Source: Eledone cirrhosa
Lineage: Eukaryota
Direction: 5' to 3'
Assembly: GCA_964016885.1 (NCBI GenBank)
Contig: OZ024743.1
Span: 307,458,001 to 307,522,000, forward strand
Length of the DNA stretch: 64,000 nucleotides
The translations under genes and the position numbers were made by a program. The notes under the pieces were generated by a model, which was not told the DNA's origin, made no database searches, and saw only the letters and a list, made by a program, of their open reading frames with translations. Below are positions 1 to 64,000 of the stretch, in pieces (the first letter of the stretch is position 1; each line of letters opens with the position of its first letter).

Positions 1-86
1 AAAGTGTCTTCCTCGAGGAAACAACGCATCACCCGGTCCTTTCGATTGCAAGCCCAGTGCTCTAACCACTAAGCCATGCACCTTCA
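1..86 (-). mobile_element. tRNA-derived SINE (family S1, CORE-like) 5' part
   Basis: Reverse complement reads GCATGGCTTAGTGGTTAGAGCA...GCAATCGAAAGG...GGAAGACACTTT, the same head as the copies at 4707-5098, 22186 and 22555. Confidence 0.8.
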
Positions 87-87
87 C

Positions 88-545
88 AACCAGCATGAAT
101 CGATTCAGCCATCTCGGAATTCAGTCAGAGCCACCCGGGTTTTAATGTACTAGCTTCACACCACTCTACTGTTATTAGCTGTCAACCGATCATTAAATCA
201 ACATCATGAATATATATATATATATAATATATATGCAAGCGTTGAAGATGGACGTTAAATGATGATGATGATGATATATATATATATATATTATATATAT
301 ATAAACATATATATATTATATATATATATTATATATATGGTGATTAAGGTCTGGTAGACTGATTGTTTTATCTTAATGGAAGTGATGCGGCTATAGAGAA
401 ATGCTGGGACATTCATGATGTTGATTTAATGATCGGTTGGTCGGTTGACAGCTAATAACAGTGGAGTGGTGTGAAGCTAGTACATTAAAACCCGGGTGGC
501 TCTGACTGAATTCCGAGATTGCTGGATCGATTCATGCCAGTTGTG
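88..545. repeat. ~125-bp inverted repeat (88-210 vs 411-545) around (TA)n
   Basis: GGAATTCAGTCAGAGCCACCCGGGTTTTAATGTACTAGC is mirrored by GCTAGTACATTAAAACCCGGGTGGCTCTGACTGAATTCC. Confidence 0.9.
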
Positions 546-960
546 GTTTAAAGTTAGAGTACTTGGTAGCTGCTTTGTGCCTACAGAAAATTGTTCGTTC
601 TATCTTGTTGTTAAGCAGCATTTTATCATACTTTAAAATATGGAGCAGTTCTATATTGCAAAGTCTGCAGTGGGACATACCATTTTTGTAGGCCCTTACA
701 CCCGATAACTTCGACCAGCTAATCTCATAATCCTAGTTGATGTCCTTAAGCTGCCAGATCTTATTGGCCAGCGTCGTCGAGTTCTCTAGTCTACGGTTTT
801 TTATAGAATGCCAATGCACATACCATCTTTTTTTGAAATCCCACAGCTGTAGAACCTATGTAGTGCCATGCTAGGTTGCCTGATTTGATAGTACACAGGT
901 ACACTATACTTGATTCTAGGCATTGTACAAGAAACCCAAACTGGAGAAGGAAGCTAACCC
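545..960 (-). pseudogene. Penelope-like element, GIY-YIG endonuclease remnant
   Basis: Minus-strand translation gives VYLCTIK...HYIGST...STTLANKIWQLK...CRLCNIE...LLNNK...CRHK, colinear with ORF 11167-11736. Confidence 0.75.
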
Positions 961-3311
961 CTTTACAGGAGAAGAAAACCTGGGCATAGTGGATTCACTT
1001 CAATAAAAAAAATGAGAAATGGGCAAGAATTCATCATTGACAATCAATGAGTTGTACCCTACTGTCCTCTTCTTACAAAAACTTTCAAAGCCAGCCCATA
1101 TCAATGTTGAATTCTGTAACTCTGTTAAGTCTATTAAGTATGTTTGCAAATATATAAACAAAGATTTAGATGCTGCAACATACACTCTTATGCAGATTGT
1201 CAGTCAGCAGATAAATAAAAATGACAAAGTTGTACAGTATGAGAGAGGAAGATACATCAGTACCAATGAGGCTTTTTCACGCATCTTCAATTTTCCCATT
1301 CATGAGAGACACCCAGCCATCATTCATCTGAGTGTCCATCTAGAGAATGGCCAAAACAAACAAACAGCCTTGCAACAAACACTTTCTCCAAAAGAAACTA
1401 CCCTTACTGCATTTTTTAAATTGTGTCAAGAAGATGAAGATGCAAGAAAATGCCTTTACTTAGAATTACCCAAGTATTATACCAGGAGAAACAATAATTG
1501 GCACAAGAGAGAATGTGGGGCTGACGCTCTTGCAAAAGTTTAGTGTCCACCCAAGCCAAGCAGAATTCTACTACTTACGGCTCCTTTTGCTTGAAGTACG
1601 TGGTCCCAAATCATTCCAAGATTTGAGGAGAGTAAGTGGTCATGTGTGTGAAACTTATAGGGAAGTATGCTATCAACAAGGTTTTTTAGAAAATGATGAG
1701 CATTGGGACCTTGCATAGACTGAAACAGCAATGTCAGATTCTCCAAGGAAGCTCCATAACCTTTTTGCAATTATGCTGAACATGTGTCAACTTGGCAGTC
1801 ACCTACAGCTTTGGATGAAACGCCATGAGGACATGGCTGAGGAATTAAAGTATGCAGTTCATCAGGCAAACTTAGATATCAATACTCAGTTCTCTGAAAA
1901 AAATTTTAACCAAGCACTGATTGAAATTGAGGATCAAGTTTTGGCCATGGGAGGCAAAAATTTGCAAGAATCTGTCTCTGGACTGCCAAAAACAAACCAT
2001 CAAATTAGTAATTTAACTTCAAAAAACATAGCAAGAGGGGCAAATTATGACATCACAGAGTTGGCTGCATTTGTGAATGAACATGACCCTAAACGCTATG
2101 CATAGATAAAATTATTTTGTCAGTCAGAGAAAAAAGTGGAGGAATTTTCTTTCTTGATGCTTCTGGTGGCACAGATAAAATATTTGTAACATTGCTTCTC
2201 TCCAAGGTAAGATAACAAAAAAGAATTGCAGAATTGCAGTTGGTGTAGCATCGTCTGGCATTGCTGCCACCCTTTTCCCAGGAGGACAAGCAGCTCATTC
2301 TGCTTTTAAATTACCGCTAAACCTGGTCACAAATGACAATCCAATTTGTAACTTAAGCAAAGGTTCAGGTTCAGCAGAAGTGTTGCGCCAATGCCATCTG
2401 ATAATTTGGATGAATGTACCATGTCACATAGAGGTACAATGGAAGCTCTTGATAAGACCTTACAGGACGTAAGAGGCAACAATAAATCTATGGGAGGAGT
2501 TACATTAGTTTTATCAGGAGACTTCAGACAGACATTACCAGTCATTCCGAGAGGAATCAGAGCTGATGAAATAAAAGCATGCATTAAGTCTTCGTACTTA
2601 TGGAATAAAATACAGAAATTCTCTTCAATACTAACATGCGACCTTTATTATATGGGGACCAATGTGCAGAACAGCTTTCAACCTGGCTCCTCCAATTAGG
2701 AAATGGGAAAATACCAATTGATGGGAATGGTAATATAAATTTGGCTCATATTGCTATCATGGTGAATTCCCCAGCTGAATTGAAGAACCGGGTATTTCCA
2801 GATTTAAGTAATAATTATAATTCACATAAATGATTGTGTGAAAGGGCAATTCTTGCTTCAAAAAATAAGACAGTAGCAAGGATTAACCATGAATTAATGA
2901 ATAAGACTCCAACGGACATTAAGGAGTACAAATCAGTTGATTCAGTCCTTGATGAAAATCAAGCTGTCCACTACCCAACAGAGTTCTTTAATTCTCTTGA
3001 ACTTCCTGGAACTCTTCCACATAAACTTTTTCTGAAGGTAGGAGTCCCAATAATGCTTCTAAGAAATTTAGATCCTCCTAAATTATGCAATGGGACAAGG
3101 TTGATTATGAAGACATTATCACCTAATGTGATAGAAGCTACCATCATCACTGGATGTGCTTCTGGAGAATAGGTTTTCATTCCAAGAATTCTAATCAAAT
3201 CAACAGACATGCCATTTGAGTTCAAACGAACACAATTCCCAGTGTGACTTTGCTTCGCAATGTCTATTAATAAAGCTCAAGGTCAACTTTATGTTGGTTG
3301 CTCCAGGGTGG

Positions 3312-3726
3312 TGTAGCGAAGCGACACCTGTCGGGTGCTTGGGGACAACTGTGCAGAGTTACCTGCACATAGCTCTGACGTCACCAAAAATATTTCACTC
3401 TCCGGCGGCGACTTGCGAAGAGACAACACGCATAATTTTGGAGCTGACTTCTGCTTATGAAGAGATGATTTCTGCCTTCTCTCCCTAGAGATGACTCCTG
3501 CTTATGAAGAGATGACTCCTGCCTTCTCTCTCTCTCGTCTTTATACGCTCCAGTCTTGGAGTCGAGACCAACTCATCAACTACACCATCACGACACGTGG
3601 TAAAATATTTCTATTGTATTATTATTGACTCCTGTGATATAAAACTTTGTACAAACACACACCAGCCATTCTTATTCTTTTTAATATTATTGCAAGTAAT
3701 ATATACACTAATACCAGTCATCTAAA
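3312..3726. mobile_element. Probable solo LTR inserted in Helitron helicase motif VI
   Basis: Starts TGTAGCG, interrupts the coding CSRV|GS, imperfect flanking repeat GGTGG/GTTGG; the other end is degenerate. Confidence 0.5.
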
Positions 3727-3980
3727 GTTGGTAGTTTACAAGACTTATTTTGCCTATGCTCCAAACCAAAAAATAGAAAATGCTGTTTACCCAGAAGGTC
3801 TTATGTAATTTCCTCAACATATGTTATAGAATTTATCTCCCTTCATAAAAGTGGTAAATTTTGTATTTTTATTTATTATTATTATTTTTTTTTTTTTGAA
3901 GACTAAATTGAATTTAGAATAACAAATTTCTATACAACATATTTTGATATTTTTTCTCATATATAAGGAACAATTTAATT

Positions 3981-4008
3981 CCTGGGCAACGCCGGGTTCC
4001 TCTGCTAG
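3981..4008 (+). other. Helitron 3' terminal hairpin and CTAG end
   Basis: CCTGG-GCAACG-CCGGG hairpin, then CTAG followed by T. Confidence 0.88.
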
Positions 4009-4320
4009 TATACATATATTCACATAGTTCATATATACATACAATATATGTGCATACACTCAGTAAATGAATTGAAAACAAATATGAGATATTATACAAC
4101 TATACATACATAGAACATATATATATAGATATCATATTTAACAAATCTAAATATACAACATATACATGCATAGAATATGTATACAGATATCATATTATGT
4201 GTGGTCAAGACTTATACCTCGAGGGTGATATAATTCAATATTTTATTTTGGGGCCAAAATTCAAAATCCGAATATAATATATAAATATATATATACACAC
4301 ACACACACAGATATATATAT

Positions 4321-4433
4321 CAGTTCCTGTATGAGCAAGACAAGGTCACCCGACCTAACATTGCCCATAACAGGACAACCCATCTAACCCATGCTAGCAT
4401 GGAAGAATGGGCGTAAAATGGTGATGATGATGA
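4321..4433 (+). mobile_element. RTE LINE 3' tail fragment
   Basis: AACCCATGCTAGCATGGAAG...GTAAAATG(ATG)n, matches the RTE end at 15420-15532. Confidence 0.7.
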
Positions 4434-4706
4434 TACCCACATATATACGCAATAGATATACATGAAAAAAAAAGCCACACTGATTAGCAAACCAAGTTAG
4501 TATTGCAGTTAGTAATTTAATTTAAATTTACATAAGCAGGTAAAGATTATGGTAGGTGAGGAGAAGTGAGCTCCAAGTATCAATTTCTCTAATATGCGGT
4601 GTCTGGTGGTTCTGCTCCTGTATTTGGGGATGGGCCATTAATAGGCGTTGCTACCCTGTTTATGTCTTAGAATTCAGGTAAAAAAGTTGGTTTAAAGTAG
4701 GACATA

Positions 4707-5098
4707 TCATCATCATCATCATCATCATTTTACGTCCACTTTTCCCTGCATGCAAGGGTGGGACGGGAACTGATTCTGGCTTGATTTCTACAGCTGGATG
4801 CCCTTCCTAACACCAACCTCATTTACAGTGAGTGCTGGGTGCTTTTTTTCCGTGGCACCTACACGACTAGTTTACAGTGTGGGCTGGGTGCTTTTTTGCC
4901 GTGGCACCTCCACGACCACTTTGCAGTGGAATGATAGGGAACCCAGTCCTATCATCTCATTTCTACAGCTCAGTAAACTGGAGCAATGTGAAATAAAGTG
5001 TCTTGCTCAAGGAAACAACACATCATCCGGTCTGAGAATTGAACTCACAACCTTTCGATTGCAAGGCCAATGTTCTAACCACTAAGCCATGTGCCTCC
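4707..5098 (-). mobile_element. SINE family S1, full length (tRNA head, CORE-like body, RTE-like tail with (GAT)n)
   Basis: A box TGGCTTAGTGG, B box GAGTTCAATTC, TCCTTGAGCAAGACACTT core, tail GGAAGGGCATCCAGCTGTAGAAA...GGACGTAAAATGATG. Confidence 0.85.
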
Positions 5099-5289
5099 AT
5101 TTATATATATATATATATTTAGTACAGATTAAAGTTTAAGCAAAGAATCACTGCTTTCACCCTTTTACGGGATCTTCTGAAACCATTTGCTCTACGGGTT
5201 TATATATATTTTTTATTACATCTATATATATATATACAATCCTTTTCGAACTCTCTTTGGATTTTTGTCTTCGTAATTATTATTACTAT

Positions 5290-5327
<38 letters not shown>

Positions 5328-5430
5328 CAAAATTAAGATAATCAAAATTATGGGTGTCATGCCAGAAAGACATGCGCCATATCACCCGCAAAATAAGCTC
5401 TAAGATTCTAACGAATAGGTCCGAGCATTT

Positions 5431-5517
5431 TATAATAACTAGAAATTGATTAACATATAAATAAACATTATCTCCTGTGATTATTCATGTTTATTTATAT
5501 GTTAATCAATTTCTAGT

Positions 5518-5524
<7 letters not shown>
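5431..5524. repeat. Perfect 38-bp inverted repeat with 18-nt loop
   Basis: TATAATAACTAGAAATTGATTAACATATAAATAAACAT (5431-5468) and its exact reverse complement (5487-5524). Confidence 0.9.
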
Positions 5525-5574
<50 letters not shown>

Positions 5575-5589
5575 TATATATACACATAT

Positions 5590-6020
5590 AAAGACTTAAA
5601 ATTAGGTTACGGTTAACATCAAGAACATTTATAGCCTTTGTATTTCTATCTAAGTCATATTCTTTGAAGAACCTATGTAGATGTTTTTTTAATATTTTCT
5701 ATATTCCTGTTATTTCTTTTTATAATAAAGAGGGCATCATCTCGATATAAGCCTCCTTGGATATGCGAGCAGTATTTTCTTAGTTTGTTCAGTAGGAAAA
5801 TACCTAAATCAGTGACTTGGGCAGAGTCACTAGATCCCATAGTTACATCAAAGTTTTCAGGGCTGTCTTTACATGCCAGGATGATGTCAATTTCTTCCCT
5901 AGTAAGGCTACTAGCAGATTTAGACATAATTAATGCCCTATTTAAGAGATTGAGTGAGACAGATGAGTAGTATGCATCTATGTCAAATTGTATGAAGCTT
6001 AATTTATTTTTATCATCTAG
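5590..6020 (-). pseudogene. Penelope-like RT fragment
   Basis: FIQFDIDAYYSS...FDVTMGSSDSAQVTDLG...GGLYRDD, homologous to 11834-12781. Confidence 0.85.
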
Positions 6021-6037
6021 TATATATATATATTTAT

Positions 6038-6444
6038 AAGACCTGCCTTGCCTAAGTGTAAAGCGAAACCTACAGTCAGTAGGCACCTCTTACCAAAATA
6101 CACCCCGTCCCACTACCCCCACCTCATCGACCCCCCCCCCTTTCGATGTAAAGTTATGTTGGTACCTCAAAATCCAGTCCTAAATAAATGAGGTCGTGTA
6201 GGTGTCACGACAAAAAAAACACACAGTCCACGCTGTAATGTGGCCATGTAGGTAACACGGTAAAAACCTCCCAGTCCACACTGTAAACGTGGTTGGTGTT
6301 AGGAAGGGCATCCAGCCGTAGAAAACCCGCCAGATAGTCCTATACGAGCGAGACAACCAATCTTGCCTCAAGTGGGAAAATTACTGTCCAAACCCATGCT
6401 AGCGTGGAAGATGGACGTTAAACAATGATGATAATGATGATGAT
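6038..6444 (+). mobile_element. 5'-truncated RTE LINE (3'UTR plus (GAT)n tail)
   Basis: Colinear with 23890-24293, the 3'UTR of the RTE ORF. Confidence 0.85.
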
Positions 6445-6628
6445 ATATATAATAATAAAAATATTTATACTTATATATAATCTATATACAATTATAAATA
6501 AGATATGGGTAATATTTTGTATTACCCAATTACCAGTAAGAAAATTAACTCAATGTAAAATATCAGATATATATCAGAGCAGAAATACAACATAGAAAAC
6601 AATCAAATTTTCGTTTAATGCATTTACT

Positions 6629-6675
6629 TGCTGACAATCATTTCTTCCAGACAAATGTCTGGAATCATCAGAGCA
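6629..6675 (-). ncRNA. Minimal type I hammerhead ribozyme in pLTR
   Basis: UGCU-CUGAUGA-[UUCCAGAC auuu GUCUGGAA]-GAAA-UGAUUG-UC-AGCA. Confidence 0.8.
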
Positions 6676-7585
6676 TATACAATGTTAAAACAAATAAATA
6701 AATTCCTAATCTTTAGAACATTCATTAAGATACATTATAATTATTAGTGTCAGTAACAATATATTGGAGAGCAAGAACACAATATAAAATAATTAAAAAA
6801 AATTACAATGTAAAGATATTAAAATATTGAAAAGTATTATAAAGAGAGTATTACTTAAAGTCAATATATCAAGCATATCATACAAAGAATGTAAATAATA
6901 GCATGCATTAAGGTAAGACAGATGTGAAGTAGTAGCATGCATATATGTGTTATATAAGCATTATATGATGAATTAGTTATAGGCAAAAATGTTTATGCAA
7001 GAGATTTTATAAAAAATTAAATAAAGTTTATGTAGAAAATGTTAATATCTATAGTTGTAACGTGTGTAAGGAATAAGTATAGAATTGTAAATTTCAAATA
7101 AATATATAAAACAAACATTTAATTCAAAGGTATGAGGTTATAAGGTACTTCTTTAGCTCGATGTTCTTGTGCGATAATCGGTGTTTGAATATTATCCAAG
7201 TTGACATTCCTCAAAGTAATACACCAAGTTACATTACGGTTAAGGTCCAAACATTAAGCTTGTAAGAAACCTTAAGATTGTGATGGTATTAATATGTTGA
7301 TAATAACGGTTACATCTTGAAAAAGTTAATAAAATAAGGAGTTAATAAAATAAGGAAGGTAATTAAGAAAATAAAAAATTTTAAGAGATCTTTTATATAC
7401 TAAAAAAAATATAAACAATATAAACACTTATAATATTGATATATTTATCTATAATTTATAAATTTATTTATTTATTTATTTTTTAATTTATCCTTTTCTA
7501 AATTATATAAAGAATGGCAAAGTATTAATTTGGAGAGGAATTTATTTAGTAGTGGATAATATATGTTGGAATAAAGTATGCATCG

Positions 7586-7766
7586 GATTGGCAGTATCGG
7601 TAGAGAGTCGGATGCCATGGTTTGCAGCACAGTTACGTCCCTTTACGGACCGAGTTCAAATCCCGCCAAGGTTAACTTTGCCTTTCATCCTTACGGGGTC
7701 GATAAAATAAAGTACCAGTAATGTACTGGGTAATTGCTGGCCTTGTGTCATAAGTAGAAACAACTA
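7586..7766 (+). mobile_element. SINE family S2 (tRNA head, GCCTTTCATCC...GGTCGATAAAAT core, Tx1-like tail)
   Basis: B box GAGTTCAAATCC; same body as 25438 and 29963; core resembles the Meta-SINE domain (from recall). Confidence 0.85.
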
Positions 7767-9090
7767 TTACCAGTTACCTCATGTGTGTTATATTTATTTA
7801 GAAATGAAATAATAAAATGGAAGATACTTTAAAAGGGAAAACATAGTAGGGTACATAATGTGTTTATTTAATCTTTTTATGGTTAATAGCGTAATAATGC
7901 ATAAATAAAGTATATGATCTGTAGTAGACAAAAGAAGTTACAAAGAGTGTATTAATATATTAAGGTTTTGGTAATAGTTTGATAATTAAGTGAGAAAAAG
8001 GATATATGATAAAATAGGCCTAAGTTAATGGGGTGGTCAGGTTTATTAAATAATGTGATAGGTTCATTGCTCTATATAGGGGGGAGTTCTATAAATGAAT
8101 ACAAAATAATAGGAAATGAGATCATGAAAATTCAAGTGTTAATGGGAACGAGGGTTTAGATCTGACATTGTTATAAATTAGCTGCTAGGTTTGAAATAGT
8201 GAAGAGTGTTGGTGAGAGTGTGGACACGTAGAGAATATTTATGACTTTCTATTTAATAGGTTTAATTTCAAATAAATAATAGTGCGAGACTCTAGGAGAC
8301 AGAGGTTACAGAATTTGTTGGGTGGTTTATAAGAGTGGCCTTTAGCTAACACAACCCATTCTAGGGCGAAAGGTTTATTGAAGATATATATGTAGATAAT
8401 GAAGTAGGGTGTTTTAGTTTAGAATTTCTAAAAATGTGAAGATGCGAGTCTTAAAGCTATTTGAGGTGGAACTAATATAAGTTTGCGAAATTGCAGGTGT
8501 AGTGACTGTGCAGGAATAAACAATATCTTTAATTAGGCAATTTTTTCTCAGGGGGCAAATTTTATTTGGTCTAGAGTTACGATTGGTCTGGTTATTGGTA
8601 TATTGATCTAAAGGGTATTTGGTTGTATGGTTATTATAGTTAGTAATGTGAGTGTTGAGATTATGGTAATTATTATTATTACTATTAATATTAATGTCAT
8701 TAATATTAGTACTATTACTATTGTTGTTCCTAACACTCTCATGTATTAAGTTATTATGATGGTAATTTCTATGTTGAGAGTTATTAACTTGGTGTAATTG
8801 GAAATATTTATTAATCTTTTTATTTCTGCTAGCTATGTGGTTCGCAATGTTACCTTAATGCATGCTATTATTTACATTCTTTGTATGATATGCTTGATAT
8901 ATTGACTTTAAGTAATACTCTCTTTATAATACTTTTCAATATTTTAATATCTTTACATTGTAATTTTTTTTATTATTTTATTTTGTTCTTCTTGCTCTTC
9001 AATATATTGTTACTGACACTAATAATTATAATGTATCTTAATGAATGTTCTAAAGATTAGGAATTTATTTATTTGTTTTAACATTGTATA

Positions 9091-9137
9091 TGCTCTGATG
9101 ATTCCAGACATTTGTCTGGAAGAAATGATTGTCAGCA
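9091..9137 (+). ncRNA. Minimal type I hammerhead ribozyme in inverted pLTR
   Basis: TGCT CTGATGA TTCCAGAC attt GTCTGGAA GAAA TGATTG TC AGCA; 8-bp stem II and complete catalytic core. Confidence 0.8.
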
Positions 9138-9199
9138 AGTAAATGCATTAAACAAAAATTTGATTGTTTTCAATGTTGTGTATATATATATATATATAT

Positions 9200-12100
9200 A
9201 TTAATTCAAAATATTAACAAAATAGATATCCTTGTGATCAAGTATATTTTATTATACATATTTCAGAGGTACTGAGTTAAGTTCAACAGTACGTCCTCAT
9301 CTGATAAAATAAGATGATGCATGACATACCCTGACATAGTAGATGGTTAATATTCAGTCATGGTAGTGAGTAATATATGAGAAAACTCAATATTTATATA
9401 CCTTAATATTGAGAACATGAGAAATATATAATACATACAATAGAGAGGGTGCGTGTGAGACAGCTTAAAAAATACATGGCATCAATATAACTGTTAAAAA
9501 AATTTAAATTACTGAAGAAAGAGGAAAGAAAGGAAAGCATAGAGGAAGAAACAGCTGATGGGATAATATAGTTAGTAGGTGCCTCGAAAGACAGAAGAGA
9601 GTTGATTACAGAGAGAGAGAGACAAAGGGGAATAATTTATCCTTATATACAATATATATCTAAACTTATTTGGTTGACCGTTAATATTCAAAATATTTAA
9701 TTTAAGTTAGTTCAGAGTAATGAATAATATTTTAGGTTTTAAAAGTTAATAGGTATCTGTATTAATATTAAAGTATACTATCAAGTTTAATTTCTAAAAT
9801 TCAAATTTTATGAAATCAAAATTAAAGGATTTACAAACACGAGAAAGAAAACAATGTTTTTACAACCTCACGAAGATAAATTTTACAAAAATTATTTATA
9901 ATATTGACAACAGTTTATATAATATAATTTATAAAATAATTACAGTTATAATTATTAAAGAATTTATGATTAACAATTTGAGTGCCTAAAGGATCAATAG
10001 GCCTTATAATTAAATTAAACTTAAAGAGGTCTGAATTTTAAATTACATATATGTGTTAATCAAAAAAATATACAAGGATTATATTGTCTAAAGACTTAAG
10101 GTGATACCTTTCAAATATACATAACATAATACAATAATACAATATAGTAAATAAGTTACTGAAAATATTGTTAAAAATTAATGTTTTATATCAATTATTG
10201 TAAAAGGGTCATTTAGTTGATATATACTATAAATATATAAGTCAAAACTACATGAGTCCTAAGGATAAGGGCTAGATACAAAATAAAAAGTGAAAAATAA
10301 TGAATTGTTTGCGAAACATAAAAATGCCCAATATTAAAAATATAGTTTAAAATATAAGAGGGTTTTAATATATAGTAGATAAAAGATACTTCTAAAATGT
10401 CCAGTGAATGTGATAGAAAGAGGAGCTAAAGACTTGAAAAAGCTGAAGGTACTCTAAATTTAATTAAAATAAATTAAATTATATTAAATTAAGTAATAAT
10501 CATTATATAATTTCGAACATCCAGGGAATATCTAACATTTATAACAACAGAGAGTCATTAGAGTATCTAAATTATTTATAAATGTAACTACGAGCATGTT
10601 ATTATACTAGATAAACATATTGGTACAACTATATAGAGAGAGTATTATAGGTATTAATGAAACGATATACATTTAATAAATAAATAATTACAATCATTAT
10701 TAGTAATGCTATAATTGTAGTTTAACCTCCAGTTCTGTGGAAATAGAGACCAATATTTGTCGACTAGTATGGTTTGTTATATTTATACCTAGATATATAT
10801 AAAAATGTATAAGTGCAAATCTAACTTTCTGAGTCCCCAAAATCTACCCAAAATGAGTAAAATATATGAATGCATGAATGATCTACGGTTCAATTATAAC
10901 TGGTAATCTTACAAGTTAAATATCCAAATTATATATTTAATACAGAGACAAATAAATAAAAATCCGTATCTAAATTATAAATATCTAAAATAATCCAAAG
11001 GTGTGCATATTTATCAAGAGAACAAGTTACCAAATAATATGTTTATATACCTAAACAGGATCCTTCATTCTAACATTAATTCTATCATAAATGATTAGAA
11101 AATAAAGTATTATTAAAGTTTTATAAACTGTTATAACGTTTTAGGTCCAACAGTTGATAAGAGACGTCAAAAATTAAAGCCTGTTTGTTTAGTGTTTTTT
11201 CCTGACTTTTGTGAGGCTTGGAATGTAGACAGAGCTTTATGAAGGCAGTTTGAGAATAATTCACTTTTTTTGTTAATTAAGTTTTCATAATTAGTAATTA
11301 TTAATACGGTCTCCTTTGTGCAGAGGTTGCAGTTAGTTGATATAGACGAGTTCGAGTATATTTTACTATTACAAAGCTTCGTCCAAAAAATCGAGTATTT
11401 TAAATTTTTGTCTTTTAATGACCATATAAGTTGTGATAAAGAAGTCGAAGACTGCCTATTAAAATTCGAAAATGAGCATTTGTGATTCGCAAATCTCAAT
11501 TTAAATGTCGAAGAAGTTGCCCCTATGTAGTTGTATGTGTTGTTATTTGTTTTTACGGTGCATTTATACACCAAATTTCTATCCAGACAATTATTTTGCA
11601 GAGGGCAATCTGGTTTATTTCTACAATTACATTTCGATTTATTATTATTTATATTAACACTATTATTAACAGCATTATGCCGATTTTGGTTTAGAATTCT
11701 ACTATTTAGTTTAGCGATGTTTTGTGCCATATTCATAGTAGTAGAATAAGAAAGCTTAATTGTGTGTCTATTAAATATGGAATGGTATTTATGTTGACTA
11801 GGGAAGGAATTATCTAAAGCCTTAAAGAATAGATTAGCTAGTGGTGTTCTTACTGCTACAGAAGCAGGGAGGCGGGGGGAACCATATAACTGATTTAGTT
11901 CTGGTTCTTTTCCTCGATTTATTCACAGAACAGGTGTTTGAATTATAATGTTTAGAATTTCGTTTATATATGCCAGTCATATTACTATTCTTTTTATCAG
12001 GATTAAGATTCGGATTATTATTGTCTATATATTCTATATTATTTTTATAACCTGCCTTTCTTAGCGCATCATTGTAGTATCCTGCTTTTTCATCAAATAT

Positions 12101-13096
12101 TGATTTATTGGCAGATATTCTAGTTATGCGTTTCTGTACACTATTAACAATTGCATTTTTCACAGATTTAGGGTGATTAGAGTAATAACTAACGTAATTT
12201 AAGTTTTCATTGGGCTTATGGAAAGGGTAATAAAAACCAGAGTTTAAGTTAAGGGTAACATCAAAGAAATTAACTATTTTGGTACCACTTTCTACCTCTA
12301 ATTTAAGGTCGTAATTTAAAAAAAATTCAATTATATTTTTCTTTACCCTATTTAGTTCTGTATTGTTGTGTTTAACAACCGTAAATAAAATATCGTCCCT
12401 ATATAAACCTCCGGTAATCTCTGGCAGTTTTCTATTTATCATATTTAAGATGAAAATCCCCAGAAGATCCATGACTTGCGCTGAGTCCGATGATCCCATG
12501 GTAATGTCGAAGTTTCTATTTCTATCTGAGCGGGTCCAATACTCATTGTTGAAATTAATTAGAGTTCTTCTAGCAGTTAATATGATATCGATTTCATCCG
12601 TAGTTAGATCTGTATGTTTGTAAGCATAGGATAAAGCCTTATTTAGTAGGTTAGGCGTAATGGAAGAGTAATAGCTTATGTCCATCTGGATGAATTTATG
12701 GTTTTTCTTATCTATATTTTTATACCAATCAATCACTTCATTTGTATCCTTCCACAAGCTCAATTTAGACCTCAATTTCAAAATAGGTAGAATTCTATCA
12801 ATAATATTTTTACTGATTACTCCAATATCCGATTTGGATGGAGCAATCAGTCTAACTGGCAGGTCTTCCTCAAAGTTTCTTTTGTGATCTTTAAAATTGA
12901 TCCTCGGCTGCCTAGGTATAAGAGGCTCAGTTCTTCCTTCAATTTCTAATTTTGTAATTAATTTATATGCATCATTATTGATGTCTGTAAGATCTTCGGC
13001 CGGGGCTTTTTTTATAATTTTTCCTTAGTTCTTTTAAAATCAAATCATTATATTCTTCTTTATTTATGCATCATGTCCAATTCTTTGTTTAACTTT

Positions 13097-13100
<4 letters not shown>
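9200..13100 (-). mobile_element. Penelope-like element (RT with GGLYRDD plus GIY-YIG), long 3' region, flanked by (TA)n
   Basis: ORF 11834-12781 is the RT; ORF 11167-11736 has CNCRNKPDCPL...VYKC...YIGAT...CNLC; frameshifted. Confidence 0.9.
9245..9311 (-). ncRNA. Hammerhead ribozyme, probably inactive (core CAGAUGA)
   Basis: UAUUUUAU-CAGAUGA-stem II (GUACUG/CAGUAC)-GAAA-UAUGUA-UA-AUAAAAUA; U4 changed to A. Confidence 0.7.
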
Positions 13101-13149
<49 letters not shown>

Positions 13150-13154
<5 letters not shown>

Positions 13155-14845
13155 CGTATTTAAGAAAGCCACAACAATGCAAAGGGAAATCTCGAGGTAG
13201 GAAGTGAAATATAGATAGGAAAAACAGGTGAAAGTGAAAGTTGAGAGAGACAAAGATGAAAACAAAACAAAGGTAGAAGGGTTACCGTAGTAGAGATTTT
13301 AATCCCAATATTTCGGGCTCACGCCCATCAACGGGGGAAAAGTTCCAAAAGGGGGGAAAACAGGCCAAGCGGAGAAAGTGGTGATGTCGTTAAGACAGGA
13401 ATGCCGTTATGGGGAGAAAAATATTTAAAATTTAAACGAGGGAGAGAATGCGCGTGCGCGTGATAAGCTGTGGCAAAAGCTACTGACCAAATGGGTTAAA
13501 TCAAGAGGGTGCGTTAGCGTGTGAAAGCCTTGAGATATGTGTATGTAAATATATATGTGTGTGTGACTGTGTGTGTATAAGTGTAAGTGTGTATATGTGT
13601 GAGTGTGTGTGTGTGTGAAAGATAGTGGGCTGTAGAAGTTGGAAATCAAAGGGTGTGAAAGGTGGTAGGTTGTAAAATATGTGTGCGTGTATAAATATAG
13701 AAGTGTGTGTGTGTAAGCGTATGGGTATACATGTGTGTGTGTAACTGTGTATGTATATGTGTGAGTGCGTTTGTGTGTGAAAGATAGTGGGCTGTAGAAG
13801 CTGGAAATCAAAGGGTGTGAAAGGTGGTAGGTTGTAAAAACATGTGTGCGTGTAAAATATAGAAGTGTGTGTGCATGCGTATGGGTATGCATATACGTGC
13901 GTGTGTGTGAATAAAGCAGGCCGTAGGCTGTGAATGGTCATTATGGTTAAATTAGCCATGTCAGCTCATTTCTCTCAGCCCGGTTGTTAAGTGGGGGTCT
14001 GAGGTTCTTAATAACAAGTGCTTCCTTTATCCTTAAGGATCCGATGCTGCGTTCAGTCGCTAGGACTGTGACCAAGGGTCTACCCTGTGGGTTTCTGCAT
14101 TTGAGGATATGTTTACGGAAGGAAGATGCGTTGGTGTTGATATGTTCCTTGATACGAACATGTAGGGGTCGGATGGTGCTACCTATGTAAAACTTGTTAC
14201 ATTTATCGCATTGAATCTTATATACGACATAGGTGCGTAGGCAATCTGCCCCCCGTATCGGGCAGTTGCTGAGGGAACAAGTCCTATCTGCCTCGTAGGG
14301 TTTGTTGGAGAGGCATCTTCGCAGCGAAGGTCCTGTGTGGGCCAAATGTATGTCAAGTCCCTCCGTACGTATGGCCCTGCGGATGGCGTTCGTGGTATAT
14401 TCACTCAGGTGGGGGATTTTAAAGAAGCACCTGCTAATATTAAGTTTTCTAGTGGGTGTCGGTCTACTGGGTCTGGGGTCTCTAATTCCGTTAATCAGTC
14501 GCTTGGGATAACCATTAGATCTGAGTAGATTACGGAATTGCGTGGTATGGGTGAGACCACCCATCGGGTCGCTGCATCTGTTAGTGATCCGTGTCAATTC
14601 ATTTAGGACATAGCCTCTCTTAGCGTTGTTGGGGAGGGCTGAGTTATAATGCACAAATAGGTCCTTGCACGCTGCTTTGCGGTAGAAAGTGGTGTTTATG
14701 TCTCCTTGTTCCGAGATGTTGATACGGAAGTCGAGGAGGGCGAGTGACCCGTCTTCTCCCGGGTGTTCGATGGTGAAATCGATGTGTTGGTCAGTATCGT
14801 TGAAGATTTGGTGAATTTCATTCGCCATCTCCCGGGAAGAAGTAA
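13150..14845 (-). mobile_element. Penelope-like element, second lineage (RT C-terminus plus GIY-YIG), 5'-truncated
   Basis: ORF 13947-14954: FTIEHP...LLDFRI...FYRK...CSLSNCPI...VVYKIQCDKC.KFYIGST.RPLHVRIKEH; GT-rich ~160-bp tandem duplication at 13530-13910. Confidence 0.88.
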
Positions 14846-14949
14846 ATATATATAGAAGGATCTCGGGAAGTTTAGCTAAGAATGTAGGCTTTACATGTAG
14901 CAGCTGTACCAGGACAATAAGCAGCAAACGATCAGAGGAAACAAGCACT

Positions 14950-15532
14950 ACCAAATTCTGGAAAGGCTTGGTAGAAACAGTAGACAGCTTCTGCTACCTA
15001 AGTGACTGAATTAGCAGCGGAGATGGGTGTTCTGAAAGTACAGTAGCTAGAGTAAGGACAGGATGGAAGAAGTTCAGGGAGCTACTACCACTGCTAGCTG
15101 TAAAAGGATTTCCCTCAAAATGAAAGGCAGACTGTATGATGCAGGCATACAAACAGTAATACTGCATGTTAGAGAGACAAGGGCGTTGTGTGCAGAAGAC
15201 TAGTGTGGGTTGGAAAGAAATGAAGTTTCCATGCCCCGATGGATGTGTAATAGTAATATACGAGAATAAGAGGAATCAAATGATGTATGCAGGAGAAGAG
15301 ACTGCGTTGGTATGGACATGTGATGCATATCAAGGATGACAGCTACATAAAAAGGTGCTGAGCGCTCAAATTCGATGGGAGCCTTGGAGTGGGGTGACCA
15401 AATGGGGAACCAAGCAAAACCAGTTCTGTACGTGCAAAATATGGTCACCTGACCTAGCAATGCCCACATCAGGACAACCCTTCTAACCCATGCTAGCATG
15501 GAAAAATTGATGTAAAATGCTGATGATGATGA
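14950..15532 (+). mobile_element. 5'-truncated RTE LINE
   Basis: VDSFCYL...GCSESTVARVRTGWKKFRELLPLL; (GAT)n tail. Confidence 0.85.
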
Positions 15533-15534
15533 TA

Positions 15535-18145
15535 TGTAAAAGGTAAACTGAAATAACAAAACAAATGACACAGTACATGGAAGGAATATATTAGTTTAAC
15601 GCCTGAAATAGCAAAAAGACAGTCTTAATGTTTCGGACACTAGCCCTTCATCAGAAGAAAGAATGAGAAATTAAAGAAGAAATACAAAGATTGAGGGGAC
15701 AGGTAGGGTGGAATCGGAAAAAAATGTTTCCGATGTGCTTAAACGCAATGATAGGTGGGTTTGGAAAAAGCAAGGAGTGACAGAGTCAGAAAAGAGTGTG
15801 CGGAAACAAAAGAGAATATGTCGCTGGAGAGGTAGGGTGATGGGCTGGTAGGTGAGAGGGAAAAGAAGGCAGTATTGGGGTGAGAGGGCTGTAGTACGAT
15901 CGGTTTTACGTGTGCAGGTAAGGGCAGCTTGGATCAGAGAGGCGGATATTCATGTGAAGGGACTGTGTTTCGAAATCATGGTCCTGGCTACAGGCTGATT
16001 AAGACAGAGGAATTGGGAGTAGAGAATGGAGATTTTTGGTGTGGGTTGGTTGGGAGAAGGTGAAGTCAAGGTAAGAGTGGGAGTCAGTGGGTTTGTAGAA
16101 GATGGAAGCGAGTGTGATCGATAGAGAGAGAGATATCAAGAAAAGGGATAGAAGAATCGGAGACGGAAGTGGTGAAGGTGAGAGCTGGATGAAAAGATTG
16201 GACGAAGGAAAGAAAGCAGTTGAGCTGTTCATGGGAGAAGTGGTGCTGATACAGTTGTCAATATAACAACTGTATAGCTCAGGAGTAAGTCCAGTGTACC
16301 ATTCTGGTTCCATTGCTACTCCAGAAACCAGCTGGTAAAACTCCCCAAAAAAGGAAAACCCATTGAGAGCCAGAACAAGTTCAGCCAGATAGAGAAGAGT
16401 GGTATTGCTGGGGTAAGGAGTAGGGGATAGGTCCAAAAAGTGTTGGAGAGCATGGAGGCCATCATCATGAGGGATGACGGTATAGAGAGAGGTGATGTCC
16501 AGGGTGAAGGCAAGAGGGGCCAGGAGAGAAGGAGGAGTTGAAAAGTCTAAGGGCATAATTGGTGTCATGGATGTGGGAGGGGAGGTCAACAACTAAAGGG
16601 GCGAAGATGGTATGGAGGTATTGTGAGATGATTTTGTGGGGTAGTTACAGGCAGAAATAATAGGACGGCCGGGATTATTAAGTTTATGTATTTTGGGGAG
16701 GAAGTAGATGGAGGGTATACGAGGAATGCATCCTAGAAGTTTGGTAGATGTGGGGGGTAGGAGAGGAGGAGATGAGCTGGTGAATGGTGGAGGACAGGAG
16801 CTGTTGGTAGCCTGGGGGTGGGTCGGAGGATAAGGAGCAGTAAAAATGGGTGTCGTGAAGTTGGTGGAGGGCCTCAGTCTTGTGATAGTCTATCTCCATA
16901 CCAGCACAGTTGCACTTTTGACGGGGAGTTTGATGACAATGTCATCACGATGCTGTAGGCTGCAAAAGTGGGCTTGGCATCCAGTGTGATTACCAGCACC
17001 TGAGACTAGTGAAGTTGTCTGACTGTGTCGATGATAGGGTGTTGTGGAAAAAGGCTTCGAGCTTTAATCGGCGGAAGAACCCTTTAATCTCGGCACGTGT
17101 ACAGAACTTGTCGCAGGTGGATGTGGTGGGAATAAAATGCAAACCCCTGGTGAGGAGGGAGGACTCAGCTTCTGAGAGTGGTAGGTCCTGGGTTATGGTG
17201 ACAACAGTGGAGGAACGTGAGGGAGTGAAAGTGGTGGAGGGGCTGTAGTGGTTAGGCAAGGCGTGTGCAGAGTCAGTGGTGGAGAGAGGAGAGGAGGTGA
17301 GAGCAAAGATTGAGGGGATTGTCAATGACGGGATAGTAGGGTTAGGGCTGGAGGTGAAATGAATATGCATCATGACGGCAGGTGGAGAGCAGAGTGAATC
17401 AAATGGTTTTTGCTGAGGGTGAGGAAATTGAAGAGGAGGATAAATTGGATGAGGGATTGGGTGGGAGGGAGTGACAATTGGAAGAGAGATGGAAGTAGGC
17501 CTTGGTCGAGAGAACGTGTTTAAAGGAGTGGAATGGATAGTCACCAGCATGAGATGGTGAGAGCAGCAGGTATGAATGGGCTCAGTGGTGGGGTGGAACT
17601 TGAGGCGGCAACTTCTGGGAATGAGGTGTTGGTGGAGACGACTTAAAAATGTGATATGACTATCATAGTGTGTTTTGATGAAGATGAGGTTGGAGAAATA
17701 CAGGGAGGATTGAATGCAAATAGGGGGAAGAGGTTGGAGGAAGCATTTGAGAGTGGAATGGAACTGGCGGAGGAAGGATTTGAGATTGGGCATGATTGAG
17801 GACTGAGTGTTGGGAGAAGGTGTAGAAATAACAAGGGGAGACTAGTGGTGTGGTGCAAAAAAAGATGTGAGGTGGTGGAAAGAAGAGGCAAAAATACATG
17901 GGTGGAAGGTAGAGTAGGAGGGGGAGGAAACAAAAGACTGGTGAGATGGAGATGCTGGAAGTAAGAAGAGAATAGTGGAGGAAAAGTGATAGTGAGTTGC
18001 GGTGTACTTAAGTAATGCAAGAAGCTAAGAAAATAATTCAGCAATCTGAAAAGATATCCAGGTGGAAGTGCAGATGAAGTCCAGGTGTAAATCCAGTTTC
18101 AGAGTGAAAATCCTACGAACTTGAGAGGTCCTCATCAGCATTGAT
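15535..18145 (-). mobile_element. Penelope-like element, third (Neptune-like) lineage, decayed
   Basis: LSEAESSLLTRGLHFIP, FFRRLKL, PKIHK..PGRPIISAC, DITSLYTVIPH, GVAM, YIDN, FYKPTDSHSYL. Confidence 0.85.
15622..15658 (-). ncRNA. Minimal hammerhead ribozyme in pLTR
   Basis: UCUU-CUGAUGA-AGGGC uagu GUCC-GAAA-CAUU-AAGA. Confidence 0.7.
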
Positions 18146-18304
18146 ATATTGATATATATATATATATATATATATGCAAAAGTTTTATTAAAATTGTTGG
18201 GTTACAACAAGTAAATATTTTATAACTGATATAAGCACTCGACAAGTTTTTGGAGTAGATATACGATATTAAACAAATGGAAACTATATTTATAAAATCA
18301 TATT

Positions 18305-18369
18305 TATTTCATTATACATATTTCAGGGATACCATATTAAAATATGGCATGCCTTCGTCAGATAAAATA
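18305..18369 (-). ncRNA. Type I hammerhead ribozyme in pLTR
   Basis: Reverse complement of 21412-21476. Confidence 0.8.
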
Positions 18370-21300
18370 CAATATATAAAGTTTTATAAATAATTTTGAC
18401 GTACCATAATATAAGCGACCATTAACTTAGGAGGCTGCCTTGGTAGTGAAGTGTTTATAATTATTTAGTTATAGTGTTAAGCACAGTTAGAAAAAGACGG
18501 AGAAAAAGAAGAAAGGAGGTAAGGAAAAACAGAGAGAGAGAGGGGAGAGAAAAAGAAGGAGGTGAAAAAAGAGAGGCAACCGAAAGCAACAGATAAATAA
18601 TAATAATTCACCATACAAATAGAGAGATTCAAGAGAGAGGGAGTACTATATAGAGAGAGAGTACAGTAATTATTTAGTTATAGTGTTAAGCACAGTTAGA
18701 GAAAAGACGGAGAAAAAGAAAATGGAGATAAAGAGGGGGGAGGAAAGAGAGAGAGAAATATAACTAGATAGGGGGAAGTGAAAAACAAGAGAGAAATAAG
18801 AGTGAAATATGAGAGGCAAAACCAAAGCAACAGATACATAATACTTCATCATATATAAAGAGAGAGGAGAAAGAGCAATATATAGAGAGAGAAGGATACA
18901 GTTACATCTTTAGGTCATGTCATATCAATTTGAATTATCAATTCATATGAAATGGATAATAGAATGCTAAATATCAATATTCATGAATGAGACATAGATA
19001 TGTAATATGAGAAAATAACTTTGTTCAATAATGACCATATGTTTAGTTTAAAACTCTGAGGTCAATGTACCAAAATTTGAGATAAACCTTCAAAAATTAC
19101 CCTATTTATAAAAATACGGAAATATATATGTATATATACTACGTATTTGTACTTTCTGAAGAAAGAAAAAAAGAAATTTATGTCTAGCTCTAGTCAATAA
19201 TATAGACATATACATGACTTTACGTGATCAACTCTATAATTTCTTGTGTCATAAAAAGAATTTCTTGTGTTATAAAAAATTTCACTATATATATATACAT
19301 AAAAAATAAACGATTAATATTCATGCGCTCACATATATGATTACCGTTCATGTATTTAATATTATGCATATCTGTAACATATACAGAACTATACCTATAT
19401 ATATATATATATATATGTATATACAAGATGTCTGCGTGAGTATTCCAGCATCTCTATGCACACATACAGACCCATGAACACATAAAATAAACTCTATAAG
19501 CCTTCTATATGCATGTTAATATACATATGGCCTTTGTATAGAGATAATCAAATATACCAGCACAGAAACATCAAAACGCTAAAAAATTTTCAACACACTA
19601 TATAGTATCTCAGGCCAAAAACAATATGCTTCATATATTTACCACAGAAATCTATCCTTCCAATTTTTCAGACAATATATTGCAAAGTCTTTTAGAAGCA
19701 ATCAGAGTCAAAAAACAAATAAAAAAACAAAAATTATTTAACAAAAATTATTTTTAAGATTTAGAAGACCCAGTGGTTCTACGGCTGCCCTTATATTTAG
19801 TATAGAAATTTATCTTGCGTAAAATTTATTTAATACATTGGGAGCATATACATTTTAGAGTAGTTTAATTACATCTTTGTTTATATTTATGAAGAAGGTT
19901 AAAAAGAAAAAGGTGAAGGAATCGAAAGATTTATCATCAGGTTACATACATTGATTATATTTCTTAATTAGTTATACTACATTTAAATTTATATTTAAAC
20001 GTTGAGTTCAATCTATGTCTGCAGCAACTGAATAAATTGCTCCTTAAATTAAGGGAATTTTTGGATTTTAATATAAAGAATATCTCCTCCACGCAGAGAT
20101 CACATGTCTCAGATGAGGAATTAAAAGGAATCCCTCTTGAGACAATATTCCAAAACATCGAATACTCAACATTATCTCGTTTAAGTTGCCAGAGTAGGCT
20201 TGATAGCGAAGTTGAGGATTTTTTGTTTGGATCTGTGAAAGAGTTCTTATGATTATTGAAGCGAAGTTTAAATTCTGTCGAGGTGGAACCAACATAGTTG
20301 AAAGAATTTAAGTTAGTTTTAACATTACAATTGTATACTATATTTTTAATTCAGCAATTGTTATTAACGGACAGTTAGATTTATTTCTACAGTTACAGTT
20401 ATTTAATTGAATATTGTTTGGGTTATTATTGGTATTTTGGTTATGTTTTAAATTCCTATTATTAATTCTGTTAATATTTTGTGCTAAATTTTTGGTGGAC
20501 GAGTAAGTTAATTTTATAGTATGTCTATTAAAAATTGAGTGATATTTATGTGTTCTAGGGAAGCGTTTGTCAAGAGCATTAAAGAATAGTTTAGCAATAT
20601 GGGTTTTAATATTTAGTGAAAAAGGGGGGGGCAAACCATATTATATTTCTAGTTCTATTTCTTTTTCGGCTTTTGGAATTATTGTAATGTTTTCTATTAT
20701 AGTTGTTAATGTTGTTACCGTAATTAAAATTGTTATTATTTTGGTTAGTTTGCTTATTATTATCGATGTACTTAATTTTATCACTATATCCTGCTCTAGC
20801 TAACGCTTCATTGTAATACTGCGCTTTTTCGTCAAAAATATTTTTATTAGATGAAATTCTTGAGATTCGTTCTTGAACAGAGTTCACTATAGTATTTTTA
20901 ACAGATCTGGGGTGATTAGAGTTAAAATTAACATAATTCAAGTTCTCATTTAGTTTGTGAAATGGATAGTGAAGACATGTGTTGAGATTTAGTGTTACAT
21001 CTAGGAAATTGACTATTCTATGGTTATTCTCTATTTCTATTTTTAGATTAAGGTAATTAAAAAATTGTATAATTTGTTTTCTTTTGCTATTTAGTTCACA
21101 GTTATTATTTTCAATAAGTAAAAGCATGTCATCACGATATAATCCTCCGGTTACACCTGGTATTTTTCTATGCAGCGAATTAATTATAAATAGGCCCACA
21201 AGGTCCGTTACCTGAGCTGAGTCTGATGATCCCATAGTTATGTCGAAATTATTATCTCTATCTGCCCTAGTCCATAGTTGGTTATTAAATTCTATCAATG

Positions 21301-21411
21301 TTTTCCTTGCCGATAATATAATGTGCATTTCATTACCAAGGCAGCCTCCTAAGTTAATGGTCGCTTATATTATGGTACGTCAAAATTATTTATAAAACTG
21401 TTTATATATTG

Positions 21412-21476
21412 TATTTTATCTGACGAAGGCATGCCATATTTTAATATGGTATCCCTGAAATATGTATAATGAAATA
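21412..21476 (+). ncRNA. Type I hammerhead ribozyme in inverted pLTR
   Basis: TATTTTAT CTGACGA [AGGCATGCCATATT tt AATATGGTATCCCT] GAAA TATGTA TA ATGAAATA; 8-bp stem I, quasi-palindromic stem III. Confidence 0.82.
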
Positions 21477-21518
21477 AATATGGTTTTATAAATATAGTTT
21501 CCATTTGTTTAATATCGT

Positions 21519-22516
<998 letters not shown>

Positions 22517-22554
22517 TGTATATATATATATATATATATATAGATATATATATA

Positions 22555-22810
22555 GGGGCACATGGCTTAGTGGTTAGAGCATTGGCCTTGCAATCGAAAG
22601 GTTGTGAGTTCAATTCTCAGACCGGATGATGTGTTGTTTCCTTGAACAAGACACTTTATTTCACATTGCTCCAGTTTACTCAGCTGTAGAAATGAGGTTG
22701 GTGTTAGGAAGGGCATCCAGCTGGAGAAATCAAGCCCCAGAATCAGTTCCCATCCCACCCTTGCAAGGATGGAAAAAGCGGACGTAAAATGAAATGATGA
22801 TGATGATGAT
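22555..22810 (+). mobile_element. SINE family S1 (internally shorter)
   Basis: Same head and tail as the 22186 copy; (GAT)n end. Confidence 0.85.
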
Positions 22811-23089
22811 ATATATATATGTAAAAGGTAAACAGAAATAACAAAACAAACAGCACAGTACATGAAACACAAGCGCATTGATGTGATTCCCAAAAGAATG
22901 AAAAAATTGTAAAAAAATAAATGTTATAATTATGAAATGAATTAATCATAATAAAAAAAAAATTTTTTTAAATTAATTTAGCAATAACCTTGCTGGGGCA
23001 TTTTCCTTATATCATTATTTATTACATTAATAGACAAATCTAGTTGATTCTCCTTTGGAGAATGCTTACTGTTCAGAATATGGAAAATA

Positions 23090-24293
23090 TCTTGTAGGAA
23101 GGAAAATAGGGCGCCGGTCCCATCCGGGAAATGGCCATGCTCAGTGTGTAGAAACTCCATTTTATGTCCCAAATGCAAAGTATGGGTGCATAAAAGATGT
23201 AGTGGGATCACAGGTAAGCTAACTAAGAACATAGATTTTACATGTGGCCGGTGCTCTGGTGCAATAAGTAGCAGCAAGTGCCCACAAAATACTAGCTCTT
23301 TCAATTGCACAGAGGGTTCTATAGAAATAATGGACAGCTTCCGTTACCTGGGTGACAAAATCAGCAGTGAGGGAGGGTGCTCTGAAAGTACAGTAGCTAG
23401 AGTCAGAACTAGATGGAAAAAGTTCAGAGAGCTTATACCACTATTAGCCGCTAAAGGGTTCTCTCTAAAAATGAAAGGCAGGCTGTATGATGCCTGCATA
23501 CGAACAGCAATGTTACATGGCAGTGAGACATGGGCATTGTGTGCAGAGGATATATGCAGACTAGAGAGGTACAAAGCTTGCATGCTCCGCTGGATGTGTA
23601 ATAGTAATATACGTGAACGGCAAAGCATTAACGAACTAAGGGAAAAATTAGAAATAAGAGGGATCAGATGTTGTTTACTCGAGAGAAGGCTACGTTGATA
23701 TGGTCACGTGATACGCATGAAAGACGACAGCTGTATAAAAAAGTGCAGAGCAATAAAAATAGACGGTAGCCACGGAGTAGGCAGACCCAGAAAAACCTGG
23801 GACGACTTGATAAATTCCGACCTCACACACTTACACCTCTCCAAGACAATGTTACTGGACCGAGATCTTTGGCAGTACTCAGTAATAGAGAAGACCCGCC
23901 TTACCTAAATACAAAGTAAAACCTACTACAGTCAGTAGGCACCTCTAACAAAATACACCCCGTCCCACTACCCCCACCCCATCCACACCGCCCCTTTCAA
24001 TGTAAAGTTATGTTGGTACCACAACATCCAGGCCGAAACAAATGAGGTCGTGTAGGTGTCACGACAAAAAAACACACAGTCCACGCTGTAATGTGGCCGT
24101 GTAGGTAACACGGTAAAAACCTCCCAGTTCCACACTGTAAATGTGGTTGGTGTTAGGAAGGGCGTCCAGCCGTAGAAAACCCGCCAGACAGTCCTATGCG
24201 AGCAAGACAACCACTCCTGCTTCAAGTGGGAAAACTCCCGTCCAAACCCATGCAAGCGTGGAATATGGACGTTAAACGATGATGATGATGATG
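23090..24293 (+). mobile_element. 5'-truncated RTE LINE with PHD-like finger
   Basis: GKWPCSVC..CPKCKVWVHKRC..CGRC, DSFRYLGD, WKKFREL, MLHGSETW, RRLR*YGHV, GRPRKTW; (GAT)n tail. Confidence 0.9.
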
Positions 24294-24599
24294 AATTCAA
24301 GGAGTTGAAATCGATTATTGTGATAGCCAAAAGAATGAAAAAAGGAAAAATCAATGGTGAAATTATTAAATGAATTATAGTAAACAAAATTCCTTGTTGC
24401 TCAAATATAAATAATGTAAATAACAATTTAAATGAAAAATATATATTAAATTAATTTAACAATAACCTCGCTTCAGAATATTATATTCAACTCATTATAT
24501 TGTTAAAATTTCATCATTAGCGAGTATGTATTATTTTAAATCGTCCAATTAATTTTTTATTTTTTTTCAGTTTTGGTTTTATTTTTGGTTTTTGTTAGT

Positions 24600-26830
24600 T
24601 TTTTTTTAATCTAAAGAACTTCATCATAAACAATGTTTTTAACTTTTTCATCTTTTGTGTAATGATAAACTTTATTAGGATCTTTCAATCTCGAAAGTCC
24701 ATGAGAAAATACTTCATTTTTCAGATTGTTACCAACTTTTTTAAATGTTTCACCTTGTTATTTATTTATTGTCATAGCAAAAGATAGTTTAACTGAAAAT
24801 TGTAATCTTGTAAACCTCACTGCCTCCTTTGCAAGTAATTTAATTCTTGGTAATAATACTAATTCATGATGTACTTTCCATTTAGTATTTTTGCTTCAAT
24901 TACATTATTTATAAGGGATTCCACTATTAACCTTGTTCTGTTGCATAACTTGGGAGTTTGTAAATTTCTCAAAAGAATAATTGGAGCTCCCTTCTTCAAA
25001 TTCAATTCACTACCCAAAGGACGGTTCATCTGCTAGTTAGTGTAATTAATTGCAATGTCCTCAAAAATAAATGTTTCTAAATCAATTTCATTCTCAACTG
25101 ATAATAATATCATGTGATTGTCATCACTTAGGATCCTATTTTCTCCTATTTCTAATAGTTTACTTGCAAAGTCTTGTAAGTTATTATTTCTTAGGATATG
25201 CATTCTCATATTAATTATTAATGGCAATTTGTGGAATAATGACCATAAATATGATGCCTTGATAGATGCATCTATTTCATCAGCTTTTGTGCCTCTTGGT
25301 AGTACTGGAAGTATTTGTCTAAAATTACCAGCTAGTAAAACAGTAATAACACCAAAAGGTAAATTATTGTTTATATTTTTCAATGTTTTATTAACAGCCT
25401 CTAAAATCTTTTTATGTGACATTATAACTTCATCCCAATCGGCAGTAGATTGGCAGTATTGGTAGAGGGTCAGACGCCATGCTTTGACGCATAGAGTTAG
25501 GGCCCTTGCCATTCTGAGTTCAAATCTCGCCGAGGTTAACTTTGCCTTTCATCCTTACGGGGTCTATAAAATAAAGTACCAGTAATACACTGGGATAATT
25601 GCTGGCCTTGTGCCAAAAAGTAGAAACAATTATAACTTCATCCCATACTAATAAATTACAATTTTCAAAGGTTATCCAAATTCAACTATTTTTTCTAATT
25701 GATGTGAATTCATCAAGTATTGAGGATGAAAATGCTAATATACACATTGAATGTACTGTTTTTCCATTATCTATTAAAGTTGCTGCTATTCCTGGCGAAG
25801 TAACGGCTATACAAATATAACCATCCATTTTATTGTTTGCTAGTAAAAGATTGATGAAAAATGTTTTTCCAGTTTCTACCTGGAGCATCTAAAAAGTATA
25901 ATCTTTGTTCATTCCTATCAATTAATGAGTCATTGATTGTAGTGTAAATAAGTCATTGTTCTTCATTCAACAATGGTTCATTCACATCTACAAAGTTTCT
26001 CATTTCTAAGTGTTCATTTACTCTTCCAATATTGTTTACTTCTAGTTCTTCGTAAGTTGGTTCAGGTAGTCTTATTTCAATCAAAGCGCTTTGTCCTATT
26101 TCATACAAAAGAGCTTTAAGTTTGTATAAAAGTTCACTATATAATATTTCTTCATCATTTCTTTTTTCTTTTTGAATATCAACTGACATTGGTTGTTTAA
26201 ATTCTTCATATAATGCTACTAGATCAGAAATATTGCAATGAATAAGAATTATTGTAAATAAGTATCTCACTTGGCATGGTAATTTAGTAGAAACAGTTTC
26301 TCTAAGTGCTAGTTTTAGATGATTGTCATCTTCTAACAAACTACTTGCCAAACATGCTTCTCTAAATGTATTAAAAACAATACCCTCTTACATCTCTGAA
26401 AGATTTTGGACCTCTAACTACGTTCAGCAATAATCTGAGACCATAGCATTCTGTTTGATTAGATGGTACAGTGTAAATACTAGACAATGTTTACACAAAT
26501 CTACCATTCAATCTTTTTCTCCATGTTTTATTGGAAGTAAGGGTATAATGAGATGGAATGTCCTTACAGAAGAAACTTTTTGCATATTTGTCAGTTTCAT
26601 TCAATTTGAAGAATGAAATTACGGTCTTATTTTGGGGATTTCTAATTCTACTTTCAACATTATTGCTGGTAAAGTACACTTTTTGGCTATTTTCTAAATG
26701 TATATCCAATTGTTGAACAGCTGGGTATCACATGTGAATATTAAATTGAAGGATTTTCCATACAGCCTCATTACTATTGAGATAACATCTTGTTACAAGG
26801 TTATTAACAATGGTTATCACTGTGTATTCT
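24600..26830 (-). mobile_element. Second Helitron, decayed Rep-helicase
   Basis: HLENSQKVYF, LLEDDNH, TGKTF, GIAATL, GNFRQILPVLPRG, LLRNLQTPKLCNRTRL, MTINK. Confidence 0.88.
25438..25628 (+). mobile_element. SINE family S2 with 17-bp target-site duplication
   Basis: ATTATAACTTCATCCCA at 25421-25437 and 25629-25645; inserted in the Helitron Walker B region. Confidence 0.9.
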
Positions 26831-26859
26831 TAGTACAGCAGCATCTCTACCTTTACTGC

Positions 26860-28815
26860 TCGAGAACAGGTCGCAGGTGGCAGATAGTGATACGGCCACC
26901 AGATATGGTATCTAGTTGCGCGGACAAATAAGCAACCCCGACCAACAGCGGTAAACTACTAGGGGAGATGGAGCAATGGGTAACATCTGCGGCTCCCAAG
27001 AAAAGTCTCATAACCCAGTGATGCAGCTATGAATAGGCGAGTAACGGCTGTAAAGGTTGCCTCTAAATAAGCCTCGTCTTCGCGGGTTTGCCAAAGTACC
27101 AGATTGGTGACTGGCGCGAATAAGAGCAACAAAACTGAAACTGTAACATGATGAAGTAAACAAAGAAAAACCATACAGCACCATCCTTCACACGGGTTTC
27201 AAACAGGCCTTAAGTAGAGAGGCCTGTTTGAAAAATATATTGCAGTCTCCATTTCATGCCACAAAACCTGGCGATGGGCCTGCAACCTGTCCTGGGAGGC
27301 GTGGGATGGACACACAAAGGTTTTGTATCCCGAGACCCCAAAGAGAATCCTGAAGGGAGCAAACCTTGACAGTTGGAACTTGGAACATCACAACTCTTAC
27401 AAGCAAGCAGCAGGAACTAGTGGAGGAGGCTAGATGCTACTTACTAGATATAGTCAGAGTTTCCTCAACAAAGTTCCGTGGCTATGATACTGTTGATTTG
27501 GATGGAGGATGGAAACTCCACTATTAAGGTGTGGCACCAGAAATGACTGCACAAGTGGGAGTGGAGATACACACAAGCCCCTGGCTGTCAGAATGTGTTA
27601 TGGGCTGGATCCCATTAGGAGGGACGATTTGCCTCTTGAAGCTTAGGCTGAAAGATAAATCTCGGTGGGTGGTGCAAGTTTATGCACCAAACAAGGAGTC
27701 CGAATACAGGTCCTTCCTTGATGAAGTCACTGCAGAATTACTTGTAGTTAAGACTGAGTCATATATCCTGATGCGAGACTTCAATGCACATGTTGGCACT
27801 GACAATCTGACATGAAAAAGAGTGATTGGAAGGAATGGCGACCCCAATCTAAGTACGAATGGGGAGGCTTTGCTAGACATCTGTTCTAGCAATGGACTCT
27901 CTATTATGAACACCTTCTTCCAGCACAGAGACATACATAAATATACATGGTATAAGGGGATTGGGGACAGAAATCAACAACTGATTTTGTAATTGTCTCT
28001 GATCTATTTAATTTTGTGCTGAATGTTCATGTTAAGAGAGGGCTGAGCTGCCAACTGATCTAGTTATCTGCAACTTTATACTACCTAAAGCTAAAGAAAC
28101 CCACAAAACTGGCAGGCCCAGAGCGACCTACAGGATAAAGTGGGAAGCATTGGTGGATAAGAATGTCAGGACCAGTTATGCAGATAATATTCATCCAAAT
28201 TTAGAGAACTCCCTGAGCACACTGAGGGTGAAAGGGGCTTGGTATGGCACCGAATGGCAGGAAGACTCCTTGGTTCAATCAAGAGAGCAAAAATGCCATC
28301 CGAGCAAAGAAGGAGGCTGATAATGCTTGGCTTGGGAAGAAGTCCTCCTTCTTGCACTTGCAGTACAAGCAGGCATGAAAAGCCGCAGCAGAGAGAGTAA
28401 AGGAGTCCAAAGCTAAGACAAGGGAGGACATTGGGGTTAAGCTGGAATCCGATTTCAGATCAGCAAATAAAGTGTTCTGGCAGACCATCCGCTACTAAAA
28501 ATGTATCTGGGGTTCTCTCTTCAGAGAGGTGCATCCTCGTGAGGTAGAGAGAATACTTTGCTCCTAAACCCAATAACAACATCTTCCAATGTACACAAGA
28601 TGCATCTGGTCAGAGGCTGAGGTCGCAAGAGCAGTCAAAGCGCTCAAATATGGCAAAGCCACTGGGGAAGAGGAAATCCAGCCCGAGATCTTAAAATCCT
28701 TAAACAGAGAAGGTATTCTCTGGCTGACTCATGTGTGCCGGGTGGCCTGGATCTCTTGAAGGGCACCTAAGCAATGGCAATCGGGAGTGATAATCCCTAT
28801 TTTTAAACAGGGAGG
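26860..28815 (+). mobile_element. RTE (Expander-like) LINE, 5' half: leader, APE endonuclease, start of RT
   Basis: VGTWNITTL...LDIV, QVYAP, DFNAHVG, MNTFFQH, GKATGEEEIQPE, WQSGVIIPIFKQG; decayed. Confidence 0.85.
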
Positions 28816-29854
28816 CAAGAGATTGTTAAGCCTCCCAAATGCACAATGCACAGGCATGTACACAACACCCACAATACATGCACTCATAAAAATACCCCAA
28901 AATATAGAATACAAAAATAGATATCCATAAACACATATATATACATAATCCCTATATTGAAATTTATGTAAATATATATAGTTGGTACACAAACACACAT
29001 CACTCATATATATCCATGTTCATATATAGATATATATAGATATACACACACCCACACAAATATACAAAGTATGTATAAATATACACACATACACCTTCAT
29101 ATAACATATCTATAAGAGCACACTCATACAGACAAATATATAATATATATACACCTGAAGGATGTGGCTGGCAATATATAATTTCTGACTTTACGTATCC
29201 TTTCCCAATTAAAAAAAAAATGTCCCCTTTTGTTTCTTTATTTATTCTATTTGTATATCATACAGTACATTCTAGTAGACAACAATTACTTGTGTGCATG
29301 TGTAGGCTTCTATGAGTGTGTGCGTATGCATGTCAGTGTCATAGTATACAGTCAATCATGTAATTCTTTACTCTTTGACACAAATTCTCTTTGTGGTCCT
29401 CCGGTGTTAGAAAGAGCAGCCAAATCTTATTTATACCTCATCCTTGGGAAGTCTCATCTTTCTCAATGAAGATCTTTGACTTGTTCGACAAACGAATGAC
29501 TGAAATTAATATATATATGGCTGAACATGACACACATGAACATTCACAAACACATGCATACATTCACACAAACGCACCCATATTCTCACGCAAACACACA
29601 TACTTGGTTGTGTTCATCAAACCCTAGTGCAGTAATGAAATAAGTAATAGTGTGAGATATTAACTACAAGTGAAGTCTTGCAAACAAACACGCACATACA
29701 CACATATACATTCACACACACATACACTTACACAGACCGTAGCAAAGTTTGGAACTATGTTCGCTGTTTTTGGTGTTGTTTTTTCACCATCCCCTTCTTT
29801 CATTTTAACTCATTCATTTCATAAGTGGACTAACACATGGACGGCACCAAACAA

Positions 29855-29962
29855 CGCCGAGGTTGACTTTGCCTTTCATCCTTACGGGGTCGATAAAATA
29901 AAGTACCAGTAATACACTGGATAATTGCTGGCCTTGTGCCTAAAGTAGAAACAATTATTATT
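29855..29962 (+). mobile_element. SINE family S2, 5'-truncated, (ATT)n tail
   Basis: Core plus GGCCTTGTGCC...AGAAACA(ATT)3. Confidence 0.85.
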
Positions 29963-30162
29963 GAAGGGCGGTGAATTGGCAGTATCGGTAGAGGGTCGGA
30001 CACCATGCTTTCCAGCATAGTTACGTCCCTTTACGGTCTGAGTTCAAATCCCGTCGAGGTTAACTTTGCCTTTCATCCTTAAGGGGTCGATAAAATAAAG
30101 TATCAGTAATGTACTGGGTAATTGCTGGCCTTGTGCCAAAAGTAGAAACAATTATTATTATT
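29963..30162 (+). mobile_element. SINE family S2, full length, starting in the ATT tail of the previous SINE
   Basis: GGCGGTGAATTGGCAG head, GAGTTCAAATCC B box, tail TGGCCTTGTGCCA...AGAAACA(ATT)4. Confidence 0.88.
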
Positions 30163-33100
30163 GAAGGTGAAGCCACGCTTCTTATCGGCTCCAGTTTTTT
30201 TTCAGCAGTATTCATCGATTTCAACCGTTCCTAACCTTTTATTCAAGTTTTAAACTTGATAAGAGTTTAGAAGAAGTGACCCACCTAATACAGGGGGTTC
30301 ACCCATAAATAATACGGCACCCCTTTATGGGGTATCGTATGATGTAAAATTTATTTGAAAAAAAAAAAGATTTCGTTCAAACATGGATAATACAAAAAAG
30401 AGAGAGAGCGCTGTCAGACAACTCAGAAAGAGGGAGACTTTGTCAACATATCAACAAGACAGCGTTCTACAAAAGAAAATACAAAAGAAAATATTACAGA
30501 GGAAAAGAAAAACAATATCATTTTTAATGATATTGTTTCAGATTTAAAAATACCAAATAGTACTAACACAAACAACACCAACAACAACAAAAATAACAGC
30601 AATAAGGTCGAGAAAGACAATAACAATGACAATAACAACAGCCACAACAACAATAACAGTAGGAACAGTATCAATGAAAACAACAATAACAACAACAGCC
30701 ACAACAACAGTACCAACGAAAACAACAACAATGACAACAATGACAACAATAGCAGCAGCAACAGTACCAACGAAAACAACAACAGTGACATCAATACCAG
30801 TAACAACGATCTCAACACCAACAACAAGACCAGTAGCAGCAGCAATAATGGTGCTGCTGAAAAAGGGGCCACTTCTTTTGCAGGTGTGGCCCGAAATATA
30901 GAAACAGTTCTTGTCACAGAGGAGGAGATGGCGGTCGCAAGGGCCATGGTGACGAGAAATGCCAATCGAGTCTTCCTGAAACCTCCACCCGATTTTTTCA
31001 AGGACCAGCAGTTAAGGACAGTGACTTACCGCACTGTAAGTAAAATATCGCATTGGGTGGAGAGAGCCACGGAGGCTCAAATTCAAAAGCCTTGGGGTGC
31101 GTCTGGGCGCGCAAAACCCACATCACCCGAGGCAAAACGTATGCCACAATAGACGTACATTTTGCCACTCCTCAAGAGGCGAAGGTAACCCTAAAGAGTA
31201 AAGAGATAGTCTTGGTGCTCTCCTACTACGGGCAGAAAATTGTGAGGATCAAAGTGACCCAGAGAATAGTACAGAGAATAGGGAGAGAGAACTGGTCAGG
31301 AGGTATATGTATGCAAATGCTAATACATACTGACCAGGAGTGTATCGAGCCTATCCTGGATATCATAAACCTCGAGGAAGGACTCCAACTCCCTATAAGC
31401 GTGGAAGCAAGGCGCCCAAAGTGCTATCTCTGTGTGTCAAAGGGTCACCTCAGGGCCTTTTGCCCGCAGAAGACAGCAAAGAAGAAGGACCTCCCCCTTC
31501 TTCTGATGCCTGGTCCGCTGCTACCAAAAGCAGGGCAGGCAACAAAGGCAGCAGACCCTTCTACTGTGAGTAGGAGGGCAACATCCGTGGCACCTATACC
31601 AAGGCCACAGACAACTAAAACAGCGGCAGCAGTGGCGGCAACACCAGTAGCTACATTTGCAGTAGCTGCACCAGCAACAAAATCGCCGGAGAGGGTTCCA
31701 CTACCACCACCACCAGCTGTGGAGCACATACCCCCTCCCAGAGGCCACGGAATCCGACATGGAGTGTGAGGCAGGAGTGAAGTGGCAAAAGGTCTGCCAC
31801 AAAAAACAAAAAACAAAAAACCCCTTAGCTTCACCCTCCAAAAGCGAAGGCAAACAAAGAGGGGTAAAGGCTGAAAAGCGACTTGCAGCAACGCCACCAC
31901 CACAAACACCAACGTAGTTGGAGACTTCAGAGGGTCAGTTACCAAGAGGATATACACCGACATCATCTTGGAGATACCAGCCAAAGGGACGGTTCAACTG
32001 TCCCTTTCCTACACGATCAGTGTAGGTGATCCTTTCTCACTTACTCACCCAACATGGCCTTACTTAGAATAGGCGGTATAAATGTATGTGGCCTGGGGTC
32101 ATCTTGGAAGCAGGGTCACCTGCTTAACGATCTCAGGTCACTAAACATAGATGTGGTGGCCATCAGCGAGACCAGAATTTCCGAAGCACGAGACTTTGCA
32201 CCGTTCTTCGGCAGCTACGATGCATACGCATCTCCCAGCCATCCGGGAGCAGGAGGCAGAGTTGCTGTGCTTTTTCGGGGAGGCTTGGATCTCGCCATAC
32301 GGGCCATCTTCCTGGACCCAGAAGGTAAGTTGGTGGTGCTGGACATGACAGGCAGCGAAGACAATGATTTTAGGCTAGTAGCCGTCTACTCCCCAACAGG
32401 GGCAGGACAACCAGATTTCTTCAGACGCCTAGAGACCTTTCTGGGAATATCCTGCTCTTTAGTCTTAGTGGGTGACTGGAACGGTATCTTAGATGCACGC
32501 TGGGATTATGTGGGGCTAGTAAATAAGGGAGGAGGATGTAAAAGCCTCACCAACCTGCTCAGACGTTTTCAACTATCAGACAGGTATCGACTGGATTATC
32601 CGAATGTGCCAATATGGACATGGGCAAACCACATCGGATCATACAGATCGTATCTAGATAGGGTATTCTGTAGGGAAACAGATAAGGCTAGCGTAGGTTG
32701 TCCACAATTTAAAGTAGTCGACTTAGATAGACTTCATAGGCAAGGACCCGGTTATTGGAAGCTGAACGCCTCTGTCCCGTTGCGCAAAGCTTACAGAGAC
32801 CGGATAAGCAAATTAGTTAAGCATGCGTTGACGGGTGCGATCGTCAACAACAGGTGGTGGTTTACCCTGAAAAGGGCAATTAGAGTAGAATCAATAAGGT
32901 TTAGCAAAAAGGAGTAGTGAGATAGAGGAAAATAGAGTAGAAGGAGAGCTAGTTAGAAAGCTAGAAGAGGTGTTTAGGACAGGCATCGCAACCGATGTGC
33001 TTGCGGCGAGATTAGCACTCGACCAATTCTTCAATGCAAAGCACGACGGCTGCGTTGTCAGAGCTAGAGCACGTGCTCTGAGACACGAGGGGACAAATGC

Positions 33101-33771
33101 TGTCCAATGTGCCCGGGTGGTGGAGGCAACAAAGCCACAATTCAATCCTTGCCTGACCAAAACGGGCGCATGCTACTCGAACCCGAGCAGATGTGTGACG
33201 CTTTTCAGCAGCACTTTGCTCAACTGTTTAGGAGCGGCGGCGGGCCAGATCGGAGTATGAACTTCAGTGCATACCTCGAGAGACTGCCGCGGCTCTCGAC
33301 GACCGCAGCGCAGTATTACAAAAGGCCAATAATAGCAGGTGAAATACAGGAAGCGATGTCTGGCTGCAAGAAGGGTAAATCGCCAGGTTTGGATGGTCTG
33401 CCCTACAAGCTTTATGCGTCCATGCCAGACTTGTTCGGCGACCTCTTGGCAAATGTCTACTGCAACTGGCAGCAGAACGGGAGCATTCCCAGTTTTGTGA
33501 GCCGGAAAGCGGTGGTGCTGTTGAGAAAAGACCCGAACAAGGGGGATGTTATAGACAACTTCAGGCCCATAACTCTGTTAAACGAAAATTTCAAGATTTT
33601 AGCCAAGGTGTTAGCAACAAGATTGGCGCTTGTCATCGGTGATCTGATGGGAGAGGCGCAGACATGCGCCTTTCCAGACAGATCCATCCACGACAACCTC
33701 CACCTTATGTGATACATCATAGAGAGCGTGGTTAAGGAACCTGGCACGGGTGGGGCCCTGATCAACTTGGA

Positions 33772-33832
33772 TCATCATCATCATCATCATCATCTTCGTT
33801 TAACGTCGATCTTACACACTAGCATGGGTTAG
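33772..33832 (-). mobile_element. Short RTE-type 3' tail inserted in Tx1 RT
   Basis: (CAT)n...GTTTAACGTC...CTAGCATGGGTTAG replaces the SKAFDRV codons. Confidence 0.7.
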
Positions 33833-34507
33833 TCGGTACCTGGCGGCCGCCGCTTTCAGGCCCATTTTCAGGGGTTGTATCGCTGAGATGCACAGCAACA
33901 TCTGCTCAGTTGTGAAGGTGAATGCGCTCGGTCCACGAGGGTTGTCCCCTCTCGTCGCTCTTGTACGCATTGGCCCTAGAGTCGTTACTGCACAAATTGG
34001 AGGTGATGAGAGGCATCCCACAAGAACTAATATGTGGGAGATCCATATCGGCTTACGCCAACGATGTCACCGTGGTGGTGTCAAGCACCGGGCATGTCCA
34101 GATGCTCGGCACCACTCTCAAGGAATATGAAGCAGAAACAGGAGCAAAGTTAAACCAGGAAAAGTCGGTGGGTTTGCAGCTCGGCACCTGGAGAGGCAAG
34201 TCCATGCTGCCAGACAGCGTCGTGGGGCACTGAATGGAAGGACCGGTTAAATTGCTCGGGGTCTGGTTTGGTCCAGACCTCCAAATGGAGAAAATCTGGA
34301 GTGAGATGATGAGCAGGGTGGCCTCTCTCACCCAGAAATGGACCGAGAGGACGCTGTCCCTGAAAGGTCGAGCAGAGATGGTGAATGCGTTCATCGCATC
34401 CGTCAACTGCTACCGCCTAATTGTTGTGCCTTGCCCCGGCCCAACTCTGACAACAATGGAGCGCCTCCTCTTCCGCTGTTTATGGAAGGAACGTGCTCCC
34501 ATGGTGA

Positions 34508-37500
34508 TGTGGGGCTGTGTGGAGGAGGTGACCGGAAGCTGGGGACGCTTGATCGGAGGCGGAGGAGGAGTGACGTCAGGTGCGGCGTCTGTAGGCTGCG
34601 TCTCTCTCGGTGACTTGGTGAAAGACGGATGTACCAGATGAAGCTGCAGCTTGGTGAATGGATTATAACACGGAGATTGATGCACGGCTTTGAGTGAACC
34701 AGCAGACTCGCGGTAAGTGGAATAGCTTTCTCACCACAAGCTATTTCGACACATAAAGACGTACAAAAAGGGGGGCACAAAGCTACTTGAAAACAAAGAC
34801 TATCTTGTTTTATTACTTACCGCAGGAGTAAAGAGATGGCGACAAGATTACGGTTGAGCGGAGAAGTACTTAAAGCTTTCACCGGTGAAGGAGACGTTAT
34901 CGTTTGGATGCGAAAGGTCCGGGTGGTCACCGAGCTACAAAAGATAGATGATGTGGCCAATCTCATGCCGCTATATCTCGAGGGGGATGCGCTAGCATTG
35001 TACCTTGAGATGGACGAAATCAGCCAGAGGGACGCGCAAAAAAATTGAGCGGCGTATGATGGAAGCGTTTGCGGAAGGTCCGTGTACCGCGTTTGCCAAG
35101 CTGGCAAGGATAAGGTGGGAAGGTCAGCGTGTGGATATTTTTGCTGCGGAGATAAGGAGATTGGCCATGCTGGCTGGGTTTCAGGTTGAGTGCGAGTGTG
35201 CAGTGTGGCTGGCATTTATAAATGGTTTTCCGAATGACATCGCGGTGAGACTGCAGCAAATACCTGGCTACAAGGAAATGGAGATGCATACATTGGTAGA
35301 GCAAGCCCGCATCATAGCGGAAGATGCTAAGAAGAGTGTTGCAGCAATAGTGGCGATGGAGGCCCGGGGCAGCCGACAGCGAAATGCTGAAAGGTGACAA
35401 ACACGGCGAACAGTCACCCGCACATGTTTAGGGGTCGTTGCTATAGGTGCCAGGGTGCGCACATGGAGAGAGATTGCAAGGAGTCGAAACCAGACATAAT
35501 TTGCTATGGTGTAGGCAGCTGGGCCACATCGCTACCAAGTGTGACCAGGGAAACGGTACAAGGGGGGCTATTGCGACGGTAGCTACCCCTCGAGTGTAGA
35601 GGCACTGCCTGTGGTGAAAATCCTGGTGAAGGGAAAGCCATTACGAGCCCTCGTGGACACGGGATGTACAATGACACTGGTGACTACGGGGGTGGTGGAA
35701 AAGTGGAGAGGGAAGAGCATCATAAGGGCAGTCGACGGTAGGAAGATTGAAGGTAGAGGTTGCAGCGATGTGGAGATGGTGGTAAGGGGAAAGAGAATTA
35801 GGCTTTCAGCCATTGTGGTCGACTGCGTAGTGGATGGAATTGACGTGGTTATGGGCATGGACGTGATTGGCCGATTAGGAGGCGTCACAGTGAACGATGT
35901 CGGAGTAACATTTGTTGGCGCTGCACCAGCATGCGCTGTGAGTACGTGTCAGGAGGGCGAGAAGGCCCGCGAGGAAAAATATGCCGCTCATACCGTACAG
36001 GATAAGGACTTCAAGGCCGTGTTCGACGGGCAACAATGGATTATTGAGTGGTACTGGAAGGGAGAATCGCCAATACTGAAGAACAAAGTGGGCTGCTATC
36101 AGCACACATTGAAAGGAGATGCTAGGAGAGAGTTTGAGCGAGAGGTAGAGAGATGGATCGAGGAAGGCATACTGGTTCCTTGGAAGGAGGTGAAGTGTGG
36201 GGTGTTGCTGTTAATGGCTGTGGTGCAACCCACGAAGAACAGGGTGAGACCAGTGTTGGATTTTCGGGAGCTGAACGAACATGTGTCGTGTCACACGGGT
36301 GGTGAGGTCATGGATGTCTGCGGGGAAACTCTGCGCGAGTGGAGACGTATGACGGGGGCTACACGTGGAGGACAAGCTGTGGCAGTATCAGCTTGCCAGG
36401 TATAAGGGCCGGACATATTGTCTGACCAGGCTCGGTTTCGGGCTGAACTCTGCACCGGAGATCATGGCGGCGGTCCTCAAGACCGTTCTGGGAAAGGCCG
36501 ACAAGATGAAGAAGGCCACCAATTCCTGCATCGACGCCATCTTAGTGGACGAGACTATAGTGTCGGCGGCGGAGGTCACAAGCCATTTGCGAGGATACGG
36601 ATTGACTGCGAAGCCGTCAGAGGCGTTGGAGGGAGGGAGGAGCCGTGCTGGGACTTAGGCTGTGAAGAGATAAGACGGGCACGTTAGTATTTCGGAGGGG
36701 AAATGAAGTCCCGGCACTGGGCCCAAATATGAATAGACGGGAGCTCTTCTCAGTGTGTGCAAAATTAGTGGGTCACTGGGTGGCTCCGGACGGCATGCAG
36801 CTATGTCAAGAGACAAGCGACGGGGTGACTTGGAGTGACAAGGTGGGAGAGAGGAAAATGGCCATGATGCAGGAGATCGTGGGGAGGGTGAAGGCCGATG
36901 ACCCAGTGCGAGGTCGCTGGTATGTCCCCGAATCGCATGCGGGACCATATGGTGTGATGCCAGCAGCGTAGCGTTAGGTGTCACACTAGAAATAGGAGGT
37001 GTCGAGGTCGAGGATGCAGCCTGGCTCAGGAAGAAGGATGATTGTAACCACATCAATGTGGCCGAGCTGGATGCTGTGTTGAGAGGGGTGAACCTCGCCT
37101 TGAGATGGGGACTGGGCACCATCGAGATTCACACCAACTCGGCGACTGCACTCGGATGGGTGTGGTCAGTGCTTACCAGTGAAAAGAGAGGGGCGGCAGA
37201 AATGCTGATAAAGCGCCGCCTGGGAACTCTAGGAGAGCTGGCCACTGAGTTCGGCCTGAAGTTGAGTGTAGTCTGAGAGAAAAATTGAGCAGACGTTTTA
37301 ACCAGGGTGAAGAAAGCTTGGATGGAAGCGCCAGAGGATGCAGAAGAGGGGATAGCTGCTGTGTGTCGGCTGAGTGAGTCAGACCTTAAAGGGTTGCATG
37401 CCATGCACCACATGGGAGTGCATAGGACCCTGTTCCTGGCCAGCAGAATCGATTCCGATGTTAGCAGAGACAGTGTCCAGAGAGTGGTCAGAGGCTGCGT

Positions 37501-38581
37501 CCGATGTCAGTCTATCGATCCCGCCCCGGGTGTGCACGAGTCGGGATGTCTCCCAGTGGATCGCAACTGGAAGCGATTAGCAGTGGATGTAACACACTAC
37601 CGACAAGGAACATATCTCTCGATAGTTGATTGTGGACCGGGACGGATGGCGATATGCAGGGAAATGAAGATGGGATCTGCGGAGGAAATCACACGGACTT
37701 TGAGAGAGATATTCTTGGAGCGGAGCCCTGTGGATGAACTGCTGATGGATATTAGCGCAGTGTTCCGCTCAGAGGCGCTGAGGGAAATGCTTCATGGGTG
37801 GAAGGTGGACCGCTTCTTCAGAGCAGCATACAGGCCGAGCGGAAATGGGATCGTGGGGCGACACCACCGCACAATCAAAGCAATGGCGGAACGGGGGCAC
37901 ATCTCACCAATGTAAGCAGTGTTTTGGTACATGTCCCCTCGGGTGGAACAGGCTGAGGAATCGGTGCCACACAGAGCGATATACAAATATGAGTGGCGGC
38001 ACTCGTGCACGGTACCTCAACGGCCAGTAGAGAGAGAGAGCGCATTCATACAGGTGGGCGAGGAAGTCTGGGTTAAGCTCCCAGACGCATGCTGCACATC
38101 TCAATGGGGAAAGGGAACAGTAACGGCCATAAATTCCCAGAATAACGTGTCTGTGGACGGAGTGCCACGTCATGTCCTGGATGTCCGTAGAATCGTTGTG
38201 TTGACGGACTCCAAGGAAGAGGAAATCGAAAGCGCTGCCCCAACATTACGGATATCGTAACGGGATCCCCAACTGCCTGGGTGGACGGCAGATTATCACA
38301 CGCAGCAGTGTGAGGGAGAGATTGATCCTTGAGATCAGAGGGGCATGTGGGGCAGTGTGGAGGAGGTGACCGGAAGCTGGGGACACTTGACCGGAGGCGG
38401 AGGAGGAGTGACATCAGATGCGTTACCAAGGCGGCGTCTGTAGGCTGCGTCTCTCGCGGTGACTTGGTGAAAGATGGACATACCAGACGAAGCCGCAGCT
38501 TGGCAAATGGATTATGACACGAAGATTGATGCACGGCTTTGAGTGCAGACTCGCGGTAAGTGGAATAGCTTTCTCACCACA
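34508..38581 (+). mobile_element. Compact Ty3/Gypsy LTR retrotransposon, full length but decayed; LTRs 34508-34738 and 38346-38581
   Basis: TG...CA LTRs; 5-bp TSD GGTGA (34503-34507 / 38582-38586); gag with zinc knuckle, protease LVDTGC, RT, RNase H (DAS, AELDA), integrase HHCC-DDE in Gypsy order; purine tract before the 3' LTR. Confidence 0.93.
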
Positions 38582-39579
38582 GGTGAGATGATCCATCTGC
38601 TGTCAGCACCCGTTGCGTGGAGGAGTGGGCATGCCATGGCTGATGATGCGCAAACATGCGCTAAGGCTGCGACATCTCTGGTGCTTCCTTGACGGTGAAC
38701 AGGTGTGGTCGCCATTTGTCAGGCGTGTTTTACCCCAGCTCGTCTCATTAACGGAGCTGCAGTCCTGGATCAGGAAAAGACCAAAAGATAGCGCTTGGAA
38801 GCTGGAATGTCTCCAAGTGTTCACAGCCTTCTACCAGCTGGGCACTAGTATTGGTGGAACATTCACCTCGGCATTCTATAGAGAACTAGTGGAGGGGGAA
38901 GAGTGACAACGTTCTCAGGGAGACCCTGGGCGTAGGAGTCAATCAGCTGTTCGCTCTCTTCAAGAGAACTTTCAATCCGGGGCATATGGACAACTTCCAG
39001 AAATCCCTGGCCTGGCAGTGCTACTGGGGAGCATTGCCGGTTCAAGATAAGCTCTACAGGGTGACAAAACCGTTGTGCACGCACTCGTACAGTGTCTGAT
39101 CGTTGCTGACTTGTGGGGCTATGTTGAACATTTTCTGTCACATGTAGGACGGATCCGGTTATCAACTGAGTCCATTGTGCAGATAGCCACACTGTCCTCC
39201 TTTAAGGAGCAGGAAGGGCAGGTAGTTTTCATCTGCCTGGTGGCCATGACGAAAGAGATTGTATGGTGGACAAGGTTGAAAGGATTGAAGACGGACACTT
39301 TCCTCTTCGGCGAATCCCTGATTAACTTTTTCAAATTTCACTTGAAGAAGAAAAAAGGGTGGAGAGGCAAGTGCTACCTTCTAGTAAGTTTGTTGAATGG
39401 TGGGTGAAAGTGGAGAATCTAGCTCGAGTGAACGAGCCTGTTCTGAGTATGCGCCTGTAGACTGAGGAGCGGGAGAACTGAAAGAGGGGGCTTGCCCTGG
39501 TGGTCAGGGTGGCTGTGGTCTTTTGTGTGGTTTTCACCACAAGTGAACCTCGGAGGTTTCCACTTTTTGGGGAATTTTT

Positions 39580-40682
39580 GATCTGTGTGATTGACTTAGA
39601 TAGGCTTCATAGACAGGCACTCGGCTACTGGAAGCTAAACGCGTCGTTAACAGTGTGCAAAGCCTACAGAGACCGGATTAGCGAATTAGTTAAGCAGGCG
39701 TTGACGGGGCCCATCGTCAACAACAAATGGTGGTTTGCCTTGAAAAGAGTGATTAAAATAGAGTGCATTAGGTTTAGTAAGGCATTAGCAATAGAGAAAA
39801 ATAGAGCAGAGGGAGAACTAGTTAGCAAATTAGACGAGGCGCTTAATAAAGGCATCGCGACCAACGTGCTTGTGGCGAAATTGGCCCTCGACCAATTTTT
39901 CAATGCAAAGCACGAAGGCTGCGTTGTCAGAGCTAGGGCATTTGCTCTCAGACATGAGAGGACGAAAGCCGTTCGATGGGCTCGAGTGATGGAGGCGCGT
40001 CATGGCACAATCTGGTCTTTGGCGGTCCACGACGGGCGCATGCTACTCAGGCTTTTCAGCGACGCTTCACTAAGCTATTCGGAGGCGGCGGCAGTCCGGG
40101 TCGCGGGATGGACTTTAGTGCCTACCTCAACGGACTGCCGTGACTCTCAGCCACTGAAGTACGGGAGGCAATGACTGGCTGCACAATGGGCAAATCGCCT
40201 AGTTTGGATGGTCTGCCCTACAAACTTTACATACATATGCCAGACTTGTTCCGAGACCTTTTGGCGGACGTCTACTGCAACTGGCAGCAGAATGGAAGAA
40301 TTCCCAGCTCTGTAAGCCGAGAAGCAGTGGCACTGCTGAGAAAGGATCCGAACAAGGGGGATAACATAGACAACTTCAGGCCCATAACTCTGTTAAACAC
40401 AGAGTTCAATATTTTGGCCAAGGTGCTAGCAAAGAGGTTGGCACTTGTCGTCGGTGGTCAGGTGGGAGAGGCGTAGACATGCGCCATTCCAGACAGATCC
40501 ATCCATGACAACCTCCACCTCAAGCGATACATCGTGGAGAGGGTAGCTAGGGAACCTGGCAATTTAGATCAGTCGAAAGCTTTCGATAGGGTTGACCATC
40601 ATTATCTGGCGGCAGTCCTGAGGGCGGCTGGCTTTGGGCCTGTCTTCAGAGGCTGGATCACTGCCATGCACAGCGACATCTG
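39580..40682 (+). mobile_element. Tx1-like copy 2, internal ORF2 fragment (APE end to mid RT)
   Basis: Highly similar to 60050-61230; fused to the 3'UTR of copy 1. Confidence 0.85.
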
Positions 40683-40797
40683 CACTGTGGCTGATTGGGT
40701 AGAGAACTGGATTCGCAATCGTGAGCTTGTCAGTTCGATTCCTGGACCGGGCGATGCATTATGTCCTTGAGAAAGACACTATATTTCACATTGCTCC
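40683..40797 (+). mobile_element. tRNA-derived SINE head (S1-related)
   Basis: GTGGCTGATTGG A box, AGTTCGATTCC B box, TCCTTGAGAAAGACACT core. Confidence 0.75.
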
Positions 40798-40956
40798 TAC
40801 CTGGAATTGCAACAGATAGATAGTATTAGCAATTGGAAAGACCAACGGAAATATTGGTTCCTTGGTCCGATTTGAGGAAAGTCGATCAACAAAAAAAAAT
40901 ATATATATATGTCATCATCATCACCACCATTTATAATATATATATATATATATACA

Positions 40957-41077
40957 CTGTTCATTTTCCTGACATTTGAACATTATTCTATGTATATACG
41001 TGCACCTTTGATGAGTTGTAGTGCACCTGAGCACTGTACACAATAATTTCATTATTATTATTATTATTATTATTATT
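40957..41077 (+). mobile_element. 3' end of another retroelement with (ATT)9 tail
   Basis: GTGCACCTGAGCACTGTACACAATAATTTC(ATT)n; family not assignable from this window. Confidence 0.45.
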
Positions 41078-44000
41078 GAATGCCATGGTTGACGGAGGCT
41101 CGGCTCTGTAAGTTATTGTAATTTTTAACTGTTATAACAATTGTAAATTGTTTAAAACTTGAACCAAATTGTAGATAAAGACACCCTCCTCCTCGTGAGA
41201 GGGGTCTTTCTGCCCGTTATTTGGCCCTTCGGGGTTAAATAACCAGTTATTGGGGATTTGTGGCCAATATTCATTTTAAACCGTAAAAGAACATGGCTAC
41301 AAAAAAGAATTTTCACAAGTCACTCCCACTCCTTCCGTCTTCTTCTTCCCCAATCGTCATTACGTCAGAGAAAAGATTGTCTCTCTCTTCCCTTCTCTAA
41401 ATGTGGTGTCACCTCTGTCACCTCTTTCGCAAGCAATGCCATTAAAGAAAAATAAAAATGTAGTTTCTCGTAGCGTTCTTCACCAAGAGAACGCTCATAC
41501 CGTGGAACATTTCTCCACGACGACGACAACAACAAAAGATGTGTGCGGTAAATACGGAAAGACATTTCATTCGTTTGACGTCATGAAGAATAGCAGCAGC
41601 AGCTGTAATAACAGCAACAGTGGCGAGGAAAATACTAGTAGCATCAGCAACAGCATAAACAACAGCAGCAGCAGCAACAGCAACAACAACAACAGCAACA
41701 GCAGCAACAGCAACAACAACAGCAGCGGCAGTTGTAGTACCAGCAGCAACAACAAAAGTAACAGCACTCTGATGACAACAACAACAACAACAAGAAAGAA
41801 AAACTAATCTCGTTTGCAGGTATCGCAAAGAACCTAGGAACCATCCTTATAAGAAATGAGGAATTACAGGAAGCAAGGAAGATGGTGACGAAAACCGGAC
41901 ACCGAGCAATCTGCAAGGCAGCTGAAGAATTTTTCAAAACCCAACAGCACTGTACGGTCACGTACCGTACAGTAAGCACAAAATCACGTAGGGTTGAAAG
42001 AGCCACAGAGGCCTCAAATACAAAAAGCCTTAGGGTCTGTGTGGCAGCGGAAAACGCATATCACCCGAGGCAAGAAATATGCCAATGTGGATGTGCTTTT
42101 TGCCACACCCCAGGATGCAAAGGCTCAATCCTTAGTAACCCAAAGGAGCAAGGAAATGGTATTGGTGCCCTCCTACTGTGAGCAAAAAATTGTGAGGGTC
42201 AAACTGACCCAAGTCCCCCTCGGGGTGGCCCCTTCTTGGCTGGCCGCGTCTGTCCTCGTCGGAATTGAGGACAAAACAACTGTACTGCAAGTACAGAAAA
42301 AAGTACGAGAAGATTGGGTCGGCACCTCCATTGAGATTTTAATTCAAACCAACCAGGAGTGCATCAAAGCTATCCCGGATGTGATAGACTTCGATAACGG
42401 CACTCAACTTCCCATAAGTGTTGAGGGCAAACGCCCGAAATGCTTTCGCTGTGGGTCGAAAACTCACCTCAGGGCCTTCTGCAATGAGAAGACCCTGATA
42501 AAGGAGAAAACCCCTCTCCTTCCAAAACCGGCTCCACTGCTACCAGCAACAGGACAGGCGGCAAGCAGGAAGGATAGGTCCGTGGCACCCCTACCCACGC
42601 CACGGAAATCAAGAACAGCAGCAGTGGAAGTATTAACAACAACAACACTAATACCAACTGCAGCTGCAACAGAGACTCCACTGCAACCATCACCAACAAG
42701 AACAAGTGAGAGTGGAGCTGGTACCCCTCCCCGACCTCACAGAATTGGACATGGAGTGTGAGATGGGAGAGGGATGGCAAAAGGTCGCAAGAAGGCACAA
42801 ACGCAGAAGCAGCACATCGTCATCTTCGAAAAGGGAGGGAAGAAATTAAAAAAGGGTGAAGTCTACTGCAAAGAGACTTACAGTAGCAACACCACCAACA
42901 CCATCACCACCCACACTAGCACTACCATCACCACTGGTGGCAACCCCACCGCCAACAACAACAATACCTTCAACAACACCACCACAAGCACCAACATCGC
43001 AAACACAACAAAACACACACACCCAGCAACAACGACAAGAAACTAGCAGAACCACACCCACCCCCAGAAAAAGAAATACACAGCAATAAATACACACAAC
43101 AAGACACTAATGACTTACATAATTGAACACACAGACATTTCACAGCACAACTACATAATACCAGCACCAATCAAAAACCAACGAACATAAGACTGGTAAG
43201 AATAGCACAGAAACAATACACAAACATTAAAATGAAATTCCCCAACGCAGTTGGTGATTTCAGAGACCTAGGAGGGACACTCAACCGGAGAGTATACTGG
43301 GATATACTCACAGAAGAGCCGACGACCAGCCGAAGGGACGATTCAATGGTCCCTCCACCAGACGATCAAGGTAGTGATCCTTTCTCACTTGCCCCGTTTC
43401 CTCACCCAACATGGCCGTATTCAGGATCGGAAGTGGAAACGTGCGTGACTTGAGCTTGGTTTGGAAGCAGGGTCACTTGCTTAACGACCTCAGGTCACTA
43501 AACATAGATGTGGTGGCCATCAGCGAGACGAGAATCTCCAAAACACAAGCTTTCGCACCGATCTTCGACGGTTACGAGGTGTACGCATCTCCGAGCCGCC
43601 CGGGAGCGGCGGGGGCGGAGGAGGCTGTGTTGTTTCGGAAAGGCTTGGGTCTCGCCATACGGACCATCTTCCTGGATCCAGAAGGTAAGTCGGTGGTGCT
43701 GGACGTTAGCAACGCTTTCAGGCTAGTAGCCGTCTATGCCCAGACAGGGACAGGATGGCCAGATTTCTTCAGACATCTAGAGACCTTTCTTAGTGTTATT
43801 GGGCAACTGGAATGGTATCTTGGATTCACGCTGGGATTGATAGGGGAGGAGGGTGCAAGAGCCTCACCAACCTGCTCAGATGTTTTGAACTGTCTGAGAG
43901 GTATCAACTGGATCAACCGAATGTGGACATGGACAAACCGCATTGGGTCACCCAGATCGTAACTCGATAGAGTATTCTGCATAGAACTAGCTAAGGCTAG

Positions 44001-45740
44001 TATAAGTTGTCCACAATTTAAAATAGTCGACTACACAGACCACAAATATGTGATCTGTGAGATTGACATAGACAGACTTCATAGACAAGGACCTGGTTAC
44101 TGGAAGATAAACGCATCTTTCCCGGCGCGCAAAGCCTAGAGAGACCGGATTAGCGTATTAGTTAAGCGGGCGTTGACGGGAGCGGTCGTCAACAACAGGT
44201 GGTGGTTCGCCCTGAAAAGGGCAATTAAAGTAGAGTCGATTAGGTTTAGCAAAGGACTAGTGATAGACAAATTAGAGTAGAGGGAGAGCTAGTCAGATGG
44301 AGAAAAACTAGAGCGAGGGGACAAGCAAGGTGGCCTCCCTCACCCAGAAATTGGCTGAGAGGAAGGTGCCCCTGAAAGGCCGGGCGGAGGTGGCGAATGC
44401 GTACATCGCATCCGTCATCTGCTACCGCCTCACTGTCGTGCCTTGCCCCACCCAACTCTCACCAAAATGGAGCGCCTTCTCTTCCGCTTTTTGTGGAAGG
44501 GACGCGCTCCCATGGTCAGACGATCCAGCTGCCGTCAACACCCATTGCGTGGAGGACTGGGCATGCCATGGCTGATGATGCGCAAACATGCGCGGAGGCT
44601 GCGACATCCCTGGTGCTTTCGTGATGGTGAACAGGTGTGGTCACCGTTCGCCAGGCACGTTTTCCCACAGCTCGTCTCCTTGACGGAGCTACAGTCCTGG
44701 GTCAGGAAAAGACTGAGGGATAGCGCTTGGAAACTGGAATGTCTCCAGGCGCTCACTGCCCTCTGCCAGCTGGGCACCAGTATCGGTGGAACATCTACCT
44801 CGGCGTTCTATAGAGGACTAGGGGAGCGGAAGAGCGACGACGTTCTCGGAGAGATCCTGGGCGTCGAAGAAGATCAGCTGTTTGCTCTCTTCCGGAGAAT
44901 TTTCAGCCCAGGGCCTATGGATAACTTCCAAAAATCCCTGGGCTGGCAGTGCTACCAGGGAGCATTGCTGGTTCGAGATAAGCTCTACAGGCATGGAAGT
45001 GTCGTCAGCTGAGCCTGTTTGAGATGCGCGCAGAGCGACGAAACCGTCGTGCACGCACTCGTTCAGAGCTGACTTGTGGAGCTATGTCGAACAGTTGCTG
45101 TCGCGTGTAGGACTGATCCAGTTATCAACTGAGTCCATTGTGCAGATGGTCTCACCGTCTTCCTTCGAGGAGGAAGGGCAGGCAGTTTTCATCTGCCTGG
45201 TGGCAATGGCAAAAGAGATTGTGTGGTGGACAAGGTTGAAAGGGTTAAAGACAGATACTTTCCTCTTCGGCGAATCCCTAATTAACTTTTTCAAGTTTCA
45301 CTTGAAGAGGAAAATCAGGGTGGAGAGGCAAGTGCTGCCTTCTAGCAAGTTTGTTGAAAGGTGTGTGAATGTAGCGAGAATGGTCCAAGTGAACGGGACC
45401 GCTCTGAATATACGCCTGTAGTTTGAGAAATGGAAAAATTGAGAGAGGGTGCTTGCCCTGGTGGTCAGGGTGGCCGTGGTCTTTTGTGTGGTTTTCGCCA
45501 CGACTAACCCTCTGAGTTTTCCCCCCTATTGGGGAATTTTTCATTGTTTCAATTTTCATTTTTATTGTTTATATATATATATATGTTTCCAAGTCTTTTT
45601 TTTCTTTTCTTATATAAATAATAAAAATCCTTACATGCACAAAACCCACATCGTACCGTCCTGTGCTGTCTGTAATGTTTTTCTTGGTGTCAGCCCTTGT
45701 GGCCAATAAAGAAATCATTATTATTATTATTATTATTATT
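41078..45740 (+). mobile_element. Tx1-like copy 3 (5' type B), RT domain deleted
   Basis: ORF1 CFRCGSKTHLRAFC; APE from 43411; deletion junction ~44296; tail CCCTTGTGGCCAATAAAGAAATC(ATT)n. Confidence 0.9.
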
Positions 45741-48700
45741 GTGTCTGAAAGGACGTCTTTTTGCTCGCTCCCGTAAGTTTATTTATTTACCTGTTAAAAC
45801 TTATTTATTGAATTTTTTTGTTGTGTAAGGCAGTAAGGCATACAAGCCATTGGACTTTGCCCTGTGAAGGGGTAAGAATAATATTTGAGCCTTTTGGCCC
45901 AAATATTTGAAATCTTTTACATTTTAAAAAAATTATCGAAAAAAAAAAAAAAATGGCTGAGCCACGCCCCCCAGCGATATGTCTACTGTCGTGCGACAAC
46001 GACGTAAAAGTTGAAAGGAGCCCCCTATGGCGAAATTAACAGAAATTGATACAACAAACACCACCAAAAACAATGTGAATAAAGACAGCAAAGATAACAA
46101 CACTGAGAACTCTAATTTTGAAAAAATGACAGTAACAGCGATGACGAAAATACAGATAACAAAAAAAATGACAAATGCAACAACAATATCAACACCACTA
46201 ACATGAAAACAAATAGCGACAACACCAACAGCAACAATACCAACTGCACCGAGAACAACGGCGACACCAAAGACAACAATGATAACAGCGATAGTGATAA
46301 CAACAACACCCCCAACGACAACAAGAAGAACACTTTCGCAGCGGCAGCAGCAAAAAAGAGGCCATGCTTCAACATGGACCTCTCAAACAAAGATGAAAAG
46401 TTGGCCCAGGCCTGGAAGCTCATCAAGCAAGAGCAAATCTGGGCCAACTTAACTGTCACGGTAGAAGCTATTGGGGCAGTGGAGCGCAGAACAGTGCATT
46501 ATAGATGCATCTCAGCACAAACCAAAAGCTTTAATTCCACAAGCAGATATCGAAGTGGCACTGAGGTGCATCAGAGAAGACACCGAATACATAGCGAGTG
46601 GCAGACAGTATGGCACCATTTCGGTGCTGTTCAAGTCAGAAGCCCTCGCTATGAAACATGTTATGACTCCTTGCAAAACCAGCAAGGTCATAATGTACCC
46701 CTCCCACATGGGAAAAAGAATCCCACCAGGACTTGATATGTGGTGGCTTCTAGGATGTGTGATTGTGGAGGGGACGGATACCGTCCCGATAGAAGTGACA
46801 AGAACGGCCAGAGAGGACTGGTCCAGGGTTGACCTGGAGATACTTCACCAGATCAGGCCGGAGAATGTGAAGACAATCCCGGACCACATCCGCCTTCAGA
46901 ATGGGACAGTCATTCATATTATGACCGAGGGCAAAAGGCCGCATTGTTTTGTTTGTGGGGAAAAAAACCCATTTGCGAACCTTCTGCCTTCAACTGCTGA
47001 AAGATGCAAGAGGTCGAAGGGCTCCACTGCTGCCGACGCTGGGGCGAAGACCACAACCAATACCAGCACCAGCAAAACCACCAACAACAACACTAATAGA
47101 AAAATAGAAAGGAGGGGGAGTTGGTAGATAAGTTAGATAAGGCTATTGGTAGTGGCATTGCAACTGACGTGCTAGCAGCGAGAATGGCATTAGACCATTT
47201 CTTCAATGCAAAACACAAAGGTTGCAATGTCAGAACTAAGGCGCGTACTCTGAGAAACGAGGGAACCAAAGCTGTTCGATGGGCCCGCGTGGCAGAGGCG
47301 CAGCGTGGTAATAAAACCACGATTCGGTCTTTGACAGACACGAGCTGAGCGATTGAAAGTGGATGTGTGAGGCCTTTCGCCAACATTTTGCTTGGTTGTT
47401 CAGGGGAAGTGGCGGGTCAGAGATGGTGGCGGACTTCAGTCCCTATCTCGATGGCTTGCCGCAATTCTCGACGGCCGACACTGGGCGCTACGAAAGGCAG
47501 ATTACTTCAGCCGCAATTCAGGATGCCCCTGTCGGCTGCATGAGGCACAAGTCACCCAGTTTCGATTGTCTGCCCTACGAGCTTTACGTAAATATGCCAG
47601 ACTTGTTCTCCGATCTCCTCGAAGCACTCTACTGCAACTGGCAGCAGAACGGGAGTACTCCCAGTTCTGTGAGCCGGGCGTAGTGACTCTGATAAGGAAA
47701 GACGAGAACAAGAGGGATACATTAGACAATTTCAGGCCCATAACTCTGCTCAACACAGTTTAAGATTTTGGCCAGGGTGTTAGCGAAGAGATTGGCGTTT
47801 GTCGTGGGGGATTTGGTTGGGGAGGCGTAAATTTGCGCAATCCCAACCAGGTCCATACACGACAACCTCCACCTAATGCGATACATCATAGAGAGGGTAG
47901 GGTGTAAACCTGGCTTGGGTGAGGCTCTGATCAATTTAGATCAATCGAAAGCATTCAATAGGGTCGACCATCGGTACCTGGAGGATGTCCTCAAGGCGGC
48001 TGGCTTCGCCCCATCTTCAGAAGCTGGATGGCTGCAATGCACAGCGGCACCTGCCCAGGGGTCAAAATTAATGGCTACCTCTCGGGACCGTTTCAGGTCT
48101 CCCGATCGGTCCGTCAAGGGTGCCTTCTCTCCTCCCTTCTTTACGTGTTGACTGGTGAGGCGATCCATCTGCTGCCAGCACCCTCTACGTGGAGAGCTGG
48201 GCATGCCGTGGCTAATGATGTGCAGACACGCGCTGAGGCTGCGACATCTCCAGATATTCTGCCTAAACGGTGAACAGGTATGGTCGCCGTTTGTCAGACA
48301 GGCCTTTCCACAGCTTGTCACTTTGACAGAGCTGCAGTCCTGGGTCAAGAAGAGACCAAGACTGGGTGACTGGCATCTGGAATGTTGCCAGGCACTCACT
48401 GCTCTCTACCAGGCAGGCAATGCGGTTAATGGAACTTCCACTCTCGAGTTCTATAGAGGATTAGTGGTGGGCAAGTGCGACGACGCACTCGGAGAGGCTC
48501 TGGGAGTCAACGAAGTTGAACTAACCAGTCTGTACTGGAGGACTTTCGAGCCGGGGATGTTGGATAATTTCCAAAAATCCCTAGCTTGGCAGTGCTACCG
48601 GGGGGCACTGCCGGTTCGAGATAAACTCTACAGGCACGGAAGTGCTGTCAGACGGACCTGCCCGAGATGCGTGCAGAGCGACGAAACCATTCTGCACGCA

Positions 48701-49311
48701 CTCATCCAGTGTCCGTGCATTACTGACTTGTGGAGTTATGTCGAACAGCTGTTGTCGCGTGTAGAATGGATCCGGCTATCGGCCGAGTCCATAGTGAAGA
48801 TCGACCCGCCGCCTTCTTTTGGCCAGGAAGGGCAGGCAATTTTCCTCTGCCTGGTGGCAGTAGCGAAAGAGGTTGTATGGTGGACGAGGTTGAAAGGACT
48901 GAAGACAGACACTTTTCTCTTCGGCCAATCCCTCATCAACTTTTTCAAGTTTCAAGGTGAGGGTGAAGAGAGAAGTGCTGCCCCCCAGTACATTTGCTGA
49001 AAGGTGGGTGAATGTGGCGAGAATGGCCCGTGTGAGTGGGCCTACTCTGGTCATGTGCCTGTAGGTGAGTAAATTTGAGGAGGAGAGGGGTGCCCTTCCA
49101 GGGTGTTCTCGAAGCGCCGGGTCATTCAGGATTGGTGGGGTACCTGAGCGAACCCTGGGTGATCATCCCCCCTATTGGGGAATTTTTCTTGTTATTCATA
49201 TTGTTTACTCGATTTTTCTGTAAAACCCTACTGTCCCAGTCTTTTGTATTGTCCCCTATATGTTGGCCCTTGTGGTTAATAAATGAAATCATTATTATTA
49301 TTATCATTATT
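45741..49311 (+). mobile_element. Tx1-like copy 4 (5' type C), APE and part of RT deleted
   Basis: Divergent ORF1 (TFAAAA, RPHCFVCGEK); deletion junctions ~47095 and ~48155; C-terminal CPRC...ETILHALIQC; (ATT)n tail. Confidence 0.88.
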
Positions 49312-49881
49312 GAAGGTGAAGCCACGCTTCTTATCACCTCCAGATTTTTTCAAAAGTATACCTCGTTTTCAACCGTTCTAAACCTTTTATTCAAGTTTTA
49401 AACTTGATAGAAGTTTAGAAGAAATGACCCACCTAATACAGGGGTTCACTCGTAAATAATACGGCACCCCTTTACGGGGTGTCGTTTTGTGTAAAAATAT
49501 TATTTGAAAAAACAAATTTCTTTCAACATGTATAACACAAGAAAGAGAGAGAGCACCGTCAGACAACACAGAGAGAGGGAGGCTTGTCAACATATCAACA
49601 AGACAGCGTTCTAGCGAAGGTAAATTTAAAAGAAAATATTACGAAGGAAAAGAGGAACAATATCATTTTAATGATATTGTTACAGATTTAAAATTACCAA
49701 ATATTTCTAACACAAACACCAGCAATAACACCAACAACACCATCAATAACAACAACAACAAAAATAACAGCATTAAGGACGAGAACGACAATAACAATGA
49801 CAACAGCCACAACAACAATAATAGTAGGAACAGTATCAACAAAAACAACAATAATAACAACAGCCATAACAGCAACAGTAT

Positions 49882-51857
49882 TATAGCGAAGATACTGGGT
49901 TGTATGAATGTAACAAAGAGACATGGTTTGTGTGTATAATATTTAATTAATAATTATGGATATATATAGAACAGTATAGTTGTCATGTCAAAGTAATAGA
50001 TGATAGAATGAAGCAAAGTTAGTAGTTACCGTTTTGATTGCCAGGCAAACGCGAGACGCCTGGCGAAGGCCAGGCGCCGGAAGGGCAAATGAGAGGGAGA
50101 GAGCCGAGAGCTATTCGTTTTATAGGGCTCTGCCGGAAGTTACAGAAAGGGTTCTACTTCCCGTCTAGATGCTGTTAATCTATTGGGGTTGTGAGTCACA
50201 ACAAGGGAGACAACCGCTACATAACCTCCCGCCAGAATTTTAGAATGTAAAAATCGCATGAAATATGTAGCAAGTTGGCGAGAATGTTGTAACAGGCATG
50301 AAAATTACGACAAAAGAATGTTTGCAAAAATCAATGATAGATATCAAGGTAGCCAACCGCTATTGGCCAGAGAACGACTGGACATCTATCTATCCATCAC
50401 CCAAAGATAGAATGTAATAAAGTAAGAGAAGAGCTCAAAGTTCAAATGTACAAAATATAGTTCACAGGTGTGCAATCACATGGCAGCAGGAAAGAAAGTG
50501 TGTTCCAGAGAAGGAATGCAGGTGGTTTCTGTTCTGTGTTATATCGTGAAATTTCCAACCTCCGAATGGATTTTCTCACAGGAAGAGTGCTGCAAAAATA
50601 AATTCTCTGGCTTGTTCTGCTGGTTTTGGTTGTTGGTGAAGCTGTGTTGCTGTCTCGCGGAGTGAGCGTATTCGGTGTTTAAATTCACAGTAAAAAAATT
50701 TTTTCAGAAAAAATGAGTTGCGCAAAGTGCTAGAAATAACAGCCGAAGTTGATGGTCGATGTTGAGAATGCGTTGACCTGGAAGGGTCAAGAGGCCAGCG
50801 ACCAAAGAAATAAGCATTCTGAATAAATGCACAGTTTTCAACGGCAAATTCACGTGGTAAATTTTTAAACCGGCAAATAGGAGAATATAGCTTAAGGCTG
50901 AAGAATCCTTGGCGAGAAACGTTATCTCTGGCGTGCGGCTATCTCTGTGAGTCGAGATATCTCCGTGAGTTGAGAATTTGTGCTGCCTACACGTGCCAAT
51001 ACAAGGATAAGTTAGGTTGAAAAAATAATATTTCTAACGCGCGAGAAAATGATAGTGCAAGTGTGAAAGTGACAATGATGAAAAAGAAAGGCTTCACTCG
51101 GCATAATTATTGGTGAACTTTTGGAAAAAAAAAAAAAAACTTGAACGATGAAGAAAACGATGAAAAAAAAATGTTCCTGTTGAAATGTTTTTTAAAGAAT
51201 ATCAAATTTCTTTTTTTTTTTTTTTTTTTTTTTGAAAGTGTTCGTTGTAAGAAACAAGAAACATATATATATATATATCGTGAAATGTGAGTTAGTTGAT
51301 GCGTGAGAGAAAAAGTCTGTCTGTGCGAAAATTTCACATGTGCGTGGTGTGTTCGTTTCTTTTACTGAGTATTTTCATAGTTTGTCAATAAATTTGCTGT
51401 GTATTCGTAATGTTACTCACACAACTCCAGAATCTGCTATTTTTTTCTTTTTTCGGGGTGACCACTTATAGCGATGAACGGCTGCGTGTTCGTATCACGT
51501 CAGGGTTACCAATATAGCGAATGGTGTGGGTACTGGGTTGTATGAATGTAACAAAGAGACATGGTTTGTGTGTATAATATTTAATTAATAATCATGGATA
51601 TATATAGAACAGTATAGTTGTCATGTCAAAGTAATAGATGATAGAATGAAGCAAAGTTAGTAGTTACCGTTTTGATTGCCAGGCAAACGCGAGACGCCTG
51701 GCGAAGGCCAGGCGCCGGAAGGGCAAATGAGAGGGAGAGCCGAGAGCTATTCGTTTTATAGGGCTCTGCCGGAAGTTACAGAAAGGGTTCTACTTCCCGT
51801 CTAGATGTTGTTAATCTATTGGGGTTGTGAGTCACAACAAGGGAGACAACCGCTACA
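49882..51857 (-). mobile_element. Non-autonomous Gypsy-type LTR element (~2 kb); LTRs 49882-50221 and 51513-51857
   Basis: Near-identical ~340-bp LTRs (minus strand TGTAGCG...CGCTATA), 4-bp TSD GTAT, PBS TGGTAACCCTGACGTGAT, PPT GGCGGGAGG, no long ORF. Confidence 0.9.
51494..51511 (-). promoter_or_regulatory. Primer binding site, tRNA-Trp type
   Basis: Plus strand ATCACGTCAGGGTTACCA vs tRNA-Trp 3' end ATCACGTCGGGGTCACCA (recalled sequence). Confidence 0.75.
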
Positions 51858-54800
51858 GTATCAACGAAAACAACAACAACAGTATCAACGAAAACAACAA
51901 CAACAACAGTTTCAACGAAAACAACAACAACAACAACTGTACCAACGAAAACATCAACAATGACATCGATACCTGTAACAGCGATCTCAGCACCACCAGC
52001 AAGACCGGTAGCGGCAACAATAGTGGTGCTGCTGAAAAAGGGGCCACTTCTTTTGCAGGTGTCACCCGAAATATCGAAACAGTGTTAGTCACAGAGGAGG
52101 AGATGGCGGTCGCAAGAGCCATGGTGACAAGAAGCACCAATAGAGTCTCCCTCAAACCTCCACTCGATTTTTTTCAAGGACCAGCAGCTACGGACGGTGA
52201 CTTACCGCATCGTAAGCAAAATCTCACATCAGGTGGAGAGAGCCACGGAGGCTCAAATCCAAAAGACCTTGGGGTGCGTCTGGGCACGCAAAACCCACAT
52301 CACCCGAGGCAGAAGGTACGCCACAGTAGACGTACTTTTCGCCACCCCCCAAGAAGTGAAGTCTCACTCTTTGGAAACCCTAAAGAGTGAGGAGATAGTC
52401 TTGGTGCCCTCCTACTGCGGGCAGAAAATTGTGAGGGTCAAAGTGACCCAGGTCCCACCCGACGTGCCCATACCTTAGCTGGCCACGTCTGTCCTTGCTG
52501 GAATCGAGGACAGGACGACCATGCTGCAAGTAGAGAAAATAGGGAGAGAGAACTAGGCAGGTATAGGCATGCAAATGCTTATACAAACTGACCAGGAATG
52601 TATCGACGCTATTCCCGATAACTTAGACATCGAGAAAGGACTCCAACTCCTTATAAGTGTAGAAAGAAGACGGCCAAAATGTTATCTCTGTGGGTCAAAG
52701 GGTCACCTCAAGGCCTTTTGCCCCCAGAAGACAGCGAAGAAGAAGGTCCCTCTCCTTCCAATACCTGGTCCGCTGCTACCAAGAGCAGGGCAGGCAACAA
52801 ACGCAGAAGCCCCTTCCACGGTGAGTAGGAGGGCAACGTCCGTGGCTCCCGTACCAAGGCCACGGACAACTAAAGCAGCAGCATCTGTGGCGGCAACACC
52901 AGTAGCTACATTTGCAGTAGTTGCACCAGGAACAAAATTGTCGGAGAGGGCTCTACTACCACAACCAACAGCCGTGGAGCATATACCCCTCCCAAACGCC
53001 ACGAAATCCGACATGGAGTTTGAGGCGGGAGTGAAGTGGCAAACGGTCTGCCACAAAATACAAAAAAGAAAAAACCCCTTAGATTCACCCTCCAAAAGCG
53101 AAGGCACACAAAGACGGGTAAAGACTGCAAGAAAACTTGCAGCAACACCACCACCCTCACCATCACAAGCACCACTGACAACAACAACCACACCACCAAA
53201 AACACCAACAACGCAAACAAAACACACACACCAAACAGCAACAAGAAGAAAACAGCAACAAAATCACCCCTCCCCACAAAAGGTACACAGCCATAAATAT
53301 GGCAAATAAAGATCTCATACAATATATAAAGCAGCACACAGACATCACAGAAAAAAACTACTACACCCCACCAACACCAAGAACTCTCCCGACAAACATA
53401 AGCATCATTGATGTCAAAATAGAACAGTACAAACTTTTAAAACAAAAATTCCCCAACGCGGTTGGGGACTTCAGAGGGTCGGTTACCAAGAGTATATACA
53501 CTGACATCCTCTTGGAAACACCCATGACCAGCCAAAGGGACGGTTCTACTGTCCCTGCACCACACGATCAAGGTAAGTGACCCTTTCTCACATCCAACAT
53601 GGCCGTACTCAGAATAGGCAGTATAAATGCACGTGGCCTGGGGTCATCTTGGAAGTAGGGTCACCTGCTCAACGACATCAGGTCACTAAACTAGATGTGG
53701 TGGCCATCAGCGAGACCAGAATCTTCGAAGCACGAGCCTTCGTACCGATCTTCGGCGGCTACGATGTATACGCATCTCCCCACCGTCCAGGATTGGGGGA
53801 GGGGTTGCCGCCCTTTTTCAGAGAGGCTTGGATCTCGCCTTACGGGCCATCTTCCTAGACCCAGAAGGTAAGTCGGTGGTGCTGGAGGTGACCGGCACCG
53901 AAGGCAACGCTTTCAAGCTAGTAGCCGTCTATGCCCCGACAGGGACAGGAAGCCCAGATTTCTTTAAACGTCTAGAGACCTTTCTTGGAACGTCCCGCTC
54001 TTTAGTGTTAGTGGGCGACTGGAACGGTATCTTGGATGCACGCTGGGATTGTGTGAGGCTAGTGGATAGGGGAGGAGGGTGAAAGAACCTCACCAATCTG
54101 CTCAGACGTTTTGAACTGTCTGACAGGTATCGACTGGATCACCCGAATGTGCCAATGTGGACATGGATAAACCGCATCGGGTCATCCAGATCGTATCTCG
54201 AGAGGGTATTCTGCAGAGAACTAGATAAGGCTAGTATAAGTTGTCCACAATTTAAAATAGTCGACTACACAGACCACAAATTTGTGATCTGTGAGATCGA
54301 CATAGACAGACTTCATAGACAAGGGCCCAGTTACTGGAAGCTGAACGCGTCTTTCCCGGTGCGCAAAGCCTACAGAGACCGGATTAGCGTATTAGTTAAG
54401 CGGCCGTTGACGGGAGCAGTCGTCAACAACAGGTGGTGTTCCGCCCTGAAAAGGGCAATTAAAGTAGAGTCGATTAGGTTTAGAAAAGGACTAGTGATAG
54501 AGGAAAATAGAGTAGAGGGAGAGCTAGTCAGAAAGCTAGAAGAGGCGTTAAGGACAGGCATCGCAACCAACGTGCTTGCGGCGAGATTGGCACTCGACCG
54601 ATTCTTCAACGCAAAACACGAAGGCAGCATTGTCAGAGCTAGAGCGCGTGCTCTGAAACACGAGGGGAGAAAAACCGTCCAATGGGCCCGGGTGGCAGAG
54701 ACGCGATGTGGAAATAAAGCCACAATTCGGTCTTTATCTGACCAAAACGGGCACATGTTGCTCGAACCCGAGCAGATGTGTGAAGTTTTTTAGCAGCACT

Positions 54801-57383
54801 TTGCTGAACTGTTCGGGAGCAGCGGCAGGCTGGATCAGGGTATGGACTTCAGTGCATACCTCGACGGACTGCCTCGGCTCTCGACGACCGCAGAATAGTG
54901 TTGCGAAAAGCCAATAACAGCCAGAGAAATACGGGAAGCGATGGCTAACTGCACAAGGGGTAAATCGCCAGGTTTGGATGGTCTGCCCTACGAGCTTTAT
55001 GCATTTATGCCAGACTTGTTCGGTGACCTCTTAGCAGACGTCTACTGCAACTGACAGCTGAACGGGAGCATTCCCAGTTTCGGGAGCCGGGGAGCAGTGG
55101 CGCTGCTGAGAAAACACCCGAACAAGGGGGATGTTATCGATAACTTCAGGCCCATAACCCTGCTAAACGCAGAGTTCAAGATTTTGGCCAAGGTGTTAGC
55201 AACGAGGTTGGCGTTTGACGTCAAGGGTCTGGTGAGAGAGGTGCAGACATGAGCAATTCCGGACAGATCCTTACATGACAACCTCCACCTCATGCGATAC
55301 ATCATAGAGAGGGTGGTTAAGGAACCTGGCATGGGTGGGGCCCTGATCAACTTGGATCATGCGATGTACAGCGACATCTGCTCAGTTGTGAGGGTGAACG
55401 GTCACCATGCCGTTCAGCATCATGCGCTCAGTCCGCCAGGGTTGTCCCCTCTCGTCCCTCTTGTACATAGTCCCTCTTGTACATATTGGGGGCGATGAGG
55501 GGCGTCCCACGCGAACTAGGATGCGGGAAATCCGAGTCGGCTTACGCCGACGACGTCACCGTGGTGGTGTCGACCACCAGACACGTCCAGATGCTCGGCA
55601 CCTCTCTCAAGGAATACGAAACGGTGACAGGAGCAAAGATAAACCAGGAAAAGTCGGTGGGCTTGCAGCTCGGCACCTGGAGAGGAGAGTCCATGCCGTC
55701 CGACAGCGTCGTGGGGCGTTGGACGGACGGACCGGGTAAATTGCTCGGGGTCTGGTTCGGACCGAACCTCCGGATGGAGAAAAACTGGAGCGAGGTGACG
55801 AGCAAGGTGGCCTCGCTCACTCAGAAACGGGCCGAGAGGTAGCTGTCCCTGAAAGGCCGGGCGGAGGTGGCGAATGCGTACACCGCATCCATCATCTGCT
55901 ACCGCCTCACCGTCGTCCCTTTCCTCGGCCCAACTCTCACCAAAATGGAGCGCCTTCCTTTCCGCTTTTTGTGGAAGGGACGCGCTCCCATGTTCAGACG
56001 ATCTATCTGCTGTCAACACCTGTTGCGTGGAGGACTGGGCATGCCATGGCTGATGATGCACAAACATGCGCTGAGGCTGCGACATCCCTGGTGCTTCCTT
56101 GACGGTGAACAGGTGTAGTCGCCGTTCGCCAGGCATGTTTTCCCACAGCTCGTCTCCTTGACGGAGCTGCAGTCCTGGGTTAGGAAAAGACTGAGGGATA
56201 GCGCTTGGAAACTAGAATGTCTCCAGGCGCTCACTGCCCTCTGCCAGCTGGGCACCAGTATCGGTGGAACATCTACCTCAGCGTTCTAGTGGAGGGGAAG
56301 AGTGACGACGTCTCGGAGATTTTCTGGGCGTCAAAGAAGATCTCTCTTCCGGAGAACTTTCAACCCAGGGCCTATGGATAACTTCCAAAAATCCCTGGCC
56401 TGGCAGTGCTACTGGGGAGCGTTGCCGGTTCGAGATAAGCTCTACAGACACGGAAGTGCCGTCAGCCGCGCCTGTCCGAGATGCGCGCAGAGCGACGAAA
56501 CCATCGTGCACGCACTCGTTCAGTGTCCGAGCATTGCTGACTTGTGGAACTATGTCGAACAGTTGCTGTCGCGTGTAGGACTGATCCGGTTATCGACTGA
56601 GTCCATTGTGCAGATGGTCTCGCCATCTTCCTTCGAGGAGGAAGGGCAGGTGGTTTTCATCTGCCTGGTGGCCATGGCAAAAGAGATTGTGTGGTGGACA
56701 AGGTTGAAAGGGGTAAAGACAGATAGTTTACTCTTCGGCGAATCCCTAATTAACTTTTTCAAGTTTCACTTGAAGAGGAAAATCAGGGTGGAAAGGCAAG
56801 TGTTGAAAGGTGGGTGAATGTAGCGAGAATGGTCCAAGTGAACGGGACCACTCTGTATATATGCCTGTAGTTTGAGAAAGGGAAAAATTGAGAGAGGGCG
56901 CTTGCTCTGGTGGTCAGGGTGGCCGTGGTCTTTTGTGTGGTTTTCGCCATGACTAACCCTCAGAGGTTTCCCCCCCTATTGGGGAATTTTTTATTGTTTC
57001 AATTTTCATTTTTATTGTTTATATATATATATATGTTTCTATGTCTTTTTTTTCTTTTCTTATATAAATAATAAAAATCCTTACATGCACAAAACCCACA
57101 TCGTACCGTCCTGTGCCGTCTGTAATGTTTTTCTTGGTGTCAGCCCTTGTGATTATTATTATTATTATTATAGGCGACCTACGTAGTAAATCGTATCATC
57201 GTGAGCTCCGCAAAGGTTTGTTATTTCCGTTTGTTAAAAATTGCCATTTATGGAAAACTTTTATTGTTAACTATATATAAGCGCACATACATTGTTTTCC
57301 GAAAAGGACACCCAAAAAGATTGGGGCCTTGTGCCCAAAATTTAAAGTTTTATGATTATCAAAAAATTTCTTTGAAAAAAAAA

Positions 57384-59328
57384 ATGGCTAATTCACCACT
57401 GCACCAAGCAGCTGAAAGCCTTTCTCACAAATTAACACCTCACACCGACACCACCATTGTAAATGATTATACGTCTTCCAACACAAACAATTTAAGCACT
57501 AGCAATATTTTAAATTTGTCTCAGGCAGACATTCATTTCACGCCATTACCAATGACTGCAGGTGTTAAAGCCGCCACCACCACCACCACCCCCACCACCA
57601 CCGCGACAACAGAAACAAAAGGAAAAAATAAATCAACTCGTGATGTCGAAATATTTTCAACCAAAATGGACTCTCCCAAACCGACTTTCACTAACGTCAC
57701 CACCACCACAACTGAAACTAAAATTAATAATAACAAAAATAACGATAGCAACAACAACAATGACATTAAAAAAACCACCCTGAGTTTTGCCAGAGTAGCA
57801 AAACAGTTCGAAGCATTTACGGTAACTCAGGAGGATTTAGAAAATGCCAAACAAATGGTAAAGAAAGATGGGTACAGGGTCAGCCTCACCCCCCCCCCCC
57901 CACCTAATAAAATGGAGCATCGGCGCCTATGCACCATGTCGTATCGAACAATAAATGTAAAATCGTGCTAAGTGGAACGGGCATCCGAGTCCCAAATCCA
58001 AAAAGCTTTGGGACGTGTGGGCAAGAAAAACCCACATCAGACGTGGGCAGAAGTATGGAACCGTGGACGTGTTCTTTGAAACACCAGAGGAGGCTAGAGA
58101 ACACTCCATGGCCCCATTAAGAAGTGACGACTTCACACTCGTCCCAAGCTATTGTGGCCAGAGACTCGTAAAGATCAGGGTGACCCACATTCCACCGGCC
58201 ATCGAAATTCCCTGGCTAATAGCGGCCGTCCTCGCCGGCATCGAAGCCAACACAAAGATAATAGCAATAGCAAAAGAAAAGCAGGAGAACTGGTCCGGAT
58301 CTGGGATGGAGCTCCTGATCCAAGCGGACCAAAAAAGCATTGAGGAGATCCCAGAGGTAATAGACCTCACTGACGGCAGCCACCTCACCATAATTGTCGA
58401 GGGCAGAAGGCCTGTGTGTGTCGTTTGTGGTGAAGGAACCCACCTAAGGGCTTTCTGCCCTCAGGCTAAAAGGTTGAGGCCACCTCTCCTACCCACCCCA
58501 GTGACACAACCATCAACACCACCAGTAGCAGAGATGGCAGCAACAACTGTAGCAGCAACAACAGAAGCAACTATAACAGCAACAACCCCAGCAACAGTAG
58601 CAAAACCAACACCACCACCACCACCACCCAACGCTTCAGAACTAGCACCAGCGCCTACACCTTCCACCACACCACAACCAAAACTAACGCCTGTGGAGGA
58701 TTTTCCACTCCCCGGCCTATCACAACTGGAGACAGATTGTGACGACGAGGAGTGGGAAACAGTATCAGGGAAAAAAAAAAAAAAAAAAAAAAATTCTCTT
58801 CCTTCCCCCTCCAAAAACAAAATACAGAGGGAAACAAATAAATTAACAAACAAAAAAGTTAGGACAGAGATGCCACCATCCACACCAGCATCACCAACCC
58901 CATCAACCCAAACACCAACACCATCACCATCATTAACCCCAACACCACCATCACCTACACCACAAAAGTCACCAAAATGCGAAACAGAAACAAACCCACA
59001 ACAAACGCAAACAAAACAAAACAACCAAAACGATACACACTACACAGCATTAAATTTGAACAAGCAATTATTACACTACATCCAACACAACACCAGCATC
59101 ACAGAAAAAGACTACACAACAACCCAAAAATTCACACCACCTCCACACATACAAATCACTCGCATCACACAGAAAACGTACATGACACTAAAACAAAAAT
59201 TCCCCAAAGACATCGGAGACTTCCAACAAGCACTCTCCAGGAGGATTTATAAGGACATCCTTCCTGAGGAGGCCACAAGCAGTGAAAAGGATGGAAAAAC
59301 CGTCCTTCCCCTACGAGAAGTAAGGTAA
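57384..59328 (+). pseudogene. Tx1 ORF1 (RRM-like region, CCHC knuckle, Pro/Thr-rich linker), one frameshift ~57955
   Basis: ORFs 57201-57971 and 58015-59328; SFARVA, KYGTVDVFF, CVVCGEGTHLRAFC. Confidence 0.85.
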
Positions 59329-59362
59329 GTGGTCTTTCCCATCTTTTCCACTCCTTTTCAAC

Positions 59363-62300
59363 ATGACCTCACTCAGAATAGGCAGCATAAATGCGCGTGG
59401 CTTGGGGTCGTCATGGAAGCAGGGCCACCTGCTCAACGACCTCAGGTCACTAAACATAGATGTAGTGGCCATCAGCGAGACCAGAATCTCCGAAACACGG
59501 GCCTTCGCACCGATCTTCGGCGGCTACGATGTGTACGCATCTCCCAGCCGTCCGGGATCGGGGGGAGGAGTTGCTGTGCTTTTTCGGAGAGGTTTGGATC
59601 TTGCCATACGGGCCATCTTCCTGGACCCAGAAGGTAAGTTGGTGGTGCTGGACGTGACCAGCGGAGAAGGGCAAGCTTTCAGGTTAGTGGCTGTCTATGC
59701 CCCGACAGGAGCAGGGCGGCCTGATTTCTTCCGGCGTCTGGAGACCTTTCTTGGAACGTCCCGCTCTTTAGTGTTAGTGGGCGACTGGAACGGGATCTTA
59801 GATGCACGCTGGGATTGTGTGGGATTAGTGAATAGGGAAGGAGGGTGCAAGAGTCTCACCAACCTGCTCAGGCGTTTTGAACTGTCTGACAGGTACCGAA
59901 TGGATTTCCCGAATGTACCAATGTGGACTTGGACAAATCGCATAGGGTCATCCAGATCATATCTAGATAGAGTATTTTGTAGGGAAATAAATAGGTCTAG
60001 CATAGGCTGTCCACAATTCAAGATAGTCAGCTACACAGACCACAAATTCGTGATCTGTGTGCTTGACTTAGATAGGCTTCACAGACGAGGACCCGGCTAC
60101 TGGAAGCTAAACGCGTCCTTACCAGCGCGCAAGGCCTACAGAGACCGGATTAGCGAACTAGTTAAGCGGGCGTTGACGGGGGCCATCGTCAACAACAAGT
60201 GGTGGTTTGCTCTGAAAAGAGCAATTAGAATAGAGTCCATTAGGTTTAGTAAGGCTTTAGCAATAGAGAAAAATAGAGCAGAAGAATTAGTTAGAAAATT
60301 AGACGAGGCGCTTAGCAAAGGCATCGCGACCAATGTACTTGCGGCGAAATTGGCCCTTGACCAATTCTTCAATGCAAAGTACGAAGGCTGCGTTGTCAGA
60401 GCTTGGGTGCGTGCTCTCAGACACGAGGGGACGAAAGCCGTTCAATGGGCCCGAGTGGCGGAGGCGCGTCGTGACAATAAAGCCACGATCTGGTCTTTGG
60501 TGGACCACGACGGGTGCATGCTACTCGATCCCGGGCAAATGTGTGAAGCTTTTCAGCGACACTTCGCTCAACTGTTCGGGGGCAGTGGCGGGCCGGATCG
60601 AGGGATGGACTTTAGTGTCTACCTCGACGGACTGCCGCGGCTTTCGGCCACTGAGGCGGAGTGTTGTGAAAATCCGTTTAACAACCACTGAAGTACGGGA
60701 GGCAATGACTGGCTGCACAAGGGGTAAATCGCCTGGTTTAGATGGTCTGCCCTATGAACTTTACGTACAAATGCCAGACTTGTTCGGAAGCCTCTTGGCG
60801 GACGTCTACTACAACTGGCAACAGAACGGGAGAATTCCCAGCTCTGTGAGCCGAGGAGCGGTGGCGCTGCTGAGAAAGGATCCGAACAAGGGGGATAACA
60901 TAGATAATTTTAGGCCCATAACTCTGCTAAACACAGAGTTCAAGATTTTGGCCAAGGTGCTAGCAAAGAGGTTGGCGCTTGTCGTTGGTGGTCTGGTGGG
61001 AGAGGCAGACATGCGCCATTCCTGACAGATCCATCCACGACAACCTCCACCTCATGCGATACATCGTAGAGAGGGTAGCTAGGGAACCTGGCACGGGTGG
61101 GTCTTTGATCAATTTAGATCAGTCGAAAGCCTTCGATAGGGTCGACCATCGTTACCTAGCAGCAGTCCTGAGGGCGGCTGGCTTTGGGCCCGTCTTCAGA
61201 GGCTGGATCGCTGCCATGCACAGCGACATCTGCTCTGTAGTGAGAGTGAACGGTCACCTTTCGGAACCGTTCAACATCATGCGCTCGGTCCGCCAAGGAT
61301 GTCCCCTCTCGTCCCTATTGACTCTCGAGCCATTACTGCACAAACTGGAGACGTTGAGGGAGGTCCCGCGCGAACTAGGATGCGAAAGATCCGTGTCAGC
61401 ATATGCGGACGATGTCACCGTAGTGGTGTCGAACGCCAAACATATCGAGGCGATCGGCACTACACTCAGAGAATACGAAGCGGTGACAGGAGCAATGATC
61501 AACCAGGAAAAGTCAGTGGGCCTGCAGCTCGGCACCTGGAGAGGCAGGTCCACGCCGTCCAACAACGTCGTCGGGCGCTGGACGGACGGACCGGTTAAAT
61601 TGCTAGGGGTCTGGTTCGGTCCAGACCTCCAGACGGACAAAAACTGGGACGAGGTGACGAGCAGGGTGGCTTCTCTCACCCAGAAATGGGCCGAGAGGAA
61701 GCTATCCCTGAAAGGTCGAGTGGAGGTGGCTAACGCGTACATCGCGTCCGTCATCTACTACCGCCTGACCGTCGTACCTTGTCCTAAGCCCCGCCTGACT
61801 GTGCTGGAGTGTTTGCTCTTTCGCTTCTTGTGGAAGGGACGCGCTCCGATGGTCAGGCGGTCCATCTCCTGTCAACACCCGCTACGTGGAGGGCTGGGCA
61901 TGCCGTGGCTGATGATGCGCAGACACGTGCTCAGGCTACGACATCTACACCTCTTCCTCGACGGTGATCAGGTGTGGTCGCCGTTTGCTAGACACGTTTT
62001 TCCCCAGCTCGTCTCCTTGACGGAGCTGCAGTCCTGGGTCAAGCGAAGACCGAGAGGGAGCGCTTGGAGACTGGAATGTCTTCAGGCGCTCACAGCCCTC
62101 GACCAATCGGGCAATGTGATCGGTGGAAACTCCACCTTGGCGTTCTATAGGGGATTAGTGGAGGGTAAGAGCGACGACGTACTTGGAGAAACTCTAGGCG
62201 TCGATGAAAATCAACTAGCCAATCTCTTCGGAAGGACTTTCGGGCCGGGGCCTATGGACAACTTCCAGAAATCCCTGGCCTGGCAGTGCTACCGGGGTGC

Positions 62301-62767
62301 TTTGCCAGTTCGGGATAAACTCTACAGGCATGGAGGTGCCGTCAGCCGGGCATGTCCGAGATGCACACAGGGCGACGAAACCGTCCTGCACGCACTCGTC
62401 CAGTGTCCGAGCATTGCTGACTTGTGGGTTTATGTCAAACATCTGCTGTCACGTGTAGGACGGATCCTGCTATCAGCTGAGTCCATCGTGAGGATTGCCC
62501 CGCCCTCTTCCTTTAGCCGGGAAGGGCAGGCAGTTTTTATGTCTGGTGGCCATGGCGAAAGAGATAGTATGGTGGACACGTTTGAAAGGGCTGAAGACGA
62601 GCACTTACCTCTTCGGTGATGCCCTGATTAACTTTTTCAAATTTCATTTGAAAAGGAAAATCAGGGTAGAGAGGGAAGTGCTCTCTTCCCAGCATTTTGT
62701 TGAAAGATGGGTGAGATAAGCAAGTATGGCCCGAATGAATGGGCCTTCTCTGAGTATGTGTCTGTAA
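59363..62767 (+). pseudogene. Tx1 ORF2 (APE endonuclease, reverse transcriptase, C-terminal zinc finger), about 3 frameshifts
   Basis: SINARGL, AISET, VYAP, GDWN, SYLDR, YTDH; KSPGLDG, DQSKAFDRV, RQGCPLS, YADD; CPRC..DETVLHALVQC. Confidence 0.93.
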
Positions 62768-63509
62768 ATTAAAGGTGGAAAACTGAGAGAGGGCACTTGC
62801 CCTGGTGGTCAGGGTCACTGTGGTCTTTTAATGGGCTTTCTCCACAAGTCCCCCCCCTATTCGGGAATTTTTTCTTTGTTATTTTATTACATCCTCTGTT
62901 TTTTACACGCAGAAATGCCCATTTGTACCGTCCTGTATTGTCCTGTACTGTCCTTAATGTCTACTTTATGTAAACCCTTGTGGTTAATAAAGAAAGCATT
63001 ATTATTATTATATATATATATATATATATTATATATAGTAATAATAATAAATGTGAGGACTAAAATCCGAAGAGGGCCCGATAAGGAATATATATCAAAT
63101 ATATAAAAAACCATAGAGCAAATATTTATTAAAATAACAGATTAAAGTTTAACGGGATCTTCTGAAACTAAAAAAAAAAATCAATCTGTGGACACAAAAG
63201 TAAATATTTCGAAAAACGTTACAACCGAAGGAAAACAAGAAGACGATATTAATATATATATATTCCATCGGATGGAATGCTTTGAAAACGCAAAACATAT
63301 CTGAGGAACTTGTAAATGCAGAGTCAGGTTCAATCTGTAACAGATCCTGCCTTGAGCTGATCGACGGAGAAACATGTAATATGCTAATAAATTGTGTTTT
63401 GAGTTTTGATGCATTACTGATTCCTCGTTATCTATAATATGCACTGTTCTGCGCGAGCATCGAGTGCTCAAACGGCATACCGCCCACGGACGCTTTTAAT
63501 TGTAACCAT

Positions 63510-63554
<45 letters not shown>

Positions 63555-63562
63555 GTATATAC

Positions 63563-63740
63563 ATATGCAAAAGGCAATCAGAAATAACAAAGCTAATGAC
63601 ACATTACAATGAAAAAATATATTATTAGTTTGGGGCTCAATATAGTAGAAAAAGAGTTTTAATGTTTCAATGTAAGTCTTTCATCAGAAAACAAGATGAG
63701 AAATATTTTACGGGTTTTAAAGGACCGAAGCAAGACATCT
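63563..63740 (-). mobile_element. Penelope pLTR remnant with degenerate hammerhead (63656-63692)
   Basis: Homologous to 15535-15660; GUUUU-CUGAUGA-...-GAAA-CAUU-AAAAC with a weak stem II. Confidence 0.6.
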
Positions 63741-64000
63741 GACGTCTTATTTTTTATGGTTTAACAAAGTACTGGTGAAGGCGAGATGATTATTGTAAGA
63801 TATATTTACATCCTGGATAAATCAAGCTAATGGGGTAATTAATCAAATTTTTAATTTAAAAAAATAGAAAAAAATGTATGTGTGTGCATATTTATGTGTA
63901 TGTCTGTTTCTGTGTACAATGTGTGTATTTCAAGTGTGAGGTAATCATAATTTAAAGAAAATGACATTTAATAAAATATAATATAATATCCTTACATTTG

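What the first reader, a model, noticed from the sequence alone, without database searches (positions are those of the whole stretch)
30126..63010. SINE S2 and the Tx1 elements share a terminal CUUGU stem-loop plus (ATT)n tail: candidate stringent SINE-LINE pair
Seen: Tx1 ends are TTGGCC-CTTGT-GGTTAA (49263-49279), AACC-CTTGT-GGTT (62973-62985) and GCC-CTTGT-GGC (45693-45703). The SINE end is TGGC-CTTGT-GCCA (30126-30138; also ~25603, ~29929 and ~7738). The 5-nt loop is invariant while the stems vary and still pair, and each is followed by an A-rich GAAA spacer and ATT units. Known: stem-loop plus short-repeat tails are the RT recognition signal of stringent L2/CR1 LINEs and their SINEs, whereas mammalian L1 uses poly(A). 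Inference: this L1-group element uses stringent 3' recognition and mobilises S2.
Basis: partly seen in the sequence, partly recalled or inferred. Interest (0 to 1): 0.8.

Follow-up and report, generated by a model that had tools for sequence, protein, structure and literature searches.

The report
Octopus SINE mimics Tx1 RNA end
A very abundant short parasitic repeat in this octopus-type genome ends in the same small hairpin, spacing and landing-site signature as one group of long jumping genes (Tx1), which likely copy it, a pairing by a shared RNA end rather than a poly(A) tail that is unusual for this class of element in animals.

Summary
Observation confirmed and extended genome-wide. The SINE (258,220 exact tail matches) and about 22,000 L1/Tx1-group LINE ends share one terminal module: a 3-4 bp stem closed by C-G, loop CTTGT, GAAA 10-11 nt after the loop, 2 nt, then the target. 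Stems covary across 16 family-level ends. Six other LINE ends sampled (two CR1, two RTE, Dong-R4, I/Nimb) do not match; an abundant ATT-tailed CR1 is excluded by footprint (0 of 21 long duplications, against 14 of 33 for the SINE). Corrections: the SINE's ATT 'tail' is mostly duplicated target DNA (11-21 bp, starting ATTAT); only three pairs are conserved; the loop is C-Y-N-G-T in sister Tx1 families that target TATCT. Tx1 copies carry AATAAA but no poly(A) (1 of 175). Tx1 as mobiliser: about 0.85. The hairpin as the required recognition signal is inferred, untested: about 0.6. Against: Tx1 sits in longer ATT runs than the SINE, and Tx1 duplications were not above background. Shared-tail pairs are a known kind; I found no animal L1/Tx1 pair with a shared structured tail in ten literature searches.

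The parts
29968..30150 (+). Full-length SINE S2 (A box 29977-29988, B box 30040-30052, hairpin 30126-30138, GAAA 30145-30148)
   Evidence: genome copies 95-97% alike
29954..29967 (+). 5' copy of the 14-bp target duplication of that SINE (3' copy 30154-30167); includes the first 5 nt of Tx1 A, so the SINE arrived after Tx1 A
29855..29953 (+). 5'-truncated SINE S2, hairpin 29929-29941
25441..25628 (+). SINE S2 with 17-bp target duplication (25421-25437 and 25629-25645); hairpin 25603-25615
7586..7762 (+). SINE S2, hairpin 7738-7750 with a G-T pair; no duplication seen
30163..40688 (+). Tx1 element A: ORF1 CCHC knuckle at 31422, APE endonuclease, interrupted by an LTR element, rearranged near 39572, no terminal hairpin left
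40952..41050 (+). 3' fragment of an ATT-tailed CR1 (different hairpin, GTGC-ACCTGA-GCAC); the main rival partner
41078..45716 (+). Tx1 element C; hairpin 45693-45703, AATAAA 45705-45710, GAAA 45711-45714, ATT run from 45717
45741..49290 (+). Tx1 element D (internally deleted); hairpin 49263-49279, GAAA 49285-49288, ATT run from 49291
49312..57151 (+). Tx1 element E; A-type 5' end, C-type 3' end that stops inside the hairpin; ATT run from 57152
57173..62997 (+). Tx1 element F, near full length (ORF1 knuckle 58417, APE, RT, zf-RVT); hairpin 62973-62985, AATAAA 62986-62991, GAAA 62992-62995, ATT run from 62998
57324..57336 (+). Second hairpin in the 5' UTR of F, GGGC-CTTGT-GCCC, same core as the SINE hairpin

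Best explanation
The SINE and the ATT-targeting Tx1 LINEs end in the same module (3-4 bp stem, CTTGT loop, GAAA 10-11 nt on, 2 nt, then ATTAT target), and the Tx1 ORF2 protein likely copies the SINE by binding that RNA hairpin rather than a poly(A) tail. Shown: shared module and spacing, covarying stem, ATTAT at the 3' junction of both, 11-21 bp duplications for the SINE, no poly(A) in either, no match among other LINE ends sampled. Inferred: the Tx1 endonuclease nicks the strand opposite ATTAT; ORF2p holds the hairpin and, as a ruler, places the AUUAU 16-17 nt past the loop on the nicked primer, so reverse transcription starts inside the transcript, upstream of any poly(A) or read-through; second-strand cleavage about 15-19 bp away gives the duplication. 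The SINE tail was probably captured from a Tx1 3' end: family D minus one stem pair gives the SINE's stem and spacing. Because each insertion leaves a new ATT end, SINE and Tx1 pile up head to tail, as in this window. Odds: Tx1 is the mobiliser about 0.85; the hairpin is the required signal about 0.6.
For: 96 of the first 100 listed genome matches have the 7-nt SINE spacer when 4-11 is allowed. 3'-anchored scores of two SINE tails: 19-33 against five Tx1 ends (z 2.8-5.9), -1 to 13 against six other LINE ends and one unclassified repeat (z at most 1.7). Inner three pairs hold in 16, 16 and 15 of 16 ends, with C-G/G-C and G-C/A-U swaps; covariation 0.35 against 0.136 shuffled, 0 of 500. In 128 SINE copies chosen by body, second alleles above 10% fall only outside stem, loop and GAAA. 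Duplications of 11 bp or more: SINE 14 of 33 (control 5 of 132), 12 starting exactly at the junction; CR1 0 of 21; ATT at the 5' junction SINE 20 of 33, Tx1 D 12 of 25, CR1 1 of 21. Nine near-full-length F copies have ATT on both sides. A run of 10 A within 60 nt: 1 of 175 Tx1, 0 of 218 SINE ends. Similar ages: median pairwise identity SINE 90.8, F 91.9, C 89.6, D 88.2%. No LINE hides among SINE-type tails: 207 of 219 have SINE body upstream, the other 12 have unrelated flanks. Internal control: a second SINE in the window shares its 3' end with RTE instead.
Against: The shared stretch is only about 27 nt and not identical: no Tx1 family has the SINE's G-C second pair. The stem is weak; two of three SINE ends and several Tx1 ends fold it with probability under 0.5 in isolation. 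Tx1 copies sit in longer ATT runs (median 8 units F, 5 D, 3.5 C) than the SINE (2). Tx1 duplications were not above background (5 of 25 against 22 of 100; 16 of 104 against 10); only about six unique-sequence cases of 14-19 bp were seen by eye (L099, L462, L038, L301, L321, L337). The 16 covariation rows are related, hand-picked, and the structure came from them. L2, Hero and R2 ends were not sampled. AATAAA beside the hairpin offers another reason for its conservation in Tx1. No RNA or assay data.
Confidence: 0.62

Rival explanations
1. Tx1 mobilises the SINE, but loosely: AUU pairing with the nicked target is what matters, and the hairpin is inherited baggage or serves 3' processing, stability or particle assembly.
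For: Stem only 3 bp and marginal; AATAAA next to it in Tx1; loop varies in TATCT families; a similar hairpin sits in Tx1 5' UTRs where it cannot prime; SINEU is assigned to Tx1-Mar with poly(A) and no shared tail (PMC4494074).
Against: The SINE has lost AATAAA yet keeps stem, loop, GAAA and spacer length across subfamilies; compensatory swaps; no poly(A) in copies.
Confidence: 0.23
2. The abundant young ATT-tailed CR1 mobilises the SINE, as CR1/L2 do for other Deu-type SINEs; likeness to Tx1 is convergence.
For: CR1 ends in a hairpin plus (ATT)n, has intact 945-aa frames and is young; known Deu-SINE partners are CR1/L2 types (PMC3747384 Table 1; PMC11481361).
Against: Tail scores 6-9, z under 1; 0 of 21 long duplications and 1 of 21 with ATT at the 5' junction, against 14 and 20 of 33.
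Confidence: 0.04
3. An unsampled or extinct LINE (L2, Hero, R2, an older Tx1-like family) is the true partner.
For: No sampled family has the SINE's exact stem; target-run lengths differ; only about 1.5 Mb of a 3.0-Gb genome was read.
Against: Genome-wide pattern searches aimed at such a family returned only SINE copies and Tx1 variants in the 30 loci examined of each; 219 of 219 SINE-type tails are SINE or lone truncated tails; Dong-R4 uses the same tracts in the opposite orientation.
Confidence: 0.08
4. The SINE hairpin comes from the Tx1 5' UTR hairpin or arose by chance, and has no bearing on 3' recognition.
For: The F 5' UTR hairpin (57324-57336) has the SINE's 11-nt core exactly, which no Tx1 3' end has.
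Against: The SINE hairpin lies at the 3'-end distance from GAAA and the target; the 5' UTR loop varies between and within families.
Confidence: 0.03

Closest known systems
Stringent L2 LINE-SINE pairs (ZfL2-1/ZfL2-2, UnaL2/UnaSINE; PMC4176376, abstract and Discussion read)
   Same: Short terminal stem-loop with conserved loop and exchangeable stem, shared by SINE and LINE.
   Different: Partner here is L1/Tx1 group; the repeat after the SINE is mostly target DNA; 11-21 bp duplications; binding not shown here.
SINEU and Tx1-Mar of crocodilians (PMC4494074, parts 1-4 of 5 read)
   Same: SINE assigned to a Tx1 partner by shared target preference; tandem insertions; microsatellite-targeting Tx1 (Kibi, Koshi, (TTCC)n groups) are described there.
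   Different: SINEU has an snRNA head and poly(A), and no LINE sharing its 3' end was found; here a tRNA-type SINE shares a structured non-poly(A) end.
Maize ZmSINE2/3 with LINE1-1_ZM, Chlamydomonas SINEX-3 with L1-1 (PMC3747384, passages and Table 1 read)
   Same: L1-clade LINE sharing a covarying 3' hairpin with a SINE; proposed stringent L1 lineage.
   Different: Plants and algae only in that table; longer shared tails; this case is animal, Tx1-like and microsatellite-targeting.
Mammalian L1 with Alu
   Same: APE endonuclease, long target duplication, RNA 3' end presumably pairing with the nicked target (general knowledge).
   Different: No poly(A); target ATTAT rather than TT/AAAA; shared structured tail.
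Octopus tRNA-Deu SINEs and L1-Tx1 in published repeat annotations (PMC8967140 passages; PMC13282606 part 1 of 3 and passages); octopus OK/OR1/OR2 SINEs (Ohshima and Okada 1994, seen only as a citation)
   Same: Probably the same SINE superfamily and LINE group; SINEs are the main octopus repeat expansion.
   Different: The passages read assign no partner LINE. I could not compare S2 with OK/OR1 sequences or with Repbase/Dfam entries.

Membership tests
L1 group non-LTR retrotransposon | ORF2 with APE endonuclease, RT and C-terminal zinc motif; RT groups with L1 | tested here: met
   Pfam Exo_endo_phos, RVT_1, zf-RVT; best solved match human L1 ORF2p E 3e-46 against R2 5e-22; apart from RTE and CR1 at 100/99
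Tx1 clade | RT inside the Tx1 clade against named references | tested here: inconclusive
   No named Tx1 sequence was available; tree places it in one group with U2-flanked Keno-like elements, about 30% identical; finer branching open
Tx1 clade | ORF1 with CCHC knuckle | tested here: met
   CX2CX4HX4C in four window elements; that this is typical of Tx1 is recalled
Tx1 clade | Target-sequence preference | tested here: met
   ATT on both sides of 9 F copies; ATTAT 121 and TATCT 28 of 175 junctions
tRNA-derived SINE | [quoted passage not shown] | tested here: met
   A/B-like boxes, about 185 nt, 258,220 tails, duplications; ARAGORN and Rfam found no tRNA, so the parent tRNA is unassigned
Deu / Nin-DC SINE superfamily | Central Deu or Nin-DC domain | not tested
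   Resemblance recalled from memory; no domain consensus was available in the tools
Stringent SINE-LINE pair | Shared 3' terminal sequence and stem-loop | tested here: met
   about 27 nt, not identical
Stringent SINE-LINE pair | Same insertion footprint (target, duplication length) | tested here: inconclusive
   Same ATTAT start and orientation; Tx1 duplication not above background, about six clear cases; run lengths differ
Stringent SINE-LINE pair | Element-encoded short terminal repeat as in L2/CR1 | tested here: not met
   12 of 14 SINE duplications start at the junction; the ATT is mostly target DNA
Stringent SINE-LINE pair | Hairpin required for retrotransposition and bound by ORF2p | not testable with these tools
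   Needs a mobilisation and binding assay

The most novel reading that the evidence does not exclude
An animal L1/Tx1 lineage uses a minimal hairpin as a ruler to start reverse transcription at a fixed distance inside its transcript, ignoring its own poly(A) signal, with loop variants tracking target class (ATT or TATCT) and a second copy of the hairpin in the 5' UTR; the dominant octopus SINE expansion was driven by mimicry of this 27-nt module. This would be a natural animal model of the stringent state proposed as ancestral to relaxed mammalian L1.
Probability: 0.45. Interest if true: 0.8.

Novelty: new variant of a known kind. Interest (0 to 1): 0.62.

Why it matters
It names a likely driver for one of the largest repeat expansions in octopus genomes, for which the papers read give no partner. 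It also makes an open question testable: whether relaxed poly(A) recognition in L1 arose from a stringent state. A 27-nt signal with natural stem swaps and loop variants across about ten families gives ready-made mutants, and solved human L1 ORF2p structures allow a direct comparison.

Tried and rejected
ARAGORN and Rfam on the window: nothing. Protein atlas and cluster look-ups gave no clade name. 80 distant metagenomic relatives (mostly 24-37% identical): no terminal module in any (25 of the 80 3' ends read), so the hairpin may be limited to this lineage; 3' UTRs of the 40-45% relatives could not be read. Free TSD searches were swamped by microsatellite background; crashed and were rerun. 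Pair and loop tallies were off by one and were redone; the per-column table stands. Sequencing runs: no RNA holder listed; laying three contig sets told nothing on RNA ends. Pfam RT search returned 30 loci of one CR1 family only. Dong-R4, RTE, I/Nimb and both CR1 ends rejected as partners. A repeated end with a broken second pair (11 of 30 loci) has identical flanks and is a passenger duplication, not a family. Tree omitted Dong-R4, I/Nimb (fragments under 150 aa) and one RTE (no hit). Earlier-findings look-ups returned nothing. The octopus genome paper PMC4795812 is not held. No supplements were read; repeat libraries there, Repbase and Dfam may already note this pairing.
Full report
Observation. 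All seven motifs are at the stated places. The window holds four copies of a roughly 185-nt SINE with A/B-like boxes and a head-to-tail array of five LINEs from 30163 to 62997, joined by ATT runs. The LINEs encode APE endonuclease, RT and zf-RVT and a CCHC knuckle in ORF1. The genome is 3.0 Gb; the one named relative of the ORF2 protein is from Argonauta hians, 68% identical, and falls in the same 100/99 clade, so I take the host to be an octopod. The RT is L1 group. Tx1 rather than another L1 branch rests on the knuckle, the microsatellite targets and U2-flanked Keno-like relatives; no named Tx1 reference was tested.

Genome-wide scale. Exact patterns give 181,854 and, more loosely, 258,220 SINE tails with no control matches, and 21,899 Tx1-type tails against 99. 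Of 30 Tx1-type tails examined, 17 had ORF2 homology within 1.5 kb and the rest were short or interrupted copies.

The shared module. Clustering 316 ends found by a loop-plus-GAAA search gave SINE clusters, Tx1 3'-end clusters, a few small clusters from inside Tx1 ORF2, and singletons. Loop to GAAA is 10 nt in 125 of 131 short-SINE ends, 12 of 14 long-SINE ends, 31 of 31 family F, 14 of 14 C, 16 of 16 and 11 of 11 in two TATCT families, 11 nt in 15 of 15 D, and 11-12 in three small TATCT families. Two bases follow, then the target. With 4-11 nt allowed, 96 of the first 100 listed genome matches have the 7-nt SINE spacer. Family D is four pairs plus 7 nt, the SINE three plus 7, so one deleted pair converts D into the SINE (inference). 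On 16 hand-picked family-level ends the inner three pairs hold in 16, 16 and 15 rows, the fourth in 9; swaps include C-G to G-C and G-C to A-U; covariation 0.35 against 0.136, 0 of 500 shuffles, and above all slid controls (an outer weak helix). These rows are related and the structure was read from them, so this is support, not proof. In 128 SINE copies chosen by body alone (150 hits, 22 without this tail), second alleles above 10% occur only outside stem, loop and GAAA; the loop is CTTGT in 100 and all three pairs hold in 93. Folding is marginal: the closing pair has probability 0.78, 0.41 and 0.06 in three SINE ends and 0-0.98 in Tx1 ends.

The loop is C-Y-N-G-T across all families; CTTGT marks the SINE, the ATT families and some TATCT families. 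The ATT after the SINE is mostly target: duplications of 11-21 bp were found at 14 of 33 mapped junctions (control 5 of 132), 12 starting exactly after GAAA-NN; a free search gave 76 of 194 against 9. At 29954/30154 the duplication includes the first 5 nt of Tx1 A, so that SINE inserted after the LINE.

Is another LINE closer? I recovered 3' ends of two RTE ((GAT)n), I/Nimb ((CAA)n), Dong-R4 ((TAA)n, landing in the same tracts in the opposite orientation) and two CR1 families (clade labels from my reading of RT motifs). 3'-anchored scores of two SINE tails were 19-33 for five Tx1 ends and -1 to 13 for the others. The serious rival is a young, intact CR1 with its own hairpin and (ATT)n. It has 0 of 21 long duplications and ATT at the 5' junction in 1 of 21, against 20 of 33 for the SINE and 12 of 25 for Tx1 D. 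Two genome-wide patterns built to catch a LINE with the SINE's stem gave 126 and 2,482 matches; the 30 loci examined of each were Tx1 point variants, one passenger duplication, SINE copies, lone tails or isolated matches. Of 219 SINE-type tails, 207 have SINE body upstream and 12 have unrelated flanks. L2, Hero and R2 were not sampled. As an internal control, a second SINE in the window shares its 3' part with RTE.

Results against. Tx1 lies in longer ATT runs (medians 8, 5, 3.5 units) than the SINE (2). Tx1 duplications were not above background (5 of 25 against 22 of 100; 16 of 104 against 10); about six unique-sequence cases of 14-19 bp were seen by eye. Nine of 11 near-full-length F copies have ATT on both sides; the other two lack the extreme 5' end. 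No Tx1 family has the SINE's second pair. One window Tx1 end stops inside the hairpin. The module is absent from 80 distant relatives.

Mechanism. Shown: module, spacing, target, SINE duplications, overlapping ages (median pairwise identity 88-92%), adjacency both ways (9 Tx1 tails followed by a SINE head, 2 SINE tails followed by a Tx1 start), and no poly(A) (1 of 175 Tx1, 0 of 218 SINE) although Tx1 carries AATAAA. Inferred: the Tx1 endonuclease nicks opposite ATTAT, ORF2p binds the hairpin and sets the AUUAU 16-17 nt past the loop on the primer, so synthesis starts inside the transcript. A short AUU end on the SINE RNA could explain its use of short sites (untested). Tx1 as mobiliser about 0.85; hairpin required about 0.6.

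Comparison and novelty. Shared-tail pairs with loop-specific recognition are established for L2 (PMC4176376). The 58-pair table of PMC3747384 lists L1-clade partners only for maize and Chlamydomonas. SINEU is linked to Tx1-Mar by target alone, with poly(A) and no shared tail (PMC4494074). Bivalve SINE partners are CR1, CR1-Zenon, L2 and Nimb (PMC11481361 passages; PMC4824008 passages). Octopus annotations name tRNA-Deu SINEs and L1-Tx1 without pairing them in the passages read. Also searched by passage without a relevant statement: PMC4758252, PMC5786205, PMC3531059. Ten searches showed no animal L1/Tx1-SINE pair with a shared structured tail; Repbase, Dfam, subscription papers and supplements were not seen. 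Verdict: a real feature, a new variant of a known kind, interest 0.62.

Noticed in passing
window 57324-57336, 41220-41270, 45884-45905; L056, L057, L043, L050 5' UTRs: Tx1 5' UTRs carry a GC-rich hairpin about 140-175 nt from the start that resembles the 3' module. With a matrix built from Tx1 3' ends it is the best non-terminal hit in families F, C and D, but not in A or I types. Second binding site or old duplicate.
   Followed up: partly
L096, L100, L105, L110, L301, L303, L313, L321, L337: Sister Tx1 families with the same module end in and target TATCT/(ATCT)n or (AT)n, with loop variants CCTGT, CTGGT, CTCGT and 16-19 bp duplications; they form one 100/99 branch. No SINE family with a TATCT end was seen.
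   Followed up: partly
window 34508-38581: LTR retrotransposon (aspartic protease and integrase hits) inserted in Tx1 A ORF2 with a 5-bp duplication.
   Followed up: no
window 49893-51857: Second insertion with 329-bp direct repeats 98.8% alike, in Tx1 E ORF1; probably a small LTR element.
   Followed up: no
window 49312-57151 versus 30163 and 41078-45716: 5' UTR/ORF1 types and 3' end types are mixed between elements (A-type 5' end with C-type 3' end), suggesting module exchange.
   Followed up: no
L041, L042, L045, L053, L119, L161: Dong-R4 3' ends lie tail to tail with Tx1 in the same ATT/TAA tracts, on the opposite strand.
   Followed up: partly
window 4715-5121 and 22143-22823: A second SINE family shares about 170 nt and a (GAT)n tail with an RTE LINE.
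   Followed up: partly
L279, L406, L150, L141, L122, L284, L283: An older SINE with a related core but a different pyrimidine-rich tail; partner unknown.
   Followed up: no
L376, L379, L392, L374; L102, L115, L120: Insertions of only 25-35 nt (hairpin plus spacer) of both SINE and Tx1 type; L376 has an 18-bp duplication.
   Followed up: partly
L187, L185, L192, L182, L186: Metagenomic relatives flanked by U2 snRNA pieces, Keno-like elements.
   Followed up: partly
window 13947-14993 (-), 23048-23698 (+): GIY-YIG frame and a PHD-like frame, probably Penelope-like elements.
   Followed up: no
window 6587-6916 and 8850-9179: 330-bp inverted repeat, 97.9% alike, enclosing the SINE copy at 7586; possibly a DNA transposon.
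   Followed up: no
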